The translations under genes were made by a program, and so were the position numbers. A stretch of 64,000 nucleotides of DNA from an uncultured Dehalococcoidia bacterium (GTDB lineage Bacteria; Chloroflexota; Dehalococcoidia; DSTF01; JACRBR01), in contig CAYJMG010000003.1 of the NCBI GenBank assembly GCA_964371355.1, positions 89,351 to 153,350 of the forward strand, read 5' to 3'. This document shows, in pieces, positions 1 to 64,000 of the stretch. Every line of letters starts with the position of its first letter. The first letter of the stretch is position 1. The notes under the pieces were generated by a model. That model was given only the letters and a program-made list of their open reading frames with translations, had not been told where the DNA came from and ran no database searches.

Positions 1-90
1 GCGTCGCTGCTGATCTGCTGGGCCTTCGCCGGCGTCTTTACGACGATGTTCGTGCGCAGTCGGCGCGCCCCGGCCGGCGGCTCCGCCTGA
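1..90 (+). CDS. 3' end of a hypothetical membrane protein (partial; C-terminal 29 codons)
   Basis: Frame 1 reads ASLLICWAFAGVFTTMFVRSRRAPAGGSA and ends at a TGA at 88-90. The hydrophobic stretch followed by basic residues looks like a transmembrane helix end. The gene starts upstream of the window. Confidence 0.3.
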   Translation, partial: ASLLICWAFAGVFTTMFVRSRRAPAGGSA

Positions 91-98
91 TCCCCGGC

Positions 99-593
99 TT
101 ACGGCTCATTCATCACCAGCTCGATCGCGCGGAGGCCGATGACACGCACGTCCTCGGGCGCGGGTACCTCGACGCCGCACGCCGCGAGCTTCAGCGGCTC
201 GTTCCGGCGCAGCTCTTCCGCGGAGACCCACATGAACCCGTGGTCGGCGTCGGGCTCGGAATGCGGGACGCCCGGCACGGGGCGCAGCGCGTAGCTCATG
301 TCGATGTGCTGGTGCGCCGGTTGTGTCTCGGTCGCACCGACGTCGGCAACGATGATCTTCAGCGGCGCCGGTAGCTGGGGGATGTTCGAGAACGGCAGCG
401 GCGGCTCGTGGGGCACGACTTCGCAGGTGATACCCGTCTCCTCGCGCGCCTCCCGCAGCGCCGCCTGCACCATGTCCTCGTCGGGGTCGATGTGACCGCC
501 GGGCGGTAGCCAGAGTTGCAGCTTCTTGTGCCAGTGTAGGAGGGTGCGGCCGTCTTCGACGACGAAGCCGGTGACGGTGAAGTGGCGCTCCAT
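99..593 (-). CDS. NUDIX hydrolase
   Basis: 164-aa ORF with the Nudix box GGHIDPDEDMVQAALREAREETG (GX5EX7REUXEEXGU). Confidence 0.85.
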   Translation of the reverse strand: MERHFTVTGFVVEDGRTLLHWHKKLQLWLPPGGHIDPDEDMVQAALREAREETGITCEVVPHEPPLPFSNIPQLPAPLKIIVADVGATETQPAHQHIDMSYALRPVPGVPHSEPDADHGFMWVSAEELRRNEPLKLAACGVEVPAPEDVRVIGLRAIELVMNEP

Positions 594-683
594 GTGGGGG
601 AGCGTAGCGGGAGACGTGGGAGGTGGGAAGTGAGAGGTGGGACGAGTTCGTAGTGCGTAGTTCGTGGTAGGTAGACTCGTTGG

Positions 684-1109
684 GTGGAGATGTTGATCGT
701 TGTCCTCGCGGCGGCGGTGGGAGTCGTACTGCTCCTTAGCCTGGCGACGTGGGTGTTGTGGCGGCGGGCGACGCCGGAGGAGCGGCGGGTGATCAAGCGG
801 ATCACGCGGCTGCGGTTTGTGTCGAAGGTGCGGCTAGCGGGGCGGCTAGCCATGGACTCGCGCATCCCGCTGTTCGTGCGGGCGATACCGCCGCTGCTGG
901 TGCTGTACCTTGCGATGCCCGTCGACATCGTCCCGGACTTTATTCCCGTGCTGGGCCAGCTCGACGATGCGGTGGTGGTACTTGTGGGCGTGGCGCTGCT
1001 GTTGCGGTTCGCGCCGCGCGCGGCCATCGAGGAGCAGGTAGCTGCCCTGGAGGCCGCTGATGGCGCGGCGAGGGTGGCGCGTGCGAGTCAAGGAGCGGAC
1101 AGACGATGA
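684..1109 (+). CDS. DUF1232 (YkvA-like) membrane protein
   Basis: N-terminal transmembrane helix and the conserved PVDIVPDFIPVLGQLDD segment typical of DUF1232. Its stop overlaps the next start (ATGA). Confidence 0.65.
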   Translation: MEMLIVVLAAAVGVVLLLSLATWVLWRRATPEERRVIKRITRLRFVSKVRLAGRLAMDSRIPLFVRAIPPLLVLYLAMPVDIVPDFIPVLGQLDDAVVVLVGVALLLRFAPRAAIEEQVAALEAADGAARVARASQGADRR

Positions 1110-1810
1110 GGACGTACGACCTGTACCTGGAGTCGGGGCCCAAGCGTATGACCACGATGGTGCACGTGCCGGAGCTGCTGGGCTGCATCGCCGTGGGGCC
1201 GACCAGCGACGAAGCGGTCGCGGCGACGCCGGACGCGATCCGCGCGTTCCTGCGCTTCATGCGCGACTACGGGGAGAAGGCCGACCCTGACGCGAAGTTC
1301 GGCGTGCGCGTGGTCGAGCACCTCGCCGAAGCGGGGAAGTGGCTGGGGAACGGGTCGCCGTACGCGACGTACGGGCCGGATCTGGAGCCCGTGAGCACGA
1401 AGGAGATCGAAACGCTGGTGGGCCGCTTGCGCGGGATGCGCGAAGCGCTGGCATCGTGGGCGGAGTCGCGGACGGCGAAGCAGCTCGATGCGCCGCCGAA
1501 GCGCGGCAGCCGGACCGCGCGGCGGATCCTCCAGCATGTCGTGGGCGGGCCCGGTGGCTATCTGTCGCCGGTGGTCGGCGGCGTAAAAGGATTCTCGGCG
1601 CTGCACTCCGCAGCCGGGCGCGGCGAGATCGCGGTCCCGGATGCGCTGCGGCGCGTCTACGTGATGACGGCGGAGGTTTTACGCAACACGACGCCGGAGC
1701 AGCGGTCGGCGGTGATCCAGCGGTCGAAGGACGTGCGCACGCTCCGCAAGGCGCTGCGCCGGATGCTGGAGCACGATTGGGAGCACCTTGCGGAGCTGTC
1801 GAGGCTTTAG
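1106..1810 (+). CDS. Hypothetical protein: HicB-like (UPF0150) N-terminal region fused to a DinB_2/DUF664-like C-terminal region
   Basis: 234-aa ORF translationally coupled to the upstream gene. The N-terminus MTTMVHVPELLGCIAVGPTSDEA resembles HicB-type antitoxin folds. The C-terminus has DinB-like histidine-containing motifs (RILQHVVGG ... EHDWEHL). Confidence 0.5.
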   Translation: MRTYDLYLESGPKRMTTMVHVPELLGCIAVGPTSDEAVAATPDAIRAFLRFMRDYGEKADPDAKFGVRVVEHLAEAGKWLGNGSPYATYGPDLEPVSTKEIETLVGRLRGMREALASWAESRTAKQLDAPPKRGSRTARRILQHVVGGPGGYLSPVVGGVKGFSALHSAAGRGEIAVPDALRRVYVMTAEVLRNTTPEQRSAVIQRSKDVRTLRKALRRMLEHDWEHLAELSRL

Positions 1811-2910
1811 GTTCTCGGCTCTTGTTGCTTGCTCTCGCGGTCCAACAGCTTCTTCTTGCGGTCGAGGCCGTAGGCGTAGCCGCCAAGGGTGCCGTCCTCG
1901 CGCACGACGCGGTGGCAGGGGATGACGACGGCGACCGGGTTCGTCGCGCAAGCGTTGCCCACGGCGCGGGCTGCCTTCGGCGCGCCGATCTGCTTCGCGA
2001 TCTGTAAATACGTGCGGGTCTCGCCGCGGGGGATCGTCAGCAGCGCGTCCCACACCCGGCGCCGGAACGAGGTGGCGCGGATATCGATGGGAAGCTGCTC
2101 GTGGCTGGCGCCCTGCAGCGCGGGCAGGATGCGCTCGACCCAGCGACGGCTGGCGCCTTCGTCGCGCAGGATGTCGGCCGCGGGATACTCATCGCGCAGC
2201 GACTCTTCCAGCCGGCCGTCATCCTCGCCGAAGCTGACGGCCGAGACACCGCGCTCGGTGGCAGCGACGAGCATGCGGCCTAACTCCGTCGTGACGATCG
2301 TATAGACGATGCTCATGCCGGCGCCCCCGCGCCCGTACGCGGCCGGCGTCATGCCCAGCCGCGTGGGAGCCTGCTCGTACGCGCGGCTGCTGGAACCGTA
2401 GCCGGCGTTGTAGACGGCGGAGGCGACGCCGTTGCCGTTGCGCAGGCCGTGCTTCAGGCGCTCGGTGCGCCGCACCTCGGCGTAGGCGCGTGGCGATAAG
2501 CCGGTGATGCGCTTGAAGGTGCGCTGGAGGTGGAACTGGCTGACGCCGAACTCGCGTGAGAGATCGGCGAGGGTGGGGACGTCTTCGCGGGCGTCGATGT
2601 AGCGGCAGATGCGCTTCACCAGCGCCGCCGTGCTGTCGAGGGCGGACTCGCGCGGGTGGCAGCGCTTGCAGGCGCGGAAGTCGGCGGCCTCGGCTTCATC
2701 GGGTGTGGCGAAGAAGCGGACGTTCTCGGGCCGAGGCCGGCGGGAGGGGCAGGAGGGGCGGCAGTAGACCTTCGTCGATGTGACGGCGAAAAAGAACGCC
2801 CTGTCGGAGACCTCGCGGCGCTGGAGCACCGCCTGCCAGCAGGCGTCCGGGTCGAGGGCCGGCCGCGGATCGGCGGCAGGCGCAGGGGCTGTGGCGACGG
2901 CGACGGTCAT
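1807..2910 (-). CDS. ada: Bifunctional Ada: methylphosphotriester-DNA methyltransferase/AraC-type regulator fused to O6-methylguanine-DNA methyltransferase
   Basis: N-terminal Ada Zn-binding Cys cluster (CRPSCPSRRP...CKRC), AraC HTH (LSREFGVSQFHLQRTFKRITGLSP) and C-terminal MGMT with the PCHRV active site. The ATG at 2910 is preceded by GGAGGTG. The 366-nt in-frame upstream extension in the ORF track has no Ada homology. Confidence 0.85.
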   Translation of the reverse strand: MTVAVATAPAPAADPRPALDPDACWQAVLQRREVSDRAFFFAVTSTKVYCRPSCPSRRPRPENVRFFATPDEAEAADFRACKRCHPRESALDSTAALVKRICRYIDAREDVPTLADLSREFGVSQFHLQRTFKRITGLSPRAYAEVRRTERLKHGLRNGNGVASAVYNAGYGSSSRAYEQAPTRLGMTPAAYGRGGAGMSIVYTIVTTELGRMLVAATERGVSAVSFGEDDGRLEESLRDEYPAADILRDEGASRRWVERILPALQGASHEQLPIDIRATSFRRRVWDALLTIPRGETRTYLQIAKQIGAPKAARAVGNACATNPVAVVIPCHRVVREDGTLGGYAYGLDRKKKLLDRESKQQEPRT

Positions 2911-3288
2911 GTGGCACCTCCAGGGAGATGGTACGCTCGCCAGCCCCAGAGCATCTATCCGGATCTTGCGGTCGGAGTGGCGTAGTCGTCGGCCGCTGGG
3001 GCCCATCATGGGGAATGAGAGCCCTGAGCCCCTGCCCCAGCTCCCCTGCCCCTTCCCCCTTGCTCTTTTCCCGAAAGTGATCTGCCGCGCTTGGAGATCC
3101 GCACCTGGCTTCCCTACCGTGGCCACGCCGGTTGCCTCCCCCAGGCCGCCGGCACCGCCCGGTCCAGCGGCCGAGCGGCCCAAACACGAAAAGTGCCGAG
3201 CAATCTCGGGGGGTGAACGATGGCGGCCGCGCAAAACCCAAAACTGCCGAGCAATGTAACGAGGAGCGACTGACACGCTGACCGGCTC

Positions 3289-4566
3289 TTAGGCAGCGTC
3301 CAGGATGGACTGCAGGCGGGCCGGGTCGCCGCCCGGGCCGACCACGGCCATGCTGAAGCCGCCGGGGCGGAAGAGCCGGCCAGCGACGCGCTGGACATCG
3401 GCCGCGGTGACCGCGCGCAGAGACTCGACGACTGCGTCGACGGGCTCGATCTCGCCCGTCGTCAGGAGCGACTCGCCTCCGCGCTGGGCAAGCGCCATCG
3501 TCGACTCGAGGCCGAGGCGGAAGTTGCCCGTGGAGAAGTCGCGCGCCTTCACCATCTCGTCGTCGCCGACGGGCTCGTCGCGCAGGCGGAGCAGCTCGTC
3601 GCGGATGACCTTCGTCGCCTCCTCGAGGTTATCCAGCGTGACGCCGGCGCTGACGCTCATGGTGCCGGTGTCGTTGTAGCGCGAGACGCCGGAGCCGACG
3701 GAGTACGCGAGCCCGCGTCGTTCGCGTACCTCCTTGAAGAGACGGGAACTCATGCCGCGGCCCAGCACGGTGTTCAGGATCTGCAGCGGGTAGCGGTCCG
3801 GATCCTTGCGAGGCAAAGCGTAAAGCGCGATGCCCATGTTGCACTGCGCGATCTCACGCTTCTCGACGACAACCCGGGCCTCGGCGAACTGCTCGCTCGC
3901 GGCGGGGGTCGCGGGGAAGGGGCGGTCCGGCATGTCGCCGAAAAGCCGCTCGGCCAGCGCGTGGACCTCGGTGTCGGTGGTGTTGCCAGCTACGCTGAGC
4001 ACGCTATTCGAGGGCACGTAGTACGTGGCGACGTGCTCGACGAAGTCGTCGCGCTGCATACCCTCCACCGTCTCCAGCGTGCCGGCGATGGGCCAGCCGA
4101 TGGGTTGGTCGCCGAAGGTGGCGCGGGAGAGCAGCTCGGACGCCCAGGCGCCGGGCTGGTCGAACGCGCGGCGGATCTCCTGCTGGACGACGGTGCGCTC
4201 GCGGTCGATCTCCTCGGCGCTGAGGACCGAGTTGCGGTACATGTCGGCGAGGACGTCCATGGCCGGCTCGAGCTTGTCGAAGGGGACCTGGTTCCAGAAG
4301 CAGGTCAGCTCCTTCGAGGTGTAGGCGTTCAGGACGCCCCCCGCGCCCTCGATGGCCTCGGCGATGGTGATGGCATCCGGGCGGCGCGTCGTGCCTTTGA
4401 AGAGCATGTGCTCCATGTAGTGGGAGACCCCGTTGGTGCGGCGGGTCTCGCCGCGTGAGCCAATGCCGACGAAGAGGTTGACGCTGACGGATTGGGCGGT
4501 GGGGACTTCGGTGGTAACGACGCGGAGGCCGTTGGAGAGCGTGGAAATCTGCGGCTCGATGGCCAA
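3289..4566 (-). CDS. M16 family zinc peptidase (insulinase/pitrilysin-like)
   Basis: Inverted zinc-binding motif HYMEHMLFKGT (HxxEH) near the N-terminus. 426 aa from the TTG at 4566, which has an upstream GGAAAGGA. The ORF track extends to 4740, but that region is Arg-rich and non-conserved. Confidence 0.75.
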   Translation of the reverse strand: MAIEPQISTLSNGLRVVTTEVPTAQSVSVNLFVGIGSRGETRRTNGVSHYMEHMLFKGTTRRPDAITIAEAIEGAGGVLNAYTSKELTCFWNQVPFDKLEPAMDVLADMYRNSVLSAEEIDRERTVVQQEIRRAFDQPGAWASELLSRATFGDQPIGWPIAGTLETVEGMQRDDFVEHVATYYVPSNSVLSVAGNTTDTEVHALAERLFGDMPDRPFPATPAASEQFAEARVVVEKREIAQCNMGIALYALPRKDPDRYPLQILNTVLGRGMSSRLFKEVRERRGLAYSVGSGVSRYNDTGTMSVSAGVTLDNLEEATKVIRDELLRLRDEPVGDDEMVKARDFSTGNFRLGLESTMALAQRGGESLLTTGEIEPVDAVVESLRAVTAADVQRVAGRLFRPGGFSMAVVGPGGDPARLQSILDAA

Positions 4567-4708
4567 GCTGGTGGTCCTTTCCGGGGATAGCGCGGTCTTT
4601 CCCAGTATAGACAGAGGGTTGGGCGACTGACGGCTCTGGAGGTCGCAGCCGGCGGTCTCCCCATGGCGACGCCGCGCGCGCCCCCGCCGCGCGCGGTACC
4701 CTTCGAGG

Positions 4709-4975
4709 ATGAGCGTCACCTCACAGAACGGCCGCGTCATCGAGAACGAAGCGCTAGTGCTGGACCTGGTCGAGTGGATCGCAGAGACGCCGCGGCGCTA
4801 TGCCGACGTGATGGAGGCGTGGCGCACGTCGTGCCCGCGGTTGCCGATCTGGGAGGACGCGGTCGACCTGGGGTTGGTGGCTTGCCGGGTCGAACCCGGC
4901 GTGGGGTCGGTGGTGGAAGCGACGCCCGCCGGACGGGCGTTGCTGGCTGCCGAGCGGCCCACGGGGCGCGGTTAG
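4709..4975 (+). CDS. Hypothetical small protein (88 aa)
   Basis: ORF with non-repetitive, protein-like composition (MSVTSQNGRVIENEALVLDLVEWIAETPRRYADVMEAWRT...). It sits in the gap between the peptidase and the ABC permease. No recognisable family. Confidence 0.35.
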   Translation: MSVTSQNGRVIENEALVLDLVEWIAETPRRYADVMEAWRTSCPRLPIWEDAVDLGLVACRVEPGVGSVVEATPAGRALLAAERPTGRG

Positions 4976-5234
4976 CAACGCTGACTTGCCGCCTTGAGCC
5001 CAACGCGGAGCGCGTGAGGGCGCCAGCGCTCGATGACCGATGTCAACGGTGGCTTGCCCGCGCTGTAATGCGCGTCAAGTAACCGTGTTATCATCTTGGA
5101 CACTCGAAGATCTCGCCGAAGCTGTCGCCGGGTTGCGCGAAGCCGGACACCGCCGGACGCGCCGCCAACGCGAGCCCCCCGCCGCCCGCACGGCCACGAG
5201 AAGAGGTTCAGCGCACGTGGCAACGACGACCGCC

Positions 5235-6023
5235 ATGCCGGGCCGCTTCGCCGCATCGGCAGCGCCGGCGTCCTCCTTCTGGGACCTGCTGCTGGCCATC
5301 ACGCTGCGGGACCTGCGCGTCAAGTATCACGGCACCTTCCTGAGCTACTTCTGGTGGATCGCGCGGCCACTGACGCTGGGCCTGGTGATGTACTTCGCAC
5401 TGGGGCGGGTGCTGAAGGTCGATATCGAGAACCACGCGGCGTTTCTGCTGGCGGCGCTGTTCCCCTGGTTCTGGTTCCAGAACGGGCTACACTCGGCGGC
5501 CAACGTGTTCGTGGCAAATGCGGGGCTGGTGAAGAAGGTGCAGTTCCCGAGGATCATCCTGCCGCTCTCCGTGGTACTGGGCTCGACCTTCGAGTTCCTC
5601 ATCAGCCTGCCCGTGCTGCTGCTGCTGCTGCTGCTGACGGGCGTGGACCCGGACCCTGTGTGGCTGGTGGGCGCGCCCGCGCTGCTGGCGCTGGAGTTCG
5701 CGCTCCTGTGCGGGCTGGGGGTGCTGGTGGCGTCCCTCAACGTGTATTTCCGCGACATCGGGCCGGGCCTGGATTCGGCGCTGTTGTTGTTGTTCTATGT
5801 CACGCCCATCTTCTACCCGCTCGACCGCGTGCCGAACGGCTACCGCCAGGTGCTGCAAGTGAACCCACTGACGCCGCTGATCGAGGAGTGGCGGGAGCTT
5901 TTCCTGTTCGGCGACCTGCCGGGGCTGGACCTGTGGCCGGCGGTGTTGTTCAGCATCGGGGCGGTGGCGGCGGGGTGGCTCGCGCTGCGGATCATGGGGA
6001 GGACGATGGCCGATGCACTCTAA
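5235..6023 (+). CDS. ABC-2 type polysaccharide/glycolipid export permease (Wzm/TagG/KpsM-like)
   Basis: Six predicted transmembrane helices and ABC-2 signatures (LRDLRVKYHGTFLSYFWWIARPL). ATG at 5235; an in-frame GTG at 5217 is an alternative start. Its stop overlaps the ATPase start. Confidence 0.85.
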   Translation: MPGRFAASAAPASSFWDLLLAITLRDLRVKYHGTFLSYFWWIARPLTLGLVMYFALGRVLKVDIENHAAFLLAALFPWFWFQNGLHSAANVFVANAGLVKKVQFPRIILPLSVVLGSTFEFLISLPVLLLLLLLTGVDPDPVWLVGAPALLALEFALLCGLGVLVASLNVYFRDIGPGLDSALLLLFYVTPIFYPLDRVPNGYRQVLQVNPLTPLIEEWRELFLFGDLPGLDLWPAVLFSIGAVAAGWLALRIMGRTMADAL

Positions 6024-6903
6024 TGGCACCTCGCCCCATGCCGTGCGGCTGGAGGGCGTCGCCAAGCGGTACCTGCTGGATCCCCAGCGGCCGTGGCGGC
6101 TGAAAGACGTGATCGCGCGGCCCAAGTCTCTTGTGTCGCAGCTCACGACGAAGGAGCCGTTCTGGGCACTGCGCGACATCTCCCTGACAGTGAAGCACGG
6201 CGAGATCCTGGGCATCATCGGCCACAACGGGTCGGGCAAGAGCACGCTGCTGCGTATCCTCGCCGGCATTTCGCCGCCGACCCAGGGCAGCGTCGAAATC
6301 GACGGCCGGTATGGAGCGTTGCTGGAGCTGGGCGCCGGGTTTCACCCGAACGCGACCGGCCGCGAGAACGCCTACGTCAACGCGTTGTTCATGGGCCTCT
6401 CGAAGGCAGAGGCGAAGGCCGCGCTGCCCAGCATCATCGAGTTCTCGGAGTTGGGCGCGTTCATCGACCAGCCGATGCGGACGTACTCCAGCGGGATGCA
6501 GCTCCGGCTGGGGTTCTCCGTGGCGATTCACGTGCAGCCAGACATCCTGCTTGTCGACGAGGTGCTGGCGGTTGGTGATGCCGACTTTCAGGAGAAGTGC
6601 TTCGAGCACTTCCGGACGCTGCGGACGCGCAACACCACGATCATCATCGTGACGCACAATGTCGACACGCTGGTCGACTTTGCCGATCGCGCGATCTCGC
6701 TGGAGCGGGGACGGATCAAGCGCCAGGGGAAGCCGATCGAGGTGGTGCAGGAGTACATGAACGACCTGCGGCGGGAGTCGCCCGCGATGGAGCGCGCGTT
6801 CCAGCGAGCGCTAGCCGGACACATGGCGCAGGAGGCGATCAAGTCGGGCGCGCTCACCTCGGAGGAGCTGACAGCGATGGGCACGCAGCAACGAAAGGAC
6901 TGA
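6013..6903 (+). CDS. ABC transporter ATP-binding protein (Wzt/TagH-like, short form)
   Basis: Walker A GHNGSGKST, signature YSSGMQLRLGFS, Walker B LLVDEVLAVGD. Translationally coupled to the permease. Lacks the long C-terminal carbohydrate-binding extension seen in some Wzt proteins. Confidence 0.9.
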   Translation: MHSNGTSPHAVRLEGVAKRYLLDPQRPWRLKDVIARPKSLVSQLTTKEPFWALRDISLTVKHGEILGIIGHNGSGKSTLLRILAGISPPTQGSVEIDGRYGALLELGAGFHPNATGRENAYVNALFMGLSKAEAKAALPSIIEFSELGAFIDQPMRTYSSGMQLRLGFSVAIHVQPDILLVDEVLAVGDADFQEKCFEHFRTLRTRNTTIIIVTHNVDTLVDFADRAISLERGRIKRQGKPIEVVQEYMNDLRRESPAMERAFQRALAGHMAQEAIKSGALTSEELTAMGTQQRKD

Positions 6904-6907
6904 GGAG

Positions 6908-7540
6908 ATGCAGGCGCAATCCTCGGCCGAGCTGACACCGGCTGCGGTGCTGGAGATGGCGCAGGAGAACGCGCGGCGCCGTCCGGGGTTGGCCCGCGCC
7001 GTGCGCGAGGACGCGCGGCGGGCCACGAGGCTGCGGGGCGAGCGCACACCGTCGTCGCGGCCGGGCACGGTGGCCACCGTTATCCGGCTGATGTGGGGCG
7101 GGGACGACTTTGCGGGCGTGGTGCTGTACCGGTTGCGCACGTCGCTGCGGGCGGCCCACGTGCCGCTGCTGCCGCGCCTGCTGGACCGCACCTGCGCGGT
7201 GCTGTTCGGCCTCCGTATCGGCGACCGCGTTGCGATCGGTGAAGGGCTGTACATCCCGCATGGCAACGTCGTCATCGACGGCGTTACCGTCATCGGCAAG
7301 CGGGCGTTCATCGGGCCGTGGGTGTGTATCGGCCTGAAGCAGGGCGTTTTCGTGGGCCCGCGCATCGGCGATGGGGTCTTCATCGGCACCGGCGCCTCGG
7401 TGCTGGGGCCGATCCACGTTGGCGACGGGGCGCGCATCGCCGCGGGTTCGGTCGTCGTTTCGGACGTGCCGGCCGGGGCATCGGTCGCGGGCGTGCCGGC
7501 ACGCGTCGTCGACGGCTTCGGCGGCGAAGGGGAGCCATAG
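6908..7540 (+). CDS. Hexapeptide-repeat acetyltransferase (serine O-acetyltransferase-like, left-handed beta-helix)
   Basis: Repeated [LIV]G.....G hexapeptides (IGDRVAIGEGLYIPHGNVVIDGVTVIGKRAFIGPWVCIG...). Begins 5 nt after the ABC ATPase. Confidence 0.75.
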   Translation: MQAQSSAELTPAAVLEMAQENARRRPGLARAVREDARRATRLRGERTPSSRPGTVATVIRLMWGGDDFAGVVLYRLRTSLRAAHVPLLPRLLDRTCAVLFGLRIGDRVAIGEGLYIPHGNVVIDGVTVIGKRAFIGPWVCIGLKQGVFVGPRIGDGVFIGTGASVLGPIHVGDGARIAAGSVVVSDVPAGASVAGVPARVVDGFGGEGEP

Positions 7541-7543
7541 GCG

Positions 7544-8815
7544 ATGGGAGAGACGGGGCCGGCGACCGCCACGGACGGGCAGAGCGAGAACCGCCTGCCG
7601 GCGCTGGACGGCGTGCGCGGCATCGCGATCCTGATGGTGATGCAGTTCCACTTCTGGGGGCTGGCGTTCGGCCTGACGGGGCGACAGCCGGAGGAGCGCC
7701 TCGACATCTGGGCGAAGCGGGTCGTAGGCGTGGGGTGGTCGGGGGTGGACCTGTTCTTTGTGCTGTCGGGCTTCCTGATCACGGGGATCCTGTACGACGC
7801 GAAGACATCGAACACCTACTTCCGCAGCTTCTACGCTCGCCGCTTCCTGCGGCTGGCGCCGGTGTTCTACCTGTTCCTGCTGTTCGTGCTGTTCGTCGCG
7901 CCGCTGATCCACGATGTCGATGCGGTGGCAGAGGTACCGGAACTGCGGTCGATCCAGGCGTGGATGTGGCTGTATGCGGTCAACATCGGCAACGCGGTGA
8001 AGCCATTCGACGTGGATGTCCCACTGGCGTACGTGCCCTTCTGGTCGCTTGCCGTCGAAGAGCAGTTCTACCTCGTGTGGCCGCTGGTGGTCCTCTCAAT
8101 ACCACGGCGGCCGCTGATGGCGCTCTGCGCGCTGCTCGTCGCGAGTGCGCTCGCGATCAGGCTGGCCCTGCTTGGCGGGGTCGCTGACAGCGTCTTCGCC
8201 AACAACGCTCCGCACATCCTGATGCCGGCGCGGATGGATACGCTGGCGCTGGGCGCGCTGATCGCGCTTGCGGCCCGCGGGGGCGAACTGCGGATCCTCT
8301 CGCGCCTGGCGCCGGTCGCGGTCGCGGCGTCGCTGGCGATTCTCGGCACCCTGTTCGTGAAGAACGACGGGTTGTCGGTGTTCGACCGGGAGGTCGAGGG
8401 CGTAGGATTCACGGCGTTCGCGTTGGTCTTTGCAGCGTTGCTGCTGGCCTCGTTGCAGGCCAGGACTTCATCGCCGCTCCACCGCGCGCTCGCGCACCCG
8501 ATCCTCCGCCAGTCCGGGAAGTATTCCTACGCGATGTACGTGGTCCACGTGCTCGTCGCGCTGGTGCTGGCGCGCCTCGCGATCCTCCACGAGCTGACGC
8601 CGACACTCGCCAGTCACCATCTCCCGCTCAACGTCGCGTTCTCGGCCGTGGCTACGGCGACCACGTTCGGGATCGCGTGGTTGAGCTGGCAGCTCATCGA
8701 ACAGCCGCTGCTTCGATTGAAGGCGTTCTTCCCGTATCAGGACCGCGGCCCCGCGCCCGCGCCCGCGCCCGCCGTCGCCGGCGAGGCGGAGCCCGCGTCC
8801 GCATCGGCGCAATGA
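7544..8815 (+). CDS. Acyltransferase family 3 membrane O-acyltransferase (OafA/YrhL-like)
   Basis: The LPALDGVRGIAILMVMQFHF start motif, about 10 transmembrane helices, and a Pro/Ala-rich C-terminal tail. Confidence 0.85.
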   Translation: MGETGPATATDGQSENRLPALDGVRGIAILMVMQFHFWGLAFGLTGRQPEERLDIWAKRVVGVGWSGVDLFFVLSGFLITGILYDAKTSNTYFRSFYARRFLRLAPVFYLFLLFVLFVAPLIHDVDAVAEVPELRSIQAWMWLYAVNIGNAVKPFDVDVPLAYVPFWSLAVEEQFYLVWPLVVLSIPRRPLMALCALLVASALAIRLALLGGVADSVFANNAPHILMPARMDTLALGALIALAARGGELRILSRLAPVAVAASLAILGTLFVKNDGLSVFDREVEGVGFTAFALVFAALLLASLQARTSSPLHRALAHPILRQSGKYSYAMYVVHVLVALVLARLAILHELTPTLASHHLPLNVAFSAVATATTFGIAWLSWQLIEQPLLRLKAFFPYQDRGPAPAPAPAVAGEAEPASASAQ

Positions 8816-9813
8816 CCACGGGCCCGCTGACGCACGTCGAGCGCGGGGACGCAGAGTACGAGCGGTTGGCCGGGCTCGAGGCGGAGTTCTGGCGCGCAGC
8901 ACGCGGCGAGTTCGGCGTCGTGGCGGGCGAGCGAGCGGGCATCGACAGCCCGATCGAGCGGTACACGAATCGGCGCTTCACGGGAGAGCCGCGCACGCAG
9001 TGGTTCGAGACGATCTCACGCCACGGGCAGTTCGAGCGCGGCCTGATCCTGGGCACGAGCGGGCTGGGACAGGACTCGCGAATTCTGGAGACGAATCCTC
9101 GGCTGCACGTTACGTTCTGCGACATCTCCGAGGGGAGTCTGACGCGCTGGGCTGAGGTGCTGGGACGGCGGTTCCCGGGGCGGGTCGACACGCGCGTTGC
9201 GGACCTGAACTTCGTGGAGCTTCCAGAGTCCTCCTACGACGTGATCTCGTCATCGAGCACGCTGCACCACGTGATCAACCTCGAGGACCTGGCGCGGCAG
9301 ATCAACCGGGCGCTGACGCCGGGGGGATTCTTCTTCCTCCAGGACTACGTCGGCGAGTCGTCGTTCCGCTTCGCGGAGAGCAAAAAGCGCCTGTTCGAGG
9401 AGCTGTACCAGCGCGACATCCGGCGCCAGCCCGGCAGGACGGGTGGCCTCGTCTGGCGGAATGAGGACCGCTCGCTGTTCAGCCCGTTCTGCGGTGTCCG
9501 GAGCGCCGACGTCCTGGGCGCGATGGCGGGAGCACTGAATCCGATCACCGTGCGGACGGCCGGGGCGATGACTTCGCTGCTGCTGTACGTGCGGCCGGCG
9601 GACGTGGAGACGATGCCTCGCCCCTCGAGAGCGCAGCGGGCCGAGACATGGCTGCGCCGCCGCGTGCCACTCCTGCGCCGGCGGACGACGCCGCTGGCCA
9701 TCGGCGAGTCATACCTGCTGGAGCTGCTGCTGTTGGACGAGCTGGTGTGCGACACGGGGCTGTGCGTGCCGTACAACGCGTTCGGGGTCTACCGGAAGCG
9801 CCCGGAGGCCTGA
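8812..9813 (+). CDS. Class I SAM-dependent methyltransferase
   Basis: ATGA overlap with the acyltransferase stop (ATG 8812, TGA 8813-8815). Methyltransferase fold motifs (ILGTSGLGQDS, LTPGGFFFLQDY). The track's longer N-terminus is an Arg-rich read-through. Confidence 0.7.
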   Translation: MTTGPLTHVERGDAEYERLAGLEAEFWRAARGEFGVVAGERAGIDSPIERYTNRRFTGEPRTQWFETISRHGQFERGLILGTSGLGQDSRILETNPRLHVTFCDISEGSLTRWAEVLGRRFPGRVDTRVADLNFVELPESSYDVISSSSTLHHVINLEDLARQINRALTPGGFFFLQDYVGESSFRFAESKKRLFEELYQRDIRRQPGRTGGLVWRNEDRSLFSPFCGVRSADVLGAMAGALNPITVRTAGAMTSLLLYVRPADVETMPRPSRAQRAETWLRRRVPLLRRRTTPLAIGESYLLELLLLDELVCDTGLCVPYNAFGVYRKRPEA

Positions 9814-9962
9814 GACGGCTGACGCCGACACTGCGCGCCGGCATACGGCGCGCCGCCTACCATTTCCAGTTGCGCGTCGTGCGGGAGGCGCGCCGGAACC
9901 CCCGGCAGTTCCATGCGCGCTGTCTCCATCGGCGGCTGCATCGCCTCCGGGACCCGGCCTTC

Positions 9963-11129
9963 CTACGGATATACGAGTTCGCGTTCGAGGAGGGCGCGGG
10001 CTATGACCACGCGCTGCACCTGCGACGTGCCCTCGACGATCATGAGCTGGCGGGCGTCGCGGTAGTGGCGCTCCAGCGGGTGGTCCATCATGTACCCCTG
10101 CGCGCCCAGCACTTGCAGGGCGTCGGACGACACCTTCACCGCGGTCTCCGTGGCGAACGCCTTCGCGATCGACAGGTAGGCGGCGTGCTCGCGACCGTAG
10201 AGGCCCTGGTCGACGCGCCACGCACCCTGGTACACGAGCAGGCGGGCGGCCTCGATGGCGATGGCCATCTCGGCGAACATGAACTGGATGGCCTGCAGGT
10301 CGGCGATCGGCTTGCCGAAGGCCTCGCGCTGGCGAGCGAACTCGAGCGCGTAGGTCATCGCGCCCTCGGCGAGGCCGACGCCGCGCGCGCCCACCACGGG
10401 CCGGCAGGAGTTCAGCGTGAGCATCGCGTGGTTGAAGCCCTGCCCCTCGGCGCCACCGACGAGGTTCTCGCGCGGTACACGCACATCCTCCAGCACGATA
10501 TCGGCGGTGGGGACGCCGCGGACGCCCATCTTGCGGTCCTGGCCTGCGACCTTGAAGCCGGGCGATGTCGTCTCGACGATGAAGGCGCTGATGCCCTTGG
10601 GCCCGGGCGTGCCGTTGGTGCGGGCGAAGCAGACGATGTAGTCCGCGACGGTGCCACCGGAGATGTACATCTTCTCGCCGTTGATGACGTAGTCGTCGCC
10701 GTCCTTCTTGGCTGTCGTCTCGAGATTGGCGGCATCGGAACCGTGGTTGGGCTCCGTGAGGCAGAACGCGCCCTTAATCTCACCAGAGGCGATGCCCTTG
10801 CCGACCCACTGCTTCTGCCGCTCGTCGCCGCCGATTATCACGGGCTGCGAGGGAAGGGCGGACAGCAGCAGCATGAGGCCGGAGGCGCAGCAGTACTTCG
10901 CGGCCTCCTCGACAGCGAGGGCGAGGGCGAGCATGCCCGCGCCGGAGCCGCCGTACTGCGCCGGGATGGTGAGGCCGGTGAGGCCGGTGTCCTTGAAGGC
11001 CTTGAAGATGTCATGTGGGTATTCGCCGGTGATGTCCATCTCGGCCGCGCGCGGTGCGATAACGTCCTTGGCGACGCGGCGCGCGGTCTGCTGGATCAGG
11101 CGATGTTCTTCGGAGAGCTGGAAGTCCAT
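9963..11129 (-). CDS. Acyl-CoA dehydrogenase
   Basis: 388 aa, full-length ACAD signatures (CLTEPNHGSDAANLET, YISGG, QVLGAQGYMMDHPLERHYRDAR). Confidence 0.9.
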   Translation of the reverse strand: MDFQLSEEHRLIQQTARRVAKDVIAPRAAEMDITGEYPHDIFKAFKDTGLTGLTIPAQYGGSGAGMLALALAVEEAAKYCCASGLMLLLSALPSQPVIIGGDERQKQWVGKGIASGEIKGAFCLTEPNHGSDAANLETTAKKDGDDYVINGEKMYISGGTVADYIVCFARTNGTPGPKGISAFIVETTSPGFKVAGQDRKMGVRGVPTADIVLEDVRVPRENLVGGAEGQGFNHAMLTLNSCRPVVGARGVGLAEGAMTYALEFARQREAFGKPIADLQAIQFMFAEMAIAIEAARLLVYQGAWRVDQGLYGREHAAYLSIAKAFATETAVKVSSDALQVLGAQGYMMDHPLERHYRDARQLMIVEGTSQVQRVVIARALLERELVYP

Positions 11130-11270
11130 GGGGGTGCCTCTGTTGCTGGTTGGATTCGGTTTGGGGCAGGGTACTTGCGTGGGGAATCTGGCGCGAGATG
11201 TGGGCGATGTTGGATGTTGGATGCCAGACCCAACCGCACCCGCGGCCGGGCGGATAGCGATGGTCCAGTG

Positions 11271-11705
11271 CTAAGCGGTCGCCTTGGACAACAGTGTCTC
11301 GATTGCCTTGACGTGGATGGTGAGGTGATAGAGGTTGCGTTCGAGCGCCGTTCCGACATCGCCGTCCGCTGATCGGACGGCCCTGCGGACGGACCTGTGC
11401 ACCTCGTCCCAGGCTTCGAAGACCTGTTCGACGTTCTTCGTCGGCCTTGTACCCACGCTCGCGTACGCCCGCCCGGTCCTGTCGGTCAGCCCCAAGGGGC
11501 TCCACGCGAAGCCGTCGGGCAGGAAGCCGCCGAGGTGCAGCTGTTCGGCGAACAGCAGATGCCGCACGTTTTCGACGATCGACCAGTCTCCGAAGGGTGG
11601 CCGCTTCGCGAGCGTCGTGCTGCTCTGTGAACGCAGCAGCCGGCGGAGCCGTGCTCGCTCCCGGTCGATTTCTCTTACCAGGTCGGCGACGTTGCCTGCG
11701 GCCAT
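11271..11705 (-). CDS. DinB/DUF664 family protein
   Basis: 145 aa from the ATG at 11705, with a conserved DinB_2-like His/Trp pattern (FGDWSIVENVRHLL...). The longer track ORF is a 5' extension. Confidence 0.6.
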   Translation of the reverse strand: MAAGNVADLVREIDRERARLRRLLRSQSSTTLAKRPPFGDWSIVENVRHLLFAEQLHLGGFLPDGFAWSPLGLTDRTGRAYASVGTRPTKNVEQVFEAWDEVHRSVRRAVRSADGDVGTALERNLYHLTIHVKAIETLLSKATA

Positions 11706-11766
11706 GGTGCTGCTCCTCGCTGGGCTGCGCGCCGGTGGTTGTCCTACGGCCCCCAACATCCAACAT

Positions 11767-12528
11767 CTAACTTCTAACTTCTAGCCCCTGCCATCCAGCC
11801 TCGTGCTCGTAGACGGAGACGATGTTGCGGCTGTGGGCGGTGTAGAGGCTGCGGTCCCAGTCGCCGAAGCGCTCGCGTAGACGCAGCCCGGCGATGCGGG
11901 CCATGAGGTCCATCTCGGCCGGCCAGATGTGGCGCGTGACGATGGGGAACAGTCTCACACCCTTGTCGGTCAGCGACACGTGGCTCTCCTCGAGGAGCTG
12001 CGTCACCGGGTCGTAGCGCGCGACGTCGAGCCAGACCTGCTTGACCTCGACGGACTGCGCGTGCACGTACTGGTTGTCGGTCAGGTAGAGGGCGCTGTGC
12101 GGACCTGCTTCAACCACGAACACACCATCGTCTGCCAGGTGCTTCGCGACGTTCTGGAAGCAGCGCACCTGGTCGTCCTGGGTGAGCAGGTTGTGGATGG
12201 TGTTGTAGACGATATAGATGAGGCGATACGTGCCCGTCACCGGGACATCGGCGAAGTTGCCCATCGTGACCGCGATGGCGTCTCCGCCGGGCTGCGTACG
12301 TAGCACGTCGACCATCGCCTGCGAGATGTCGATGCCGTCGACACGGAGACCCGTCGCGGCGAGCGGACGCGCGATGCGTCCCGTGCCGATCGCCAGCTCG
12401 AGGGCGGGTCCATCGCCTGCGAGATCGCGCAGGAAGGCAACCGTCGCCTCCTCGTCGCCCCGGAGCCGGTGCGGGTCGCCGGCCGCGACCTCGGGACCAA
12501 AACTCATTGCCGGATCGTAGTTCTTCAC
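11767..12528 (-). CDS. Class I SAM-dependent methyltransferase
   Basis: Motif I LELAIGTGRIARPLA and motif post-I GIDISQAMV. ATGA-coupled to the upstream APH-like gene. Confidence 0.8.
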   Translation of the reverse strand: MKNYDPAMSFGPEVAAGDPHRLRGDEEATVAFLRDLAGDGPALELAIGTGRIARPLAATGLRVDGIDISQAMVDVLRTQPGGDAIAVTMGNFADVPVTGTYRLIYIVYNTIHNLLTQDDQVRCFQNVAKHLADDGVFVVEAGPHSALYLTDNQYVHAQSVEVKQVWLDVARYDPVTQLLEESHVSLTDKGVRLFPIVTRHIWPAEMDLMARIAGLRLRERFGDWDRSLYTAHSRNIVSVYEHEAGWQGLEVRS

Positions 12529-13472
12529 CTGGCGCCTCCTGTTTGCGCCGACTCGCGGTCGGCAAGCACCTCATTGATGGAACGGCGGGCCTTCTCGACC
12601 TGGGCCGGGTTGGTGTGCTGGTAGTAGGGAAGCGCGCCCACCCCCATTAACGCCCAGCCGCGCGCTCGCGCCCAGGTCGCGTCATCGACGGCCACAGTCT
12701 CACGAAAGAGGCGGCGGTTCTCGCCGGACAGGAGAGTCCACGCGACGCTCAGATCGCACGCGGGATCGCCGACGCCCAGACATCCGAAGTCGATGACGGC
12801 GCTCAGGCGGCTTCCATCGACCAGCACGTTGCCGGAGGAAAGATCCCCGTGCAGCCACACGGGCGGCCCCTCCCATGCCGGGGCACCGAGAGCCTCCTCC
12901 CACGCCGCCGTGATCGCGGCGGTGTCGATGATGCCGTTCCAGGCCGGGATCGCGGTGCGAACGCCGGGATCCCGCACGGCGAGCGGCACACCGCGGAGGA
13001 AGTTATGCCGGCCCGGGCTCGGCCCGCCCGCGGGGTCGATGCGCTGCAGCGCGAGGATGAACCGCGCCAGGTCGAGGGCGGCCTGCTGATCGCTCATGCG
13101 CTCGCGGGTGGCGTCCTCGCCCCGCATCCATGGCGAAATGATCCACCGATACGGGAAGTCCTCGCCGGGCTCGCCCCCCGCGACGGGCACGGGAATTGGC
13201 GCCGGAAGCTCGGGCGCCAATCGCGGCAGCCACGTCTCCTCCTTGTCGGGCTGGCCGGCCGCCCAGTGGATGCGCGGCAGCCGCACCGACAGGTCGTCGC
13301 CCAGACGGTAGATGGCATGATCCGTCCCCGTGTGCTCGACGCGCCTTAGCGGAAGCTCAGCCCACCGGGGGTATTGCTGTACCAGGAGCCGGCGGACGAG
13401 CGCCTCATCGGTGTCGATCTCGTCGGCGTGCATTCGAACGGTTCCCACGAACTTCTCCTCATCGGCGTACAC
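12525..13472 (-). CDS. Aminoglycoside/phosphotransferase (APH) family kinase
   Basis: Brenner motif HGDLSSGNVLV and DFG triad. The N-terminus may start at the internal Met (13433). Confidence 0.75.
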   Translation of the reverse strand: MYADEEKFVGTVRMHADEIDTDEALVRRLLVQQYPRWAELPLRRVEHTGTDHAIYRLGDDLSVRLPRIHWAAGQPDKEETWLPRLAPELPAPIPVPVAGGEPGEDFPYRWIISPWMRGEDATRERMSDQQAALDLARFILALQRIDPAGGPSPGRHNFLRGVPLAVRDPGVRTAIPAWNGIIDTAAITAAWEEALGAPAWEGPPVWLHGDLSSGNVLVDGSRLSAVIDFGCLGVGDPACDLSVAWTLLSGENRRLFRETVAVDDATWARARGWALMGVGALPYYQHTNPAQVEKARRSINEVLADRESAQTGGAR

Positions 13473-13755
13473 GTGAATATGCCCCGCGGCGCAAGCCGCG
13501 AGGTGAGACGAATGCGCGTGTCCGGAGAGGAATCCGTGTTGTGGGCGTCACCGCCCCTGATGAGGGGAGGCTAACCGGCGAACGAGAGACACATCCGGCA
13601 TGCGCGGGAGGAAGTCGTGATGGCCATGCTCGTGCCTCCGTTCGGAATGCGTCTCGTGGTGGTGCTGCACTGTACGGGACTGGGCGGGGCGATCGCAACG
13701 CGTCGCCGGAGGCCGGATGTGGATTCAGGATGTCGGAGGTCGGAGGCCAAACGGG

Positions 13756-14073
13756 TCAGTCGCCGATGATCGCCTCGGCTTCGTCGGCGTCGGCGCGGCG
13801 GACGAGGACCTCCCAGCCGAGGAGGATGGGCGGGACGCCGCCGGGAAAGGTGCGGCCCAGCCGGTTGCGCGTGAAGGCGCGCAGGCCCATGGCCTCGAGC
13901 TTCGAGCGCAGGACCTCGGCTGCCATCTCGTTGGGCGGCGAGGCAATGACGACGGGATCGTCGGGGTCGCCGGGTTCGGAGCGGGAGCGGGTAAGGACGC
14001 CGCGCACTAGCCACGCACCACCGAGCGCGAGGGCGGCAACGAGGAGGAGCGCGAAGAAGGCGAACTCGGACAT
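13756..14073 (-). CDS. DUF2007-like small membrane-anchored protein
   Basis: 106 aa from the ATG at 14073, with an N-terminal transmembrane helix and a C-terminal DUF2007-type alpha/beta domain. The ORF track fuses it to a 190-codon Arg-rich upstream read-through. Confidence 0.55.
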   Translation of the reverse strand: MSEFAFFALLLVAALALGGAWLVRGVLTRSRSEPGDPDDPVVIASPPNEMAAEVLRSKLEAMGLRAFTRNRLGRTFPGGVPPILLGWEVLVRRADADEAEAIIGD

Positions 14074-14183
14074 GCGCGATCTTAGCCTGTTATGCGGGTG
14101 AACCGCACAGCCGAGGACGGCGTGCCACAACGTTGGAACCGGCACACAGCCGAGGGCGGCTGTACCACACCGGCCGCGCCCCA

Positions 14184-14951
14184 TCAGGCGGCCGGCTGGC
14201 GAGTTGTCCACATCTCGCTGGTGAAGACGCGGGCGAAGCCCTGGCGGGCGTAGAGGCGCTCGGCGTAGCCGTTGGCTTCGCAGCCGAGACCAATGACGTC
14301 GCAGCCGGCGGCGCGGGCGTCGGTGAGGGCGCAGGCCATGACGGTGGAAGACACGCCCTGGCGGCGATGGGCGCGCAGCGTGTTCACCGCGTAGATGCCG
14401 GCGGTGGCGCCGTCGATGAGCATGTGCAGCGTGGAAACCGGTACGCCATCGAGGCAGCCGAGATAGTACATGTTGCCCCGCTCTTGCATGGCGTTGACGG
14501 CGGAGGCCGTGCACAGCCGCCGCGCCCACCGCGCGCTCCCGGCGACAATCGCCGCGAAGGCGCGGATGTCGTCGGGGCCGGCGACGCGCACCTCGACAAC
14601 CGGGTTGCGGGTGATCGGCGGCGCGGCGGGATCGTGCGCCATCCACGCACCCACGTCCGCACGCGCCAGACCACGCGAAGCGAGATGCCGCCGCAGGGTG
14701 CGCGGACGGTCGAGCGGCGTGACCTCGACGGCGGGGTCGCGGTCGAAGGCCCTCAGGAGCGCGAAGCCCACGTCGAGCAGCGCCTCGAGGTCGCGCTCAC
14801 GGACGTCGAACGCGCGAAGCGAGTTCAGTCCGGCGATCGGCGCGTCGGAGGTGACGGCCAGCGCACCCTGCAAGTTGCGGATCTCGCCCCAGCCCTGCGC
14901 CGTGCGGAGGTCGCGATTGAGCAACAGGCGGCGGGCGATCTCGGGATCCAT
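14184..14951 (-). CDS. GNAT family N-acetyltransferase (tandem GNAT-like halves)
   Basis: C-terminal acetyl-CoA-binding motif RRQGVSSTVMACALTDARAAGCDVIGL ... GYAERLYARQGF. Confidence 0.7.
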   Translation of the reverse strand: MDPEIARRLLLNRDLRTAQGWGEIRNLQGALAVTSDAPIAGLNSLRAFDVRERDLEALLDVGFALLRAFDRDPAVEVTPLDRPRTLRRHLASRGLARADVGAWMAHDPAAPPITRNPVVEVRVAGPDDIRAFAAIVAGSARWARRLCTASAVNAMQERGNMYYLGCLDGVPVSTLHMLIDGATAGIYAVNTLRAHRRQGVSSTVMACALTDARAAGCDVIGLGCEANGYAERLYARQGFARVFTSEMWTTRQPAA

Positions 14952-14996
14952 TGCTGGAGTGTAGAGGGTGGAGCTGCACGTTCGCGGCTACGGAGC

Positions 14997-15833
14997 CTAA
15001 GGAGTGAGGAGTTCATGGATCGTCTCGAAGTCGTAGCCGTCGGCTCGGAGGGCGCTGATGATGGCGCGAAGGGCGAGCGCGTCCTGGGAGACGCTGCCGA
15101 CGTGCATGACGTAGATGGCGCCGGGCTCCGCCAGTTCGACCGCACGCTGGAGGATCTGCTCGGCGGTGGCGCCGTCCCAGCCCAGCGTGTCGACCGTCCA
15201 CATGACGACGGTGTCGTAGCGGTTCGCGGCGGCATCGCGCAGGACGCTGTCGTCGATGTCGCCGTAGGGTGGGCGGAAGTAAGGCTTCGTGCTGCGCGAG
15301 GTGTATCTGTAGACGGTGACCTCCGCGCGTGAGAGCTCGAGCGCGCGCTCCTCGGGCGTGAGGGGCGGCTCGCCGGTCGAAGCGCCGGTGAAGGACCTGT
15401 GGTCGTAGGTGTGGTTGATGATCTGGTGGCCGTCGGCGGCGATGGCAAACAGCAGATCGCGGTTCTGCTCGGCCCAGATGCCGGTGACGCCGAAGGTCGC
15501 GCGCACGCCGTTCTCGCGCAGAGTGCGGAGGATGTCGGCCGTGTACCTCACGTCGGCGCCGGCGTCGAACGTGAGGGCGACGGCACGGCGCGTGGCCGGC
15601 CCGCGGTAGATTACGCGCGCCTCCACGACTGGAGCAGCGTTCGGTGAGGGCTCGGACGTGGCGAACGCCGTTCTCGGCGGCTGAGTGGTCGCGGCCGGTA
15701 CTGCGGGCGTAGCTGACGGCGGAACCACGGTGCCAGCTGTATTCGGGGTGTCGGGGGGCCGCGAATCGCCGGCGCAGGCGAGTGCGACGAGCGTCAGCGG
15801 CGCGAGCATGAATGCGGCGGCAAGTCGGAGCAC
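14997..15833 (-). CDS. Polysaccharide deacetylase (CE4/NodB-homology) lipoprotein
   Basis: NodB motifs (TFDAG, INHTYDH, YFRPPYG). A GTG at 15833 gives a lipoprotein-type signal peptide MLRLAAAFMLAPLTLVALAC. The longer track ORF would overlap the divergent mgtE start. Confidence 0.75.
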   Translation of the reverse strand: MLRLAAAFMLAPLTLVALACAGDSRPPDTPNTAGTVVPPSATPAVPAATTQPPRTAFATSEPSPNAAPVVEARVIYRGPATRRAVALTFDAGADVRYTADILRTLRENGVRATFGVTGIWAEQNRDLLFAIAADGHQIINHTYDHRSFTGASTGEPPLTPEERALELSRAEVTVYRYTSRSTKPYFRPPYGDIDDSVLRDAAANRYDTVVMWTVDTLGWDGATAEQILQRAVELAEPGAIYVMHVGSVSQDALALRAIISALRADGYDFETIHELLTP

Positions 15834-15910
15834 GCGGCCACCATACCAGCGCGGTGCGGCGTGGACGTGCGTGCGGATAGGCTGTGGCGGAGCTACGCAG
15901 GAGGACGGCG

Positions 15911-16897
15911 ATGGCCCGGCAGATCCCACCACTCGAAGAGCTGACACTGGAGACAGCGGGCGCGCTGCTGACACGCGAGGTGCCGGTCACGCGCCCCGAG
16001 ACGACGGCGAGCGACGTGCGCGGCATGTTGATCGGCACGCACCACGACGTCGTGAGTCACATCGCCGTGTGCGACGAGGCCGGCATGCTGCGGGGGATCG
16101 CGCGGATCGAGGACGTGCTGGCCGCGCCGGACGACGCAGCGATGGCAAGCGTGATGGACGCCGACCCGCCGGTGGTATCCGCGGGGATGGACCAGGAGCG
16201 CGTCGCGTGGAAGGCGGTGCAGCACGGCGAGAGCGCACTGGCCGTCGTCGACGAGGCGGGCATGTTTCGCGGGATCGTGCCGCCGGCGAGGCTGCTGGGC
16301 GTGTTGCTGCGGGAACACGACGAAGACCTGGCGCGCCTGGCCGGCGTGCTGCGCCAGGGCTCGGCAGCGCGTGCTGCGACCGAGGAGTCGGTGCCGATGC
16401 GGCTATGGCACCGGCTGCCGTGGCTGTTCATCGGACTGGCGGGCGCGCTGTTCGCGGCGGACATCGTGGGCGCATTCGAGGGCCGGCTTGAGGAAGAGGT
16501 GCTGCTGGCGTTCTTCATTCCGGGCATCGTGTACATGGCGGACGCGGTGGGCACGCAGACGGAGACGCTGGTGATCCGTGGCCTGTCCCTGGGCGTGGGG
16601 CTGCGGCACGTGGTGCTGCGCGAGCTGCTGACGGGTGCGGTGGCGGGCATGCTGCTGGGCGCCGCGTTTTTCCCGCTGGTCTGGTGGCGTTGGGGTGATG
16701 CGGAGGTGGCGCTCGCCGTCTCCATCGCGCTGGTGGGCGCGTGCTCCACGGCGACGCTGGTCGCGATGGCGCTGCCGTGGGCGTTCGACCTCGCGGGCCG
16801 GGACCCGGCATACGGCAGCGGGCCGCTGGCGACGGTAGTGCAGGACCTGCTGTCCATCGTGATCTACTTCGCCGTGGTGACCGCGATCGTGGCGTGA
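15911..16897 (+). CDS. mgtE: Magnesium transporter MgtE (short form: CBS pair plus MgtE membrane domain)
   Basis: ATG at 15911 with AGGAGGA 8 nt upstream. Two CBS domains followed by five transmembrane helices carrying MgtE signatures (PWLFIGLAGALFAADIVGAFE, VQDLLSIVIYF). Confidence 0.8.
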   Translation: MARQIPPLEELTLETAGALLTREVPVTRPETTASDVRGMLIGTHHDVVSHIAVCDEAGMLRGIARIEDVLAAPDDAAMASVMDADPPVVSAGMDQERVAWKAVQHGESALAVVDEAGMFRGIVPPARLLGVLLREHDEDLARLAGVLRQGSAARAATEESVPMRLWHRLPWLFIGLAGALFAADIVGAFEGRLEEEVLLAFFIPGIVYMADAVGTQTETLVIRGLSLGVGLRHVVLRELLTGAVAGMLLGAAFFPLVWWRWGDAEVALAVSIALVGACSTATLVAMALPWAFDLAGRDPAYGSGPLATVVQDLLSIVIYFAVVTAIVA

Positions 16898-17039
16898 GGC
16901 GTGAGGGCCTTCGTCAGCCGCCGTGGTCGTTGCGGCGAGCGCGAATGGACGATCGGCACCCGCAGCTTCCGCCGGACGGCTGTGCCACTCGGGCGGTATG
17001 GTGAGAGCCGAGTCTGAGCGCGAGCGCAAAGGAATCTGC

Positions 17040-18323
17040 ATGAGCGTGCGATACGTGGCGGCGGGTTTGGCGGGGGCGGCGGTTGTCGCGTTCGCGCTTG
17101 GGTTCGCGTGCACGCGGGCGCTGGACGACGACGGCGGCACTGCTACAACGCCGACGGCCATGGCGATCGAGTCGCCGACGGCGGAGCCGGCCGCAACGCC
17201 GACCTTGGCGAGCGGGGTCGCGCTCGAAGTGAAGATCGGCCAGCTCATCATGGCCGGCCTGGACGGCACAACGCCTGAGGAAGCGGCCGAGCTGGTACGC
17301 ACCCATCACATCGGCAACGCCGTGCTGCTGGGGGACAACGCCGTGTCGCCGGAGCAGGTGCTTGCGCTGACGTCCGGGCTGCAGGCGATGGCGCGCGACG
17401 CGAACGGCCTGGGCATGCTGATCGCCGTCGACCAAGAGGGCGGGCGCGTGATCCGTCTCGACCCCCCGTTCACGCAGATGCCGGCGGCCGCCGTGATCGG
17501 CTGCATAGGGGAGACGGATCTGGCGCGGCTGGCGGCGCTCATCATGGGGCGCGAGATGCTGGCCGCGGGCATCAACGTCGACCTGGCGCCGGACGCCGAC
17601 GTACTCACGAACCCGGAAAACAACGTCATCGGCGACCGCGCGTACGGTACGACGCCCGACGCAGTGACGCCGATGGTGCTGGCGGCGATCGAGGGACTGC
17701 ACCAGGCGGGTGTGCTGGCGGTGGCGAAGCACTTCCCCGGCCACGGCTCCACCGGCGGCGACTCGCACGATGGGCGCGTCGTCGTCGAGAGGACGCTGCA
17801 GGAGCTGGAGGAGACGGACCTGCCACCGTTCCGCGCCGCCGCCGAGGTCACCGACATGATGATGACGTCGAACGTCGACTACGCGGCCCTCGACCCGGCG
17901 GCCCTCGAGCCGGCGGCCCTCGACCCAGCGGGGCTGCCGGCGTCGCTGTCGGGACTGACCATCGGCTACCTGCGCGAAGGGCTGGGATTCGACGGCGTGG
18001 TGATCACCGACTCGCTGGAGATGGGCGCGGTGTCGAATCGCTGGGACACGGGCGAGGCCGCCGTGCGCGCGATCGAGGCGGGCGCGGACATGGTGCTGTA
18101 CGCCGATCCAGAGGGCGGGATCGCGGCCGCGCAGGCGTTGCTCGTGGCGGTGCGTGCTGGCCGGATCAGCGAGTCCCGCATCGACGAGTCTCTGGCGCGC
18201 GTGAGCACGCTGAAAGAGCGCGCGCTGGCGCAGCCTCTGCCGGGGCTGGAGGTCGTGGGCGCAGCCGACCACGCCGCGTTCGCCGCGGTGCTTGCACAGG
18301 CGCAAACGGACGCTGGGTGTTGA
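17040..18323 (+). CDS. Glycoside hydrolase family 3 beta-N-acetylhexosaminidase (NagZ-like) lipoprotein
   Basis: GH3 motifs KHFPGHG, IGQLIMAG and LIAVDQEGG. Signal peptide with a lipobox-like LGFAC. ATG at 17040 with an AAAGGA RBS. Confidence 0.85.
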   Translation: MSVRYVAAGLAGAAVVAFALGFACTRALDDDGGTATTPTAMAIESPTAEPAATPTLASGVALEVKIGQLIMAGLDGTTPEEAAELVRTHHIGNAVLLGDNAVSPEQVLALTSGLQAMARDANGLGMLIAVDQEGGRVIRLDPPFTQMPAAAVIGCIGETDLARLAALIMGREMLAAGINVDLAPDADVLTNPENNVIGDRAYGTTPDAVTPMVLAAIEGLHQAGVLAVAKHFPGHGSTGGDSHDGRVVVERTLQELEETDLPPFRAAAEVTDMMMTSNVDYAALDPAALEPAALDPAGLPASLSGLTIGYLREGLGFDGVVITDSLEMGAVSNRWDTGEAAVRAIEAGADMVLYADPEGGIAAAQALLVAVRAGRISESRIDESLARVSTLKERALAQPLPGLEVVGAADHAAFAAVLAQAQTDAGC

Positions 18324-18340
18324 TGGGGTCGCGCGCGGAA

Positions 18341-18368
18341 ACAGAACACGCACCTGTTCTCAGGTGCG
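18341..18368. terminator. Perfect 12-bp stem / 4-nt loop hairpin between convergent GH3 gene and tRNA-Thr (candidate bidirectional terminator)
   Basis: AACACGCACCTG-ttct-CAGGTGCGTGTT lies 18 nt after the GH3 stop and 15 nt after the tRNA 3' end. The U-tract is weak on both strands. Confidence 0.45.
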
Positions 18369-18382
18369 TGTTGTAGGCTCGA

Positions 18383-18457
18383 TGGAGCCGGCGATGGGAT
18401 TCGAACCCGTGACCTGCTGTTTACGAAACAGCTGCTCTACCGCTGAGCTACGCCGGC
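18383..18457 (-). tRNA. tRNA-Thr (anticodon CGU), CCA encoded
   Basis: Hand-folded cloverleaf: 7-bp acceptor stem GCCGGCG/CGCCGGC, D-arm GCTC/GAGC, anticodon stem GCTGT/ACAGC with loop TTCGTAA (CGT), T-loop TTCGAAT, discriminator T, then CCA. There is one C-A mismatch in the T-stem. Confidence 0.85.
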
Positions 18458-18654
18458 CTGATCGCTGTCGCCCCGCCACGGTCTCCCGCGGCAGCCCTTC
18501 GACCCGCAGGGCGACGGAAAACGCCCGCTCGCCGGGCGCGGCGGCAGTATAGCGCATCGCATACCGCCCGGCTCGCGGGCGCGGCGGCTGGCGCGTCCGC
18601 TGCGCAGTTAAGATCATTGCGCCACCGAGGAGCAGCCGAGATCGGAGGAGCGGG

Positions 18655-19539
18655 ATGACGGCGACGGTGACAATGATCACGGGGACAAGTACGGGGCTGG
18701 GGCGCGCGGCAGCGCTGCACCTGGCGCGGAAGGGCCACCGCGTCTTCGCGACCATGCGGTCGCCCGAACGTGGGTCCGAACCGCTTCTGGCGGCGGCCAA
18801 GGCGGAGGGACTGGCGCTGACCGTCTCGCGCATGGACGTGACGGACAGGGCGTCGGTGCAGGCGGTGGTCGAAGCGGCGCTGGCGGATGCCGGCCGCATC
18901 GACGCCGTTGTGAACAACGCCGGCCTGGGCGATCTCGGCGCGCTGGAGCTGGCAACCGACGAGCAGATGCGGGCGATGTTCGAGACCAACGTCTTCGGCC
19001 CGGTCCGCGTGGCACGCGTCGTGCTTCCGTCGATGCGGGCGCGCGGCGGCGGGACGATCGTGAACATCAGCTCGGTGGCAGGGCTGATCGTCGGGCCGGG
19101 CGACGGGCTGTACGCGGGCACAAAGCATGCGCTTGAGGCGATCAGCGAGGCGCTGGCGATGGAGGTCTTGCAGTACGGCATCCGCGTCGCCATCATCGAG
19201 CCCGGCTTCTTCGCGACGCCCATCATCGACAAGGCGATGGGGTCGGTGACGGCAGCGGGCGAGGCGCCATACGCGAACATCGAGCGGCGGATCGCGGGGA
19301 TCTACGCCGGCGGGAAGGCGGTGGCGCAGGACCCGCAGCTCGTGGCCGAGGCGATCGAGCACGCGATCGCGACGGACGCGCCGAAACTGCGGTACCTGGT
19401 GGGGGTGGACGCGCACGTGTTCGCGGAGAAGCGGCCGCTGATGAGCGACGAAGAGTACGTGGACGGTTTCGGGCGGGTGCAGACCGACGAGGAGTTCTTC
19501 GCGGAGTTCGTCCGCCGCTTCCCCATGCCGACGGGGTAG
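18655..19539 (+). CDS. SDR family oxidoreductase
   Basis: TGTSTGLGR cofactor motif, NNAG, and a YxxxK catalytic pair (YAGTKHA). GGAGGAG RBS. Confidence 0.85.
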   Translation: MTATVTMITGTSTGLGRAAALHLARKGHRVFATMRSPERGSEPLLAAAKAEGLALTVSRMDVTDRASVQAVVEAALADAGRIDAVVNNAGLGDLGALELATDEQMRAMFETNVFGPVRVARVVLPSMRARGGGTIVNISSVAGLIVGPGDGLYAGTKHALEAISEALAMEVLQYGIRVAIIEPGFFATPIIDKAMGSVTAAGEAPYANIERRIAGIYAGGKAVAQDPQLVAEAIEHAIATDAPKLRYLVGVDAHVFAEKRPLMSDEEYVDGFGRVQTDEEFFAEFVRRFPMPTG

Positions 19540-19628
19540 GACTTGGTCGTTAGGCGTTAGGCGTAAGGCGTTGGGGCCCAGCGCGCCGGGCGCGGTTCCG
19601 TAGCTGACCCTTGACTACTCCTGACTGA

Positions 19629-20291
19629 GTGGCCTATTATTCGACCGTGCGGTCGAAGAGCGAACCGAGTGTTCTAGAGAAAGTCTCGGCTGGCGAGGAA
19701 CAGTCGTTCATCGAAGCTGCCCGGCGGGCGCAGATCGTGCGCTGCGCGATCGACACGATCGCCGAACTGGGGTACGCGCGCGCTTCGCTGGTCGAGATCG
19801 CGAAACGCGCGAAGGTCAGCAAGAGCGTCATCTCGTACTACTTCGCCGGCAAGGACGAGCTGATTCTGCAGGTCGTCGAACACGTCTACACGGCCGGAGC
19901 GGAGTTCATGCTGCCACGGATCGTGGCGCATACCCCATCCCGCGCCCAACTCCGGGCGTACATCCTGGCCAACGTCGCCTACATGATGGAATACCCGAAG
20001 AACGTGCAGGCGATGGTCGAGATCGTGTGGGGCTTCCGTGACGAGCGGGGCCAATCGCGGCTGGACGAGCATGGGCACGACCCGATCCAGGCGGCGGTGG
20101 AGGAGATGCTTCGGGCAGGACAGGAGGCGGGCGAGTTTCGCGCGTTTTCCCAGGACAGCATGGCCTTCGCGATCAGGGCGGCCATCGACATGCTGCCGCC
20201 GTTGGCCTCCGCGCACCCGGAGACGGACCTGGCGCGCTACGGCGAAGAGTTGGCGGATCTGTTCGACATCGCGACGCGAAGCGGGATCTAG
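19629..20291 (+). CDS. TetR/AcrR family transcriptional regulator
   Basis: N-terminal HTH (IAELGYARASLVEIAKRAKVSKSVISYYFAGKDEL). GTG start at 19629; the exact start is uncertain. Confidence 0.8.
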   Translation: MAYYSTVRSKSEPSVLEKVSAGEEQSFIEAARRAQIVRCAIDTIAELGYARASLVEIAKRAKVSKSVISYYFAGKDELILQVVEHVYTAGAEFMLPRIVAHTPSRAQLRAYILANVAYMMEYPKNVQAMVEIVWGFRDERGQSRLDEHGHDPIQAAVEEMLRAGQEAGEFRAFSQDSMAFAIRAAIDMLPPLASAHPETDLARYGEELADLFDIATRSGI

Positions 20292-20309
20292 CAAACAAGG
20301 AGCACGGAA

Positions 20310-21164
20310 ATGCGAGAGTTCAAGGGCAAGGTAGCCGTCGTCACCGGCGCGGCGAGCGGCATCGGGCGAGGGCTGGCGGAGAGGTTCGCCACCGAGGGCA
20401 TGCGCGTGGTTATGGCCGACGTCGAGCAGCCGGCCCTGGACGCCGCGGCACGCGAGCTGGCTGCGAGCGGCGCCGAAGTGCTGGCGGTGCGGACCGACGT
20501 CTCGAAGGAAGCCGATATGCAGGCGCTGGCCGCGAAGACGATGGAGCGGTTCGGCGCGGTGCACGTCGTGTGCAACAACGCGGGCGTGGGCGGCGGCGGG
20601 CCGCAAGCGTCGTGGGAGTGCCCTCTGGTCGACTGGGAGTGGACGCTGGGTGTGAATCTCTGGGGCGTGATTCACGGGGTGCGGGCATTCGTCCCGCTGA
20701 TGCTCAAGGGCGGCGACGAAGGGCACATCGTGAACACGGCGTCAGTCGCCGGGCTTATCGCCGGTGCGGGCGGGCCGGCGTACACGACGACCAAGTTCGG
20801 TGTGGTGGGGTATTCGGAGGCGCTGCACCACGAGCTGGCGTACGCCTCGAGCGGGAAGATCAACGTGTCGGTGCTGTGTCCGGCGCTGACGAACACGCGG
20901 ATCATCGAGTCGGGGCGCAACCACCCGGCGGGGCCGCAGCCCCAGCCCGCGCCGGGAACACCCGAGCACGCGATGCTGGACATGATCAAGGGCATCTTCG
21001 CGGGCGGGATGGCGCCGTCCGAGACCGCGGCGATCGTGCTGGACGCGATCTGCAACGAGCGCTTCTACGTACTCACACACCCCGAGCACAACCCGCGGCT
21101 CCAGGCGCGCGCCGAGGCGATCGTCGGCGGCGGGGAGCCGCCCTTGCTCACGCCGATGCCGTAG
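20310..21164 (+). CDS. SDR family oxidoreductase
   Basis: VTGAASGIGRGLA, NNAG, YTTTK. AAGGAG RBS. Confidence 0.85.
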   Translation: MREFKGKVAVVTGAASGIGRGLAERFATEGMRVVMADVEQPALDAAARELAASGAEVLAVRTDVSKEADMQALAAKTMERFGAVHVVCNNAGVGGGGPQASWECPLVDWEWTLGVNLWGVIHGVRAFVPLMLKGGDEGHIVNTASVAGLIAGAGGPAYTTTKFGVVGYSEALHHELAYASSGKINVSVLCPALTNTRIIESGRNHPAGPQPQPAPGTPEHAMLDMIKGIFAGGMAPSETAAIVLDAICNERFYVLTHPEHNPRLQARAEAIVGGGEPPLLTPMP

Positions 21165-21534
21165 CGAGCTTGGCGATGCGGCCGACGTCGGGGTGAAAGA
21201 GGACGAGCTGGCGCGCCTCCACCCAGGCGTTGCTCGGCACCGGGATGCGCGCAGCGTACGCCGCGGCTTCGGCCGCGTCCCTGCAATCGATGATGTAGTA
21301 GCCGCCGATCGCCTCTTTCGTTTCGGCGAAAGGGCCGTCGCTGCCTATGACTGCTCCTGCCTTCACGCGCAGCGGCCGTGCCATCTCGACCGGCATGAGC
21401 GCGCCGCCGGAGACGTACACACCCGTTTGGCGCAGATCCGCCTCGAGCGCCTCGTGCTCGGGCAGGAGGGACGGCTTGTCGGTGGGCGCAAGCGGCACGG
21501 CGGGGTCGTACTGGATGAGGAACATGTACAGCAT
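21148..21534 (-). CDS. YciI-like protein
   Basis: 129 aa from the ATG at 21534 (AGGAGA RBS), with a YCII-related fold signature. The track ORF carries an unsupported 75-codon N-terminal extension. Confidence 0.65.
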   Translation of the reverse strand: MLYMFLIQYDPAVPLAPTDKPSLLPEHEALEADLRQTGVYVSGGALMPVEMARPLRVKAGAVIGSDGPFAETKEAIGGYYIIDCRDAAEAAAYAARIPVPSNAWVEARQLVLFHPDVGRIAKLATASA

Positions 21535-21873
21535 GGTCGGTCTCCTGTGGGCAATGTCGCGAGCGTTCGCCCGCGCACTATAGCGACGGCGGCCGGAGCC
21601 GCGATCGACGGCGTTGCAGAAAACGCAGCCAGGGGGCACGCTGCCGATGCGATAACCCACGCCGGGGCGCGAAAGGTGGCCGACAGTTGGGTGCAAAACG
21701 CGCAGAGACTGCCCGGAAGGAGCGAGAGGCGCTTCACGCGCGGCTGGCGCTGGATCCAACGCTACCCGAGAAGATTGACCGGGCGCTCACCGGCTACGCG
21801 GAGGCGCGAGCACGAGGTGAGCTACACAAGGATCGAGCCGCGGACGCCAGCGGCCGGACCGCGACGACCAACT

Positions 21874-23163
21874 TTAGCGCATGGCCACCGGCACGTACTC
21901 GCGGCCGCGGTTGCCGGTGTAGACCTGGCGGGGGCGGGCGATCTTCTGCTCGCCGTCGGTGATCATCTCGCGCCACTGGGCCACCCAGCCGGCCGTCCGC
22001 GGGATGGCGAAGAGCACCGGGAACATCTCGACCGGGAAGCCCAACGCCTGGTAGATGATGCCGCTGTAGAAGTCGACGTTCGGGTACAGCTTCCGCGAGA
22101 TGAAGTACTCGTCCTCCAGGGCGATCTTCTCCAGCTCGAGCGCGATATCGAGCATGGGGTTGCGGCCGACGAGGTCGAACACCTCGTACGCCGTGCGCTT
22201 GATGATCTTCGCGCGCGGGTCATAGTTCTTGTACACCCGGTGGCCGAAGCCCATGAGCCGGCCCTCGCCTGCCTTCACGCGCTTGATGAAGTCGGGGATG
22301 TTCTTGATGTCCCCGATGTGGTCCAGCATGCGGAGCACCTCTTCGTTGGCGCCCCCGTGCAGCGGGCCGTAGAGAGCGGCACAGGCCGCGGCCGTGGCCG
22401 AGAACGGATCGGGGCGGCTGCTGCCGACGGCGCGCATGGCGTTGGTGCTGCAGTTCTGCTCGTGGTCGGCATGGAGGATGAAGAGGACGTCGATGGCACG
22501 CTCGAGGACAGGGTCGGGCTTGTAGTCCTTTTCGGCGACGTGACGCCAGAGCATGCTGCAAAAGTTAGCCGGGAAGGATAGATCGTTGTCCGGATAGATG
22601 ATCGGGAGACCACGGGTGCGCCTGTACGCGTACGCGGCGATCGTCGGCATCTTGGCGATGAGGCGCCAGGTCTGCAACTCGCGTGATGCAGGATCGTCCA
22701 CGTCCTTGCCGTCCTTGTAGTACGTGGAGAGTGCCGCGACCGTCCCGACGAGCATGCCCATCGGGTGAGAGTCGTAGTTGAAGCCGTCGACGAACTTCTT
22801 GGTGTTCTCGTGCACCATCGTGTGATAGGTGATGTTGTGCACCCACCCGGCAAGCTCCGTCGTGGTTGGCAGCTCCCCATACAGGAGCAGGTAGGCGGTC
22901 TCCAGGTAGGTGCTCTGCTCGGCGAGTTGCTCGATGGGGTAACCGCGATACTCCAGGATGCCCTGGTCGCCGTCGATGTAGGTGATGGCGCTACGGCAGG
23001 AGGCGGTGTTGGTGAAGGCCGGGTCGTAGGTCATCAACCCGAAATCGCCGTCGTCGACGCGGATCTGGCGGAAGTCCATCGCGCGGACGGTACCGTCGGT
23101 GATCGGGACCTCGTACTGCTTTCCGGTGCGGTTATCGGTGACGGTCAGCGTGTCCTTGGGCAT
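21874..23163 (-). CDS. gltA: Citrate synthase
   Basis: 429 aa with full-length citrate synthase signatures (GFGHRVYKNYDPRA, the catalytic His/Asp region). Confidence 0.95.
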   Translation of the reverse strand: MPKDTLTVTDNRTGKQYEVPITDGTVRAMDFRQIRVDDGDFGLMTYDPAFTNTASCRSAITYIDGDQGILEYRGYPIEQLAEQSTYLETAYLLLYGELPTTTELAGWVHNITYHTMVHENTKKFVDGFNYDSHPMGMLVGTVAALSTYYKDGKDVDDPASRELQTWRLIAKMPTIAAYAYRRTRGLPIIYPDNDLSFPANFCSMLWRHVAEKDYKPDPVLERAIDVLFILHADHEQNCSTNAMRAVGSSRPDPFSATAAACAALYGPLHGGANEEVLRMLDHIGDIKNIPDFIKRVKAGEGRLMGFGHRVYKNYDPRAKIIKRTAYEVFDLVGRNPMLDIALELEKIALEDEYFISRKLYPNVDFYSGIIYQALGFPVEMFPVLFAIPRTAGWVAQWREMITDGEQKIARPRQVYTGNRGREYVPVAMR

Positions 23164-23422
23164 GGTGGAGTCCTCCAGGCGGGCCGGGGGGCGCGCGTTG
23201 CTGCGTCTGGGGGTGGTAGCACCCGGGCGTCCCGCGGGGGCCGTCGCGGCTGCTGCTCCGGCGTGAGCATAGCAGGAACGCGCCGAACGCTCTCCCTAAT
23301 CAATGTCACGGATGCGCATAAGCGGCTGCCCGATGCAGGGGCAAACCCCCGGTTCCGATACTCACGTGGTTTCGCGCGCGGGCGGGCCGGATGGGGGAAA
23401 CCGCGCAAGCTTCGGGGGCCGG

Positions 23423-26400
23423 ATGAATCACCAGCAGACAGGCTCGCAGGGAATGCAGGGCCTGGCAGCCGATGCCGCTCTGCGCGCGGTCGTCGAGCGC
23501 GTGTCCGGATCTTCAGGCGGCGAGTTCTACCGGCGCCTGGCCGCCGAGCTGGGCCACGTGTTCCGCGCATCCTACGCGGGAGTTGGCGAACTGTCCCTCG
23601 ATGGCGAGCGGGTGTCGCTGCTGGGCGCGTGGTCGCGCGACCCGACGAGTACCCCCGGCGACTTCGCCGTCGCCGCGACGCCCGCCGAGCCCGTCGCACA
23701 GGGCGAGATACGGCTGCACCGCGAGCGCGTCCGGCGCGAGTTCCCCGCCGACCAGCGGCTACAGCGGCTCTTCGCCGAGAGCTACCTGGGTGTCCCCATC
23801 ACCGACGGGCGGGGCGACGTCCTGGGCCTGATCGAGTTGATCGCCGACACCCCGGTGCGCGATGCGGACGCGGCCACCGCGATCGTCATGGCAATGGCCG
23901 AGCGGACGGCGACCGAGATGGAGCGCGACCAGGCAGAGGCCGCGCTGCGCGACAGCGAGATGCGGTACCGGGCGCTCATCGAGGACTCGTTTCACCTGGT
24001 GGCCGAAGTCGTCGACGAGCGCTTCATCTACGCCAGCTCGGGCTACACCGATACGCTGGGCTACCCGCCGGAAGACCTGCTGGGCGGCAGCGTCTTCGAG
24101 CTGATCCACGAAGAGGATCGCAAGGCCGCAGCCGGCGAGCTGCGGGCGATGCTTTCGCAGCGGCGCGCGGCCCACTTCACCGTGCGTATGAGGCACGAGC
24201 AGGGTGCATGGCGATGGATCGAATGCACGGCGCGCGCGTTCCGCACAAGCGGCGGCGAGTTCCGGACGACGCTGTTCTCGCGCGACGTTACCGACCGCGT
24301 GAAGGCGGAAGCGGCGCTCCGTGAGAGCGAGGAGTTGTTCCGCTCGCTCATCAAGGACCTGCGCGTGGGCGTGGCGCTGCACGACGCCGACGCGCGTGTG
24401 TTGGTCTGCAACGACGCGGCGCTCGCGCTCCTTGGACTGACCGAGGAGGAGGTCCTGGGCAAGACGTCGTACGACGACTCGTGGCGGCCGACGCGCGAGG
24501 ACGGCACGATCATCCCCCCGAACGAGCGCCCGGTGCCGCTCGCCATTGCGACGGGCGCGCCGGTGCGCGACATCGTGTACGGCGTACATCGCCCAGCCAC
24601 GGGCGAGCAAGCCTGGGTGTTGGCGAGCGCGGAGCCGCAGTTTGATGCGGACGGCAGGGTGCACCGCGTCATCTGCTCGTTGAACGACATCACGGCGAGG
24701 CTCATGGCGGAGCAGGAGCTGCGGGCGAGCGAGGGGCGGTTCCGTTTCCTGGCTGAGAACAGCATGGACGTCATCTCCCGCTACGACGCGGACGGACGCT
24801 GTGTCTGGATGTCCCCGTCAGTCACGCCACTAACGGGCTACACGCCGGAGGAGGTCGTCGGGCACTCGCTGGCCGAGATCTTTGCGAACAACGACGACGG
24901 CCTGCTCGCCGGCGCGCTGGCCAACGTGCAGGAAGGCATCGAGTCGTTCCGCACGACCTTCCAGGTCCGGCACAAGGATGGGCACCAGGTCTGGATGGAG
25001 GCGACGAACAAAGTCGTGCGCGACCCCGAGACGGCGGACGTCATCGAGATCCAGACGTCGGCGCGTGACATCTCCGGCCGGAAGCGGGCGGAAGACGAGT
25101 TGCGGGAGAGCGAGGCTCGCTTCCGGCTGCTGGCCGAGAACTCGACCGACATCATCGCGCGATACACGCCCGGAGGCAGGTGCATCTGGGTCTCGCCGTC
25201 CATCAGGAGCGTCACGGGGCGCGACCCCGAGGCCGTCATCGGCCAGATCCCGGGCCACCAAATCCACCCGGATGACCGCGAAGGCGCCGTCGAGGCAATG
25301 CGCGCCCTGGCCGCGGGCGAGGATCAGCGGACGTACACCTTCCGGTTCCAGCACGTCGACGGCCACTACATCTGGCTGGAAGCGCACGCCCGCGCCATCC
25401 GCGACGCCGGCGGGGCCCTGACCGAAGTCCAGACGTCGTCACGCGATGTCACGGCGCGTATGAACGCGGAGGACGAGCTGCGGGAGAGCGAGACGCGCTT
25501 CCGCCTGCTGGCGGAGAACGCTACTGACATGATCTCCCGCTTCGCCCTGGACGGAACGCGTCTCTGGGTTTCGCCATCCGTGCAGGCGATCACCGGCTAC
25601 TCACAGGAAGAGACGATGCAATCGGGCCCCGTCGACAACGTCCACCCTGACGACGTTGCGGCTCTCCAGACGTCGTTCCGGGCGATGGTCGACGGTGAAG
25701 CCTCGCGACGCACGACCTTCCGCTTCCGGCACAGGGACGGGCGTTACCTCTGGCTCGAAGCCGACGGCCGGGCGATCCGCGACGAGGACGGACGGGTGAT
25801 CGAGATCCAGTCGTCCGCCCGCGACGTGACGGCACGCAAGCAGGCCGAAGAGGAACTGCGCGAGAGCGAGGGTCGCTTCCGGCTGCTGGCCCACAACTCC
25901 ACGGATATCATCGGGCGCTTCTCGCCGGACGGCAGGTGTGTCTGGATCTCACCCTCGGCACAGCCGATCACCGGATACACCCCCGAGGAGATCGTGGCGG
26001 CGGCGCCCGCGAAGTTCGTGCACCCCGACGACGCGCTCGAAGTGTGGAACGCGTTCAACGGGATGGTGGAAAGCGGGGCTACGCAGCGCGCCACATTCCG
26101 CTTCCGTCACAAGGACGGCCACTACATCTGGCTGGAGGCGAACGGCCGCGCGGTCCGCGACGACACAGGCCAGGTGGTCGAAATCCACTCCGCGACCCGC
26201 GACGTAACGGCGCGGATGGAGGCGGAGGACGACCTGCGCGAGAGCGAGGGGCGGTTCAGGCTGCTGGCGGAGAACGCGACCGACATGATCGGGCGGTTCA
26301 CGCCGGACGGCGTGTGCCTCTGGGTGTCGCCATCGGTCACCGCCGTCATGGGCTACGAGCCGGCGGAACTCATCGGCCAGAATCTCCGAGAGGGGATCCA

Positions 26401-29400
26401 CCCGGACGACCTGGCGGCGATCTCGCGTGGCCCGGACTGGGAACGGCCGGACTCGGTCACGTCCCTGATGCGCTATCGGCACAAGGCCGGGCACTACATC
26501 TGGATCGAATCGACCAGCAATGCGGTGCGCAACCCGCAGACCGGCGAGGTCATCGAGATCCACAACACGTCGCGCGACGTCACGGCCAGGAAGGCAGCGG
26601 AGGACGATCTGCGCGAGAGCGAGGCCCGCTTCCGCCTGCTCGCGGAAAACGCCACCGACGTCATCGGCCGCTACGCGATGGATGGCCGCTGCCTCTGGGT
26701 ATCGCCCTCGGTCACGCAGGTCCTGGGCTATGCGCCCGACGAAATCGTGGGGCAGGAACCATTCGGCCACATCCACCGCGACGACCTGCAGGACAACATG
26801 CCGTTCCGGCCGGGCGCGACGGATCTGCCGGACCAGTGGCGTACGACACTGCGCTACCGCCACAAGGACGGGCGCTGGGTGTGGCTGGAATCGACGAACC
26901 GCCCGGCCCGCGACCCGCAGACAGGCGCGATGCTCGAAGTGCACTCGACCTCGCGCGATGTCACCGCACGCATCGAGGCCGAGGAGCAGCTCCGCGCCAG
27001 CGAATCGCGGTATCGATCGCTCAGCGAATCCTCCCCGCTCGGCGTGTACGAAACAACAGCCGACGGCGACGCGACGTACTTCAACGAGCGCGCGATCCGG
27101 ATGGCCGGCATCGGCCTCGACGAGCTGAAAGGCTGGGGCTGGAGCCGTCACGTGCACCCCGACGACCGGCCGATCGTGGAAGCGGCGTGGCGTGCTGCGA
27201 CGCAGGACGGCCGTGAGTGCACCATCGAGTACCGCCTCCAGACGCCGCGCGGCATCATCTGGGTGTCCTCGCACGCCCTCCCCATCCGGCTCCCGGACGG
27301 CACTGTCGAGAAGTACGTCGGCACCATCGACAACATCACCGAACGGCGGGAGGCCCAGGAGGCAGTGCGGCGCAGCGAGCAGCTCTTCCGCGCCACGCTG
27401 GAATCGACCGCCGACGGCATCATCGTCACGCGGCCCCTTGGCGAGCTGATGTACTGGAACAACCGCGCGGCGGAGATGCTCGCGATCCCGCAGACGGTGC
27501 TGGACACCCACAGTGTGCAGGCCTTCGGGCGATACATCATCGAGAATGCCCGGGAGCCGGAGGCGCTGGTGATGGCGTTCTCCTCGCTTCCCTCCGACGA
27601 GCCCGTGCAAGCAGGCACCTGGACCGCGCGCGACGGCCGGATGTTCGAGGCCTTCGCGCACCCGCTGCACGACCCTTCGGGCGACCTACTGCGCGTGTGG
27701 AGCATCCGCGAGGTGACCGAGAAACACCAGTCGGAAATGGCGCTGCGCCAGAGCGAGGACCGGTTCCGCTCGCTGGCCGAGCACACGACGGACCTCGTCC
27801 TTGGTATCTGCGGGCCCGGCGTTATCGACTACGCGAGCCCGAACTGGTCCTCGGCAATGGGCTACAACCCCGAGGTCATGATCGGGCGGAACGCGCTCGA
27901 CTTCGTGCACCCTGACGACCTCCCGTACACCCTCGAAGAGTTCGAGCGCGCGGCGGAGGGCGACCGTGCCGTCTGCACGATGCTGCGGGCACGTCATGGG
28001 CAGACCGGCGAATGGCGCTGGTGCGAGCTGACGGCGAACTTCTACACCTCGGACATGGGCGAACAGCGCGCCGTCGTCACCGCCCGCGACGTCACCAGCC
28101 GAAAACAGGCCGAAGACGCGCTGCGGGAGAGCGAGGAGCGCCTGCGGACGGTCGTGAACAGCGTCCCCCTGGTGCTTGTCGCAGTCGACCGGGACGAGAC
28201 GGTCGTGCTCGCGGAGGGCCAGGGCCTTGGCCTGCTCGGCACTCCGACCCGGCCGCTGGTGGGCAGGTCGATCGCGGAGGAGCTGGAGAACCACCCGCAG
28301 GTGCTCGCCGACATGCGGCGCGCGCTCGCCGGTGACGAAGTCTCCACCACGACCGTGTTCGGACGCATCGTGTTCGAAGCGCACTTCCGCCCGATCTTCG
28401 ATGAACACGGCCAGCCCAACGGCATGATCGGCGTGGCATACGACATCTCGGCGCGCGTCGAGGCAGAGCGCATGTTGCGGGACAGCGAGGAGACGGCGCG
28501 CGCCCTGCTGAACGCGCCCACCGACGGCGCCGTGCTGGTCGACCGCGAGGGCACGATCCTGGCCATGAACGAGACGGCGGAACGGCGCTTCCGCGAGCAC
28601 GCCTCGAAGCAGGGTGTAGGGCCGCGCGACTTCATCGGCACGTGCGTCTTCGATATCTTCCCGCCCGACCTCCGCGCCCAGCGGCGGGCACGCAACGACG
28701 AGGTGTTCCGCAACGGCCAGCGCCGCCACTTCGAGGACGAGCGCGACGGCATCTGGACCGACGTGACCGTCGACCCAATCCGCGACGCTGACGGCAACAT
28801 CGTGCGCCTGGCGATCTTCTCCCGCGACGTCACCGACCGCAAGCGCGACGAGGCCGCCCTGCGCAAGCGCTCGCGCGAACTCGAGGCACTGAATGACTAT
28901 CTCGAGAAGACATCGGCCGAGCTTGAGCGCTCCCAGGACGAGCTGCGCGAGGCGAGCGAGCAGCTCGCGGAGCTGCTGGACGCAGAACAGGCGCGGTCGA
29001 AGACCGACACACTGACCGGAGCGCTGAACCATGGGACCATCTCCGAGGCCATCTCGGAGGCGATCGCGGCGGATGTTGCGCTCGCCGTAGCCATGGTCGA
29101 TGTGGACGGCATGAAGGCCGTCAACGACACCTACGGCCACCAGGCGGGCGACCAGGTCCTCCTCGCGGTCGTGCAGGCCATCACCCGCCCAGGCGCCATC
29201 ACCGGCCGCTACGGAGGCGACGAATTCCTGGTGGCGCTGCTGAACGCCGACCGCATCGAAGCCGAAGCCTACAGGGACGCTGTGGGGGCGGCGCTGCAAG
29301 GGGCCGGCGTGGTGGACCCCGAGAGCGGGGCCCGCGTCCCCGTCGTCGCCAGCGTGGGCATCGCCATGTACCCTGAGGACGCGGACACGCTAAAGGCGCT

Positions 29401-30664
29401 CATCGAGCGCGCGGACGAGCGCATGTACGAGGAGAAGAAGGCCCGCAAGGCCAACGGCACCGGCCTTTCGCCGTCGCGCACCATCGGCGACGAGCGCGCG
29501 GCCCGCATGGTGGGCGAGCTGGTGCCGCTGCTGACCTCCAGCGGCACGCTGGACGAGAAGCTGAGACTGGTGGCCCACCGGCTTTCCGTCGGCGCTGGCT
29601 ACGCCGGCGTGAACTTCGACGTGCTGGGCGAGCACGACGGCCGCACCACCACCGTCAACCAGAACGCCTTCACCAAGGCGCCCGACGAGGTGATCGAGGC
29701 ATGGAACCGCCACCAGCGCTCGGGCGTGAACGGTCGCATCAGCGACCTGCTGCGCCAGACGCGCCGGGCGGTGATCATCGATGACATCGCCGCCAGCCAG
29801 CTCGTGACGGAGGAGCAGAAGAAGCTGCTGCTGTCGATCGGCATCGTCTCGGGCATCGTGGTGCCGCTGTTCGACGGCGACGCGATGGTTGCCACCATGT
29901 CGGTCGGGAGCAAGGACGTATCAGGGTTCTCCCAGAGCGACATGCAGTTCCTGACGGCGGTCGCCGGCCAGGTATCGGCCATCATCCGCATGGCTCGCCT
30001 GGTGGAAGACCTGCGGCGGGCAACGGGCCGGCTGGAGGAGGCGCGCGACGAGACGGTCATGTTCCTGGCCGAAGCGGCCGAGGCCCACACACAGAGCGGC
30101 GGCCGGCACTTCCTGGCCACGCGCGCCATCGCCGAGGCGATCGCCACGGAAATGGGGTTCGACGAGGCGAGCGTGCGGGAGCTGGGCCAGGCGGCGGCTC
30201 TGCACGACATCGGCAAGATCCACCTGCCCGACGCCCTGCTGTCCAGCCCGGAGCCACTATCGCCACGGCTCGGCATCGATCCCGCCGGGCAGGCGTGGGA
30301 GACGCTGCAGCAGCACTGTGCGCGCGGGCGCGAGTTCCTGGCCCGCGGCAAGGGATTCGAGCTGGCGGCGATGGCGGCGTACATGCACCACGAACGCTGG
30401 GACGGCGCCGGATACCCGCAGGGCATCGCCGGCGACGCCATCCCCATCGAGGCGTCCATCATCGCGGTGGCCGACAGCCTCGACGCGATGATGACCGAGA
30501 GCCCCTACCAGCCCGGCCGGTCGCTGGACGAGGCGGTCGCCGAAATCCTCGCCTGTCGCGGGACGCAGTTCCGCCCGGACGTGGTCGACGCGTTGTCCCG
30601 CCTGTACGAGCGGCGCGCGCTGCACGGCGTCTGGGCTCAGGACGAGGGCGCGGAGGCGGCCTGA
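23423..30664 (+). CDS. Giant multi-PAS c-di-GMP signalling protein: GAF, 13 PAS, GGDEF, GAF, HD-GYP (about 2413 aa)
   Basis: A single uninterrupted ORF. 13 PAS units each begin with a (E/D)xLRxSE(x)RFRxL linker. Intact GGDEF (RYGGDEFLV) with upstream DVDGMKAVNDTYGHQAGD. HD-GYP (ALHDIGKI ... HHERWDGAGYP). The ATG at 23423 is taken as start; the track's 23303 start and an ATG at 23453 are alternatives. Confidence 0.85.
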   Translation: MNHQQTGSQGMQGLAADAALRAVVERVSGSSGGEFYRRLAAELGHVFRASYAGVGELSLDGERVSLLGAWSRDPTSTPGDFAVAATPAEPVAQGEIRLHRERVRREFPADQRLQRLFAESYLGVPITDGRGDVLGLIELIADTPVRDADAATAIVMAMAERTATEMERDQAEAALRDSEMRYRALIEDSFHLVAEVVDERFIYASSGYTDTLGYPPEDLLGGSVFELIHEEDRKAAAGELRAMLSQRRAAHFTVRMRHEQGAWRWIECTARAFRTSGGEFRTTLFSRDVTDRVKAEAALRESEELFRSLIKDLRVGVALHDADARVLVCNDAALALLGLTEEEVLGKTSYDDSWRPTREDGTIIPPNERPVPLAIATGAPVRDIVYGVHRPATGEQAWVLASAEPQFDADGRVHRVICSLNDITARLMAEQELRASEGRFRFLAENSMDVISRYDADGRCVWMSPSVTPLTGYTPEEVVGHSLAEIFANNDDGLLAGALANVQEGIESFRTTFQVRHKDGHQVWMEATNKVVRDPETADVIEIQTSARDISGRKRAEDELRESEARFRLLAENSTDIIARYTPGGRCIWVSPSIRSVTGRDPEAVIGQIPGHQIHPDDREGAVEAMRALAAGEDQRTYTFRFQHVDGHYIWLEAHARAIRDAGGALTEVQTSSRDVTARMNAEDELRESETRFRLLAENATDMISRFALDGTRLWVSPSVQAITGYSQEETMQSGPVDNVHPDDVAALQTSFRAMVDGEASRRTTFRFRHRDGRYLWLEADGRAIRDEDGRVIEIQSSARDVTARKQAEEELRESEGRFRLLAHNSTDIIGRFSPDGRCVWISPSAQPITGYTPEEIVAAAPAKFVHPDDALEVWNAFNGMVESGATQRATFRFRHKDGHYIWLEANGRAVRDDTGQVVEIHSATRDVTARMEAEDDLRESEGRFRLLAENATDMIGRFTPDGVCLWVSPSVTAVMGYEPAELIGQNLREGIHPDDLAAISRGPDWERPDSVTSLMRYRHKAGHYIWIESTSNAVRNPQTGEVIEIHNTSRDVTARKAAEDDLRESEARFRLLAENATDVIGRYAMDGRCLWVSPSVTQVLGYAPDEIVGQEPFGHIHRDDLQDNMPFRPGATDLPDQWRTTLRYRHKDGRWVWLESTNRPARDPQTGAMLEVHSTSRDVTARIEAEEQLRASESRYRSLSESSPLGVYETTADGDATYFNERAIRMAGIGLDELKGWGWSRHVHPDDRPIVEAAWRAATQDGRECTIEYRLQTPRGIIWVSSHALPIRLPDGTVEKYVGTIDNITERREAQEAVRRSEQLFRATLESTADGIIVTRPLGELMYWNNRAAEMLAIPQTVLDTHSVQAFGRYIIENAREPEALVMAFSSLPSDEPVQAGTWTARDGRMFEAFAHPLHDPSGDLLRVWSIREVTEKHQSEMALRQSEDRFRSLAEHTTDLVLGICGPGVIDYASPNWSSAMGYNPEVMIGRNALDFVHPDDLPYTLEEFERAAEGDRAVCTMLRARHGQTGEWRWCELTANFYTSDMGEQRAVVTARDVTSRKQAEDALRESEERLRTVVNSVPLVLVAVDRDETVVLAEGQGLGLLGTPTRPLVGRSIAEELENHPQVLADMRRALAGDEVSTTTVFGRIVFEAHFRPIFDEHGQPNGMIGVAYDISARVEAERMLRDSEETARALLNAPTDGAVLVDREGTILAMNETAERRFREHASKQGVGPRDFIGTCVFDIFPPDLRAQRRARNDEVFRNGQRRHFEDERDGIWTDVTVDPIRDADGNIVRLAIFSRDVTDRKRDEAALRKRSRELEALNDYLEKTSAELERSQDELREASEQLAELLDAEQARSKTDTLTGALNHGTISEAISEAIAADVALAVAMVDVDGMKAVNDTYGHQAGDQVLLAVVQAITRPGAITGRYGGDEFLVALLNADRIEAEAYRDAVGAALQGAGVVDPESGARVPVVASVGIAMYPEDADTLKALIERADERMYEEKKARKANGTGLSPSRTIGDERAARMVGELVPLLTSSGTLDEKLRLVAHRLSVGAGYAGVNFDVLGEHDGRTTTVNQNAFTKAPDEVIEAWNRHQRSGVNGRISDLLRQTRRAVIIDDIAASQLVTEEQKKLLLSIGIVSGIVVPLFDGDAMVATMSVGSKDVSGFSQSDMQFLTAVAGQVSAIIRMARLVEDLRRATGRLEEARDETVMFLAEAAEAHTQSGGRHFLATRAIAEAIATEMGFDEASVRELGQAAALHDIGKIHLPDALLSSPEPLSPRLGIDPAGQAWETLQQHCARGREFLARGKGFELAAMAAYMHHERWDGAGYPQGIAGDAIPIEASIIAVADSLDAMMTESPYQPGRSLDEAVAEILACRGTQFRPDVVDALSRLYERRALHGVWAQDEGAEAA
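24712..26985 (+). repeat. Six tandem 375-381-bp direct repeat units (PAS-domain-encoding) inside the giant signalling gene
   Basis: Unit boundaries at 24712, 25093, 25474, 25849, 26224 and 26605. They all begin ga(g/a)ga(c/g)ga..tgcg.gagagcgag...cg.ttc.g.ctgct.gc.ga.aac. The encoded PAS units share RFRHKDGHYIWLE-type cores. Confidence 0.75.
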
Positions 30665-31935
30665 CGGGCCTCGGCCGGCTCCGGCGCGTCACTGCCGTGG
30701 CGGGTGAGGTTCACGGCCGCCCACACGGCGAACGTGACCCAGCCCCACACGAAGAACCACCACCCGTTGTCGCGCAGCCACTCCGTACCGGGGCCATCGA
30801 TGCCCGGGAAGATCAGGCCACCGCCGAGGAAGGCGATGATGACGTAAGAGGCCGTGTGGGCGGCAACGAGAGACGCCACGAGGAGACGCTGTCCGCTGAG
30901 GAGACCGAAGGGGACGATCCAGAGATAGTGGTAGGGCGCGCCGTCGTTCACCATCACGAAGAGCACCGCCAACACGCCGGCGATGGACGAATACAGCGGA
31001 GCGCGGCGGTAGATGAGCCAGGCCGCCGCGGCCAGCGTCGCCGCATATGCGGGCCACTCGCCGTGGTCGATCTCGAAGCGCAGCACTGTCGCCGATCCCG
31101 GCACGAATCCGAGGAAGCGGTCGATGATCAGCGGCGGCCCACCCAGCGTCGGGAACGGTGAGTAGTAGCCCTCCACGCCGTCGTACACCCGCAGCGGCGT
31201 GCTGCCGAACGCGAGCACGTACGCCAGGACCGCGCCCCCGACGACGGCGCCGGCCACGATGAGGTACTCCACCCTGCGTTCCGCGCGCAGCCTCGCCAAC
31301 AGCAACGGAATCAGGAACGCGGGCCACAGCTTCTGCAGGATGCCGAGCGCCAGCAATCCGGCCGACTGCAGGCGACTGCCCCCGGCGTTCGCCTCGGACA
31401 GGACGAAGACCGCGGAGACGGCGAAAAAGACCGAGATGACGTCGAACTGACCGTGGTAGATGGTCGCGAGGACGGGGAACGGGCACACGGCGTAAAGCAG
31501 TCCCGTGCGCACGCCCTCGGCCCTCCCCCACAGACGCGACGCCGCATGCGCGAGCAGCAACGCCGTACCCGCGTCGGCCAACGCCTGCGGGACACGGACC
31601 GCCGTGAAGAACGGGATGGGTGTCGCGTCGGCTATGAGCTTGCACACCGCCAGGATGTACATCTGGAACGGCAGGTACGGGTGCGGGAAGGGGCCGAAGG
31701 CGTAGATGTCGCGCCCGTGCAGGACCTCGTTCGCGGTTTTCTCGTAGTTGTTGATGTCGGTCAGCCAGAGGCCTTCGGGCTCGCGGTACACCAGCAGCGG
31801 CACGAACCGCACGATCAACGCGACCGCGGCGACCACCGCGAACTCGCGGCCCGGCGGCACGTCCGGCCGCAAGAACAGCAGCCACACGAAGGCGATGCTC
31901 GCCATCACGATCCACATGAACATGAAGAGAATCAC
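30637..31935 (-). CDS. Polytopic membrane protein, GT87/DUF2029-like (candidate lipid-linked-sugar-dependent glycosyltransferase)
   Basis: 432 aa with about 11 transmembrane helices and a DUF2029-like arrangement. The 3' end overlaps the giant gene's 3' end by 28 bp (convergent). Confidence 0.5.
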   Translation of the reverse strand: MILFMFMWIVMASIAFVWLLFLRPDVPPGREFAVVAAVALIVRFVPLLVYREPEGLWLTDINNYEKTANEVLHGRDIYAFGPFPHPYLPFQMYILAVCKLIADATPIPFFTAVRVPQALADAGTALLLAHAASRLWGRAEGVRTGLLYAVCPFPVLATIYHGQFDVISVFFAVSAVFVLSEANAGGSRLQSAGLLALGILQKLWPAFLIPLLLARLRAERRVEYLIVAGAVVGGAVLAYVLAFGSTPLRVYDGVEGYYSPFPTLGGPPLIIDRFLGFVPGSATVLRFEIDHGEWPAYAATLAAAAWLIYRRAPLYSSIAGVLAVLFVMVNDGAPYHYLWIVPFGLLSGQRLLVASLVAAHTASYVIIAFLGGGLIFPGIDGPGTEWLRDNGWWFFVWGWVTFAVWAAVNLTRHGSDAPEPAEARQAASAPSS

Positions 31936-31983
31936 GGCGGCAGTGTAGGTGACCGAACGCCGGTGTCGGCCCGATGCTTGACG

Positions 31984-33354
31984 TCAGCGCGCCCTGCGGT
32001 GCGCGCGCTGCTTGCGCCAGATCGAGAATCTCCGGCGCAGGCCGAAGCGCGCCTCGTAGTACGAGCGCGAGACGAACCAGTCGAGCGAATGCAGCGCGAT
32101 CGGCAGGCGCTGCTCGTTGCGGCGCACGGGCGAGCTTGACGCGCCGGTGCAGTAGTCGATGAGCGGCGCCAGCGTGCGCTCCCACGTGTACTCCTCGCGG
32201 ACCGCTTCGACGTTGCGGCGGCAGGCCGCGCGGTAGCCCGCGTCGCCCGCCAGCCGGTCGAGCGCGACCGTGAGCGCATCGAGGTCGCCCTCGGGTACCG
32301 CCGCGCCGAGCCCGCGCGCCTCGACCATCTCAGCCACCATGTCGCCCTGCGTGCAGACCAGCGGCAGGCCGGCCCAGAAGCAGTCCAGGTAGCGCACGCG
32401 GAACGAGAACCGCGTCTCCAGGCTGTCGTAGTACGTACAGACGGCGACGTCCGACTCCAACAGGTACTGCTGGGTGTCCTCGTTGTTCGCCCACGTGAAG
32501 TTGAAGAAGACGTGCGTATCCAGGATTCCCAGCTCGCGGCAAAGGTCGAGCGCACGCTGGGTCGTGCCGCCGCCCAGGCCCTGCAGCGTCTTCGCGCCGT
32601 AACTGTCCGGGTGCTCGGTGCCCATGAAGAACAACCGCATGTTCGGATGCCGGTCCTTCAGGCGAGCGACGGCACGGAGCAGCAGGCCCATGTCGTACCA
32701 GTCGACGATGATGCCGTTCCAGATCATCACGAAGTCGCCGCGCCCGATGCCCGGCCACACGCCGCGCAGCAGCGGCACGCCCGCCACGGGCGGCGCCGGC
32801 CGGATGCCGATGGGCGCGATGCGGATCAGACCCTCCAGCGTGGGATCGCTGTCGAACGCGCGGGGCGTAATGAGCCCGGCCGTGCCCATGATGCCTGCAA
32901 TGAGGTCGCGCTGCCGCACGTTCGAGCAGAGGATTGTGTCGGACGCGGCGATCTGCGTGATGAGATCGCGGCGCTTCATGTCGATCCAGGCGCGGCGGTG
33001 CGACTCGCCAGGGTCGCGCTTCGTCATCTCCACCCACTCCGTGATGAATGGAGTGAACAGGTCGAGCACGAGGCGCGTGTTCCCCGCGAACGGCAGCATC
33101 TTCAGTGGGAAGCGCGTGCTGATGACGATGTCGTGCTCGCGCGTCAGCCGCCCGATGTTCGCGCCGTCGTGGCGGGTGAAGGCGAAGGGCACGGTCGCCG
33201 GGTCGAGGTCGGCCGGCGTCGTGCGCGGGATGGCGAGCGTCACCTGCGCGCCCGGGACACGCTCCTGCAGCACCCGCGCCATGTGGTAGCTGCGGATGCC
33301 GCCGCTGGCCATCGTGCCGCCCACCGTCGTGTGGCCCAGGACGAGGATCTTCAT
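31984..33354 (-). CDS. GT4-like (GT-B fold) glycosyltransferase, paralog 1 of 3
   Basis: 456 aa with a C-terminal GT4-type Rossmann layout (IWNGIIVDWYD..., ADVAVCTYYDSLETRFSFRVRYLDCFWAGLPLVCTQGD, final YTWERT). The EX7E motif is degenerate. ATGA overlap with paralog 2. Confidence 0.6.
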   Translation of the reverse strand: MKILVLGHTTVGGTMASGGIRSYHMARVLQERVPGAQVTLAIPRTTPADLDPATVPFAFTRHDGANIGRLTREHDIVISTRFPLKMLPFAGNTRLVLDLFTPFITEWVEMTKRDPGESHRRAWIDMKRRDLITQIAASDTILCSNVRQRDLIAGIMGTAGLITPRAFDSDPTLEGLIRIAPIGIRPAPPVAGVPLLRGVWPGIGRGDFVMIWNGIIVDWYDMGLLLRAVARLKDRHPNMRLFFMGTEHPDSYGAKTLQGLGGGTTQRALDLCRELGILDTHVFFNFTWANNEDTQQYLLESDVAVCTYYDSLETRFSFRVRYLDCFWAGLPLVCTQGDMVAEMVEARGLGAAVPEGDLDALTVALDRLAGDAGYRAACRRNVEAVREEYTWERTLAPLIDYCTGASSSPVRRNEQRLPIALHSLDWFVSRSYYEARFGLRRRFSIWRKQRAHRRAR

Positions 33355-34715
33355 TGCGCCGCCGAATGCCGCGGGGCCAGTCGCGCTCGCACCCGCTGAC
33401 GCAGGCGGAAGCGCAGGAAGTGGTACGACTCCGACAGCAGCCAGTCAGCGCCGAGGCGTGCGATCGGTAGCAGGCGCGCATTGTGCAGCGCGGCCCGCGG
33501 TGCGCCCTCCCGGCAGTAGTCGATCAGCGGCCTCAGCGTCTCCTCCCACGCGAACGACGGCCGCAGCGCCTCGACGTTGCGCCGGCACCCTGCGCGGAAG
33601 GCGTCATCGGAGGCCAGCCGTCGCACCGCGGACACGATCGCGTCCACGTCGCGTTCGGGGACGCTGACGCCAAGCCCCCGCTTGTCGACCATCTCGGACA
33701 CCACGTCGCCGCGCGTCGACACGATGGGCAGTCCTGCCCAGATCAGGTCGAGGAAGCGCACGCGGAACGAGAACCGCGTCTCCAGGTTGTCGAAGTACGT
33801 CGCGACACCGGCGTCCGCGTCGGCCAGATAGCGCTCCGCGGTCTCGTCATCGGCCCAGCCGAAGTTGAAGAACACGTGCGTGTCCAGGATGCCCAGCTCC
33901 TGCGCCAGCTCGTACGCCGCTCGCACCGCCCCCCCGCCCATCCCCCGGAAGCGGCCGGCATCGAAGCTGTGGGGGTGCTCCGTACCCAGGAACACCAGCT
34001 TTACGTCGTCGCGCTCGCGGCTGAGCCGATGGACAGCGTGGATGAGCGACGCGGCGTCGTACCACTCGATGATGGTGCCGTTCCAGAGCAGCAGCTTGTC
34101 GTCGGGGCGGATGCCGGGCACCGCGCCCTTCACGCCGCCACGCGCGGGCAGTGGCCGCGGCCGCACGCCGTACGGAGCGACGGCCAGCACGCTGCCCAGG
34201 CTGGTGTCGCAGTCGTACGTGTGGGCGCTGATGAGGCCCAGCGTACCCATGATGCCGGCGTACAGGTCGCGCTGGCGCTCGTTCGCACACAGGACGAGGT
34301 CGGCGAGGGCGAGCTGCAGCAGCGTGTTCTTGCGCCGCGGCTCCAGCCAGATGTTGCGATACGGCGGGTCTTGGGTGTTCTTCGAAAGTTCGAGCATCTC
34401 GGTGTAGCCCGGCGTGTACATGTCCAACACGATGCGCGTATCCGACGCCGCGGGCAGCAGCTTCAACGGAAACTTGGTCGTCACCACCACGTCCGAGGAC
34501 TTCGTGAGCGAGATCATGTCGCGCTCTGAAGGACGCACGATCTCGAAGCACTCCCGCGCGGGGTCGACATCGCACGGGGTGTGCGGCGAGATGGCCAGCG
34601 TGACGCGGGCATCGGGGAGCTGCTGTTGGAGCACGCGGGCGACGTGGTAGGCCCGGATGCCGGGGGCGGCCATCTTCGTGCCGATAACGGCGTTGGTGAG
34701 GATGGTGACGCGCAT
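33351..34715 (-). CDS. GT4-like (GT-B fold) glycosyltransferase, paralog 2 of 3
   Basis: 454 aa from the ATG at 34715, with the same architecture as paralog 1 (RVTILTNAVIGTKMAAPGIRAYHVARVL ... ETRFSFRVRFLDLIWAGLPIVSTRGD). The start overlaps paralog 3's stop (TAATG). Confidence 0.6.
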   Translation of the reverse strand: MRVTILTNAVIGTKMAAPGIRAYHVARVLQQQLPDARVTLAISPHTPCDVDPARECFEIVRPSERDMISLTKSSDVVVTTKFPLKLLPAASDTRIVLDMYTPGYTEMLELSKNTQDPPYRNIWLEPRRKNTLLQLALADLVLCANERQRDLYAGIMGTLGLISAHTYDCDTSLGSVLAVAPYGVRPRPLPARGGVKGAVPGIRPDDKLLLWNGTIIEWYDAASLIHAVHRLSRERDDVKLVFLGTEHPHSFDAGRFRGMGGGAVRAAYELAQELGILDTHVFFNFGWADDETAERYLADADAGVATYFDNLETRFSFRVRFLDLIWAGLPIVSTRGDVVSEMVDKRGLGVSVPERDVDAIVSAVRRLASDDAFRAGCRRNVEALRPSFAWEETLRPLIDYCREGAPRAALHNARLLPIARLGADWLLSESYHFLRFRLRQRVRARLAPRHSAAQ

Positions 34716-36058
34716 TACTGGCTCAGCACCACGCCGACCGCACGCTGGGCCGCCCACTGCGCCCACGCCCCGGCCAGCATCGCCGTGCGCTTCCACTTCG
34801 GGAGGGCGCTGGTGCGCGGGTCGCGGCAGAACTCCACGAGGTCGCGCAGGGCGACCGTCCAGCTCATCTCCTTGTTCGCCTCGCGGATGTTGCGGCGGCA
34901 CTCCTCGTAGTAGTCGGGGTCGCCCAGCAGGCGCAGGATCGCGCCCGCGACGGCGTCGACGTCCTGCTGCGGGACGGCTTCGCCCATCCGCTTCTCGCGC
35001 ACCATACCGGCCAGCACGTCACCCTCCGTGCAGATCAGCGGCACCTCGGCCCAGAACACGTCGACGAACCGCGTGCGCAGCGAGAAGTGCGTCTCCAGAT
35101 TGTTGAAGTAGGTGCAGACGGCAAGGTCCGCCTCGAGCATGTAATCCTTCATCCGCTCGTACGGCACCCAGGCCATATCGAAGAAGACGGTGTTGTTGTA
35201 GAGCCCCAGCTCGTTAGCCAGTTTCAGGGACTCCATATAGCGCAGGCCCAGGCCCATGCCCTGCAGCCCGGGGTAGGCGCCACCCACGAACACCAGCTTG
35301 ATGTCGTCGCGCTCCTCCCGCACCTTCGCCATCGCCTGCAGCAGCGTGATGGGGTCGTACCACTGCAGAATGCCGCCGTTCCACATGATGAGCCTGTCGG
35401 TCTCCTTGATGCCCGCGTATACGCCCTTCAGCGCCGGCTTCCCCTTCGGGCCCAGGGGGTCGGGGCGGATCCCATGCGGCGCCACGCCGATCATCCGCTT
35501 CAGCGAGGGGTCGTCGTCGTAGGCGATGGGGTCGATCAGGCCGAGCGCGATCAGCGCGCCGATGTAGTAGTCACGCTGGCGATCGTTGGCGACGCTGATG
35601 TAGTCGGCGGAGACAAGCTCGGCGCCGACGCGGCGGCGGGCGCCGGCCATGTACGTCTCACGGTAGCGCTTGTTCTTGCGCAGGTGGTCCCGCGACTGCT
35701 CCATCCACTCCAGGAAGTAAACGGTGTAGTAGTCGAGCACGAACGTCTTCCAGGGGAAGGCGGCGATGGCGTGGGGCGGGTAGTCGTTGGCGATGATGAT
35801 GTCGTGCTGCATCATCAGCGCCAGCAGTGAGCGCCAGTTGTAGTAGGCGACGCTGTAGGGCAGGCGAGAGGGGTCGTCAGGCGGGTCGCTGCCCTTCTGC
35901 AGCGCGAGCGTGATCTCGGCCTCGGGCAGCTCCTGGGCCAGCACCTCGACCATGTGGCGGGTGCGGATGCCCGGGCTCGACATCTGGGCGCCAAAGGCCG
36001 ACCGGCTGACGACGAGGATGCGCTTCCGCCCGCTGCCGTTGCTCTTCGCCATCAGCAC
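34715..36058 (-). CDS. GT4-like (GT-B fold) glycosyltransferase, paralog 3 of 3
   Basis: 447 aa, more divergent, with the same layout (KRILVVSRSAFGAQMSSPGIRTRHMVEVL ... ETHFSLRTRFVDVFWAEVPLICTEGD). Confidence 0.6.
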   Translation of the reverse strand: MLMAKSNGSGRKRILVVSRSAFGAQMSSPGIRTRHMVEVLAQELPEAEITLALQKGSDPPDDPSRLPYSVAYYNWRSLLALMMQHDIIIANDYPPHAIAAFPWKTFVLDYYTVYFLEWMEQSRDHLRKNKRYRETYMAGARRRVGAELVSADYISVANDRQRDYYIGALIALGLIDPIAYDDDPSLKRMIGVAPHGIRPDPLGPKGKPALKGVYAGIKETDRLIMWNGGILQWYDPITLLQAMAKVREERDDIKLVFVGGAYPGLQGMGLGLRYMESLKLANELGLYNNTVFFDMAWVPYERMKDYMLEADLAVCTYFNNLETHFSLRTRFVDVFWAEVPLICTEGDVLAGMVREKRMGEAVPQQDVDAVAGAILRLLGDPDYYEECRRNIREANKEMSWTVALRDLVEFCRDPRTSALPKWKRTAMLAGAWAQWAAQRAVGVVLSQ

Positions 36059-36094
36059 CGCCCTGCCACCGGTTCGCGCTCCGCGGCCTCAGCG

Positions 36095-37189
36095 TCAGCG
36101 CGCCGGCCACTCGATGCGGGAGACAATGTTCGCCCAACTATACATATCGAGGAACGGCGCGGGTACGTTACCGGACTTGACGTGGCGGGGCGCCGCCAGC
36201 GCGGCCGCGAAAGCATCCCAGCCGTCCTCGAAGGACAGCAGCTCCCCGCAAACCGCGCGGTCAATGCCCTCCGCACCCATGGTCGTCGAAACGACAGGCG
36301 TGGCGCAGGCGATGCTCTCCAGGATCTTCAGCCGCGTCCCGCCGCCGCTCACGACCGGCACGGCCACCGCGTCCGCCGCGTTCACGTAGGGCGCCATCGC
36401 CGGGACCGCGCCCGTGTACCGGAGCCGCGGGTGGGAGTACAGCCATGCGGCCTCCTCGTGGTTCTTGCCCGCGACCACGAACTGGTAGTCGAGGCCCGCA
36501 CGGTCCAGCCGCGGCAGCAGCTCCTGGTGGATGATGCGCAGGGCTTCCCCGTTGGGGGCATAGCCGAGCTGCCCGAAGAACAGCAACATCTTCGTGCCCT
36601 CGCCGATCGCGAGCTGCTCGCGGACGCGCGCCCCCGCCGCAGCGTCAGGATGCACGACCGCAGCGTCGACGCCGTTCGGCACCAGCTGTATCTTCGCCGC
36701 AGGCACGCCGCACCGTCGAAAACGCTCGCCGTCCTCCGCCGAGACGACGAAGATGCTCGACCCAAGCCGCGCGATCAGCCGCTCGTACAGGGCGACAAGC
36801 CGCCAGGCGCGCGATCCCGTGCTGCGGAAGCGGTCGCCCTCGACGTTCGGCGCGTCGAGCACCAGCGGCACGCCCAGCCGCCGGGCGAGGTACGCGGCGT
36901 GCAGCCCCGGCCACGGATACTCCGTCACAATCACATCCGGCCGCTGGTCCCGCGCGATGACGAGCGCGCGGCGCAGGAAACCGGCATCGAGCACCTGGTG
37001 GCGGCGGCCAGGTGGAGTCGTCTCGTAAAGGCGCACCCGCAGGTCGTTCGCGGCGTTCGCCGGAGAGCGCGGCGTGAAGAGCAACAGCTCGTGCACGGGT
37101 GCCAGGTGCTTCAGGAGGTTGTAGGCGCGGACGCGCCCGCCATCGTCGGGCGGAAAGATCGGGTACGGCACGATCATCGCGATGTTCAT
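36095..37189 (-). CDS. Glycosyltransferase family 4 (glycosyl transferases group 1)
   Basis: 364 aa from the ATG at 37189 (MNIAMIVPYPIFPPDDGGRVRAYNL...). C-terminal GT4 motifs. ATGA overlap with the upstream GT2. The track's 108-codon N-terminal extension is an Arg/Ala-rich artefact. Confidence 0.8.
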   Translation of the reverse strand: MNIAMIVPYPIFPPDDGGRVRAYNLLKHLAPVHELLLFTPRSPANAANDLRVRLYETTPPGRRHQVLDAGFLRRALVIARDQRPDVIVTEYPWPGLHAAYLARRLGVPLVLDAPNVEGDRFRSTGSRAWRLVALYERLIARLGSSIFVVSAEDGERFRRCGVPAAKIQLVPNGVDAAVVHPDAAAGARVREQLAIGEGTKMLLFFGQLGYAPNGEALRIIHQELLPRLDRAGLDYQFVVAGKNHEEAAWLYSHPRLRYTGAVPAMAPYVNAADAVAVPVVSGGGTRLKILESIACATPVVSTTMGAEGIDRAVCGELLSFEDGWDAFAAALAAPRHVKSGNVPAPFLDMYSWANIVSRIEWPAR

Positions 37190-38121
37190 CTGCGCGCCCT
37201 CGGCCCCGTGCGGCCCATTACCCCGGCTACAAGGCCCTCGACGCGACCCAGCGCCTCGGCCGGGTTCCCCTGCGCGAGCGCCTTCAGGCTCTCGTACGCG
37301 ACGAGCCCGGGCTGCGCGGCGAGCGCGGTGATGCGGCGGACGCCCCGGAGACCGCGCCGGACGAAGCGCAGCCGGTTGCGCGCGAAGTAGTACGCCTGCG
37401 CCCGTGTCAGCCGGTTCGAGCCGCGCACGCCAGCCGCGGCCGACACCATATGCCGCACCGCGGGCCCTGGCGCGAGCCAGCACTCGGATCCGGCGAGCCG
37501 CACGCGCTCGCACAGGTCAGCATCTTCAAAGTAGTGAAAGTACGCCTCATCGAGGCCGCCGAGCCGCTCGAAGGCTTCGCGGCGGATGGCGATGGCGGCG
37601 CCCGTGATGAAGTCAACGGCCGCCTCCGTGCGAGGCAGCTCACGCGCACGGAAGCCCATGTGCCGCGTGTAGCCCAGCCAGCGGTTCAAGCGCCCGCCGG
37701 CGAACCACACGCGGCCGGGGTCGTCCTCGTACACCACCGGCAGGCCGGCGACGGCCGCCCGTGGATGCGTCTCGAACAAGACGGCCACGGTCTCCAGCGT
37801 CCCCGGCTCGATGGCGACGTCGTTGTTCAGCAGCAGCACGGCCCCTGCCCCGGCCGCGAAGGCCCCGCGGGCGCCGGCGTTACACCCGGCGGCGTATCCG
37901 CCGTTTTCGGCCAGCCGCACGATGCGCACGCCCGGGCAGGCGGAACGCGCTGCGCCTTCGTCAAGGTCGCCCGGCCCGTTCTCCACGAGCACCACCGCAG
38001 CCGGCCCGCCCCCCGCGGCGGCGATGGAGCGCAGGCAGGCAAGCGTATCGGCGAAGCCGCGCCAGTGCACGACAACGATGCCGAAAGGACCTGGCACCCG
38101 GCCTGAGGCAGAATCGCTCAC
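37186..38121 (-). CDS. Glycosyltransferase family 2
   Basis: GT-A fold with GIVVVHWRG, LVENGPGD, a DxD-like NNDVAIEP, and FHYFEDADLC. Confidence 0.8.
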   Translation of the reverse strand: MSDSASGRVPGPFGIVVVHWRGFADTLACLRSIAAAGGGPAAVVLVENGPGDLDEGAARSACPGVRIVRLAENGGYAAGCNAGARGAFAAGAGAVLLLNNDVAIEPGTLETVAVLFETHPRAAVAGLPVVYEDDPGRVWFAGGRLNRWLGYTRHMGFRARELPRTEAAVDFITGAAIAIRREAFERLGGLDEAYFHYFEDADLCERVRLAGSECWLAPGPAVRHMVSAAAGVRGSNRLTRAQAYYFARNRLRFVRRGLRGVRRITALAAQPGLVAYESLKALAQGNPAEALGRVEGLVAGVMGRTGPRARR

Positions 38122-38179
38122 GCGGCGTTAGTATACGTGCGACCGACCTCGCCGCATCGTCGAAACGGGACGACAGGCC

Positions 38180-38977
38180 GTGGGCAGAGACTACACACGC
38201 TTCCTGGTGCTCGGCGAGGGGCGCACAGGGTCCAACCTCCTCGTCCAGGCGCTGAACTCTCACCCTAACGTCGTGTGCTATCGCGAAGTGTTCAATTGGA
38301 CGCACAAACGGATCGACTACAACGTCGAAGGCTATGAGGATCTGAGCCGCAAGGATGTCCGGTTTCGGGCCGATGACCCGTTGCGCCTACTGGACGAGCG
38401 CATCTTCCGTGACTACCCCGCGGATATCGCGGCCGTCGGCCTCAAACTCCACTACGGCCACGCGTTTGGCTTCGCGGGTGTTGAGGAGGCACTCATCGAG
38501 GATCAGGCGCTTCGCGTGGTGCACCTCAGACGGCAGAACATGCTCCGTACATTGGTCTCACTCCGCGTCGCCGAGCAAACCGGCGTGTGGGAGCATGACG
38601 AAGACGCCTCCTTGCGTGTCCGCCTACGGCGGCTGGCCGGACGAGTCTCCACCCGCGTGAAGTACGGTGACCCGGCGCGTGTGCGCCTGACCTACGAGCA
38701 GTGCAACCAGTTCTTCATCGTGCACGCTCTCCAGGGCCAGCGTTATGACGAGCTCTTCGCGGCACATCCGGTCCTGCAGGTCAGGTACGAAGACCTCGCG
38801 AAGAACCGGGACAGCGTCCTGGCCGGCGTGCAGCGCTTCCTTGGTGTCCCGTTCGTCGACCTGAAGGTAACGTTGCAGCGCCAGTCCCGGACGCCCTTGC
38901 GAGAAACGATCGTCAACTTCGACGAACTCCGGGCCGCCTTCGCCGGGACCAGTGCGGAGGCACTGTTCGATGAGTGA
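38180..38977 (+). CDS. Sulfotransferase (Stf0-like, PAPS-dependent), paralog 1
   Basis: N-terminal 5'-PSB-like P-loop FLVLGEGRTGSNLL and a 3'-PB-like region (VVHLRRQNMLRTLVS). Followed by a tandem paralog with an 8-nt overlap. Confidence 0.65.
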   Translation: MGRDYTRFLVLGEGRTGSNLLVQALNSHPNVVCYREVFNWTHKRIDYNVEGYEDLSRKDVRFRADDPLRLLDERIFRDYPADIAAVGLKLHYGHAFGFAGVEEALIEDQALRVVHLRRQNMLRTLVSLRVAEQTGVWEHDEDASLRVRLRRLAGRVSTRVKYGDPARVRLTYEQCNQFFIVHALQGQRYDELFAAHPVLQVRYEDLAKNRDSVLAGVQRFLGVPFVDLKVTLQRQSRTPLRETIVNFDELRAAFAGTSAEALFDE

Positions 38978-39815
38978 CGGCTACGTCCGCTTCATCATCA
39001 CGGGGGACGCGCGTACCGGGTCGACGATGCTGGCCCAGGCGCTCAACACAAATCCGGCCGTGCGGAGCCTTCGCGAGATCTTCCACCATTGGAAGGATTT
39101 CCTGGACTACGGGGTCGAAGGGTACGACCCGTTCGACACGGAAGCGCTGCGGCTTCGGAACGACGATCCCGTGCGCTTCCTGAGAGAACGGATCTTTTGC
39201 GGCTATCCCGAGCAGATCGGTGCGGTCGGCTTCAAGTACATCTACGGCCAGATGTGGGGATACGATGACTTGACGGACTTCCTCAAGAATGACGCCGAAC
39301 TCCACGTCATTCACCTGAAGCGCCGGAACTGGCTCCGCGCACTCGTATCCGTGCGGATCGCCGAGCTGTCAAGCCGCTGGCTGGATGACGAGAGCGCAAC
39401 GCCGCGGCGAAAGCGGCGCTTGCACGTGCGCGCGGCCTCCGCACTGCTGCATCCCCGGCGAGCGCTTGGTGACCTGAGGCGCCGGATCGCGCCGCCCCCA
39501 CCGGCGCCCAAACCCAGGCTCACGCTCACGCCCGAGGAGTGCGAACAGTGGTTCAAGCGGACTCAGTGGGAGGTCGGGCGGGTCGATGAGCTGTTCGCGC
39601 GCCAGCCCAGGCTCGATGTCTTCTTCGAGGACATGCTCGCCGACCGTGCCGGTGCGTTCTCGGCCGTGCAACGCTTTCTGGAGGTCGAACCAGTGGACCT
39701 GGCGGTGACTTCGCGGCGGCAGAATCCAGAGCCGCTGAGCGAACTCCTGACCAACCACGACGATCTGCGCGCGACGTTCACCGGCACCGATTTCGTCTCG
39801 TTCTTCGACGAATAG
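38970..39815 (+). CDS. Sulfotransferase (Stf0-like), paralog 2
   Basis: FIITGDARTGSTMLAQAL P-loop, VIHLKRRNWLRALVS, and a C-terminus (DELFARQP...FEDMLADR...VQRFLEV) co-linear with paralog 1. Confidence 0.65.
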   Translation: MSDGYVRFIITGDARTGSTMLAQALNTNPAVRSLREIFHHWKDFLDYGVEGYDPFDTEALRLRNDDPVRFLRERIFCGYPEQIGAVGFKYIYGQMWGYDDLTDFLKNDAELHVIHLKRRNWLRALVSVRIAELSSRWLDDESATPRRKRRLHVRAASALLHPRRALGDLRRRIAPPPPAPKPRLTLTPEECEQWFKRTQWEVGRVDELFARQPRLDVFFEDMLADRAGAFSAVQRFLEVEPVDLAVTSRRQNPEPLSELLTNHDDLRATFTGTDFVSFFDE

Positions 39816-39968
39816 CGCACCTCTGCTCGCGCTTAGCTCGCAAGTTGACGCCTTATCTGACTCGTCTCATTGACGAGGCACCGCGGGTGTGGTCTGATTG
39901 ACTCCCGCCCTGCTGTCGCGCCGCGTCCTGCTGCGCGCCGGCCGTCTGCGCTTTCAGGGGGAGTTCAC

Positions 39969-41747
39969 ATGGCAGGCCGGGTGGCGGCCCCGGCTCGGGA
40001 GCGAAGCACCGGCCCGGCGCCGCTCAACTGGGACGAGGCATCACCGTCCGCGATCGCGGACCTCGCGGCGCGCGCCCTCCGCTACTGGCCGCTCGCGCTC
40101 GTAGCCCTTGTGGCCGTGGCCAGCCGGCTGCGTTACATCGCGGGCTTCGACGGCGCGTACGGCTCCGGCGACGCGCACCTGCTGCTCACGAAGGCGCTCT
40201 TCATCGAGCGCGGCGACCTCCGCCCCGATGCGTCGCTGGGCGTGAGTTCCAACATCTTCGCCACGCCCCCGCTGGTCCCGATGCTGCTCGGCGGCTTCGC
40301 GCGCGTCACCACGGTCCCGGTCGATCACGCGCCTCTCATCCTGGGGCCGCTGGTCACCGTCGCCGGGCTGCTGGCGCTGTACGCCGTCGCAGCCCGCGCG
40401 TTCGATCGCACCGTGGCGATAGCGGGCGTGCTGCTGGTGGCACTGCTGCCGCGCTTCTCGTTCGACTCGACCGAGCCGGACAAGGTGGCATACGTCCTGA
40501 GCTTCTTCCTCATCGCGCTGTTCTTCCTGTACGAGGGGCAGCGACGGCCCGCACTGCTGCTGGCCGCGGGCGCGTTCATGGGGCTCAGCGTCTTCTCGCA
40601 CACGACGGCGTACCTGTTCCTGCCCGTGTACCTGCTGTCGCACGTGGCGCTCTCGCGCGGCCGCATGCGGAAGGTGCTCTCGCCGTACTTCCTGGCCTCC
40701 TGCGCGATCGTGCTGGCCTTCCTGGCCGCCTATTCCGCCCTCGACGCGCGCTTCGACCCGACGAGCGACACGACGGCGACCGGCGCGGCACTGGAGCCCG
40801 GCGCCGGCGCGGGCCGGCCGACAGAGGACGCCCGCCTCCCGGAGTCCACCCCTGCCGGGCGGACCCGCCGCTTCGTGCCCCAGGTCGTCGACGAGTACAT
40901 AGACAACGTGAGCAGGCTGGCGCGCGACGGCTTCCAGCGGAGCGCGGGCGACCTGTACCTCGACGGCATCCGCGCGCAGATCCTCGACCCCGTGTATGTG
41001 TTGGCGATCGGCGGATTCTGCGTCGCGGCGGCGCTGGCGCTGCTGCGGCGGCGGATGGAGGCGGTGCCGCTCCTGCTGTGGATGATGATCGTGACCGCCG
41101 GATTCGCCATGCAGTATCCCGCCGCCTCGCACACCAGCCGCTACCCCTCGTACGTCACGCCGGTGTTCCTGATCATGGCCACGTTCTTCGTGGTCTGGGC
41201 GGCTCGCCAGATCGCGGCGCGGGCCGGCGCGCGCGAGGCGATGGCACTGGCGCTGGCCGCGCCCTTCGTGGCCTACGCTGCCTTCTCGTACGTGACGGCG
41301 CCCGACCCGGGGCTGCGCAAGCTCTTCGCTGGCCACCACGAGCTAGCCGCCTACGTCTCCGACAACGATCTGCTAAGTGAGGATCGGCAGATCCTGTATC
41401 TGGGGTGGCCGTCGTTCACGTTCGGCCTCGCCAGGAGCGAGGCTGATGTCGATTGGCTGCACAGCTTCGGCTGGCGGCGCGTATCGCTGGCCGGGTACGA
41501 CGCCGACTATGTCGCCCAGAATAACGTCCGCTACTACGCCTACGACGACCTCACCGACGACTACTTCGGCTCGGCGAAGCAGGTGCTGGCAAACCTCCAG
41601 CGTGACTTCGAGATGCGTCCGGTGTTCACGTACTGCACCGCCGGCTCGGCGGCGTCGCACGCGGAGGCGGACGGCTGCGCCGGCCACGTCACGCTGTACG
41701 AAGTGGGCGCGCGGAAGGCGCAGCCGGCGGACGCCGTCACTCCTTGA
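39969..41747 (+). CDS. GT-C fold membrane glycosyltransferase (PMT/ArnT-like, polyprenyl-phosphate-sugar dependent)
   Basis: 593 aa from the ATG at 39969. About 11 transmembrane helices, with an early loop containing the DG/acidic motif (IAGFDGAYGSGDAHLL) typical of GT39/GT83-like enzymes, and a large C-terminal soluble domain. Confidence 0.6.
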   Translation: MAGRVAAPARERSTGPAPLNWDEASPSAIADLAARALRYWPLALVALVAVASRLRYIAGFDGAYGSGDAHLLLTKALFIERGDLRPDASLGVSSNIFATPPLVPMLLGGFARVTTVPVDHAPLILGPLVTVAGLLALYAVAARAFDRTVAIAGVLLVALLPRFSFDSTEPDKVAYVLSFFLIALFFLYEGQRRPALLLAAGAFMGLSVFSHTTAYLFLPVYLLSHVALSRGRMRKVLSPYFLASCAIVLAFLAAYSALDARFDPTSDTTATGAALEPGAGAGRPTEDARLPESTPAGRTRRFVPQVVDEYIDNVSRLARDGFQRSAGDLYLDGIRAQILDPVYVLAIGGFCVAAALALLRRRMEAVPLLLWMMIVTAGFAMQYPAASHTSRYPSYVTPVFLIMATFFVVWAARQIAARAGAREAMALALAAPFVAYAAFSYVTAPDPGLRKLFAGHHELAAYVSDNDLLSEDRQILYLGWPSFTFGLARSEADVDWLHSFGWRRVSLAGYDADYVAQNNVRYYAYDDLTDDYFGSAKQVLANLQRDFEMRPVFTYCTAGSAASHAEADGCAGHVTLYEVGARKAQPADAVTP

Positions 41748-42432
41748 TCGCCCGGAGCACGACGTAGACCTCCTCGACACCGACGAGCGGCCCCCAAAAG
41801 CGCTCGCAAGCGTACTGCCAGCCGCGGCCGCGGTTCGCCAGCGCGTGGAAGATGGGGTTCGCGCCGCGGCGCAGCACCCGGAACAGGTGGGGCTCGGGCG
41901 GCGGCAGGTCTTTCCGCGCCAACAACTCCGGCGGCAACGGCACGGGAGCGCCCTTCGCCGAGATACACAGCCGCGCGTGCTCTATCCGGAACCGCGCCGG
42001 GGAGTAGTACGAAAAGGCGACGCCGTCGAAGTAGGTGTCGTCGAAGTAAGTGAAGGTGGCGATCGAGAGGCCGCGCCGGTGCGTGGGGTCCTTCCAGGTG
42101 GTATACGGCGATGCGGCGTGCGGTCCCTTGATGTGCGCGACACCGCCGTGGCGCAGCACCCGCCAGATCTCGCCCACGGCGGCGAGGAAGTCGTCGACGT
42201 GCTCCAGCACGTGATACGCGTGCAGCACGTCGACACTGCCGTCGCGCAGCGGCAGGCCGCGTTCGAGATCACCAATGAGGTCGACACCGGGGATGCGGGC
42301 GGTATCGATGCCGATGGCGCCGGGAGTCTTGCGGCTGCCGCAGCCGACGTCGACGGTTACTGGCGGGCGGCCATCGCTGCGCGGTGACGGTGCGGGTGGG
42401 TGGCCGGGCGCCGGACGGGCGCGGGGGATCAT
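41737..42432 (-). CDS. Class I SAM-dependent methyltransferase (Methyltransf_11/23-like)
   Basis: VDVGCGSRK motif I, YHVLEHVDD, and RVLRHGGVAHI. Confidence 0.7.
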   Translation of the reverse strand: MIPRARPAPGHPPAPSPRSDGRPPVTVDVGCGSRKTPGAIGIDTARIPGVDLIGDLERGLPLRDGSVDVLHAYHVLEHVDDFLAAVGEIWRVLRHGGVAHIKGPHAASPYTTWKDPTHRRGLSIATFTYFDDTYFDGVAFSYYSPARFRIEHARLCISAKGAPVPLPPELLARKDLPPPEPHLFRVLRRGANPIFHALANRGRGWQYACERFWGPLVGVEEVYVVLRAIKE

Positions 42433-42435
42433 CGA

Positions 42436-43119
42436 CTAGTCCTTGATCGCCCGCAGTGTCAGCACCACCTCTTCGATACCTGCGAGCGGTCCCCAGAAGC
42501 GCTCGCAGGCGTACTGGTAGGAGCGGCTCTTGTTCGCCATCACGTCGAACACGCTGTTCAGCACACGCCGCGGAAGCCGGTACGAAGGCGCGTGCGCCTG
42601 GCGGTCGGTCAGCGTGAAGTTCAGCTTCGCCTTCTCGATGCGAAAGCGCGCGGGCGAGTAGTAATAGAAGGCAGCGCCGTCGAAGTACGTGTCGTCGAAG
42701 TACGCGAAGGTGGCGATCGAGAGCCCGCGCTTGTGCGTGGGGTCCTTCCAGGTGGTGAAGGTGGAGCACGCGTGCGGCGCCTTGATCCAGGCGCGGGCCC
42801 CGGGCTTCAGCACCCGCCAGATCTCACCCACGGCCGCCAGGAAGTCGTCGAGGTGCTCCAACACGTGGTAGGCGTAGATGCCGTCGAGGGAGCTGTCGCG
42901 GAACGGCAGACCGCGCGACATATCGGCGACGACGTCGACGCCCGGGACGGCGACGATGTCCATGCCGGTGGCGCCGCGCATCTTGCGGCTGCCGCACCCC
43001 AGGTCCACGACGTAACCCACGTACACCCCGCACAGGGCACCCGGGCGGCATGCCCCTTCTCTGTTCAACGCGCGCAGACCGCCAACGTTAAGGGAGCGCC
43101 CACGCTGGCTGAGCGCCAA
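42436..43119 (-). CDS. Class I SAM-dependent methyltransferase, tandem paralog of the previous gene
   Basis: VDLGCGSRK, YHVLEHLDD, and a C-terminus YQYACERFWGPLAGIEEV nearly identical to its neighbour. Confidence 0.7.
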   Translation of the reverse strand: MALSQRGRSLNVGGLRALNREGACRPGALCGVYVGYVVDLGCGSRKMRGATGMDIVAVPGVDVVADMSRGLPFRDSSLDGIYAYHVLEHLDDFLAAVGEIWRVLKPGARAWIKAPHACSTFTTWKDPTHKRGLSIATFAYFDDTYFDGAAFYYYSPARFRIEKAKLNFTLTDRQAHAPSYRLPRRVLNSVFDVMANKSRSYQYACERFWGPLAGIEEVVLTLRAIKD

Positions 43120-43292
43120 CCCTAACAGAGCGCCGCATTATACGGCCAGCGCGTCAAGAAGCTGCGCACCGCCCGCTGGGTCATCGGGCCGTTGACAGGC
43201 CGCCGGCCGGGGTGCGCGGCGGGCGCCCCGGGGGCGGTATCATCGGCCAACGGGCGGCGCCGATACTTATGCGTCCGGAACAAGGCGAAGGT

Positions 43293-44639
43293 ATGCGCCC
43301 GAACGTCAAGCAGTTCATCGAGTTACTGAGCCAGGCAACGGATCTGCCGCGGCCCATCGTCGATGTCGGCTCGATGTATGTCCTGGGCCAGGAGGCGTAC
43401 GCCAGCCTGCGCCCGTACTTCCCCGACTCACACTACGTGGGGCTCGACATGCGGCCCGGGCCGGGCGTCGACGCGCTGGGCAGCATCCACTACCTCCCGG
43501 TCCAGAGCGAAAGCGCGGGCACGCTGCTGGTGCTGGACACGCTGGAGCACGTCCTGGACCCGATCGCCTCTATGCAGGAGGTGTGCCGGGCCGTGCGACC
43601 GGGTGGCGTGGTCGTGATCTCGTCGCACATGAACTTCCCCGTACACACCCACCCCTCCGACTACTGGCGCTTCACGCCCATGGCCTTCGACTACCTGATG
43701 CGCCCGCTGGCCACCCGCTTCGTGTTCATGCAGGGCGACCCCGAGAACCCGCACAACGTGATGGCCGCCGGCATGAAGGCCTCGTCCGACGGCCACGCCG
43801 AAGCCGGCTTCCGCGCGGCGGTCCGCCAGGTTCAGGCGCGCTGGCCCGAGAACAGCTACGGCGGCCCGCTGGTGCAGAACGAGCCGCTCGTCATCGACCT
43901 GAGCCAGCGCGGCTGCGAGCGCGACCTGCCGGAGCTGGTGGCGGGCCGCACCATCGTGCAGCGCTTCACCTGCACGCGCGACGGACTCTCCCGCATCGAT
44001 GTGAAAATGGCGAACAAGATCGGCGAGAACTTCCGCCACGTCGTGTTCCGCCTGTTCGAGGCGGGGCACGTCGACCAACCGCTGACCTCGCACCGCGTGC
44101 TGGGCTGGCACGTGGAGGAAGACACGTGGCTCGCTGTGCCCGTGCCCGCGCAAGCGCGCTCGGCCGGCAAGACCTACGTCCTCACGGTGGAGTCGCCCGA
44201 CGGCGCCGCGGGCAACACCGTGAGTGCCAAGAGCAGTGCCCTCCCCGACGCGTACCCGGGCGGCGAGCTGCAGGTGGACGGCGCGACGATCCTCGGCGCG
44301 CTGGCCTTCCAGACCTACTGCTGGGGGCCCGAGGTCGCGGCCGGCGACGTGCAGACGGCCGAGGACATGCTCCAGCGCGCGCCCTCCGCCGCGGGCACGC
44401 TCGCGGCGATCGACGCGAAGCTGGCGGTACTGGCCGACGCTCAGTGGGCCCAGGTGCGCGCGCTGGCGGCCGAGCTACGCGCCGAGTTGGACGCGATGCG
44501 CGAGCAGATGCGACAGAACCATGCCTCGCTCATGGCGCTGGAAGAGCGGACGCTCGCTGCATCGACCGAGAAGCTGATTGCGCGCGCGGTGAAGGAAAAC
44601 CCGGTCGCACGGGCCCTGCGCCGCCCGCGCGGGCAATAG
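43293..44639 (+). CDS. Methyltransferase-domain protein with a C-terminal helical extension
   Basis: ATG at 43293 with an AAGGCGAAGG RBS. Methyltransf_11-like core (LVLDTLEHVLDP, VRPGGVVVISS). About 200 extra C-terminal residues end in a coiled-coil-like segment. Confidence 0.6.
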   Translation: MRPNVKQFIELLSQATDLPRPIVDVGSMYVLGQEAYASLRPYFPDSHYVGLDMRPGPGVDALGSIHYLPVQSESAGTLLVLDTLEHVLDPIASMQEVCRAVRPGGVVVISSHMNFPVHTHPSDYWRFTPMAFDYLMRPLATRFVFMQGDPENPHNVMAAGMKASSDGHAEAGFRAAVRQVQARWPENSYGGPLVQNEPLVIDLSQRGCERDLPELVAGRTIVQRFTCTRDGLSRIDVKMANKIGENFRHVVFRLFEAGHVDQPLTSHRVLGWHVEEDTWLAVPVPAQARSAGKTYVLTVESPDGAAGNTVSAKSSALPDAYPGGELQVDGATILGALAFQTYCWGPEVAAGDVQTAEDMLQRAPSAAGTLAAIDAKLAVLADAQWAQVRALAAELRAELDAMREQMRQNHASLMALEERTLAASTEKLIARAVKENPVARALRRPRGQ

Positions 44640-44664
44640 CCGGCGCCGCTCCCGGGCGAGCGGC

Positions 44665-45054
44665 TTACTTCTTCGACGGCTTCGATGCGTTCGACGCCTT
44701 CGACGGCACCGCCGTCCTCCGACGCCTGCCGGGCGTGGCGCCTTCCGCTCCCGCGATCCCCAACTCCACCCACCGGCGCAGCGAGGGCCCGCGGCTGACC
44801 CCGGCGGGCGATACGTACACCATGCCCGTCATCGGCCGCCCGGTGAAGTCCATCGGGCGAGCATGTCCTTCCTTCAACGCCACGGCGTAGCGCTCCGCGC
44901 CCGCACGCACGACAAGCTCGTCGTTCAACACGCCGACGCACATCTTGCCGTCAAGCAGAAACGCCAGCCCGCCGAACATCTTGCGCTCGGTGATGTTCCT
45001 CCGGCCGGCGAACAGCCCGCGCACGCGTTCCGCCAGCCGCTCGTTGTACGCCAT
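44665..45054 (-). CDS. TfoX N-terminal domain protein
   Basis: RKMFGGLAFLLDGKMCVGV motif characteristic of the TfoX/Sxy N-domain. Lys/Ser-rich tail. Confidence 0.7.
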   Translation of the reverse strand: MAYNERLAERVRGLFAGRRNITERKMFGGLAFLLDGKMCVGVLNDELVVRAGAERYAVALKEGHARPMDFTGRPMTGMVYVSPAGVSRGPSLRRWVELGIAGAEGATPGRRRRTAVPSKASNASKPSKK

Positions 45055-45084
45055 CGTTCCGTCCTCGCGCCGGTCTGCGCGGGC

Positions 45085-45603
45085 TTAGCGCGGGAAGCCG
45101 CGCCCGCCATGCAGGCCGTTCAGCGCACAGATCTCGCCCCAGTGTGATAACACGTGGCCCAGTACGCCCGCACCCAGCACCCACCCCAACGTCCGCTGAC
45201 CGAACCCCAGCGACGACAGGTCAACCGCTCGGTCGAGGTCGCCCGGCGTCAACGATGCCACGTACGCATCGGTGGCCTCGGCGACAGCCGCGGCGTACGC
45301 GCGCAGCGCCGGGAGGTTGACCCGGACCCGGCCCGCCCACTCGTGCCAGTCGCCCTCCGGCGGCGGCTCGCTCATACCCGTGCGACCCGCCCACGACGTC
45401 GCTAACATCGGCGCCCCACCGCGGATCAGGCCGTTCACGAACCCGTCCTCACCCATCACAAGGTGCGCGAACGTCGCCCCGATAGGATTCAGGACGCCGG
45501 GCGCGGCCGCGTGGGCCCGCTCCTCGCCCACCCCGGCCAGGGTGCCATCGAGGAACCCCCGGGCCTGCTGGATCTGCTCTCTCAAAAACTCGATCGTGTC
45601 CAT
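45085..45603 (-). CDS. DinB/DUF664 (DinB_2) family protein
   Basis: 173 aa from the ATG at 45603 (GGAGGTG RBS). His-rich DinB_2 pattern (FAHLVMGED ... LGHVLSHWGEI). Confidence 0.65.
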   Translation of the reverse strand: MDTIEFLREQIQQARGFLDGTLAGVGEERAHAAAPGVLNPIGATFAHLVMGEDGFVNGLIRGGAPMLATSWAGRTGMSEPPPEGDWHEWAGRVRVNLPALRAYAAAVAEATDAYVASLTPGDLDRAVDLSSLGFGQRTLGWVLGAGVLGHVLSHWGEICALNGLHGGRGFPR

Positions 45604-45796
45604 GACACCTCCTGTACTTCGACCGTAGCCCGCCGTGGCCGCGGCAGGGAACCAAACGAGGCCCGCGGGCGACTCACCTCCTGACACCGCTGTGGCAGCA
45701 TCGGCCGGCCTGGGCCTGGGGATTCCGGCCCTCCAGCTACCCCGCCGCAGCCGCTACCATGACGCCACAGGGCAGAAGCACCCCAGGAGTCGCACC

Positions 45797-47038
45797 GTGG
45801 AACGTCCCCGCGTCGTCATCACCGGCATCGGCGCTGTCACGCCCGTGGGCAACGATGCGGAGACGTTCTGGCGGTCACTCCTCGCCGGGAAGAACGGCAT
45901 CGGCCCCATCACCCTCTTTGACGCCTCGAAGCATTCGGTCCGCGTCGCGGGCGAGGTCAGGGACTTCGATCCGACGGCCTTCATGGACTACAAGATGGCC
46001 CGCCGTTCGCACCGCTTCTCGCAGTTGGGCGTCAAGGCCGCACGCGAGGCGCTGATCTCGGCGAAGATCGAGCTGAACGATTCGCTGGCGCGCGAGATGG
46101 GCTGCATCATGGGCTGCAGCGGGGGCGTGTTCTCGCAGGGCAACCAGGAACTCGTCCTGGAGACGCGCGGCCCCGGGCGCGTCGACCCGCTGATCGTCCC
46201 AAAGCTGGGGCAGCACATGGCATCCGGACGCGTGGGCCGCGAGCTGGGCCTGCGCGGGCCGAACACCGCGGTCAGCAGCGCCTGCGCCAGCGGCACCGAC
46301 GCCATCGGCCACGCCTGGATGATGATCCGCAATGGCGATGCCCAGATCATGCTGGCCGGGGGGACCGAAGCGATGATCCATCCCGTCGTCATCGCCACGA
46401 TGGCGCTGATGGGCGCGCTCTCGAAGGGCTACAACGACACACCGGAGAAGGCGTCGCGCCCGTTCGACCTGCACCGCGACGGGTTCGTGCTGGGCGAGGG
46501 CGCCGCCGTGCTGGTGCTGGAGTCGCAGGAGCACGCGGAGTCGCGTGGCGCGACGATCCTGGCCGAGTACATCGGCCACGGCTGGTCGTTCGATGCCGTC
46601 GACGACGCGGCACCCGACGCCGAGGGCCAGTCGCTGAGCATGATCCGTGCGCTCCGGTCCGCAGGCATCGCCCCCGGCGAGGTGTCCTGGATTAATGCCC
46701 ACGGCACCGGCACACCCTACAACGACAGGACCGAGACGAAGGCAATCAAGATGGCGTTCGGTGAAGATGTCGCCTACCGCCTCCCCATCAGCAGCATAAA
46801 GTCGATGACCGGCCACTCCGCCGCGGCCGCGGGCGCCATCGAGGCCGTGGCGTCCGTGATGGCAATCCGCGACCACAAGATCCCGCCCACGATAAATCTC
46901 GAAACGCCCGACCCTGAGTGCGACCTGGACTACGTGCCGAACAAGGCGCGCGACGCGAAGGTTGATACGGTGCTCAGCAACAGCTACGGCATGGGCGGCC
47001 AGAACAGCACGCTGGTCTTCCGCCGCTGGCAGCCCTGA
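45797..47038 (+). CDS. fabF: Beta-ketoacyl-ACP synthase II
   Basis: GTG at 45797 with a CCAGGAG RBS. KAS active-site Cys (AVSSACASG), both catalytic His motifs (INAHGTGT, MTGHSAAAAG) and the C-terminal GFGGQN-like SNSYGMGGQNS. Confidence 0.9.
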   Translation: MERPRVVITGIGAVTPVGNDAETFWRSLLAGKNGIGPITLFDASKHSVRVAGEVRDFDPTAFMDYKMARRSHRFSQLGVKAAREALISAKIELNDSLAREMGCIMGCSGGVFSQGNQELVLETRGPGRVDPLIVPKLGQHMASGRVGRELGLRGPNTAVSSACASGTDAIGHAWMMIRNGDAQIMLAGGTEAMIHPVVIATMALMGALSKGYNDTPEKASRPFDLHRDGFVLGEGAAVLVLESQEHAESRGATILAEYIGHGWSFDAVDDAAPDAEGQSLSMIRALRSAGIAPGEVSWINAHGTGTPYNDRTETKAIKMAFGEDVAYRLPISSIKSMTGHSAAAAGAIEAVASVMAIRDHKIPPTINLETPDPECDLDYVPNKARDAKVDTVLSNSYGMGGQNSTLVFRRWQP

Positions 47039-47121
47039 CGGGGCGCGCGTTCACCCGCGGATACGCGGACGGCTTCGCGGGATGAAGCGGCGGGCGCCTT
47101 CGCCCACGGTAACGCGGCCCC

Positions 47122-48978
47122 CTACGGGCACTGCCCCCCGGCTGAGATGATGACCGCCAGCGTGAGCTGGTCGCCCGCGTTCACGCCGCCGTCCTTGTTC
47201 ACATCGAAGCTCACCAGGCGCAAGCTCGGCGAGGGCTCGCGCAGGATCTCCTGCAGCATCAGGAGCTGGTCGCCGGCGTTCACAACGCGGTCGTTGTTCA
47301 GCGACGCCGCCTCGCACCCGTCCTTCGTCGGTCCCGGGTTGGGCGAGCCGTCCAGGTCGGCGTCCGTGTCGGCGTCGTTCGGGTCCGTGTTGTAGCCGCA
47401 GACCTCGGCGCGGTCAGGGATGTGGTCGCCGTCGCTGTCGGCGCTCGAGCCGCAGGCTGCGGCCGTCGGCTTGCTGGCCGCGCTGGCCGGGTTCGTGCCC
47501 AGGACGCACTCCGGGCCGTCCAGCACGCGGTCGCCGTCCGTGTCGCGATCCGTCGCGCCCAGCGGCCCGCTGCCGTTGCACCCCGCGGCCTCGTTCGCGT
47601 CCAGGATGCCGTCGTTGTCGTCGTCTGTATCGCAGGCGTCGCCGGCGGCGTCGCTGTTCGGCCACGAGCGGTCGTCCTGCGTCGAGGGAGGCGTCTGGTC
47701 GATGAAGTTCCGGTCCGCGTTCTCCTGGCCCGGGTTCGGGTCGGCCGGACAGTTGTCCACGCTGTCGACAACGCCGTCGCCATCGCTGTCCCCAACGGAG
47801 ACGATGCGCTGAATCGTCCCGCCGAAGTAGTCGGCGACGTACACCTCGCCCCCGCTGTCCTCGCCGAAGCTGCTGATCAGGAACGGAGCCGTCAGCTCCT
47901 CAGCATAGGACCACGTAGGACTGCCCGGCGTCGCGCTCCAGATCTTGCCCGAGCAGAAGTCGCCAAAGACGTACCTCCCCGCGATCGACGGTACCTGCGA
48001 GCCGCGGTACCGGAACCCGCCCGTAATCGAGCACTCCCCGGCGCCGTGCGCGTACTCGATGATGGGCGCCGTGAACGATGGGTCGCCGCAACCGGGTGGG
48101 TCGCCGGGCGTATAGCACGACGTGCCCTCCATGATCCGCCAGCCGTAGTTCGCCCCGCCCGCCGCGCCGGCCGCCTGGAAGTCGACTTCCTCGCGCGAGT
48201 ATTGCCCCACGTCGCCGATGAGCAGGTCGCCCGTCGTACGGTCGAAGCTGAACCTCCACGGGTTGCGCAGACCGTACGCCCAGATCTCGTCGCGCCCCGG
48301 AGTCGCCCCGGCGAAGGGGTTACCGGGCGGGATGCCGTGATAGGGCGGCTGGTTCACCTCCTGGTCCACATCGAGTCGCAGGATCTTGCCGAGCAGTACG
48401 TTCAAGTTCTGCGCGTTGTTCGCCGGATCACCCACACTCCCGCCATCGCCGACCGCGATGTACAGGTAGCCGTCCGGCCCGAATGCGAGCTGGCCACCGT
48501 AGTGGTTGTCGTTCGTCGGGTGCGGGATCGTCAGCAGCGGCACGCCCGATCCCGCGTCGGCGATATCCGGATTCGCGGACACGCTGTAGCGCCTGATCGC
48601 GATGTCGCCGGATGCATTCACGTAGTGGATGAAGAAGTACGGCGTCGCCGGATAGTCCGGATGGAACGCCAGCCCCAGCAACCCCTCCTCTTGCGCAGGC
48701 GACGACGGCAGCAGCGACGACACGTCGAGGAATGACGTCGCCAGGATCGCGCCCGCATCGTAGATCTTGATCCGCCCGCCCCTCTCGATGATGAACAGCC
48801 GCGTGTCACCCGCGTGCGCCAACCCCAGCGGAGAACTGAGGCCGGTGGCGCCCGCAAGCGGCTGCAGCGCGATGGTGCCTGCGGCGCTGACCGGCGCGGT
48901 TTCATGACGCCGCGCCTGCACTCCCAGTACGAGTGCGACGGCGCCAAGTGCGAGGCAAAGGGGGACCAGTCGTGTCAC
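47122..48978 (-). CDS. Secreted PQQ-dependent sugar dehydrogenase (GSDH/sorbosone-DH-like beta-propeller) with TSP3 repeats and a C-terminal dockerin-like domain
   Basis: Signal peptide after the GTG at 48978. GSDH motifs (GLLGLAFHPDY, YGLRNPWRFSFD). Ca-binding TSP3-type D.D.DG.xD repeats. Two 22-residue dockerin-type repeats (LNNDRVVNAGDQLLM; FDVNKDGGVNAGDQL). Start position is uncertain (the track's ATG at 49095 is the alternative). Confidence 0.8.
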   Translation of the reverse strand: MTRLVPLCLALGAVALVLGVQARRHETAPVSAAGTIALQPLAGATGLSSPLGLAHAGDTRLFIIERGGRIKIYDAGAILATSFLDVSSLLPSSPAQEEGLLGLAFHPDYPATPYFFIHYVNASGDIAIRRYSVSANPDIADAGSGVPLLTIPHPTNDNHYGGQLAFGPDGYLYIAVGDGGSVGDPANNAQNLNVLLGKILRLDVDQEVNQPPYHGIPPGNPFAGATPGRDEIWAYGLRNPWRFSFDRTTGDLLIGDVGQYSREEVDFQAAGAAGGANYGWRIMEGTSCYTPGDPPGCGDPSFTAPIIEYAHGAGECSITGGFRYRGSQVPSIAGRYVFGDFCSGKIWSATPGSPTWSYAEELTAPFLISSFGEDSGGEVYVADYFGGTIQRIVSVGDSDGDGVVDSVDNCPADPNPGQENADRNFIDQTPPSTQDDRSWPNSDAAGDACDTDDDNDGILDANEAAGCNGSGPLGATDRDTDGDRVLDGPECVLGTNPASAASKPTAAACGSSADSDGDHIPDRAEVCGYNTDPNDADTDADLDGSPNPGPTKDGCEAASLNNDRVVNAGDQLLMLQEILREPSPSLRLVSFDVNKDGGVNAGDQLTLAVIISAGGQCP

Positions 48979-49130
48979 GCGGAGGCCACTCCCATCATGC
49001 GGCGTGTGTCGTATGTGGCGGGGGAGGCCCGGAGGCCGCGGCCAGTATAGCCGGTCAATGATGACGGACACGTAAACATTTCCGTGGTCGCGCATGCGCC
49101 ACGAGTTAGATGCTGTGCAATTTCCAGCCC

Positions 49131-49235
49131 GGCACTCTTACGGACACTGCCCCGTGGGCGAGATGAACTGCGCGGGCAGCAGCTGGTCGCCGGCGTCCAC
49201 CGCCCCGTCCCTGTCCACGTCGAAGATCACCAGTC
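49131..49235 (-). pseudogene. Orphan 3' fragment of a dockerin-like module (third copy; gene remnant)
   Basis: The minus strand encodes ...RRLVIFDVDRDGAVDAGDQLLPAQFISPTGQCP* ending at the TAA (49131-49133). It is co-linear at DNA level with the 3' ends of the genes at 47122 and 50617. The upstream reading frame has no propeller or TSP3 similarity. Confidence 0.45.
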
Positions 49236-49310
49236 GCCGCGCTTCCGGCGCCGCTTCGAGGCCGCCGCCTTCGTGACCGTGCGCGTCTGCGCCTGCACGA
49301 CGGTCTCCGC

Positions 49311-49700
49311 CTACTCGATCGCATCGAGCCTGTCGAGCAGCCAGCCTGCGCCGTGCACCGCCGCGCCCAGCCTACCGGCGCGGTCCGCGAGCACACGGTC
49401 GGAAGTGACGACCTCGAGAGAGGCTGGCTCGGCGTGCGCGCGGACGTACTCGACGATGCGGTCGTCGGCTGCGTTCCGGCCAGGGCGCGCGGCGTAGTAC
49501 ACGCCCACGCCGCCGTGCTCGCCCTCGGGCACGTCATCCAGAGGCCGGCCGTCGACAAACAGGCTCACGTCGAGGTCGCCGTGCGCCGCCAGCCGTTGCA
49601 GTTTCGCCAGCAGCCCGCGCACCGCGCCGTCGCGGTCGCGCCACCACCCGGTCGGCCGCGATCCGATCACGTTCATCGCATCGACGACGATGTGTGCCAC
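49311..49700 (-). CDS. YacP-like NYN domain protein
   Basis: IVVDAMNVIGSRP, ADDRIVEY, and VVTSDRVLADRAGRLGA parallel the B. subtilis YacP/Rae1 NYN motifs. Confidence 0.7.
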   Translation of the reverse strand: MAHIVVDAMNVIGSRPTGWWRDRDGAVRGLLAKLQRLAAHGDLDVSLFVDGRPLDDVPEGEHGGVGVYYAARPGRNAADDRIVEYVRAHAEPASLEVVTSDRVLADRAGRLGAAVHGAGWLLDRLDAIE

Positions 49701-49733
49701 GTTGCAGGATACCGATGAGCAGCAGGGGGGTGG

Positions 49734-50405
49734 CTACCGCAGCTCGAAGTCGTCCGACACGCGGTCCAGCGCATCGAGCGAGTACAACCGGTCGTACATC
49801 ACGCTACGGGGGTCGGTCGACATCGCGAGACCGAGGTGGAGCACCCCGATGTTCTTGCCCACCATCTTCGCTGCACGCAGGAAGAGCAGGTCATCGTCCC
49901 GCCGCTCCCCGAAGTTCACCGGGTCCATCCGGGCGACAGATACGACCGCCGTGTTCGTCGAGATGTCCCGTAGAGAGAACACGAAGTTCCAGTCGGGCTT
50001 GTCCAGCATGTACATGTCGTGGTCGGTGACGGCGATGAGGACGTCGCCGGCATTCTCCGCCGGCCGGGCGGCCTCCATCACCTCCAGCACGCGGTCGGCC
50101 ACCAGTTGGCGCCGCTCCTCGTCGAACATCGACCGGTCGACGGGAAGCGCCGGCAACACGCCGACGTTGACTGCGTGCGTGTCGCGGAAGTAGGCCTGCA
50201 GCCCCTCCATCATGTCCTCGGAGATTTCGTCGACCGGCACCAGGTACACATCCGCGCTGCCCGTGAACGCGACCGCCTCGACCGGCGCCCGCGTCGCCGC
50301 GGGAGAAGGAGCCGCCGCCTCGCGCCCAGGCGACGCCTTGTCGCCGCCCAGGCACGCCGAGCCCAATAGCAGCGTCGCGAAGAGTGCCAGCCACAAAGAT
50401 CGCAT
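49734..50405 (-). CDS. Hypothetical secreted protein / lipoprotein
   Basis: ATG at 50405 gives the signal peptide MRSLWLALFATLLLGSACLGG. No recognisable catalytic motif. The track ORF extends 38 codons further upstream. Confidence 0.45.
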   Translation of the reverse strand: MRSLWLALFATLLLGSACLGGDKASPGREAAAPSPAATRAPVEAVAFTGSADVYLVPVDEISEDMMEGLQAYFRDTHAVNVGVLPALPVDRSMFDEERRQLVADRVLEVMEAARPAENAGDVLIAVTDHDMYMLDKPDWNFVFSLRDISTNTAVVSVARMDPVNFGERRDDDLLFLRAAKMVGKNIGVLHLGLAMSTDPRSVMYDRLYSLDALDRVSDDFELR

Positions 50406-50616
50406 CAGTCGAAGTATCGGCGACCGCCGAACGCGAGTGAAGGGGCGACGCGAAAGGGCCGTCAGGGATCGGTATGGAGCGCGGGCGCCCTCGCCCGCGG
50501 CCGCAGCGCATTGCTCCACCCCTGCGGGAGGTCACCCTGCCCCATCACTGCACGTCACCCTTGGGCCCTCCCCCACTGTCGGGAGAGAATCATCCGGCCA
50601 GGCGCTGGCGCTCCGA

Positions 50617-52617
50617 TCACGGACACTGCCCCGAGGGCGAGATGAACTGCGCGATCAGGAGCTGGTCGCCAGCGTTGACGGCGCCGTCCTTGTTGATGTC
50701 GTAGCTCACTAGCCGCATCGACGGTGTCAGCTCCCGCAGGATCTCCAGGACCATCAGCAGCTGATCGCCCGCATTCACCACGCGGTCACCGTTCAACGAC
50801 GCCGCCTCGCACCCGTCCTTCGCACCGTCCAGCGCCATGTCACCGTCGGTGTCGGCGATGTTCGGATTGGTGTTGTACCCGCAGAACTCGGTACGGGCGC
50901 TCAGGCGGTCGCCGTCGACATCCGTCGTCGGCCCGCACTGCGCGGGGGTGGGCTTGCTCGCGCTCGATGTGGGGTCCGTCGCCAACACACACTCCACACC
51001 GTCGAGGATGCGGTCGCCGTCGGAGTCACGCAGGAGCGGATCGGTGACCTTCCCGCCACAGAAGGCGCCGGTGCCTTCGTCGGCGTCGCTGATGCCGTCG
51101 TTGTCGTCGTCGGTGTCGCACTCGTCACCCAGCGCGTCCGACTTCGGCCACGTCTTGTCGTCCTGCGTCGTCGGCGGCGTGCTGTCGATGAAATTACCGT
51201 CGGTGTTCACCTGATCGGCGTTCGGGAGGCCAACGCAATTGTCGTAATCCAAGTTGGTATTTGAGGGACCTTCGTGGAGTGACGCAGTACAGTCACGCGT
51301 TGCATCTCCATCCAAGTCCCCGGCGTTAGACGTGCAGTAGCGGATTAAGGGGACATCCGCCCCAACATTGGCCCAAACGAATACATCACCTAAGCCATCC
51401 GCGCCGACCCACATCCCGCCGTCATGTAGCTCTTCAGCCCCCGGATGAGTCTGTTCCCACCGCATTGAGCCGTCTGGAGCGTAAGCTCTTGTCACAACCT
51501 CAGCGCCACTCTGTGCGATCAGAATCACTCCGTAGGGATCGGACGCCAGAAGGGTCGTATTGCCCTTGAGCGGACTCGCGATGGTCATGGGCGCAAGATC
51601 GTGACGCCATGACTGATTTCCAGCCGCATCGTATCGCAGCACTCCGATTGTTTGAGACGCTAAGCCAAGCGCCTCATACACCCCTCCGGCGCCGTCGTGG
51701 ACAATTTCGATCGGGCTGCCATCACCCGAAACACGATTCCAATCTTTTCCGCAGGATGAGTTGTACTTCACAGTTCGGTTGAGACCCCCCGGATGAACCA
51801 GTCCTGTCACAATTGCACCGCCACTGGGAAGGGCTATTAGGCGATCCGGGCCGCCACCCTCGTTGTTCGTGTTATTGTCGAAGCTATCGGTACAGATTGG
51901 GTTGCCGGCTGAGTCATAGATTGAAACGAACCAATCCGGGCCACTGGATGCAGCTGAACTGACGCCGACGTAGACACGACCAATCGCATCTACGCCGATG
52001 TCGGCCGGGTTGTCGTGGTCCGATGTGAGATCTAAATCGCGTTGCCACTGGAACGAACCGGACGCATCGTACTTGCGTATAACGCTGTACCTGTGTGACC
52101 CAGGCTGGGTGGTTCCGAGAACGTACACGTTGTCCGAACTATCGGTACTAATCGCTGACCCAAAGTCAGCCGCCGAGTTATTCCACATCTGGCTCCACAG
52201 TAGGTTCCCGTTGCTATCGTATTTGGAGACGTACCAGTCGGTTGGAGTGAAGGTATTCGGATCACCAGCTGTCCCGACAATCCAGAAGTATTGCTCGCTC
52301 ATGGCGAACTCGAAGTCAGTCATATACAGAGCAGCGCAAGGAGACGCACAAGGGTCGTTCAAACTCGTCCAAAGTAATGCACCATCTCGCGAGTACTTCC
52401 TTATGCCCTCGGACGGCATCTGATAGGCGGCGTAAGACGCCACGTAAACGTGTCCACTTGAATCCACCGCGCCAAACCCACCATTTGTCCACGGAGTGCC
52501 GGGGAGCATCCTTTGCCAGTCGAACGCAGCGACTTCGGCCTGTATCTGGCCCGGTGAGACGAACAAGAGAGTAGTGAGGATCACAAAGCTCGAGACGAGG
52601 CGAAGGTGGTTGCTCAT
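50617..52617 (-). CDS. Secreted beta-propeller-repeat protein with TSP3 repeats and a C-terminal dockerin-like domain (paralog of the 47122 gene in its C-terminal half)
   Basis: Signal peptide MSNHLRLVSSFVILTTLLFVSPGQIQA, repeated YV.G-type beta-propeller blades, TSP3 D.D.DG repeats, and a dockerin-like end (LNGDRVVNAGDQLLMV; YDINKDGAVNAGDQLL...GQCP). The N-terminal about 1.4 kb is markedly lower in GC than the surroundings. Confidence 0.75.
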   Translation of the reverse strand: MSNHLRLVSSFVILTTLLFVSPGQIQAEVAAFDWQRMLPGTPWTNGGFGAVDSSGHVYVASYAAYQMPSEGIRKYSRDGALLWTSLNDPCASPCAALYMTDFEFAMSEQYFWIVGTAGDPNTFTPTDWYVSKYDSNGNLLWSQMWNNSAADFGSAISTDSSDNVYVLGTTQPGSHRYSVIRKYDASGSFQWQRDLDLTSDHDNPADIGVDAIGRVYVGVSSAASSGPDWFVSIYDSAGNPICTDSFDNNTNNEGGGPDRLIALPSGGAIVTGLVHPGGLNRTVKYNSSCGKDWNRVSGDGSPIEIVHDGAGGVYEALGLASQTIGVLRYDAAGNQSWRHDLAPMTIASPLKGNTTLLASDPYGVILIAQSGAEVVTRAYAPDGSMRWEQTHPGAEELHDGGMWVGADGLGDVFVWANVGADVPLIRYCTSNAGDLDGDATRDCTASLHEGPSNTNLDYDNCVGLPNADQVNTDGNFIDSTPPTTQDDKTWPKSDALGDECDTDDDNDGISDADEGTGAFCGGKVTDPLLRDSDGDRILDGVECVLATDPTSSASKPTPAQCGPTTDVDGDRLSARTEFCGYNTNPNIADTDGDMALDGAKDGCEAASLNGDRVVNAGDQLLMVLEILRELTPSMRLVSYDINKDGAVNAGDQLLIAQFISPSGQCP

Positions 52618-52931
52618 TGGCCTACCTTAGAGGTCCATGCCGTGAGAGGTCCATCTCGTGCGGGGTCCGATTGACAGTCAGTATCATGCTCCCCTCCACG
52701 GTAACCGTCTAGTACCTACCTCGCTTGTCCTCGGCGCGGCTTCCAAGTTCCTTGGCCGGCGCCAGGGGCCATCCCGGATCGCGCGGCCCGCCAACCGCCT
52801 CTCCTCGGGGATTACCGCAATTGCAGGGCGTGCTAGACTCGATGAGAATCTGATCGCGTGGGCGAACAATTCCCCCGCGTCCATCCCGAAGCGGGCGCCG
52901 CCGCCCGCACCACCGACGAAGGAGAGCGGCC

Positions 52932-55358
52932 ATGCCCCGCCGGCGGTCGCCTGTAGACGACACCATGATCCTGCCGCTGCTCCCAAGGCGGCGCGGCCTC
53001 CTGTTCCCCAACACCGCGGGCGCCATCCTCATCGGCCGCCGCAGCAGCCTCCGCGCCGTCGAGGACAGCACCAACGCTGACGGCATGTGCGCCGTCGTCA
53101 CCCAGAAGGACCCCTCGCTCACCGAGATCACCCAGGCCGACATCTACCCCTATGCCACCGAGGCCAATATCCAGCGCGCGCTCCGCCTGCCCGACGGCAC
53201 CACACAGGTGTGGGTCCAGGGCTTCCGCCGTCTGCGCGTCGTCGAGATCGTCCGGGCGGAGCCCTACTACATGGCGCGCGTCGAGCCCATTGAGGACTTC
53301 GACGACAACACCGTCGCCTCCGAAGCGCTGCGGCGCGCGGTCCTCGCCCTGTTCGAGAAGGTCGCCCGCCTGGCGCCCAGCATCCCCGAAGACGCCTACG
53401 TGCTGGCGATGAACGTCGAGCAGCCGGGCCTGCTCGCCGATTTCGTCGCGTCGTCGCTGAACCTCGACGACGAGCAGGGCGCCGATATCCTCGCGACCAT
53501 CGACACGCGCCAGCGGCTGGAGAAGATCAGCATCCACCTGGCGAAGGAGCTCGACGTCCTCGAATTGCAGGGCAAGATCCACACCCGCGTGCAGGAGGAG
53601 CTGGACAAGTCGCAGCGCGAGTACTTCCTGCGCGAACAGATGAAGGCCATCCAGCGCGAGCTGGGCGAGACCGACCCCGCGGCAAAAGACGCCTACGACC
53701 TGCGCGAACGCATCGCCGCCGCCGGCATGCCCGAGGACGCGCGCAAGAAAGCCGAAGACGAGCTGCGCCGCATGGAAGGGATCCCCTCCGCCTCGCCCGA
53801 GGTCGGCGTCATCCGCAACTACCTCGACTGGCTCACCTCCGTGCCCTGGCTGAAGGCAACCGATGACAACCTCGACCTGGAGCACGCGGCGAAGATCCTC
53901 GACCAGCATCACTTCGGCCTGCAAAAGGTGAAGGAGCGCATCCTGGAGTTCATGGCCGTGCGCGCGCTGGCGAAGGAAAAGCACCGCAGCCCCATCCTCT
54001 GCTTCGTGGGCCCGCCCGGCGTCGGCAAGACCAGCCTGGGCCGCTCGATCGCCGAGGCGCTGGGCCGGAAGTTCGTGCGCGTTTCGCTGGGCGGCATACG
54101 CGACGAGGCGGAAATCCGTGGCCACCGCCGCACGTACGTCGGCGCGCTGCCCGGCCGCATCGTCCACGGCATGAAGCAGGCGGGCACCGTCAACCCGCTG
54201 TTCATGCTCGATGAGATCGACAAGCTCGGCACCGACTTCCGCGGTGACCCTTCGTCGGCGCTGCTGGAGGTCTTGGATCCGGAGCAGAACCACGCCTTCA
54301 GCGACCACTACCTCGACGTCGACTACGACCTCTCGAAGGTGATGTTCATCGCCACCGCGAACATCCTCGACCCCGTGATCCCCGCGCTGCGCGACCGCAT
54401 GGAAGTGATCGAGCTGCCCGGCTACATCGAGGACGAGAAGCTACACATCGCGCAGCAGTTCCTGGTGCCGAAACAGTTGCAGGAGCACGGCCTCAGCAAG
54501 TTGCAGCTCTCGTTCACCACCGGCGCCCTACGCAAGATCATCCGCGAGTACACGCGCGAGGCCGGCGTACGCAACCTGGAGCGCGAGATCGGCGGCATCT
54601 GCCGCAAGGTCGCCCGCCGCATGGCCGGTGCGCCGGTGCTGGTAGCGCGGCCGTCGCGGGCGGCTGCGGCGAAATCGCTGGCGAAGGCCCGGCTGAAGAC
54701 GGCGCCGGCCGTGCGCCCCGGCGTCAGCATCAGCAACGCCAACCTGGAGGAGTACCTGGGCCCGCCGAAGTTCTTCTGGGGTGCGGCCGAGGAGAAGGAT
54801 GAGGTCGGCGTGGCTACAGGCGTCGCGCGCACGGAGTTGGGCGGCGACGTGCTCGGCGTCGAGGTGACGCTGATGCCCGGCAAGGGCAACCTGACGCTCA
54901 CCGGCCAGCTCGGCGACGTGATGCGCGAGTCGGCGCAGGCCGCCCTGTCGTACGCGCGGTCGCGGTCGAAGGACCTGGGCATCCCGCCCGAGACGTTCGA
55001 GAAGACGGACATCCACGTCCACGTGCCGGCGGGCGCCGTCCCGAAGGAGGGCCCCAGCGCCGGCATCACCATCGCCACCGCGCTCATCTCCGCCCTGACC
55101 AAGCGCCCCATCAGCCGGCATGTGGCCATGACGGGCGAGATCACCCTGCGCGGCCGGGTGCTGCCGGTGGGCGGACTGAAGGAGAAGATCCTGGCCGCAC
55201 ACCGCGCTGGAATCAAGACATTTGTTCTACCCAAGCGCAACGAGAAGGACCTCAGCGATGTCCCCGCCCCGGTTTTGAGGGATCTGCGGTTCGTGTTCGC
55301 GGGCGATATGGCCGATGTTCTAAAGGTAGCGTTCGAACATCGGAGGCCGGGACCGTGA
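52932..55358 (+). CDS. lon: ATP-dependent Lon protease
   Basis: LON N-domain (ILPLLPRRRGLLFPNTAGAILIGR), AAA+ Walker A GPPGVGKTSLG, and the Ser-Lys protease domain (PKEGPSAGITIATALISAL). GAAGGAGAG RBS. Confidence 0.95.
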   Translation: MPRRRSPVDDTMILPLLPRRRGLLFPNTAGAILIGRRSSLRAVEDSTNADGMCAVVTQKDPSLTEITQADIYPYATEANIQRALRLPDGTTQVWVQGFRRLRVVEIVRAEPYYMARVEPIEDFDDNTVASEALRRAVLALFEKVARLAPSIPEDAYVLAMNVEQPGLLADFVASSLNLDDEQGADILATIDTRQRLEKISIHLAKELDVLELQGKIHTRVQEELDKSQREYFLREQMKAIQRELGETDPAAKDAYDLRERIAAAGMPEDARKKAEDELRRMEGIPSASPEVGVIRNYLDWLTSVPWLKATDDNLDLEHAAKILDQHHFGLQKVKERILEFMAVRALAKEKHRSPILCFVGPPGVGKTSLGRSIAEALGRKFVRVSLGGIRDEAEIRGHRRTYVGALPGRIVHGMKQAGTVNPLFMLDEIDKLGTDFRGDPSSALLEVLDPEQNHAFSDHYLDVDYDLSKVMFIATANILDPVIPALRDRMEVIELPGYIEDEKLHIAQQFLVPKQLQEHGLSKLQLSFTTGALRKIIREYTREAGVRNLEREIGGICRKVARRMAGAPVLVARPSRAAAAKSLAKARLKTAPAVRPGVSISNANLEEYLGPPKFFWGAAEEKDEVGVATGVARTELGGDVLGVEVTLMPGKGNLTLTGQLGDVMRESAQAALSYARSRSKDLGIPPETFEKTDIHVHVPAGAVPKEGPSAGITIATALISALTKRPISRHVAMTGEITLRGRVLPVGGLKEKILAAHRAGIKTFVLPKRNEKDLSDVPAPVLRDLRFVFAGDMADVLKVAFEHRRPGP

Positions 55359-55882
55359 CCTGGTTAGACGCAGCCATCGTCGTCATCATGCTGTTCTTCG
55401 TGGTGACGGCGTTCCAGGGTGGGCTAGTACGCGAGGTCATCGCCTTCGCCTCGACGCTGGCCGGCATCGTCGTCGCCGGCATCTTCTACGACGACCTGCG
55501 CGACTCGATGCTCACCAGCATCGACAACGAGACGGTAGCCAGCGCCGTGTCGTTCCTGGTGATCTTCGGGGCGATCACCGTCGCCGGCCAACTGCTGGCC
55601 ATGGTCGTCCACCCCATGATCCAGGTCCTGCAGCTCGGCATGGCCGACCAGTTCCTGGGCGCAGGCTTCGGCGCCGTGAAGGGCTTCATCCTCATCGAGG
55701 CGCTGCTCATCCTCATGGTGACGTACCCCTTCTGGGACATGGACCAGGAGATCGACCAGTCGGAGTTCGCCACGCGCCTCCTCAACGTCGCGACCCCAGT
55801 CACGAAAGTTCTGCCCGACATCTTCCAGAGCAAGGTCGACGCCTTCACCGACGGCGACACCGCCCCGATCCGGGACAGTTAG
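55355..55882 (+). CDS. cvpA: CvpA family membrane protein
   Basis: Four transmembrane helices with the CvpA pattern (LDAAIVVIMLFFVVTAF...). GTGA overlap with the lon stop. Confidence 0.75.
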   Translation: MTWLDAAIVVIMLFFVVTAFQGGLVREVIAFASTLAGIVVAGIFYDDLRDSMLTSIDNETVASAVSFLVIFGAITVAGQLLAMVVHPMIQVLQLGMADQFLGAGFGAVKGFILIEALLILMVTYPFWDMDQEIDQSEFATRLLNVATPVTKVLPDIFQSKVDAFTDGDTAPIRDS

Positions 55883-55933
55883 CGCTCAGCTCCTGGCTGC
55901 TGGCATCGTTAGCGGACGCGACAGCCCGCGCCC

Positions 55934-56773
55934 CTACACTGACTCACTCTCGACGACAGCCAGCCCCAGCATGCCCGGGCCACCGTGTACGCCCAGCGCC
56001 GGCCCGAAGCGCCCGATGTGCACCGGCACGCCCGGCCGCGCTTCCCGCACGCGCGCCGCGAGATCGTCGGCATCTTGTGGCGTGGTCGTGTGCATCACCG
56101 CCACGTCGTCGACGCGCTCCGCGCTCAAGGCCAGCGCCAGCAGCTCGTCGAGTGCCTTCCGGCGCGAGCGCACCCGCGCGACCGGGTGCGCCTCCCCGTC
56201 CTGCACGGTGAGGATCGGCTTCAGTTTCAGCAGCCCGCCCACGAAGGCCGACGCCCGGCCGATGCGCCCGCCCCGCCGCAGGTATTCCAGCGTCTCGAAC
56301 GTCACCAGCAGCTTCAGCCGCCGCGCGACGGACTCCGCCGCGGCCGCGCACTCCGCCCGCGCCGCGCCGGCCTGCGCCGCCCTCGCTGCCGCCAGCGCGC
56401 ACATGCCCAACGGCATCGACACGAACCCGGAATCGACGACGGTGATCTTCTCCGCGGCCACCTCGCGGGCGACCGAGCGCGCCGTCTCGACCGTGCCGCT
56501 GAACTTGTGCGAGAGATGCACCGAGACGACTTCGCCTCGCGTCACCAGGTGCTCGTAGGCGTGCTGGAACAGCGCGGGCGGCGGCTGCGACGTCGTCGGG
56601 AGCTGCTTCGATGACTGCAACCGCGCGTAGAACTCGTCCGCGCCCAGATCGACGCCGTCCCGGAACGACTCGTCGCCGAACGTCACGCTCAGCGGCACCA
56701 TCGTGATCCCGTACTGTTCCGCCAGCTCGCGCGGGATATCGCTGGTGCTGTCGGTGACAACGAAGACGGTCAT
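55934..56773 (-). CDS. DegV family fatty-acid-binding protein
   Basis: 280 aa from the ATG at 56773 (VFVVTDSTSDIP..., SHKFSGT). Two nt downstream of yloV. Confidence 0.85.
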   Translation of the reverse strand: MTVFVVTDSTSDIPRELAEQYGITMVPLSVTFGDESFRDGVDLGADEFYARLQSSKQLPTTSQPPPALFQHAYEHLVTRGEVVSVHLSHKFSGTVETARSVAREVAAEKITVVDSGFVSMPLGMCALAAARAAQAGAARAECAAAAESVARRLKLLVTFETLEYLRRGGRIGRASAFVGGLLKLKPILTVQDGEAHPVARVRSRRKALDELLALALSAERVDDVAVMHTTTPQDADDLAARVREARPGVPVHIGRFGPALGVHGGPGMLGLAVVESESV

Positions 56774-56775
56774 GC

Positions 56776-58422
56776 TCACTCCACCCCGATCAGGTACGGA
56801 TAGTGCGGCTGCCCGCCGTCCACCACCTCCACTTCGCATCCGAACGCATCACGCAGCCGCGCGGCCAGCGTCTCGGCTGCCTCCGCCGTCTCGCCCTCGC
56901 CGTAATACAGCGTGACGATCGCGCCCGAACGCCCTTCCAGCACGCGCGCCGCGCACGCGTACGCCGCCCCGGCCACGGTCTCCGACGCCAGCGCCAGGTC
57001 GCCGTCGATTAATGCGATCGGTTGCCCCCGGCGCACGTCGATGCCGTGAATCCTCGTCGCCCGCGCCGCCAGCGTCACCTCGCCGGTGCGCACGTCGGCG
57101 ATCGCCGCCTCCATCGCCGCGACGTTGTCGGCGGACGGCGCTTCGGCGTTGAACGCGACCATCGCCGCCACGCCCTGTGGGATGCTGCGCGTCCGCACCA
57201 CGTGCACGCGCTCGCCCAGCTCGCGCGCCGCCTGCTGCGCCGCCAGCACGATGTTCTTGTTGTTCGGCAGCACGATCGTGTCCGAGCCGCCGGCCGCCGC
57301 GATCGCATCGCGGATCTCGCCCGCGCTCGGGTTCATCGTCTGGCCCCCGTGCACGACAGCCGCCGCACCCAGCGACCGGAACAGCGCTTCCATTCCCGCG
57401 CCCGCCGCCACGGCGACGATCGCGACGCGCGCGCCCGCCGGAGCCGGAGCCGGAGCATGCGACGCCAGCATCTGGAACTGCGCCTCCATGTCCTCCGCCT
57501 TCTCGTTCGATACCGCGCCCAGCGTCCGGCCGTACGCGAACGCCTCCTCCGGCGCGGCCGTGTGTACGTGTACCCGCACCGCGCCGTCGCCCCCGACCAC
57601 CAGCACGCTGTCGCCTATCGATGACAGCCGGGCGCGGACCACCTCCGGGTCCAGCGCCGCCGCCGTGACCACGAACTCCGTGCAGAAGCCCGACCGGTCG
57701 CCGGCGTCGTGCACGGCGCGCGTCGCCGAAAGCCACGCCTCGTCGATGGCGCCGAAGTCACGCGGCGCCGCGACTTCCTCGCCCCGCAGGCTGCGCACCA
57801 TCGCGTCGAGGATGATGGCCAGCCCTTGCGCCCCCGCGTCGACGACGCCCGCCTCCTTCAGCACCGGCAGAAGCTCCGGCGTCCGGTCGGTCGCCTCCTG
57901 CGCCGCCGCTGCCGCCGACGCGAGCACCGCGACCGGCGCCTCACCCGCATGCTGGCCCGCCGCGCTCGCGGCCGCGGTGATCGCCGTCAGGATCGTGCCT
58001 TCCCGCGGGTTTGAGATCACGCGGTATGCCGCAGACCGGCCGCGTTCGAGTGCCGCCGCGAGTACCGGCCCTTCGAGTACGGCCGCCGTACCCTCGAAGG
58101 CCGCCATGCCCGTAAGGATCTGCGACAGGATGACGCCCGAGTTCCCGCGCGCCCCCATCAGCGCCGCTCGCGCCGCCGCCGCCACCACTTCGGAGGCCAC
58201 CGGCTCGCCCGCCAGGCCGCGCACGGCGTCGCAAGCCGCGCGCATCGTCATGAACATGTTCGTGCCAGTGTCGCCGTCGGGCACCGGGAACACGTTGATC
58301 GCGTTCAGCGCCTCCCGCTGCAGCTCCAGCGCGCGCTCGGCGCCAAGCAGCGCGCGGGCCAGCGCCGGGCCGTCGATGTCAGCCGGGTCCGCGGAGTCTG
58401 CGGGGGCGGGGGGTGGTGGCAT
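56776..58422 (-). CDS. yloV: DAK2-domain fusion protein YloV
   Basis: The LNVFPVPDGDTGTNM Dak2 motif plus the C-terminal DegV-like half. Conserved synteny with degV and rpmB. Confidence 0.85.
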   Translation of the reverse strand: MPPPPAPADSADPADIDGPALARALLGAERALELQREALNAINVFPVPDGDTGTNMFMTMRAACDAVRGLAGEPVASEVVAAAARAALMGARGNSGVILSQILTGMAAFEGTAAVLEGPVLAAALERGRSAAYRVISNPREGTILTAITAAASAAGQHAGEAPVAVLASAAAAAQEATDRTPELLPVLKEAGVVDAGAQGLAIILDAMVRSLRGEEVAAPRDFGAIDEAWLSATRAVHDAGDRSGFCTEFVVTAAALDPEVVRARLSSIGDSVLVVGGDGAVRVHVHTAAPEEAFAYGRTLGAVSNEKAEDMEAQFQMLASHAPAPAPAGARVAIVAVAAGAGMEALFRSLGAAAVVHGGQTMNPSAGEIRDAIAAAGGSDTIVLPNNKNIVLAAQQAARELGERVHVVRTRSIPQGVAAMVAFNAEAPSADNVAAMEAAIADVRTGEVTLAARATRIHGIDVRRGQPIALIDGDLALASETVAGAAYACAARVLEGRSGAIVTLYYGEGETAEAAETLAARLRDAFGCEVEVVDGGQPHYPYLIGVE

Positions 58423-58495
58423 CGGCAGTGGTTGCCCGGGGATCGGGCCAAATGTTAAGGTTACGGGTTCACGATTCTAACACGGAGAAAGCACG

Positions 58496-58705
58496 ATGCC
58501 TGCGATTTGCGCAGTCTGCGGCAAGGGCACGACGTTCGGCCGCAATATCCGCCACCGCCACTCGGGCCGCTGGGAGCGGGAGGCGCACAAGACCAACCGC
58601 GCATTCCGCCCCAACCTCCACCAGCAGGTCATCCACGTCGCCGGCCAGTCCGTCCGCGTGAAGATCTGCACCCGCTGCCTGAGGACCCAGACCAAGACGC
58701 GATGA
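58496..58705 (+). CDS. rpmB: 50S ribosomal protein L28
   Basis: MPAICAVCGKGTTFGRNIRHRHSGRWEREAHKTNRAFRPNL matches bL28 across its length. Confidence 0.9.
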   Translation: MPAICAVCGKGTTFGRNIRHRHSGRWEREAHKTNRAFRPNLHQQVIHVAGQSVRVKICTRCLRTQTKTR

Positions 58706-59016
58706 ACGCCATCCCGACCTCCCACGGCCGCATGCCAGGCTTCCAGCCTGTATCGCCGCAGGACGACGAGCGCTACGGCCGCATCTTCGACGTCACGCGC
58801 GGCGCCAACGAGTACCTCATCGCACACAACGCCGAACTCGCCGAGCAATACCCAGGCGAGTGGGTTGGGATGGACGCGAGCGGAGTCGTGGCTCACCACA
58901 CCGACTCGGCTGAGTTCCAGCACCTGCTCCAGGTGGCGGGCAAGGCCAGCGAGACGACCATCCGCTTCTACTTCCTGCCGCGAGACCGCAGGTACATCTT
59001 CTCGACGTGCGCATAG
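58702..59016 (+). CDS. DUF5678-like small protein
   Basis: ATGA overlap with the rpmB stop. 104 aa with the YPGEWVGMDASGVVAHHTDSAEF core resembling DUF5678. The track's longer ORF would be antisense to rpmB. Confidence 0.5.
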   Translation: MNAIPTSHGRMPGFQPVSPQDDERYGRIFDVTRGANEYLIAHNAELAEQYPGEWVGMDASGVVAHHTDSAEFQHLLQVAGKASETTIRFYFLPRDRRYIFSTCA

Positions 59017-59477
59017 AAGGCCGCTTCCTGCAGGGAGCGCCACGGCTTCCGGGACGTCTGCTGTTTCAGGGGATCGCCCGCGCCACCGGCCAGGTCTGGT
59101 TCCTCGTTGACACTGGCGCCGAGCTCTCGGTGTACGTCCCCGACCCCGACAACCCAAATACACCCCAGTTCGGGGACTTCAGCACGTTTCCCGGAGGTGT
59201 GATCGGAGGTTTCGGCGGCAGCCATCCGGTGCGCATCGCGCCTGCTACGATCTTCTTCGACAGCCAGCCTGAGGGCCGAATCCAGATCCAGCGCACGATC
59301 GCGGTCGTGGATCCTCTCACCGCGACGGGATTTCCGAGCATCCTGGGCCGTGACATCCTCGACTACGCCTGCGTGACCATCGACCGCTCAGCCGGGCTCG
59401 TCCGGCTGACGGACCCCGAAGGCGACCTCGAGGCCCCCCGCTGGCCCGATGGCGAGGCCGGGACCCGGCAGCGCTGA
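59007..59477 (+). CDS. Retropepsin-like (clan AA) aspartic protease
   Basis: Active-site LVDTGAE, a flap Gly-rich segment, and a C-terminal GRDIL motif. Overlaps the preceding small gene by 10 nt. Confidence 0.7.
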   Translation: MRIEGRFLQGAPRLPGRLLFQGIARATGQVWFLVDTGAELSVYVPDPDNPNTPQFGDFSTFPGGVIGGFGGSHPVRIAPATIFFDSQPEGRIQIQRTIAVVDPLTATGFPSILGRDILDYACVTIDRSAGLVRLTDPEGDLEAPRWPDGEAGTRQR

Positions 59478-59573
59478 GCGCATCAGCCCATTTCGACGTT
59501 GTTCGCGATCCCCATTCCCTCCGCCCCGGCATTACGTTCGGTTTGCACAGTAGGAAATTGTCAACCAACCAGC

Positions 59574-59602
59574 TTGACACCCTATGGGCCCGGTGTTACG
59601 TT
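59574..59602 (+). promoter_or_regulatory. Candidate sigma70-type promoter (TTGACA-N17-TACGTT) in the flp upstream region, flanked by a repeated TTACGTTC motif
   Basis: TTGACA at 59574-59579, a 17-nt spacer, then TACGTT at 59597-59602. The 8-mer TTACGTTC occurs at 59532-59539 and 59595-59602. About 330 nt upstream of flp. Confidence 0.3.
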
Positions 59603-59933
59603 CCGATCGCCTTCCCGCAGGCGCACGGGCATCGTGGGTGGCGCGGCCCGGGCATATCCGATTGAAGCTAACGACAGATTCGCAGGCAGCCGCGACCCGG
59701 CTGTCTGGTCGACGGTCTGCGCCGCACCTGGCGACGGTCGCTGGGTGCGCGTTCTGTCAAGGAGCGGAGCCGCAACAGTGCGCGTCAGGCGCGCGTTGTA
59801 GGTGACAGCGACGGCAGGCCCGCGGGCCGCCCCGGCGGCGCCCACCGCGTCCGCCCCCGAACAAGGACATCTCCCCGCGGGTGGCGGGGTATGTAAGTTC
59901 ACACGACCTGTTGGTCAAGTGCAGGAGGGTTCA

Positions 59934-60185
59934 GTGATTAACACAGTCATGCTTTCAGCGATGACGTGGGTGACCAGCACGGTCGGCTCCCTCGTCGCCC
60001 GAATCAAGGAAGAGCGCGGCCAGGACATCATGGAGTACGCCGTCCTCGCCGGCGCGATTGCGCTGGTGGCTGGTTTCGTCCTCATCGGCGGAACAGTGGC
60101 TGGAATCGACATTGCCGGTGCCGTCGAGGATTTCGGAGTAGAGGTCACTGAATGCATCGGCATTCAGGATGGCTGCGGAAGCTAG
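59934..60185 (+). CDS. flp: Flp family type IVb pilin precursor
   Basis: Prepilin peptidase motif G/QDIMEY followed by a hydrophobic helix AVLAGAIALVAGFVLIGG. A GTG at 59934 has AGGAGG 5 nt upstream; the ATG at 59949 is an alternative (24-aa leader). The mature C-terminus has two Cys (ECIGIQDGCGS). Confidence 0.75.
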   Translation: MINTVMLSAMTWVTSTVGSLVARIKEERGQDIMEYAVLAGAIALVAGFVLIGGTVAGIDIAGAVEDFGVEVTECIGIQDGCGS

Positions 60186-60215
60186 GTCACCAGACAGATA
60201 GGCCACAGGGCCGCC

Positions 60216-60683
60216 ATGCGTAAGAAGCAAGAGCGAGGCGAACTCGGCCAGGGACTGGTCGAGTTCGCCATCGTTTTCCCTCTGCTGGTCTTCTTCCTGT
60301 TCGCGATCGTCGAAGCCGGTCTCGGCTTTCAGCGCCAGGCTACGCTCCAGCACGCCGTCCGCGAGGGCGCGAGGTATGGCGCCCTCCGCGACAACGCCGA
60401 CGTAGGGGCGTATGTGCAACAGCGGACCAGCGATCAGTCGCACGGACTAGTCGAACTCAACGACGTTGTGATCTGCTTTACCGACATGGACGGTGACACC
60501 CAGATCGGAGCGGGGGACGCCATCGATGTGCAGGTGATCTACGCGTACCAGCCCAGCTTCCTGAAGAGCGCCGCGGGCCTTTTCGGGGCCATCGTCCCAA
60601 GCTCGTTCACCATCGACGTAACCGGCAGCGCGCGTCTTGAGGTAGCGCTGGACGACCCCAACCCCGGGAACATTTGCTCATGA
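60216..60683 (+). CDS. tadE: TadE/TadG-like pilus assembly protein (pseudopilin)
   Basis: N-terminal GQGLVEFAIVFPLLVFFLFAIVEAG TadE-like helix (PF07811 pattern). Confidence 0.75.
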   Translation: MRKKQERGELGQGLVEFAIVFPLLVFFLFAIVEAGLGFQRQATLQHAVREGARYGALRDNADVGAYVQQRTSDQSHGLVELNDVVICFTDMDGDTQIGAGDAIDVQVIYAYQPSFLKSAAGLFGAIVPSSFTIDVTGSARLEVALDDPNPGNICS

Positions 60684-62134
60684 ATGGGTCGGCCTCCGTT
60701 CGTCATCTCACGAAACTTGTGCACGCGGACGAGCGCGGGCAGGTGTTCATCATCTTCACGGCGGTGATCACGGTCATCATGGCCGCCGCTGTGATCGGCA
60801 TCGACTACAGCATGTGGCTCAGCGAGCGTCGCGGCATCGCCCGGGCCGCCGATCTGGCAGCGCTCGCTGCAATCAGGGACCTCCCCGCCGATCCAGTGGT
60901 CGATACCGTGTACACCGAAGGAGCCTGCGACACCGATGCTTGCACGGCGGTCTACGACTGGGCTGGCCGCAACGGGTACGGTGAGCTGGACAACGCAGAC
61001 GTCCGCGTTGCCTACTTCTGCAGCAACACCATCGCCTTTCCGCCGGATGGGTTCTGCAAGAACGAGCAGCGCAGTGACCCCGTGCTCCCGATCAGTCCTT
61101 GTCCATCCGAAGCCGGTGAGGTCGGTTGCGATTCCGTCCGCGTTTCGATTCAGAAGGAGGCGGTCAACCTGTTCGGCGCCTTCTTCGGCGGCATCAACTT
61201 CGACGTAGGGTACACGTCCTTCGCCCGCGTCTCGTTCCGCATCGCCCCGTTGGACACGGTGATGTCCATCGACGCCAGCGGCAGCATGGACAATGGGTGC
61301 AGCCCGGCGCAAGATAACGTCGGTTGTCCGATCCGTGAAGCGCGGAAAGCGGCGAATGACTTCGTTACGATCCTGCTGGGAGACGATCCCGATGAAGGGA
61401 ACGTGCAGGTCGGGTATGCGCCCTACCGCGCGTGCTACAACCCGCCAAGCGGGGCGGGCTCCTGCGTGCCATCTTTAGGCATAGACGCAACCGATTGCGG
61501 TAACCCACCATCGTCGTCTTGGGTGCTCTGCCTCGGCAAAGACCCAGACTTGCTCCGCAACAGATTCGCCGCGACGATGCCGGGCTCATCCACGAACGTG
61601 TGCCTGGGGATGTTTGAATCCGGCGAGATCCTGGCCGGGCCCGGGATGAATCAGAATCCTGAGGCTCAACGCTTCCTGGTCCTACTGACGGACGGGGAGA
61701 ACTACTACCCGGTCGACCCGGATGCCCAGGCTGAGCTCCAACTGCCTCCGGACTGCATCCCAAACAACCAGAACAGCAACAACAACTTCGACTGCGACGA
61801 TGCACCCAGCCCGGCTGAACGCGGTCTCGACACCAAGACGATGGAGATGGCGGACGACCTGAAGGCTCAGGGCGTCGAGATCTACGTCGTGGGCCTTAAC
61901 GTCTGTGATATCGAGGACGGGACGATATGGGACGTCAATCCCGGCTTCTGCAATGCCATCGGGAACGGTCAGGATGACGATGTCGCGAACCGGCGACTGC
62001 TAAAGTGCATCGCGTCCTCGAATCCGGGTACCAACGACCACTACAACGAAGCGAACGCCATAGACCTCGGCGACATCTTCCAGGGTGTGGCGTATGAAAT
62101 CGCCGGGCGCGGCCTTTCGACGGAACCTCCCTGA
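60674..62134 (+). CDS. tadG: TadG-like pilus assembly protein with vWA domain
   Basis: N-terminal Tad_N-like helix (ERGQVFIIFTAVITVIMAAAVIGIDYSMW). vWA MIDAS residues (MSIDASGSM ... LLTDGENY). Confidence 0.75.
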   Translation: MLMNGSASVRHLTKLVHADERGQVFIIFTAVITVIMAAAVIGIDYSMWLSERRGIARAADLAALAAIRDLPADPVVDTVYTEGACDTDACTAVYDWAGRNGYGELDNADVRVAYFCSNTIAFPPDGFCKNEQRSDPVLPISPCPSEAGEVGCDSVRVSIQKEAVNLFGAFFGGINFDVGYTSFARVSFRIAPLDTVMSIDASGSMDNGCSPAQDNVGCPIREARKAANDFVTILLGDDPDEGNVQVGYAPYRACYNPPSGAGSCVPSLGIDATDCGNPPSSSWVLCLGKDPDLLRNRFAATMPGSSTNVCLGMFESGEILAGPGMNQNPEAQRFLVLLTDGENYYPVDPDAQAELQLPPDCIPNNQNSNNNFDCDDAPSPAERGLDTKTMEMADDLKAQGVEIYVVGLNVCDIEDGTIWDVNPGFCNAIGNGQDDDVANRRLLKCIASSNPGTNDHYNEANAIDLGDIFQGVAYEIAGRGLSTEPP

Positions 62135-62227
62135 GGCGGCGGCTCCGGCTTCGGCCGCAGGCCGGCCTGATACGGAGGGGCGGCGCGCCTCGTTGACAGT
62201 AGAGACGGGATAGTAAGGACAGGATCA

Positions 62228-63052
62228 ATGGCACGGACCATCGCTTCCGCCAACCCGGAACGCCAGAACCGGCTCATCTTCATGGGGGCCATCGCCTTCG
62301 CCGTGCTGGCCGCCGTGCTGGTCTTCGCCGCCCTCAGTGGCCTGGGCGAGGACAACGGCGGTGGCGGCAGCGCTGGCTTCAGCGACACGATCGACGTCGT
62401 CGTCGCCTCGCAGGAGATCTCCGCCGGCACCCGCATCTCTGGCGATATGCTGCAGCTCGCCACCCTGCCCGCCAACGGCATCGTGGAGGGCGCGCTCACC
62501 ACGCGCGACGGCCTCGATGGCCTCGTCGTGCGCCAGAACATGGCCAGGGGCGAGCAGTTCACCGCCACCAAGCTGGGCCAGACCGAGGCTGACGGCGACA
62601 GCACGCTCAGCGCCATCGTGCCCCCGGGCATGCGTGCCGCCGCGCTGGAGGTCGATGAGAACACCATCGTCGGCGGCCTCGTCGTCGCCGGCGACCGCGT
62701 CGATATCATCGTCATCATGGAGGACCAGGACGGCGACGGCCCGCCGCGCGCCGTGACCCTGCTGCAGGACATCGAGGTGCTGGCCGTCGCCCAGACCACC
62801 CAGAAGCCGGTCACCCGGCTCGACAAGGACGGCAACCCCATCGAGACCGACACCGCATCGGGCGAGCTTTCGACACGGCCCGACGACACCAGCGCCAACG
62901 AGAAGGCGAAGACCGTGACGCTGGCCGTGGAGCCGGGCGACGCGCCGCTGCTGGCGCTGGCCCAGGACCAGGGCGCCGTGTACCTGGTGCTGCGCGGCCA
63001 GGGCGACGACGAGGTGCTGCCCGTCGGGCCCGTCACGCTGCCGACGGAGTAA
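62228..63052 (+). CDS. cpaB: Flp pilus assembly protein CpaB/RcpC
   Basis: N-terminal transmembrane anchor, SAF-like domain (VVVASQEISAGTRISGDML), and a CpaB C-terminal beta domain. Confidence 0.8.
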   Translation: MARTIASANPERQNRLIFMGAIAFAVLAAVLVFAALSGLGEDNGGGGSAGFSDTIDVVVASQEISAGTRISGDMLQLATLPANGIVEGALTTRDGLDGLVVRQNMARGEQFTATKLGQTEADGDSTLSAIVPPGMRAAALEVDENTIVGGLVVAGDRVDIIVIMEDQDGDGPPRAVTLLQDIEVLAVAQTTQKPVTRLDKDGNPIETDTASGELSTRPDDTSANEKAKTVTLAVEPGDAPLLALAQDQGAVYLVLRGQGDDEVLPVGPVTLPTE

Positions 63053-63101
63053 GAACAGAGAGACGGCAAGAGCAGGGCTTGAACGGACCGCGGGGAACCA
63101 A

Positions 63102-64000
63102 GTGGCAAAAAACCCATCGGCGCTCATCATCGATACGGATATCCAGGCGCGCTTCGAGGCGAAACAGATCGTGAAGGCCAGCGGCCTCACCATCGCCGGC
63201 GAGTGCGGCTTCGGCATGGAGGCGGTCTCCTCCGCCCAGGAAGTGCGCCCCGACGTCGTCTTCCTCGGCGTCACCGAGCCCATCGAGCGCCCGCTGCAGA
63301 CCGTCGAGGCCCTCCAGAGCCTCATGCCCGATATGCCCATCCTGGTCTACAGCGAGACCAAGGACCTCGAGGTCGTCCGCAAGGCGATGATGGCCGGCGC
63401 CCGCGACTACCTGGCCAAGCCCATCAAGCCCGAGACCCTGCGCCAGAGCGTCATGATGGCGCTGGAGGCCGAGGAGAAGCGCAAGCTGCGCCAGCTTGGC
63501 CAGCTCCCCGGCGCCGCCACCGCCGGCACCATCATCACCGTCTTCGGCGCGAAGGGCGGCATCGGCAAGTCCACCATCAGCACCAACCTCGCCGTCGCCA
63601 TGGCCCGCATGGACCGCGCGTCCGTTATCATCGTCGATCTCGACAACGGCTTCGGCGATATCGCCGGCATGCTGGACGTGCGGCCCGAACGCACCCTGTT
63701 CGACATGGTGCGCGACCTCGACATGATCGAGCGCGACGACATCGAGCGCTATGTCGTGAAGCACGAGCTGACCGACCTCGACGTCATGGCCGGCCCCACC
63801 GTGCTGGAGTGGCGCAAGATCTCGCCCGACCAGGTGCGCCGCTCGGTCGAGTTCCTCGCCAGCAACTACGACACCGTCATCCTCGACACCTCCGGCATGC
63901 TCAACGAGCTGGCGGAGATGGCCGTCGAGATCGCCACCATCGTCCTCTGGGTCACCACCACGGAGTACGCCAGCGTGAAGGACTCGCTGGAGGCCATGCA
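63102..64000 (+). CDS. cpaE: Pilus assembly protein CpaE/TadZ (receiver-like domain plus MinD/ParA-type ATPase), 5' partial in window
   Basis: GTG at 63102. Receiver-like N-domain (ALIIDTDIQARFEAKQIV...). Deviant Walker A GAKGGIGKSTISTNLA. Continues past the window end. Confidence 0.75.
   Translation, partial: MAKNPSALIIDTDIQARFEAKQIVKASGLTIAGECGFGMEAVSSAQEVRPDVVFLGVTEPIERPLQTVEALQSLMPDMPILVYSETKDLEVVRKAMMAGARDYLAKPIKPETLRQSVMMALEAEEKRKLRQLGQLPGAATAGTIITVFGAKGGIGKSTISTNLAVAMARMDRASVIIVDLDNGFGDIAGMLDVRPERTLFDMVRDLDMIERDDIERYVVKHELTDLDVMAGPTVLEWRKISPDQVRRSVEFLASNYDTVILDTSGMLNELAEMAVEIATIVLWVTTTEYASVKDSLEAM

What the first reader, a model, noticed from the sequence alone, without database searches (positions are those of the whole stretch)
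23423..30664. 2413-aa single-polypeptide c-di-GMP signalling protein: GAF, 13 PAS, GGDEF, GAF, HD-GYP
The sequence shows one uninterrupted 7.2-kb ORF. Reading the translation gives an N-terminal GAF-like region and 13 PAS units, each introduced by an LRxSE-RFRxL linker. Next comes an intact GGDEF (RYGGDEF) with the upstream substrate-binding DxDxxxxxND segment, then a second GAF and an HD-GYP phosphodiesterase (HD...HHERWDGAGYP). Having both synthase and HD-GYP hydrolase in one chain behind 13 sensory PAS modules is an extreme integration architecture. By established knowledge of these domain families, it implies many-input control of c-di-GMP. It sits next to a glycan and Tad-pilus-rich neighbourhood and so could gate surface and adhesion phenotypes.
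Basis: partly seen in the sequence, partly recalled or inferred. Interest (0 to 1): 0.7.

Follow-up and report, generated by a model that had tools for sequence, protein, structure and literature searches.

The report
Giant 13-PAS c-di-GMP signalling protein
This is a real, intact 2413-residue cytoplasmic signalling protein of a soil-type Dehalococcoidia bacterium, with a long chain of sensor modules feeding a c-di-GMP synthase and a variant phosphodiesterase; it is the largest member of an existing, uncharacterised family rather than a new kind of system.

Summary
One uninterrupted ORF (23423-30664, +) encodes GAF, 13 PAS, a 47-residue coiled-coil S-helix, GGDEF, GAF and HD-GYP. The identical protein was assembled independently on at least 23 contigs, and the PAS repeats are at most 69% identical in DNA, so it is not an assembly artefact.

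The interpretation needs trimming.
- 13 PAS is large but not extreme: 32 of the 120 best database hits have 13-18 PAS units. Syntenic orthologues have 7-13, and six of the 13 units here are one amplified block.
- The GGDEF-GAF-HD-GYP output module is a populated family (about 80 clusters at 50% identity, 633-2032 aa). The domain combination has been known since 1999.
- The GGDEF looks catalytically competent but lacks the RxxD inhibitory site.
- The HD-GYP keeps 7 of 8 metal ligands. It lacks the third-metal Glu, the Lys and Gly of the KPG motif (SPE here; Pro kept) and the guanine-reading RxxK motif (SPYQ here). c-di-GMP hydrolysis is therefore not assured, and the Q is the published signature of cGAMP specificity.
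- The glycosyltransferase cluster is adjacent, convergent and syntenic. The Tad genes are 30 kb away.
- 86 of 90 family members end in Ala-Ala, which suggests a ClpXP-type degron.

Verdict: new member of a known kind, of moderate interest.

The parts
23423..30664 (+). Whole gene (2413 codons plus stop): GAF, 13 PAS, S-helix, GGDEF, GAF, HD-GYP
   Evidence: No stop codon in frame. GC3 is 0.89. The start is supported by the N-terminus of orthologue P0003. The identical product is called on at least 23 contigs.
23522..23911 (+). N-terminal GAF domain (aa 34-163)
   Evidence: PF01590, 30.7 bits against a cut-off of 22.4, covering profile positions 4-130 of 133. Present in all orthologues; dN/dS 0.20-0.30 in the two full-length pairs (P0003, P0002) and 0.47 against L005.
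23945..24718 (+). PAS1 and PAS2 (aa 175-432), kept in nearly all orthologues (P0009 lacks a PAS2-like unit)
   Evidence: Unit boundaries. Orthologue mapping. dN/dS 0.09-0.16.
24719..26989 (+). PAS3-PAS8 (aa 433-1189): six amplified paralogous PAS_3-type units with a period of about 126 aa
   Evidence: 43-58% aa and 57-69% DNA identity among themselves, against 16-36% aa identity to the other units (41% for PAS7-PAS11). Copy number of this block varies among orthologues. A Cys in the GRC[VIL]W strand is kept in 5 of the 6 units.
26990..28474 (+). PAS9-PAS12 (aa 1190-1684), four mutually divergent units
28475..28858 (+). PAS13 (aa 1685-1812), the unit next to the output and the best conserved PAS (76-88% identity in orthologues)
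   Evidence: dN/dS 0.11-0.15.
28859..28999 (+). 47-residue S-helix or coiled-coil linker between PAS13 and GGDEF
   Evidence: 87-91% identical in all orthologues. It has the lowest dN/dS of any segment, 0.04-0.07.
29000..29449 (+). GGDEF domain (aa 1860-2009). It carries D1893, N1901 and D1910 for substrate and metal binding, and the A-site RYGGDEF at 1929-1935 (nt 29207-29227). The I-site position reads RPGA (aa 1922-1925, nt 29186-29197).
   Evidence: PF00990 96.5 bits and TIGR00254 98.4 bits. Alignment to solved cyclases places RPGA opposite the RESD of TpbB. The motifs are invariant in the family.
29621..29986 (+). Second GAF domain (aa 2067-2188 by Pfam; the model places its N-terminal helices from about aa 2022)
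   Evidence: PF13185 and PF01590. AlphaFold2 model. Foldseek matches to GAF structures and to the GAF of PmGH.
30074..30580 (+). HD-GYP domain (aa 2218-2386). Metal ligands present: H2229, H2261, D2262, H2298, H2322, H2323, D2351. S2225 sits at the PmGH E185 position. SPE (2275-2277) replaces KPG. An 8-residue insertion follows. SPYQ (2360-2363, nt 30500-30511) replaces RxxK.
   Evidence: PF13487 88.5 bits. Residue-by-residue alignments to 4MCW, 4R8Z and 5Z7C. Family alignment. Motif census. Fold match to PA4781 at TM 0.85.
30656..30661 (+). C-terminal Ala-Ala dipeptide, a candidate ClpXP-type degron
   Evidence: 86 of 90 family members end in AA, as do relatives that lack HD-GYP. Only 3 of 48 genes in the window do.
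30637..38121 (-). Convergent glycosyltransferase cluster (PMT_2/GT87-like, three GT1, GT4, GT2). Its last gene overlaps the 3' end of the signalling gene by 28 bp. This is context, not a shown functional partner.
   Evidence: Pfam. The same order is found beside orthologues P0003, P0006 and L005, and partly P0002; it is absent beside the paralogues.

Best explanation
The gene encodes a soluble cytoplasmic signalling enzyme that is probably a homodimer.

Input. An N-terminal GAF and a rod of 13 PAS modules collect intracellular cues whose ligands are unknown. They pass a conformational signal down the helical PAS linkers into a strongly conserved 47-residue S-helix.

Synthase. The S-helix sets the geometry of two GGDEF domains and so switches c-di-GMP synthesis on or off. 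The GGDEF has every catalytic and GTP-binding residue but no RxxD I-site, so it is not held back by product inhibition.

Phosphodiesterase module. The chain carries its own PmGH-type GAF-HD-GYP module in place of that brake. This HD-GYP has a complete binuclear metal site and is under purifying selection, so it is most likely still a phosphodiesterase. It lacks the third-metal Glu, which usually means a linear dinucleotide product rather than GMP. It also lacks the residues that read guanine (RxxK is SPYQ; KPG is SPE). Its affinity or specificity for c-di-GMP is therefore altered, and it may prefer cGAMP or another dinucleotide.

Turnover and output. A conserved C-terminal Ala-Ala suggests that the protein's abundance is also set by ClpXP-type proteolysis. 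The downstream target is unknown. The conserved convergent glycosyltransferase cluster is the only positional hint.

What is shown and what is inferred. Shown: the architecture, the residues, the family, the synteny and the selection. Inferred: dimerisation, signal flow, the enzymatic activities, the degron function and the output.
For: - Architecture and PAS count.
- No segment qualifies as transmembrane. The most hydrophobic 19-residue windows lie inside the GGDEF and GAF cores.
- GGDEF: DxD..K..ND..GH..GD and RYGGDEF are present and invariant across the family. dN/dS is 0.11-0.13.
- The S-helix is the most constrained segment, with dN/dS 0.04-0.07.
- The I-site is RPGA. No RxxD is found in any of 82 family members.
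- HD-GYP: 7 of the 8 PmGH metal ligands align. dN/dS is 0.15-0.32.
- The AlphaFold2 model of aa 2010-2413 has pLDDT 84.9. Its best PDB match is PmGH 4MCW across both GAF and HD-GYP. The HD-GYP alone matches binuclear PA4781 at TM 0.85.
- Roles of E185, KPG and RxxK are taken from 10.1101/2021.11.05.467447. RxxQ as the cGAMP signature is taken from 10.1101/600031.
- GAF-gated HD-GYP has a precedent in Tlr0485, which is gated by cAMP.
- C-terminal AA occurs in 86 of 90 family members against 3 of 48 window genes. Ala-Ala-COO- as a ClpXP degron is taken from PMC7142297.
Against: - No activity was measured for any member of this family, and none was found in the searchable literature.
- Loss of R314, K317 and K235 equivalents could mean poor binding of any cyclic dinucleotide.
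- Two syntenic orthologues (P0006, P0009) have lost the HD-GYP altogether, so the PDE half is dispensable in some lineages.
- No ligand or cofactor could be assigned to any PAS or GAF domain.
- No PilZ domain, riboswitch or other c-di-GMP receptor was seen in the window, so the output is unsupported.
- GGDEF residues K442 and R446 were checked only at motif level.
Confidence: 0.55

Rival explanations
1. The protein is a cross-talk enzyme. The GGDEF makes c-di-GMP, while the HD-GYP has been retargeted to 3',3'-cGAMP or another cyclic dinucleotide. The protein would then raise one messenger while removing another.
For: Position 4 of the RxxK motif is Q or N in the syntenic orthologue group: SPYQ, SPYN and SAYQ in the query, L004, P0002, P0003 and P0123, and RAYQ in L005, P0004, P0005, P0008 and P0124. 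The exception is P0007 (RAYK). Most of the wider family keeps RxxR or RxxK, 69 of 82. In PmxA, RxxQ gives cGAMP specificity and Q518R reverts it (10.1101/600031). The metal site is intact and under purifying selection.
Against: - The Arg of the motif is also lost here, unlike in PmxA.
- No cGAMP synthase is in view. The GGDEF has Asp at the PleD D344 position, so it is not a Hypr GGDEF.
- HdgA, with RxxS, still cleaves c-di-GMP.
- V-cGAP enzymes cleave cGAMP while keeping RxxR.
The motif is therefore only a partial predictor.
Confidence: 0.15
2. The protein works as a diguanylate cyclase only. The HD-GYP is a decaying or non-catalytic appendage, for example a structural or protein-binding domain like the inactive RpfG-type or DvhD-type HD-GYPs.
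For: Three substrate-contacting positions are lost and an 8-residue loop insertion is specific to this orthologue group. dN/dS is higher than for GGDEF in all four comparisons. Orthologues P0006 and P0009 lack the domain, and many relatives end after the GAF. A degenerate HD-GYP that serves as a c-di-GMP receptor has been solved (DvhD, 9RBZ), and it is a close fold match.
Against: All seven binuclear-site ligands and the GYP Tyr are invariant in the family, whereas DvhD has lost the HD dyad. A dN/dS of 0.15-0.32 still indicates clear purifying selection.
Confidence: 0.2
3. The net activity is phosphodiesterase. The GGDEF would act mainly as an allosteric GTP sensor, as in PdeA (CC3396)-type GGDEF-EAL proteins.
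For: [quoted passage not shown]
Against: In the GTP-sensor cases the GGDEF motif is degenerate. Here the A-site and all substrate residues are intact, invariant and the more strongly constrained of the two enzymatic domains.
Confidence: 0.07
4. The ORF is an assembly or annotation artefact, produced by collapse or expansion of repeats or by fusion of two genes.
For: The internal units are repetitive and the source is metagenomic.
Against: Repeat units are at most 69% identical in DNA and no tandem repeat is detected. The identical protein occurs on at least 23 contigs from separate assemblies. Collinear orthologues are found in other species.
Confidence: 0.02

Closest known systems
PmGH family (GAF-HD-GYP c-di-GMP phosphodiesterases; PmGH of Persephonella marina, PDB 4MCW; Tlr0485 of Thermosynechococcus)
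   Same: The C-terminal 400 residues form a GAF, a long helix and an HD-GYP. The best PDB fold match is 4MCW, across both domains. Seven of the eight metal ligands and the HHExxDGxGYP motif are conserved.
   Different: - Fused behind a GGDEF and 13 PAS units.
- E185 is Ser, so a binuclear rather than a trinuclear site is predicted.
- KPG is SPE.
- RxxK is SPYQ.
- An 8-residue insertion follows the KPG position.
- No cNMP-binding signature was recognised in the GAF.
PA4781 (Pseudomonas aeruginosa binuclear HD-GYP, PDB 4R8Z)
   Same: It lacks the acidic third-metal ligand. It is the closest fold match for the HD-GYP alone (TM 0.85, rmsd 1.9-2.6 A).
   Different: PA4781 is a REC-HD-GYP response regulator. 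It keeps RxxR (HAYR aligned) and NPG.
PmxA (MXAN_2061), the cGAMP-specific HD-GYP phosphodiesterase with an RxxQ signature
   Same: [quoted passage not shown]
   Different: PmxA keeps the Arg and has a Cache-TM-HAMP input. Here the Arg is Ser, and the domain is fused to a canonical, non-Hypr GGDEF.
[quoted passage not shown]
   Same: They put PAS or GAF sensors, GGDEF and HD-GYP in one chain. This combination has been recognised since 1999.
   Different: The domain order here is GGDEF-GAF-HD-GYP with a fixed spacing of about 380 aa. The family is centred on Dehalococcoidia/Chloroflexota. No member has been studied experimentally.
Giant multi-PAS histidine kinases of environmental Chloroflexota, Geminicoccaceae, archaea and others
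   Same: They carry 13-18 tandem PAS units in proteins of 2000-3900 aa.
   Different: Their output is a histidine kinase, not GGDEF/HD-GYP. Identity is only 22-31%, confined to the PAS region.

Membership tests
GGDEF diguanylate cyclase (PF00990 / TIGR00254) | Domain model score above the curated cut-off | tested here: met
   PF00990 96.5 bits (cut-off 23.8). TIGR00254 98.4 bits (cut-off 37.4).
GGDEF diguanylate cyclase (PF00990 / TIGR00254) | A-site GG[D/E]EF with the preceding Arg, and the metal- and guanine-binding D, N and D (PleD D327, N335, D344) | tested here: met
   RYGGDEF at 1929-1935. D1893, N1901 and D1910 lie in DVDGMKAVNDTYGHQAGD. The motifs are invariant in the family. The PleD numbering comes from my own knowledge of PleD.
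GGDEF diguanylate cyclase (PF00990 / TIGR00254) | RxxD inhibitory I-site five residues upstream of GGDEF (found in most active cyclases; not obligatory) | tested here: not met
   RPGA aligns with the RESD of TpbB. None of the 82 family members has RxxD.
GGDEF diguanylate cyclase (PF00990 / TIGR00254) | c-di-GMP synthesis from GTP | not testable with these tools
   Needs enzymology.
Hypr GGDEF (cGAMP-producing) | Ser instead of Asp at the PleD D344 position | tested here: not met
   D1910 is Asp, as in all family members.
HD-GYP phosphodiesterase | HD dyad and the HHExxDGxGYP motif | tested here: met
   HDIGK at 2261-2265 and HHERWDGAGYP at 2322-2332. PF13487 88.5 bits and PF01966 52.3 bits.
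HD-GYP phosphodiesterase | Seven core metal ligands (PmGH H189, H221, D222, H250, H276, H277, D305) | tested here: met
   H2229, H2261, D2262, H2298, H2322, H2323 and D2351 align with these residues in 4MCW. They are invariant in alignment A1.
HD-GYP phosphodiesterase, trinuclear subclass | Acidic residue at PmGH E185, the ligand of the third metal | tested here: not met
   Ser2225 here. The position is T, A, V, S or N in almost all of the family. The protein is therefore predicted to belong to the binuclear subclass.
HD-GYP phosphodiesterase | c-di-GMP-contacting motifs KPG (K235, G237) and RxY[K/R] (R314, K317) | tested here: not met
   SPE at 2275-2277 and SPYQ at 2360-2363.
PmGH family (GAF-HD-GYP) | GAF directly upstream of HD-GYP, joined by a long helix, with the PmGH fold | tested here: met
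   Pfam GAF at 2067-2188 followed by HD_5 at 2218-2386. The model has a 51-residue connecting helix. 4MCW is the top Foldseek hit over about 400 columns.
cGAMP-specific HD-GYP (GAP, PmxA type) | Rxx[Q/N] in place of Rxx[K/R] | tested here: inconclusive
   The Q is present but the R is replaced by S (SPYQ). Close orthologues have RAYQ.
PAS domain (TIGR00229, PF08447, PF08448, PF00989, PF13426) | Domain model hits above cut-off; count of non-overlapping units | tested here: met
   13 stretches of TIGR00229, 789 bits in all. 13 units by an HMM built from the units themselves.
PAS domain (cofactor-binding subtypes: LOV, haem, FAD) | Subtype signature such as the LOV NCRFLQ cysteine motif | tested here: not met
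   There is no NCRF motif. The YtvA model scores 86 bits against a cut-off of 250, and FixL 189 against 850. The nearest solved PAS domains have E-values of about 1e-11 and are ARNT-like. Haem and FAD signatures were not examined residue by residue.
GAF domain (PF01590, PF13185) | Domain model score above cut-off, twice | tested here: met
   N-terminal GAF 30.7 bits (cut-off 22.4). C-terminal GAF_2 44.9-50.5 bits (cut-off 28.6).
Tlr1612 family c-di-GMP phosphodiesterase (NF053781) | Whole-protein score above the equivalog cut-off | tested here: not met
   753 bits against a cut-off of 1600. The score comes from 13 stretches of repeated PAS matches only.

The most novel reading that the evidence does not exclude
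The syntenic orthologue group would be a messenger cross-talk enzyme. A PAS-gated canonical c-di-GMP synthase would be fused to an HD-GYP whose guanine-reading motif has been rewritten (RxxK to RxxQ to SxxQ/N), so that it removes a different cyclic dinucleotide, cGAMP or one not yet known. The level of the whole protein would be set by a family-wide C-terminal Ala-Ala ClpXP degron. This would put cGAMP-type signalling in Dehalococcoidia, where none is known.
Probability: 0.12. Interest if true: 0.6.

Novelty: new member of a known kind. Interest (0 to 1): 0.32.

Why it matters
c-di-GMP signalling in Dehalococcoidia/Chloroflexota has had almost no study. Only two papers in the searchable library mention Dehalococcoidia together with GGDEF.

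This gene is the largest known member of a populated, uncharacterised GGDEF-GAF-HD-GYP family. Three features make it a useful test case:
- Natural variation in PAS copy number (7-13) at a fixed genomic position, which bears on how signals travel through long PAS arrays.
- A stepwise change in the HD-GYP specificity motif, which bears on how HD-GYP specificity evolves.
- A conserved C-terminal Ala-Ala, which bears on whether c-di-GMP enzymes are commonly controlled by proteolysis.

None of these overturns current understanding. The domain families, their combination and multi-PAS proteins of this size are all known.

Tried and rejected
- Assembly artefact: rejected.
- Membership of the Tlr1612 equivalog, or of the EspA, FixL or YtvA families: rejected. 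The scores are far below the cut-offs and come only from PAS repeats.
- Hypr GGDEF: rejected.
- Membrane anchoring: rejected. The only hydrophobic maxima lie inside domain cores.
- Link to the Tad pilus: rejected as a neighbourhood claim, because the genes are 30 kb away.
- c-di-GMP riboswitch, or PilZ or other receptor, in the window: none found.
- Sigma-70-like promoter or terminator scan around the gene: nothing above the shuffled expectation.
- Close solved homologues of the PAS units that might reveal ligands: none better than E about 1e-11.
- Literature search for a characterised GGDEF-GAF-HD-GYP protein: none found.
- Dating the PAS5 and PAS8 duplications. Each unit is less similar to its in-protein partner (57-58%) than PAS6 and PAS7 are to the matching units in orthologues (67-73%). 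Gain in this lineage and loss in the relatives cannot be told apart.
Full report
**Observation.** The + strand carries one uninterrupted reading frame from 23303 to 30664. Its third-position GC is 0.89, the same as the other genes in this 68% GC window. Orthologue P0003 begins MNHQQAGSHG, against MNHQQTGSQG here, and all orthologues have 170-205 residues before the first PAS (mostly 170-180). The public gene model (P0001, 2443 aa) starts 30 codons upstream.

**Domains.** Pfam and NCBIfam give the following:
- GAF at aa 34-163 (30.7 bits, cut-off 22.4)
- PAS across aa 175-1812
- GGDEF at aa 1860-2009
- GAF at aa 2067-2188
- HD_5/HD at aa 2218-2386

The PAS count of 13 was obtained three ways. 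There are 13 TIGR00229 stretches. There are 13 R-x-S-E linker motifs spaced 118-134 residues apart. An HMM built from the units gives 13 non-overlapping hits.

**Not an artefact.** Tandem Repeats Finder reports nothing in the gene. The most similar PAS units are 69% identical in DNA, too divergent to mislead an assembler. The identical protein is called on at least 23 contigs of 5-325 kb from several separate ENA assemblies.

**Organism and family.** The closest species-level genomes are Dehalococcoidia (Chloroflexota) MAGs. Many come from soil-type catalogues. They are 82% and 71% identical over the last 600 residues.

A scan of 1.84 billion cluster representatives with the last 601 residues returned about 80 representatives that match GGDEF, GAF and HD-GYP as one continuous stretch, at 37-82% identity. 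Their lengths run from 633 to 2032 aa. The spacing from GGDEF to the HD-GYP HHE motif is fixed at 350-391 residues. Several MAGs carry two or three paralogues. The output module is therefore an established but unstudied family, and the window protein is its longest member.

Literature searches found no characterised protein with this architecture. The combination of GGDEF with HD-GYP has been noted since 1999, and GAF-HD-GYP is the named PmGH family.

**The PAS array.** PAS3-PAS8 form one amplified block at 43-58% aa identity, against 16-36% for nearly all other pairs. Orthologues in the same chromosomal position have 7, 8, 9, 10, 11, 12 or 13 units. The differences lie mainly in this middle block (some orthologues also lack PAS9 or PAS11). 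The N-terminal GAF, PAS1, PAS13 and (except in P0009) PAS2 are always kept.

PAS13 and, above all, the 47-residue S-helix before the GGDEF are the most constrained parts. The S-helix has dN/dS 0.04-0.07 and PAS13 has 0.11-0.15. This fits a model in which the unit nearest the output and the coiled coil do the switching, while the middle units are modulatory or structural.

Thirteen PAS is not exceptional. Among the 120 best hits in the 5.8-billion-protein search, 32 have 13-18 units by the same HMM. Most of these are histidine kinases.

No cofactor signature was found. There is no LOV motif. YtvA and FixL models score far below their cut-offs. The closest solved PAS domains are ARNT-like, at E about 1e-11.

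**GGDEF.** The metal- and guanine-binding residues (D1893, N1901, D1910) and RYGGDEF (1929-1935) are present. They are invariant across orthologues and, apart from one RYAGDEF variant (L013), across paralogues. dN/dS is 0.11-0.13. Asp at the PleD D344 position excludes a cGAMP-making Hypr GGDEF. The I-site is absent: RPGA aligns with the RESD of TpbB. No family member has RxxD. An active cyclase without product inhibition is the best-supported reading.

**HD-GYP.** Alignment to PmGH (4MCW), PA4781 (4R8Z) and V-cGAP3 (5Z7C) shows that seven of the eight PmGH metal ligands are conserved: H2229, H2261, D2262, H2298, H2322, H2323 and D2351. The GYP tyrosine is also conserved.

Three features differ.
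- The E185 position is Ser, and is non-acidic almost throughout the family. That places the domain in the binuclear subclass, which usually stops at the linear dinucleotide.
- KPG is SPE, followed by an 8-residue insertion peculiar to the syntenic orthologue group.
- The RxY[K/R] motif that reads one guanine is SPYQ.

Across the family this last motif is RxxR or RxxK in 69 of 82 members, RxxQ in 6, and Sxx[Q/N] in only 3. Within the syntenic orthologues there is a series:
- RAYK in P0007
- RAYQ in L005, P0004, P0005 and P0008
- S[PA]Y[QN] in the query, L004, P0002 and P0003

Wright et al. showed that RxxQ makes PmxA cGAMP-specific and that Q-to-R reverts it. Galperin and Chou note exceptions.

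The domain is still under purifying selection, with dN/dS 0.15-0.32. An AlphaFold2 model of aa 2010-2413 (pLDDT 84.9) has PmGH as its best PDB match over both domains. For the HD-GYP alone it matches PA4781 at TM 0.85. Two syntenic orthologues (P0006, P0009) lack the HD-GYP entirely.

I therefore treat 'c-di-GMP hydrolase' as plausible but unproven. Altered specificity and loss of function remain live rivals.

**Context.** A citrate synthase lies upstream and is transcribed divergently. Downstream and convergent lies a cluster of a PMT_2/GT87-like membrane glycosyltransferase, three GT1, one GT4 and one GT2, followed by two sulfotransferase-like ORFs, a second PMT_2 protein and methyltransferases. 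The first of these genes overlaps the 3' end of the signalling gene by 28 bp.

The arrangement SDR, citrate synthase, PAS gene, then glycosyltransferase cluster recurs beside orthologues P0003, P0006 and L005, and partly beside P0002. It is absent beside the paralogues. This is a positional hint of a link to envelope glycan synthesis and nothing more. No PilZ or other receptor domain and no riboswitch was found.

The Tad genes (TadE, TadG-like, RcpC/CpaB) lie at 60.2-64 kb. They are separated from the gene by about 30 kb of unrelated genes.

**An extra finding.** 86 of 90 family members end in Ala-Ala, and the other four end in VA or CA. Relatives that stop after the GAF also end in AA. More distant GGDEF/HD-GYP proteins do not, and only 3 of 48 genes in this window do. 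Ala-Ala-COO- is the essential part of the ssrA-type ClpXP degron. It was validated as a degron for a regulator where 67 of 71 orthologues carry it (PMC7142297). Proteolytic control of this enzyme family is a reasonable, testable inference.

**Verdict.** The functional reading is half right. The protein is almost certainly a PAS-gated diguanylate cyclase. The HD-GYP half is a variant whose substrate is uncertain. The 'extreme' and 'Tad-linked' claims do not hold. It is a new, largest member of a known kind, with a few details worth a biochemist's attention.

Noticed in passing
window 30656-30661, and the C-termini of family proteins P0002-P0009 and P0123-P0270: Almost every GGDEF-GAF-HD-GYP family member (86 of 90) ends in Ala-Ala, as do relatives truncated after the GAF. 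Only 3 of 48 window genes do. This looks like a conserved ClpXP-type C-terminal degron.
   Followed up: partly
window 24719-26989 (aa 460, 587, 839, 965, 1090): Five of the six amplified PAS units keep a Cys in the same strand motif (G-R/V-C-[VIL]-W-[VIM]-SPS). PAS5 has Arg there (GTRLW). It may be a redox or metal handle; this was not tested.
   Followed up: no
window 30637-30664; L084 14072-14099: The 3' ends of the signalling gene and the convergent PMT_2-like glycosyltransferase gene overlap by 28 bp. The same overlap is present in the orthologous locus of P0003, and a 78-bp overlap in the locus of P0006.
   Followed up: partly
window 38180-38977 and 38952-39815 (+): Two tandem paralogous ORFs (265 and 287 aa, with a GDARTGS / GEGRTGS P-loop-like start) sit in a lower-GC patch at the end of the glycosyltransferase cluster. 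The equivalent gene in orthologous loci has only a faint Sulfotransfer_3 hit. The glycan may be sulfated.
   Followed up: no
window 47122-49095 (-) and 50617-52617 (-): Two large, apparently secreted proteins have thrombospondin type-3-like Asp-rich repeats and dockerin-like C-termini. One has a glucose/sorbosone dehydrogenase propeller. The second lies in a lower-GC stretch (about 0.63) and its body was not scanned against any domain library.
   Followed up: no
window 59007-64000 (+): A partial Tad/Flp pilus locus: TadE-like (60216-60683), Tad/TadG-like (60674-62134), RcpC/CpaB (62228-63052) and a further ORF that runs off the window. It is preceded by three small ORFs (59007-60185) without Pfam hits, which could include the pilin.
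   Followed up: partly
P0006 (contig of JGI 3300056388) and P0009: These orthologues, of which P0006 is shown to lie in the same syntenic position, end after the second GAF and have no HD-GYP. The next gene abuts directly, so this is a true domain loss rather than a frameshift.
   Followed up: partly
window 1807-3276 (-): An Ada-like fusion of an Ada zinc-binding domain, an AraC HTH and a 6-O-methylguanine methyltransferase DNA-binding domain, with about 140 extra N-terminal residues in the longest ORF.
   Followed up: no
L002 1542-2831: In one of the independent assemblies the neighbouring citrate synthase gene is split into two ORFs (258 and 159 aa), while the giant PAS gene remains intact. 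This is probably an assembly error or a strain-level frameshift.
   Followed up: no
window 18383-18457 (-): A single tRNA-Thr(CGT) is the only RNA gene that ARAGORN or Rfam detects in the 64 kb. There is no c-di-GMP riboswitch.
   Followed up: yes

What the first reader, a model, noticed from the sequence alone, without database searches (positions are those of the whole stretch)
24712..26985. Six tandem ~378-bp near-identical repeat units (PAS cassettes) inside the giant gene
The DNA repeats with period 375-381 bp, with unit starts at 24712, 25093, 25474, 25849, 26224 and 26605. The same about 60-nt linker sequence (gaggacgagctgcgggagagcgag.cgcttccg.ctgctggc.gagaac...) is recognisable at each start. 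This is recent intragenic amplification of a PAS module. It matters biologically because it allows expansion and contraction of sensor number by recombination. It matters technically because such repeats collapse in short-read assemblies.
Basis: seen in the sequence. Interest (0 to 1): 0.5.

Follow-up and report, generated by a model that had tools for sequence, protein, structure and literature searches.

The report
Old, diverged PAS-domain repeats in sensor gene
The 378-bp periodicity is real, but it is six anciently duplicated and now well-diverged PAS sensor domains (about 62% DNA identity) within a 13-PAS cyclic-di-GMP signalling protein of a Dehalococcoidia bacterium, which is an ordinary architecture and not a recent or unstable repeat.

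Summary
The periodic signal is real. A 42-nt linker motif occurs exactly six times, at 24719, 25100, 25478, 25856, 26234 and 26609, with none expected by chance, and self-similarity peaks at an offset of 378 nt. The units are not near-identical: pairwise identity is 56-69% for DNA and 43-58% for protein, and Tandem Repeats Finder reports no array. They are PAS units 3-8 of 13 in a 2453-aa protein with the architecture GAF, 13 PAS, GGDEF, GAF, HD-GYP. The six are each other's closest relatives, so intragenic duplication is the likely origin, but it is ancient. Where two units share an amino acid they share the codon no more often than codon usage predicts (522 observed, 512 expected). In syntenic orthologues the units group by position, not by species. 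The longest exact run shared by two units is 23 nt, and the identical protein was recovered on at least 23 metagenome contigs, so neither assembly collapse nor ongoing recombination is expected. Syntenic or domain-matched relatives carry 2-6 copies of this PAS class, so whole units were gained and lost over long times. The conserved "linker" encodes a continuous helix joining adjacent PAS cores, as in FixL. This is an ordinary multi-PAS signalling protein of low interest.

The parts
23303..30664 (+). Giant ORF of 2453 aa. The database copy P0001 starts at Met11, nt 23333, and is 2443 aa. Architecture: GAF, 13 PAS, GGDEF, GAF, HD-GYP.
   Evidence: ORF list, translation, Pfam, NCBIfam, 100% match to P0001.
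23522..23911 (+). N-terminal GAF domain (aa 74-203).
   Evidence: Pfam PF01590, E 8.5e-7, 30 bits against a cutoff of 22.4.
23945..24718 (+). PAS units U1 (23945-24316) and U2 (24317-24718). These are old, distinct PAS lineages and not part of the six-unit class.
   Evidence: Unit HMM and alignment. They are 22-35% identical in protein to U3-U8 and nearer to PAS domains of other proteins than to any unit in the same protein.
24719..25099 (+). PAS unit U3, the first of the six related units (127 aa).
   Evidence: Motif hit at 24719. It is 43-49% identical in protein and 57-62% in DNA to U4-U8. Orthologues are 03_3, 02_3 and 06_3.
25100..25477 (+). PAS unit U4 (126 aa).
   Evidence: Motif hit at 25100. 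Its orthologue is unit 4 of P0002, with 100% bootstrap support and 76% protein identity.
25478..25855 (+). PAS unit U5 (126 aa).
   Evidence: Motif hit at 25478. The U5/U6 clade, with units from P0002, P0003 and P0006, has 100% bootstrap support.
25856..26233 (+). PAS unit U6 (126 aa). With U5 it forms the closest pair (57% protein, 69% DNA identity).
   Evidence: It pairs with unit 4 of P0003 at 91% bootstrap support. AlphaFold2 model of U6-U7 has mean pLDDT 87.
26234..26608 (+). PAS unit U7 (125 aa).
   Evidence: Motif hit at 26234. The clade with 03_5, 02_6 and 06_5 has 81% support.
26609..26989 (+). PAS unit U8 (127 aa). No orthologue was found in any retrieved relative; it is 58% identical to U7.
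26990..28858 (+). PAS units U9-U13 (starts 26990, 27365, 27743, 28121, 28475). They are diverged PAS lineages, and all or most of them are conserved one-to-one in the relatives examined (P0006 lacks a U10 equivalent, P0009 a U11 equivalent).
25826..25897 (+). Example of the conserved 'linker' (…RDVTARKQAEEELRESEGRFRLLAH…). It encodes one continuous alpha-helix running from the last strand of one PAS core to the first strand of the next. The same element starts every unit.
   Evidence: The AlphaFold2 model has helices at residues 4-25 and 130-152. Linker columns are 72% identical in protein and 74% in DNA, against 42% and 58% in the core.
29000..29449 (+). GGDEF diguanylate-cyclase domain (aa 1900-2049). 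The motif RYGGDEF is intact, and RPGA stands at the position of the RxxD inhibitory site.
   Evidence: Pfam PF00990, E 1.8e-27. Motifs read in the translation.
29621..29986 (+). Second GAF domain (aa 2107-2228).
   Evidence: Pfam GAF and GAF_2.
30074..30580 (+). HD-GYP domain (aa 2258-2426), with HDIGK and HHERWDGAGYP motifs.
   Evidence: Pfam HD_5 PF13487, E 5.7e-25. Motifs read in the translation.

Best explanation
The six 378-bp units are PAS domains 3-8 of a cytoplasmic 13-PAS signalling protein that is predicted both to make (GGDEF) and to break down (HD-GYP) cyclic di-GMP, in a Dehalococcoidia (Chloroflexota) bacterium.

They form one PAS subfamily that arose by in-register tandem duplication inside this gene long ago. 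Most of the duplications predate the split from the syntenic orthologues P0002, P0003 and P0006. Since then the units have diverged to 43-58% protein identity. All of the remaining DNA similarity (56-69%) is explained by conserved amino acids together with the strong GC3 codon bias (GC3 about 0.89).

The best-conserved 60 nt at each unit start encodes a continuous alpha-helix that links one PAS core to the next. By analogy with FixL, DosP and PpsR, I infer that the array forms an elongated, helix-linked parallel dimer that passes ligand- or redox-dependent changes down the helices to the GGDEF/HD-GYP output (not shown here).

Paralogue divergence is concentrated in the F-alpha helix and the loop after it, on the ligand-pocket side. 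This fits units that have taken on different inputs (inferred).

Whole units have been gained and lost among relatives (2-6 copies of this class). The present units are too diverged to recombine readily or to confuse an assembler.
For: PAS identity: PAS_3, PAS_4, PAS and PAS_9 match with E 1e-118 to 1e-152. TIGR00229 gives 13 matched stretches, and its model length of 126 equals the repeat period.

Periodicity.

Divergence.

No synonymous signal: the same codon is used at 522 sites against 511.7 expected (z 0.75) among the six paralogues. Orthologous units compared with P0003 still show an excess, 593 against 533 (my sum of the rows, z about 3.9), and the neighbouring citrate synthase gives z 3.7-6.3.

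Units group by position, not by species: the U4 pair has 100% support, the U5/U6 clade 100%, U6 with 03_4 91%, the U7 clade 81%, and the wider clade containing U3 87%.

Positional orthology: the order citrate synthase (-), gene (+), GT87/PMT_2 (-), GT1 (-) is conserved.

Intragenic origin: the nearest relative of each of the six units is another of the six.

Copy-number differences, always in whole units.

Structure: the AlphaFold2 di-unit model has mean pLDDT 87, two PAS cores and a 23-residue joining helix. The best whole-model superposition is the FixL PAS-A/PAS-B dimer (TM 0.69-0.79, rmsd about 3 A), followed by DosP.

The variable region is alignment columns 61-80, with identity 0.06-0.15.
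Against: Deep nodes of the unit tree are weakly supported (1.5-48%), so the order of the duplications is unresolved, as is whether U8 is a gain here or a loss elsewhere. The tree is neighbour-joining on about 126 columns.

Some PAS domains from other proteins reach 45-49% identity to the six units, only slightly below the paralogue values. Monophyly of the class was tested only against the 120 retrieved homologues.

No ligand, cofactor, oligomeric state or enzyme activity was or could be tested. The closest solved homologue by sequence, 3mr0 (E 1e-11), gives no information on ligands. The dimeric-rod mechanism is an analogy only.
Confidence: 0.85

Rival explanations
1. One reading: a recent intragenic amplification of near-identical PAS cassettes that still expands and contracts by homologous recombination and collapses in short-read assemblies.
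For: There is a regular 378-nt period and a recognisable linker at each unit start. Copy number of this PAS class differs among relatives, from 2 to 6.
Against: DNA identity is only 56-69%. TRF finds no array. Codon choice at identical residues is random (z 0.75), and dS is 0.76-1.26. The longest shared exact run is 23 nt, and 17 nt or less for most pairs. Units have positional orthologues in other species. The identical protein was found on at least 23 contigs. No variant above 66% identity with a different length appears among the hits.
Confidence: 0.02
2. Concerted evolution: the six units are old but are kept similar to each other by gene conversion within the array.
For: The linker region is markedly more similar (74% DNA identity) than the core (58%), and it shows a marginal codon-identity excess (216 against 198.8, z 1.96).
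Against: Overall there is no codon-identity excess (z 0.75), and there is none in the core (z -0.66). Units cluster with their positional orthologues from other genomes, not with their neighbours in the same gene. No unit shows a clean chimeric pattern. The linker's similarity follows from 72% protein identity combined with a GC3 of 0.89.
Confidence: 0.03
3. Domain shuffling: the six units were acquired from other multi-PAS genes, or exchanged with them, rather than duplicated in place. Their similarity would then reflect membership of a widespread PAS_3 subfamily.
For: PAS domains of other Chloroflexota proteins (P0010_6, P0081_5, P0043_10) reach 45-49% identity to the six units, close to the paralogue values. 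There is a hint of mosaic history: U12 is 87% identical in DNA to the P0002 unit with a codon excess of z 5.7, while the N-terminal units are closer to P0003.
Against: For every one of the six units, the best hit outside its orthologues is another of the six in the same protein. All the units are contiguous, in frame and of the same length. The class is separated from the U11 outgroup with 100% support.
Confidence: 0.1

Closest known systems
Multi-PAS 'PAS domain S-box' signalling proteins (TIGR00229; (PAS)n-GGDEF, (PAS)n-HisKA and related architectures)
   Same: There are thirteen TIGR00229 matches, each with the DVT.RK..E..LR.SE..FR inter-domain helix. The 120 best database homologues carry 6-20 such units each. 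(PAS)n architectures are described as common in the literature (PMC5847659).
   Different: Nothing essential differs. Thirteen PAS units lies in the upper-middle of the range seen among the retrieved homologues. The output combination GGDEF, GAF, HD-GYP is less common than GGDEF-EAL (my own knowledge; not counted here).
FixL tandem PAS-A/PAS-B sensor module (PDB 8js5, 8js6) and DosP (PAS-PAS-GGDEF-EAL; PDB 9cmf, 9cdr)
   Same: The predicted U6-U7 di-unit superposes on the FixL PAS-A/PAS-B dimer chains with TM 0.69-0.79 and rmsd 2.9-3.8 A, and on DosP with TM 0.52-0.58. In each case two PAS cores are joined by a helix.
   Different: Sequence identity is only 14-19%. No haem-binding signature was tested or seen. 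There are six to thirteen units here rather than two.
PpsR and CckA multi-PAS regulators
   Same: In these proteins alpha-helical PAS extensions mediate multi-PAS oligomerisation (PpsR, PMC3949515), and tandem PAS domains integrate distinct signals (CckA, PMC4853435). This is the functional model proposed here.
   Different: The output domains differ (DNA binding, histidine kinase), and no sequence relationship beyond the PAS fold was tested.
Intragenic near-identical tandem repeats of surface or contingency proteins
   Same: In-frame, head-to-tail repetition of a domain-sized unit.
   Different: Such repeats are typically more than 90% identical in DNA and vary between strains (my own knowledge). 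Here identity is 56-69%, synonymous sites are randomised, and no variation was seen across at least 23 contigs.

Membership tests
PAS domain (Pfam PAS clan; TIGR00229 sensory box) | Significant match to the curated profile, above the gathering or trusted cutoff | tested here: met
   PAS_3 scores 494.5 bits (cutoff 25.6), with PAS_4, PAS and PAS_9 also matching. TIGR00229 scores 788.8 bits with 13 stretches. Unit U6 alone scores 79.7 bits against a cutoff of 22.9.
PAS domain (Pfam PAS clan; TIGR00229 sensory box) | PAS fold: five-stranded antiparallel beta-sheet flanked by short helices | tested here: met
   The AlphaFold2 model (mean pLDDT 87) shows two strands, three helices and three strands in each unit. 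Top Foldseek hits are ARNT, HIF, FixL and DosP PAS domains, with E down to 2e-18. This is a prediction, not an experimental structure.
PAS domain (Pfam PAS clan; TIGR00229 sensory box) | Binding of a ligand or cofactor, or another sensory role | not testable with these tools
   The closest solved homologue by sequence, 3mr0, gives no ligand information.
Recent or unstable near-identical intragenic tandem repeat | Unit-to-unit nucleotide identity near 100% | tested here: not met
   Identity is 56.3-68.5%, and TRF reports no array.
Recent or unstable near-identical intragenic tandem repeat | Shared synonymous codons beyond what codon usage predicts | tested here: not met
   522 observed against 511.7 expected, z 0.75.
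Recent or unstable near-identical intragenic tandem repeat | Long exact repeats that can support recombination or confuse an assembler | tested here: not met
   The longest shared exact run is 23 nt (U4/U6); the others are 17 nt or less.
Recent or unstable near-identical intragenic tandem repeat | Copy-number variation among close strains | tested here: not met
   The identical 2443-aa product was found on at least 23 contigs. The next-best database protein is only 64-66% identical. The test is limited to what the databases hold.
Array under concerted evolution | Paralogous units in one genome cluster together rather than with positional orthologues | tested here: not met
   Units cluster by position across genomes.
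GGDEF diguanylate cyclase | Profile match and intact GG[DE]EF active-site motif | tested here: met
   PF00990 scores 96.5 bits and TIGR00254 98.4 bits. RYGGDEF is read in the translation.
GGDEF diguanylate cyclase | RxxD allosteric inhibitory site five residues upstream of GGDEF (present in many members but not required) | tested here: not met
   The sequence there is RPGAITGRYGGDEF, with RPGA in place of RxxD. Placement of the site relies on my knowledge of PleD.
GGDEF diguanylate cyclase | Cyclase activity | not testable with these tools
   Needs an enzyme assay.
HD-GYP c-di-GMP phosphodiesterase | HD_5 profile match plus HD and GYP motifs | tested here: met
   PF13487 scores 88.4 bits. HDIGK and HHERWDGAGYP are read in the translation.
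HD-GYP c-di-GMP phosphodiesterase | Phosphodiesterase activity and metal centre | not testable with these tools
   Needs biochemistry.

The most novel reading that the evidence does not exclude
The number of copies of this one PAS class (2-6 among relatives, always whole helix-plus-core units) may be an evolvable setting of the sensor. On this reading each copy has re-specialised its F-alpha/pocket region for a different input, and the protein acts as a combinatorial integrator whose input count is adjusted by in-register gain and loss of units at the conserved helix. Alternatively, the array length itself could tune coupling to the GGDEF/HD-GYP output. The gene also evolves much faster (64-66% identity) than its neighbour citrate synthase (90-94%).
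Probability: 0.2. Interest if true: 0.4.

Novelty: new member of a known kind. Interest (0 to 1): 0.15.

Why it matters
The main value is as a correction. A regular DNA period inside a high-GC gene can come entirely from conserved protein domains and codon bias, and it should not be read as a recent or unstable repeat. The locus poses no special assembly risk.

Biologically it adds one more uncharacterised multi-PAS c-di-GMP enzyme from uncultured Dehalococcoidia. The modest point of interest is a clean natural series of relatives (three of them shown to be syntenic) carrying 2-6 copies of one PAS class. This series could be used to ask how tandem PAS arrays gain and lose inputs.

Tried and rejected
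- Tandem Repeats Finder on 20000-32000 at minimum score 30 found no 378-nt array, because identity is below its detection range. Periodicity was therefore shown by autocorrelation, repeat families and motif search.
- Regex segmentation of the orthologues was unreliable and was replaced by an HMM built from the 13 units.
- The Biopython bootstrap run timed out and was redone with numpy distances.
- I searched for chimeric units as footprints of unequal crossing-over, comparing 02_5, 06_4 and 03_4 with U5/U6, 02_6, 03_5 and 06_5 with U7/U8, and 03_3 with U3/U4. No clean breakpoint appeared. 02_5 and 06_4 are even mosaics of U5 and U6 states, as expected for a pre-duplication or equidistant relative.
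- The sequence search of the PDB for a homologue that would indicate a ligand returned only 3mr0 and ARNT/HIF PAS-B domains. An earlier query was out of frame.
- The Henry & Crosson review is not held in the library. Literature searches gave only general multi-PAS references.
- The Rfam and tRNA scans of the window found nothing related to the repeat.
- ORFs on the opposite strand that overlap the array (for example 25949-27670, minus strand) were treated as high-GC artefacts, because the plus-strand frame has very strong domain matches. They were not tested further.


Full report

Partly. The region lies inside one long ORF, 23303-30664 on the plus strand, of 2453 aa. Ungapped self-comparison of 24712-26985 peaks at an offset of 378 nt, with a match fraction of 0.493. 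The next peaks are at 756 and 1134. The background for in-frame offsets is 0.314 +/- 0.021.

The repeat finder returns families spaced 372-402 nt apart. The periodicity, the number of units and the recognisable linker are therefore all confirmed.

"Near-identical" is not confirmed. A codon-aware alignment gives 57-69% for DNA and 43-58% for protein. Tandem Repeats Finder reports no array with this period.

The periodicity also does not stop at the six units. The linker signature LRxSE recurs 14 times and delimits 13 units between 23945 and 28858. The seven other units are only 16-36% identical in protein to the six.

**2. What is it?**

Pfam finds PAS_3, PAS_4, PAS and PAS_9 with E-values of 1e-118 to 1e-152. 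It also finds a GGDEF domain (aa 1900-2049), a GAF domain (aa 2107-2228), an HD-GYP-type HD_5 domain (aa 2258-2426) and an N-terminal GAF domain (aa 74-203). NCBIfam TIGR00229, "PAS domain S-box", matches 13 times. Its model length of 126 residues equals the 378-nt period.

- The GGDEF motif is intact (RYGGDEF).
- RPGA stands where many cyclases carry the RxxD inhibitory site.
- The HD-GYP signatures HDIGK and HHERWDGAGYP are present (all read; the motif definitions are from my own knowledge).

The identical protein is in the databases as P0001. The closest genomes are Dehalococcoidia MAGs. The gene sits between a divergent citrate synthase and convergent GT87/PMT_2 and GT1 glycosyltransferase genes.

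**3. How old is the amplification?**

Four independent tests all say it is old.

- *Codon choice.* At the 911 positions where two of the six units share an amino acid other than Met or Trp, they share the codon 522 times. The gene's own codon usage predicts 511.7 (z 0.75). No individual pair stands out. All of the DNA similarity is therefore explained by protein conservation together with a GC3 of about 0.89.
- *Positive control for the codon test.* Orthologous units compared with the P0003 gene still show an excess, 593 against 533 (my sum of the rows, z about 3.9). The neighbouring citrate synthase gives z 3.7-6.3.
- *Substitution rates.* Nei-Gojobori dS between units is 0.76-1.26, and third-position identity is 45-56%. 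Composition alone predicts 40%, and unrelated PAS units of the same gene give 34-54%.
- *Unit phylogeny.* I cut eight homologous proteins (P0002-P0009, 49-66% identical over the aligned part) into units with an HMM. Synteny was checked for three of them, P0002, P0003 and P0006, and it is conserved, which makes these three positional orthologues. In a neighbour-joining tree with 200 bootstraps, units group by position and not by genome:
  - U4 with unit 4 of P0002, 100% support
  - a U5/U6 clade with units from P0002, P0003 and P0006, 100% support
  - U6 with unit 4 of P0003, 91% support
  - U7 with units from P0003, P0002 and P0006, 81% support
  - a wider clade containing U3, its counterparts in P0003, P0002 and P0006, and units from P0004, P0005 and P0008, 87% support

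Most of the duplications therefore predate the divergence of these lineages, and there is no concerted evolution. U8 has no orthologue among the retrieved relatives. Deep nodes are poorly supported, so the order of events and the gain-or-loss status of U8 remain open.

**4. Did the six arise inside this gene?**

Probably yes. I extracted 1324 PAS units from the 120 best homologues. For each of U3-U8, the nearest relative outside its own orthologues is another of the six in the same protein (50-57% identity). The best domains from other proteins reach 37-49%. U1, U2 and U9-U13 behave the opposite way and are closer to PAS domains of other proteins. Because the margin is small, I keep domain shuffling as a minor rival.

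**5. Expansion and contraction, recombination, and assembly**

The relatives carry 13, 11, 10, 12, 12, 9, 9, 8 and 7 PAS units in total. For the U3-U8 class the counts are 6, 4, 3, 5, 5, 3, 2, 2 and 2. All are complete units with full-length HMM matches. Whole units have therefore been gained and lost in register over evolutionary time. I found no chimeric unit that would mark a breakpoint.

In the present sequence the longest exact run shared by two units is 23 nt (U4/U6), and the other pairs share 17 nt or less. With 31-44% divergence as well, these are poor substrates for RecA-dependent recombination. This is an inference from general knowledge of minimal homology lengths and mismatch-repair barriers. 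Such runs are also far shorter than sequencing reads.

The identical product was found on at least 23 contigs. The three shown carry SPAdes-style names with 5-9x coverage, which I take to indicate short-read assemblies. No protein above 66% identity with a different length appears in the search. The concern about assembly collapse is not supported.

**6. How it probably works**

I built an AlphaFold2 model of U6-U7 from a 35-sequence alignment of di-units. Its mean pLDDT is 87. It shows two canonical PAS cores. The conserved "linker" (…DVTARK.AE..LRESE.RFRLLAEN…) forms a single 22-23-residue helix running from the last strand of one core to the first strand of the next.

The whole di-unit superposes best on the dimeric FixL PAS-A/PAS-B module (TM 0.69-0.79, rmsd about 3 A) and next on DosP. 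Helical PAS extensions are known to drive multi-PAS oligomerisation in PpsR (PMC3949515), and tandem PAS domains integrate separate cues in CckA (PMC4853435).

I therefore infer an elongated parallel dimer in which changes in individual PAS cores pass along the helices to the GGDEF, GAF and HD-GYP output, shifting the balance between synthesis and hydrolysis of c-di-GMP. This was not shown.

Among the six paralogues, identity is 0.72-0.86 in the helix and 0.52-0.54 in the G/H strands. It falls to 0.06-0.15 in alignment columns 61-80, which cover the F-alpha helix and the following loop on the pocket side. Within each orthologous group the same columns are better conserved. This fits units that have specialised for different inputs. 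No ligand could be predicted; the closest solved sequence homologue is 3mr0, E 1e-11.

**7. Comparison with known systems, and verdict**

This is a standard "PAS domain S-box" multi-sensor protein. The 120 best homologues have 6-20 PAS units each, and (PAS)n architectures are described as common (PMC5847659).

- *Membership of the PAS, GGDEF and HD-GYP families:* met at the profile, motif and predicted-fold level.
- *Membership of "recent or unstable near-identical repeats" and of "arrays under concerted evolution":* tested and not met.

The finding is a real but ordinary feature. Its claims about age, instability and assembly are wrong.

I rate it as a new member of a known kind, of low interest. 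The only mildly interesting aspect is the natural series of relatives with 2-6 copies, and the fast evolution of the gene (64-66% identity) compared with its neighbour citrate synthase (90-94%).

Noticed in passing
window 23945-28858: The PAS periodicity covers 13 units, not six. U1, U2 and U9-U13 are much more diverged (16-36% protein identity to the six) and are closer to PAS domains of other proteins than to their neighbours in the gene.
   Followed up: yes
window 23303 vs 23333: The start codon is ambiguous. The longest ORF starts at ATG 23303, but the database protein P0001 (2443 aa) starts ten codons later, at Met11 (23333).
   Followed up: no
window 30637-30664; L001 10305-10332; L084 11072-11099; L085 11459-11489: The 3' end of the giant gene overlaps the 3' end of the convergent downstream gene (GT87/PMT_2-like, minus strand) by about 28-31 nt. 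The overlap is conserved in the P0002 and P0003 contigs and is 79 nt in the P0006 contig.
   Followed up: partly
window 21874-23163 (-) vs L084 3463-4752 and L085 3445-4734; units U1-U13: The phylogenetic signal is mixed. The neighbouring citrate synthase is closer to the P0002 contig (94% aa) than to the P0003 contig (90%). The N-terminal PAS units are closer to P0003 (for example U1, 89% against 76%). U12 is unusually close to P0002 (87% DNA identity, codon-identity excess z 5.7). This may reflect a mosaic or recombinant history of the gene between lineages.
   Followed up: partly
P0004 and P0005 (units 6 of 12): These more distant homologues carry an extra U2-like PAS unit inserted in the middle of the U3-U8-class array (order 1, 2, A, A, A, 2', A, A, 10, 11, 12, 13). 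This suggests a segmental duplication spanning more than one unit type.
   Followed up: partly
P0006 (1727 aa) and P0009 (1450 aa): These two homologues (P0006 is syntenic; the synteny of P0009 was not checked) end after the second GAF domain and have no HD-GYP domain, so the output module also varies among relatives.
   Followed up: no
L002 1542-2831 and L003 10305-11545: Among contigs that encode the identical giant protein, one has the citrate synthase gene split into two ORFs (258 and 159 aa). Another has a different, 71-nt shorter downstream region with other gene calls. The flanks therefore show strain-level variation or assembly errors while the repeat gene is unchanged.
   Followed up: no
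window 29375-29416 (aa ~2025-2038 of the ORF): RPGA stands where many diguanylate cyclases carry the RxxD allosteric inhibitory site, upstream of RYGGDEF. If the domain is active, product inhibition through this site is unlikely.
   Followed up: partly
window 18383-18457 (-): This is the only RNA gene detected in the window: tRNA-Thr (CGU), found by ARAGORN and by Rfam RF00005 at 68.6 bits.
   Followed up: no
window 17883-17931 and 58028-58086: There are two short tandem repeats, 15 nt x 3.3 copies (91% matches) and 27 nt x 2.2 copies (82% matches). These are the only TRF hits with score of 60 or more in the window.
   Followed up: no

Follow-up and report, generated by a model that had tools for sequence, protein, structure and literature searches.

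Twelve contiguous glycan genes at 30637-44639 of the window (the whole 64-kb stretch of DNA analysed) constitute a genuine gene cluster, conserved among uncultured Chloroflexota bacteria. Judging from gene content, this island and a relocated module at 5235-9813 together make up, with a probability we put at roughly 0.6, a biosynthetic locus for a cell-surface heteropolysaccharide produced by an ABC-transporter-dependent route. The product would most likely be a polyprenol-linked polysaccharide, methylated and sulfated, that is exported by the ABC transporter; a protein O-glycan made by a PMT enzyme is less likely.

Gene content and conservation of the island

Codon-position GC (GC3 of 0.79-0.94, with GC1 exceeding GC2) and Pfam results support twelve genes, and an independent gene caller working on the same metagenomic contig returned the identical set. 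A sequence-only reading of this DNA had claimed thirteen, although its own list sums to twelve; the limits it gave are exact, extending from the stop codon of the leftmost minus-strand gene to that of the rightmost plus-strand gene. The features are as follows.

30637..31935, minus strand: small GT-C enzyme, 428-432 aa, polytopic with about 8 hydrophobic segments (PMT_2, 27.6 bits against a cutoff of 26.1)
31984..33354, minus strand: GT4-fold paralog A, 456 aa (Glycos_transf_1, 41.2 bits, C-terminal half only)
33351..34715, minus strand: GT4-fold paralog B, 454 aa (Glycos_transf_1 and Glyco_trans_1_4)
34715..36058, minus strand: GT4-fold paralog C, 445-447 aa (Glycos_transf_1, 46.8 bits)
36095..37189, minus strand: canonical GT4, 364 aa (Glyco_transf_4, 74.4 bits; Glyco_trans_1_4, 68.4 bits)
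37186..38121, minus strand: GT2 (GT-A) enzyme, 294-311 aa (Glyco_tranf_2_3, 55.6 bits; Glycos_transf_2, 54.3 bits)
38180..38977, plus strand: NodH-type sulfotransferase ST1, 265 aa (Sulfotransfer_3, 39.9 bits; Stf0, 25.8; Sulfotransfer_1, 23.4)
38970..39815, plus strand: sulfotransferase ST2, an ST1 paralog, 281 aa (Sulfotransfer_3, 28.4 bits against a cutoff of 27)
39969..41747, plus strand: large GT-C enzyme with a C-terminal soluble domain, 592 aa (PMT_2, 41.7-41.9 bits)
41737..42432, minus strand: SAM methyltransferase MT1, 231 aa (Methyltransf_11, 41.9 bits)
42436..43119, minus strand: SAM methyltransferase MT2, an MT1 paralog, 196-227 aa (Methyltransf_11, 43.3 bits)
43293..44639, plus strand: MT3, 448 aa, in which a methyltransferase is joined to a beta-sandwich and a long helix
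44645..44664, plus strand: terminator-like hairpin closing the island 6 nt past the MT3 stop, with a 7-pair stem (6 G-C) and a T-rich tail; a consensus match only, such sites occurring in the region at shuffle expectation

Genes for secreted dockerin/TSP3 proteins and a Tad pilus lie near the island. The junctions earlier described as signs of translational coupling are largely present: paralog B overlaps paralog A by ATGA (33351-33354) and paralog C by TAATG (34713-34717), the canonical GT4 overlaps the GT2 stop by ATGA (37186-37189), and the two sulfotransferase genes overlap by 8 nt (38970-38977). A 3-nt spacer occupies 42433-42435. No GTGA junction was found among the island junctions inspected, and three gaps are not tight, at 48 nt (31936-31983), 36 nt (36059-36094), and 153 nt (39816-39968).

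As gene-neighbourhood comparison bears out, the same cluster, with one-to-one orthologs, recurs in five independent metagenomic or MAG relatives (L003, L005, L007, L014, and L027), so that the arrangement is far beyond chance. In the closest relative citrate synthase is 92% identical, while island proteins are just 38-88% identical. Paralogs A and C have orthologs in L003, L005, L007, and L014 (60-70% and 60-61% identical, respectively), and the ortholog of B (about 48-50%) is the middle gene of the triplet in L005, L007, and L014. Orthologs of the canonical GT4 are 62-69% identical, those of MT1 68-74%, and those of MT2 78-88%.

Within the triplet, A and B share 49% identity and either shares 36-37% with C, all three matching Glycos_transf_1 in the C-terminal half. 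An AlphaFold2 model of paralog A (pLDDT 92.9) shows a full GT-B fold followed by a basic, aromatic C-terminal helix (412-455), and its best PDB matches are ManT (7qsg), MshA, GlgM, and BshA. The nearest NCBIfam model to the canonical GT4 is TIGR03087 (stp1), at 111 bits, under its cutoff; for the GT2, which probably starts at 38097 or 38070, the nearest are MftF, rhamnosyltransferase TIGR01556, and GlfT1, each likewise below cutoff. Because a hydrophobic-segment scan of the GT2 found no C-terminal membrane helices, the enzyme does not resemble a polyprenyl-phosphate sugar synthase of the GtrB or ArnC type. Pfam confirms the three methyltransferases named earlier, two of them paralogs (MT1 and MT2 are 60% identical). 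The remaining family calls of the sequence-only reading, covering three GT4-fold paralogs, a GT4, a GT2, two sulfotransferases, and a PMT_2 GT-C, also stand, with GT87 the exception. Its proposal of a single dedicated glycan pathway, one that joins GT-B and GT-A enzymes of the cytoplasm to two sulfotransferases, membrane GT-C enzymes, and a number of SAM methyltransferases, is supported.

Exporter module, GT-C enzymes, and the nature of the product

Five further genes lie 20 kb from the island in the window, with unrelated genes between.

5235..6023, plus strand: Wzm-type ABC-2 permease, 262 aa (ABC2_membrane, 52 bits)
6013..6903, plus strand: Wzt-type ABC ATPase, 296 aa (ABC_tran)
6908..7540, plus strand: hexapeptide-repeat acetyltransferase (Hexapep; nearest NCBIfam models of EpsC, CysE, and WcaB type)
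7544..8815, plus strand: membrane acyltransferase Acyl_transf_3 (PF01757, 101.6 bits), at least 8 hydrophobic segments
8812..9813, plus strand: fourth SAM methyltransferase, 333 aa (Methyltransf_11 and Methyltransf_12, 48 bits)

The earlier suggestion that this module serves the polymer of the island is now strongly supported. In L003 and L005 the entire module, from Wzm through methyltransferase, is physically joined to the cluster, and in L027 the methyltransferase, acyltransferase, and acetyltransferase genes adjoin it at the contig end. Wzm orthologs in L003 and L005, contiguous with the cluster, are 59-60% identical; Wzt orthologs are 62-75% identical, and the 11-nt overlap of Wzt with Wzm is the same in L005. 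The acetyltransferase has orthologs in L003, L005, and L027, the acyltransferase in L005, L027, and, as three copies, L007, and the methyltransferase, whose gene overlaps the acyltransferase stop by ATGA, in L003, L005, and L027 (45-53% identical). The nearest NCBIfam model to the permease is the galactan exporter Wzm/RfbD, and those to the ATPase, a protein lacking the Wzt_C carbohydrate-binding domain, are TagH (203 bits) and galactan Wzt (185 bits). The CE4 deacetylase, also proposed earlier to act on this polymer, never accompanies the cluster in relatives and looks like a peptidoglycan deacetylase.

Because the module is joined to the cluster in relatives, a polyprenol-linked polysaccharide exported by Wzm/Wzt is the most likely product. 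Weighing against this reading, the 64-kb window holds no initiating transferase, nucleotide-sugar, PAPS (APS kinase), ligase (LCP, WaaL, or Wzy_C), or polyprenyl-phosphate sugar synthase genes, the exporter module is separated from the island, and neither ST2 nor the small GT-C exceeds its Pfam cutoff by more than a narrow margin.

Alternatively, a GT-C enzyme might glycosylate Ser/Thr or transfer a finished glycan, yielding a sulfated O-glycan on protein, the carrier being for instance a pilin, an S-layer protein, or some secreted protein. Two GT-C enzymes match PMT_2, the secreted dockerin/TSP3 proteins and the Tad pilus are encoded close by, and ABC-exported S-layer O-glycans with O-methyl caps are known from Geobacillus. 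We consider this unlikely, however. PMT_2 is a broad family that also covers ArnT-like transferases for lipids and glycans, and Pfam gave no match to the PMT family proper (PF02366/PMT_4TMC) for either GT-C, nor any to Wzy_C-type O-oligosaccharyltransferases. The small GT-C, previously called GT87/DUF2029, has PMT_2 as its sole Pfam match, GT87 giving none even when the threshold was relaxed to E<=10. L007 has an ortholog of it (38% identical), L005 and L014 have none, and relatives carry an extra 485-aa protein. Such variation in the GT-C set is more in keeping with optional decoration of side chains than with an essential step of transfer to protein. In the large GT-C, about 9 hydrophobic segments precede a tail of roughly 140 aa, and its gene always comes after both sulfotransferases (L005, L007, L014, and L027; 51-54% identity). 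The earlier emphasis on a PMT-like enzyme, and hence on a protein O-glycan, is not sustained, since the link to an ABC exporter favours a polymer assembled on polyprenol.

It is similarly doubtful that, instead of a polysaccharide that is free or wall-linked, the locus makes a lipoglycan or glycolipid anchored in the membrane, comparable to lipomannan/LAM or to sulfated glycolipids. In favour of this, the structural neighbours include GT4 enzymes similar to PimA, PimB, and MshA, lipoglycans of Actinobacteria are extended by GT-C enzymes, relatives of NodH and Stf0 sulfate glycolipids, and the window contains no wall ligase. Yet lipid-anchor biosynthesis genes are also absent from the 64-kb window, and the transporters that Wzm/Wzt resemble most, TagH and galactan Wzt, move polymers linked to polyprenol. 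WecA-family and rml genes, moreover, accompany distant homologs of the three GT4-fold enzymes. One such homolog, from Mycetocola saprophilus, is accompanied by Wzm, by a Wzt that includes Wzt_C, and by RmlA; a second adjoins rmlABCD, together with a WecA-family gene and a methyltransferase resembling MT2. Both loci are of the classical ABC-dependent wall-glycan type. In L013, a 44%-identical MT2 homolog adjoins GT4-fold homologs and rmlABCD genes.

Sulfotransferases

ST1 exceeds the respective Pfam cutoffs of Sulfotransfer_3, Stf0, and Sulfotransfer_1, and its PAPS loop (R15-T-G-S18) and residues R118/N120/R123/S127 align with the NodH structure 9vki (profile E = 3e-24). ST2, 42-43% identical to ST1, shares the RTGS and R..N..R...S motifs and has orthologs 54-58% identical in L005, L007, L014, and L027. 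A check by HMM and PAPS-binding residues thus places both above cutoff with motifs intact. The two had been described as Stf0-type; they are indeed sulfotransferases, but NodH is the better type (PDB match 3e-24, versus 1e-4 for Stf0). The PAPS-loop Lys/Arg and the Ser of the 3'-phosphate helix are defining sulfotransferase residues, and NodH carries an R-x-G motif (PMC11625862). From these motifs we infer that ST1 and ST2 sulfate the glycan. That the glycan is made but left unsulfated, with ST1 and ST2 inactive, using another donor, or acting on an unrelated small-molecule acceptor, is very unlikely. In favour of that view, PAPS genes are absent from the 64-kb window, ST2 is just 1.4 bits over its cutoff, GC3 of both genes is lower than that of their neighbours, and some homologs, more distant ones, lie away from glycan loci (L015, L028, L029). 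Against it, the PAPS-loop and 3'-phosphate motifs are invariant in 24 family members, both paralogs included, each of the four relatives with a contig extending that far preserves the order ST-ST-GT-C, and at the distant locus L016 three sulfotransferases are once more found together with GT4, GT2, and two PMT_2 genes.

Proposed pathway and comparison with known systems

From the gene content, families, motifs, and synteny observed, we infer the following order of steps. A phosphoglycosyl transferase encoded elsewhere would start the chain on polyprenyl phosphate. The GT2 (WbbL/GlfT1-like) and the canonical GT4 would add linker sugars. The repeating part would be built by paralogs A, B, and C of the GT4 fold, with a basic amphipathic C-terminal helix keeping each of them at the membrane. 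Still in the cytoplasm, the two NodH-type sulfotransferases would use PAPS to place sulfate at two separate positions, and as many as four SAM methyltransferases would O-methylate sugars. Of these, MT3, which carries the beta-sandwich and long helix, is a candidate chain-end modifier. The hexapeptide and Acyl_transf_3 enzymes may contribute acyl groups. The lipid-linked polymer would then leave through Wzm/Wzt, and outside, PMT_2-type GT-C enzymes would add side-chain sugars from polyprenyl-phosphate sugars or link the glycan to its ultimate acceptor.

The mycobacterial arabinogalactan pathway proceeds through WecA, WbbL, GlfT1/GlfT2, and the Wzm/Wzt galactan exporter to the GT-C arabinosyltransferases Aft/Emb. 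Common to it and the route proposed here are a WbbL/GlfT1-type GT2 with cytoplasmic polymerising transferases on a polyprenol carrier, movement of the polymer by Wzm/Wzt (the permease here best matches the galactan model), and extension outside by GT-C enzymes. The island, however, belongs to a different phylum, has GT4-fold backbone enzymes and no GlfT2-type or Emb/Aft-type enzymes, and shows all its similarities under equivalog cutoffs; its sulfotransferases and the four methyltransferases have no arabinogalactan counterpart. The E. coli O8/O9a polymannan O-antigens, made by the GT4 mannosyltransferases WbdA/B/C, the methyltransferase/kinase terminator WbdD with its coiled coil, and Wzm/Wzt, likewise combine several GT4 enzymes, a methyltransferase with a long helical extension (MT3 in the island), and ABC export. 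In the rhamnose-rich wall polysaccharides of streptococci and lactococci, an ABC-exported polymer is also decorated outside by polytopic GT-C enzymes (three-component glycosylation), the decorating set varying between strains, but the present locus lacks a GtrB-like polyprenyl-phosphate sugar synthase and a flippase, rml genes appear only beside distant homologs, and predicted sulfation takes the place of glycerol phosphate.

Mycobacterial polymethylated polysaccharides (MMP) depend on the GT4 enzyme ManT and the methyltransferases MeT1 and MeT3. The pairing of GT4 with small SAM methyltransferases is similar, and paralog A has its top structural match in ManT (7qsg), at a score indistinguishable from those of MshA, GlgM, or BshA. 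MMP, however, is cytoplasmic, neither exported nor sulfated, whereas the conserved locus here has an exporter and GT-C enzymes. Rhizobial NodH, LpsS, and KpsS and mycobacterial Stf0 share the fold family (PF13469/PF09037) and R-x-G-S PAPS loop of ST1 and ST2, but at identities of about 25-30%, in different genomic settings, and with Nod factor, LPS, K-antigen, and trehalose as acceptors.

Polysaccharide loci bearing sulfotransferases include those for synechan (xss) in Synechocystis PCC 6803 and for the capsules of Vibrio sp. KMM 8419 and Cobetia marina (PMC8205485, PMC11641403, PMC11766843). Synechan, like the island, has two dedicated sulfotransferases; its published apparatus, from a diderm host, has among its components an export gene of the outer membrane (OPX), in contrast to Wzm/Wzt in Chloroflexota, and all three clusters lack GT-C enzymes and the heavy methylation predicted for the island. 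A methylated and sulfated exported polysaccharide, as predicted here from sequence, would be unusual but not unprecedented among bacteria.

Gene content of the island

Gene calls from codon-position G+C content (true genes here have a GC3 of 0.8-0.94, with GC1 exceeding GC2) and candidate start codons place 12 genes in the interval 30637-44639, and a second, independent gene caller arrived at these 12 genes as well on an ENA metagenome contig, ERZ13692934 NODE_154, with an identical copy of the sequence. The sequence-only reading had located this island exactly, and most of its family assignments are borne out by Pfam and NCBIfam profiles; its count, however, was thirteen genes, and of the translational-coupling junctions it described, the ATGA, TAATG and 8-nt overlaps are present but no GTGA junction exists. 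The first paralog has a cluster mate at 90% identity or more, MBI5290201.1, annotated as "MAG: Chloroflexi/Chloroflexota bacterium", which places the source among uncultured Chloroflexota.

Genes of the island and its immediate flanks (coordinates; strand; description)
23303-30664; +; left flank, PAS(x~12)-GGDEF-GAF-HD-GYP protein of 2453 aa, preceded by citrate synthase
30637-31935; -; small polytopic membrane protein (small GT-C), PMT_2 at 27.6 bits, a marginal match to a cutoff of 26.1
31984-33354; -; GT4-fold paralog A, Glycos_transf_1 match confined to the C-terminal half
33351-34715; -; GT4-fold paralog B
34715-36058; -; GT4-fold paralog C
36095-37189; -; canonical GT4
37186-38121; -; GT2
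38180-38977; +; sulfotransferase ST1
38970-39815; +; sulfotransferase ST2
39969-41747; +; PMT_2 GT-C of 592 aa (large GT-C)
41737-42432; -; methyltransferase MT1
42436-43119; -; methyltransferase MT2, 60% identical to MT1
43293-44639; +; methyltransferase MT3
Right flank: TfoX_N, DinB and ketoacyl synthase genes

G+C content runs from 62 to 73% across the window. A foreign origin of the island was considered and rejected, as base composition carries no sign of recent acquisition and delimits no compositional island. Within it, GC3 of the two sulfotransferase genes (38180-39815) is 0.79-0.80, against 0.86-0.94 in neighboring island genes, and the 38-40 kb bin, at 0.646 G+C, is among the lowest of the region. 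A sigma-70 promoter scan returned zero sites, and terminator-like sites in a consensus scan number no more than expected by chance. ARAGORN and Rfam scans of the window detect a single RNA gene, tRNA-Thr(CGT) at 18383-18457 (-), outside the island. Just to the right of the island, two genes, at 47122-49137 (-) and 50617-52617 (-), encode secreted proteins that combine thrombospondin-type-3-like repeats with dockerin modules; one also carries a fused glucose/sorbosone dehydrogenase domain, and the other has lower G+C. Tad/Flp pilus assembly genes (TadE, TadG-like, RcpC/CpaB) occupy the right end of the window, at 60186-63998.

Predicted enzymes of the island

ST1 passes three sulfotransferase models, including PF13469 (39.9 bits, cutoff 27) and PF09037 (25.8 bits, cutoff 22), and ST2 marginally passes PF13469 (28.4 bits, cutoff 27); the two are paralogs with 42-43% identity. 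Across 24 aligned family members, both paralogs among them, the predicted 5'-phosphosulfate-binding loop R15-T16-G17-S18 shows little or no variation, as do R118, N120, R123 and S127 of the predicted 3'-phosphate-binding strand-turn-helix. The loop aligns with "ARSGS" of the NodH structure 9vki, and R118, N120 and S127 align with R, N and S of that structure. Hallmarks of polysaccharide sulfotransferases are a Lys or Arg in the PAPS loop, a Ser in the 3'-phosphate helix and a central sheet, the PAPS loop of NodH being an R-x-G motif (PMC11625862), in the form R-x-G-S/T for NodH and Stf0. Because both proteins match family profiles and keep the PAPS motifs, their initial reading as sulfotransferases survives. 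Their label as Stf0-type does not, and "NodH-type" fits better: the 24-member profile matches 9vki, annotated as LPS sulfotransferase NodH, at 3.3e-24, versus 1e-4 for the Stf0 structure 1tex. ST1 and ST2 are thus predicted PAPS-dependent carbohydrate sulfotransferases of the NodH/Stf0 family. Of the genes for PAPS supply, neither cysC (APS kinase) nor cysDN (ATP sulfurylase) was found in the 64-kb window or the fetched loci of relatives.

Searched exhaustively with HMMER, 1.84 billion cluster representatives yielded 4,566 relatives at E<=1e-3 and just 114 at E<=1e-30, so the close subfamily is small. A genome scan with a narrower sulfotransferase alignment matched four genomes, none of the four with the full cluster; two sulfotransferase homologs occur in MAGs labelled Dehalococcoidia, and a metagenome scan gave 10 contigs, mostly short, with no further synteny. 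A distant homolog in L016 (ERZ795105 NODE_61, 10001-20861) lies in a locus with three sulfotransferases, GT4 and two PMT_2 genes, so the association of sulfotransferase with PMT_2 GT-C recurs outside this lineage; the same locus carries an Arn-like set of DegT aminotransferase, GT2, formyltransferase and WbqC. Other distant homologs (in L015, L028 and L029) sit outside glycan loci. In L008 (10906-12787), from a Dehalococcoidia MAG, an ST1/ST2 homolog has an ABC-2 transporter pair and an alkyl-sulfatase-like gene on one side and two proteins with dockerin domains on the other, so that sulfotransferase genes are seen near dockerin genes repeatedly, there and in the window.

The three tandem paralogs share a Glycos_transf_1 C-terminal domain (41-47 bits by Pfam), with 49% identity between A and B and 36-37% between either of these and C. 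PDB sequence searches with paralog A, GT4, GT2, the large GT-C and MT3 returned nothing useful, and paralog A was placed by structure prediction only. Its AlphaFold2 model, built from a 43-sequence alignment (pLDDT 92.9, pTM 0.91), predicts a complete GT-B fold of two Rossmann domains, with a C-terminal helix at 412-455 whose abundance of Arg, Trp and Phe would match expectation for peripheral membrane binding. The top Foldseek hit to the model is ManT, the methylmannose-polysaccharide mannosyltransferase of M. hassiacum, followed at indistinguishable scores by MshA, GlgM, BshA, WaaG, PimA and PimB' (E from 1e-13 to 1e-11 for ManT and the first five of these); the fold is therefore GT4-type. 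In the region of the canonical E-x7-E motif, the paralogs have an invariant E313; the position at +8 does not hold a second Glu, and the invariant residues downstream are R319, R321 and D324. GT2 has as its nearest models MftF, the rhamnosyltransferase TIGR01556 and GlfT1, all below cutoff, and resembles WbbL as well. It has no C-terminal membrane helices and is in this respect unlike a polyprenyl-phosphate sugar synthase. MT3 carries an extra beta-sandwich and a long helix.

The large GT-C matches PMT_2 (PF13231) at 41.9 bits and has about nine hydrophobic segments; the small GT-C (432 aa) has about eight. The latter had been taken for a GT87/DUF2029 protein, a group of PimE-type mannosyltransferases, a call that fails, since PF09594 gives no match even at E<=10 and PMT_2 is the sole match. 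Neither GT-C matches the protein O-mannosyltransferase (GT39) profiles PF02366 and PMT_4TMC at E<=10. No polyprenyl-phosphate sugar synthase of the ArnC, GtrB or Ppm1 type, as a donor partner for the GT-Cs, was found in the locus; the only GT2 of the locus does not look like one, and such a synthase would need to be encoded elsewhere.

Conserved synteny and the exporter module

Relatives were found by exact-sequence look-up of sulfotransferase and paralog homologs, with orthology assigned by tblastn. The gene-neighborhood comparison proposed for the island shows the same cluster recurring, with one-to-one orthologs, on five independent contigs. In all five, a polytopic protein of 485-496 aa, with "DDFWF" after its first membrane segment and no Pfam match, is encoded between GT2 and ST1. 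The window lacks it, its GT2-ST1 gap being merely 58-110 nt. This protein may be an unclassified GT-C-like transferase or polymerase.

Relatives with the cluster (locus; source; coordinates of the DDFWF protein)
L003/L004; SRR25528443; L003 8340-9818
L005/L006; SRR31065121; L005 8418-9878
L007; DRR654820; 8467-9924
L014; NCBI MAG GCA_021731085.1; 3799-5289
L027; JGI 3300038649; 777-2255

Amino acid identity of orthologs to the window
Paralog A; 60-70%
Paralog B; about 48-50%
Paralog C; 60-61%
GT4; 62-69%
GT2; 52-57%
ST1; 46-49% (L003, L005); elsewhere the first sulfotransferase matches ST2 best, at 40-43%
ST2; 54-58%
Large GT-C; 51-54%
MT1; 68-74%
MT2; 78-88%
MT3; 54%

Between L007 and the window, citrate synthase is 92% identical and the island proteins 38-88%, which indicates a faster pace of evolution at the locus than in housekeeping genes, the usual pattern for surface-glycan loci. 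The small GT-C is found in the window and L007 and is missing from L005 and L014; a changing set of membrane transferases fits optional decoration after export.

Five genes at 5235-9813, encoding Wzm, Wzt, a hexapeptide enzyme (Hexapep), an Acyl_transf_3 enzyme and a fourth methyltransferase, MTup, form a tight operon with 11-nt and ATGA overlaps and the same internal order as in relatives. In the window this module lies 20.8 kb upstream of the island, separated from it by unrelated genes, among them those for acyl-CoA dehydrogenase, APH kinase, GNAT, CE4, MgtE, GH3, tRNA-Thr, SDRs, TetR and citrate synthase. In L003, a block of methyltransferase, hexapeptide acetyltransferase, Wzt and Wzm abuts paralog A; in L005, an MTup-Acyl_transf_3-Hexapep-Hexapep-Wzt-Wzm block comes straight after MT2; in L027, MTup-Acyl_transf_3-Hexapep is present, and then the contig ends. 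Orthologs of Wzm/Wzt (5235-6903 in the window) are thus directly adjacent to the cluster in both L003 and L005. Because the module adjoins the cluster in relatives, its separation here points to a rearrangement in the window lineage, and the earlier suggestion that Wzm/Wzt serves the same polymer is strongly supported. A similar suggestion for the CE4 deacetylase at 14997 is not: the protein resembles PdaB/PgdA-type peptidoglycan deacetylases, and in no relative is it linked to the cluster. Wzt (296 aa) is without the Wzt_C carbohydrate-binding domain and has TagH and galactan Wzt as its nearest models; that of Wzm is the mycobacterial galactan permease.

Distant paralog homologs occur in classical ABC-dependent wall-glycan loci. 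One, from Mycetocola saprophilus (L012), encodes Wzm together with a Wzt that bears Wzt_C, and also RmlA, Acyl_transf_3 and a GT2-GT4 fusion; in another (L013), rmlABCD, a WecA-family gene (PF00953) and an MT2-like methyltransferase adjoin the homolog.

The PAS-GGDEF-HD-GYP gene converges on the island and shares a 28-nt overlap with the small GT-C. The cluster also has an ortholog at its flank in L005 (70% identity across the aligned C-terminal region) and in L014 (52%); in L003 the flanking gene encodes a GGDEF protein. This neighbor could place polymer production under c-di-GMP control, or may reflect merely conserved synteny.

A predicted export-dependent polysaccharide pathway

The best-supported reading is that the island and module together encode an ABC-transporter-dependent (Wzm/Wzt) polysaccharide pathway, as predicted from sequence. 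Gene content, folds, motifs and linkage are observed features of the locus, from which we infer the step order, sugars, modified positions and acceptor of such a pathway. Synthesis would be initiated on polyprenyl phosphate by an enzyme that may be encoded elsewhere in the genome, an arrangement that is common; no WecA/TagO/WbaP-type transferase was found in the window or in close relatives' loci, the only PF00953 gene being that of L013. GT2, GT4 and the three paralogs would then build linker and repeat at the inner face of the membrane. In the cytoplasm, ST1 and ST2 would add sulfate from PAPS, MT1-MT3 and MTup would O-methylate, and the hexapeptide and Acyl_transf_3 enzymes would acylate. 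Wzm/Wzt would export the polymer, and the GT-C enzymes would glycosylate or attach the product outside the cytoplasm. The four methyltransferases are candidates for a chain terminator. A less likely alternative, suggested by the conserved ST-ST-GT-C operon, is that a polyprenyl-phosphate sugar is sulfated first and the GT-C then delivers the sulfated sugar outside the membrane. Among window genes scanned, no Pfam family of LCP, WaaL or O-oligosaccharyltransferase ligases appeared, and the window holds no nucleotide-sugar genes.

A cytoplasmic methylated polysaccharide, similar to MMP, was considered and rejected on the strength of the exporter and GT-C genes conserved in the locus. Chloroflexota are taken to be monoderm, and the exported product of the Wzm/Wzt pathway might be an undescribed anionic wall polymer of this phylum, heavily O-methylated, with its charge from sulfate esters instead of phosphate or uronic acids; we consider so specific a product, a sulfate-based functional analogue of teichoic acid, unlikely.

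The logic of the predicted pathway is that of mycobacterial arabinogalactan, of streptococcal rhamnose polysaccharides with GT-C decoration, and of the E. coli O8/O9a polymannan with its methyltransferase terminator. To our knowledge, very few sulfotransferase-bearing biosynthetic loci have been defined so far. Sulfated polysaccharides are familiar from animals, algae and cyanobacteria, but few other genera of bacteria are reported to have them (PMC8205485, PMC11625862), and they are otherwise scarce in bacteria (PMC8205485, PMC11641403, PMC11766843). The synechan locus has two sulfotransferases (PMC8205485), and capsule loci of Vibrio and Cobetia contain them as well (PMC11641403, PMC11766843). 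One MAG survey counted zero PF13469 sulfotransferases in its two Chloroflexi MAGs (PMC9723792), and a full-text literature search found no description of a Chloroflexota locus of this kind. The building blocks and logic are familiar; what is unusual is the predicted combination of ABC export, two NodH-type sulfotransferases, four methyltransferases and GT-Cs in a new phylum.

If the prediction is true, the locus would supply glycoengineering with two new candidate carbohydrate sulfotransferases and with several sugar O-methyltransferases. It would also extend sulfated glycans to another phylum and a different assembly route, and would open a specific way into the little-understood envelope chemistry of the Chloroflexota.
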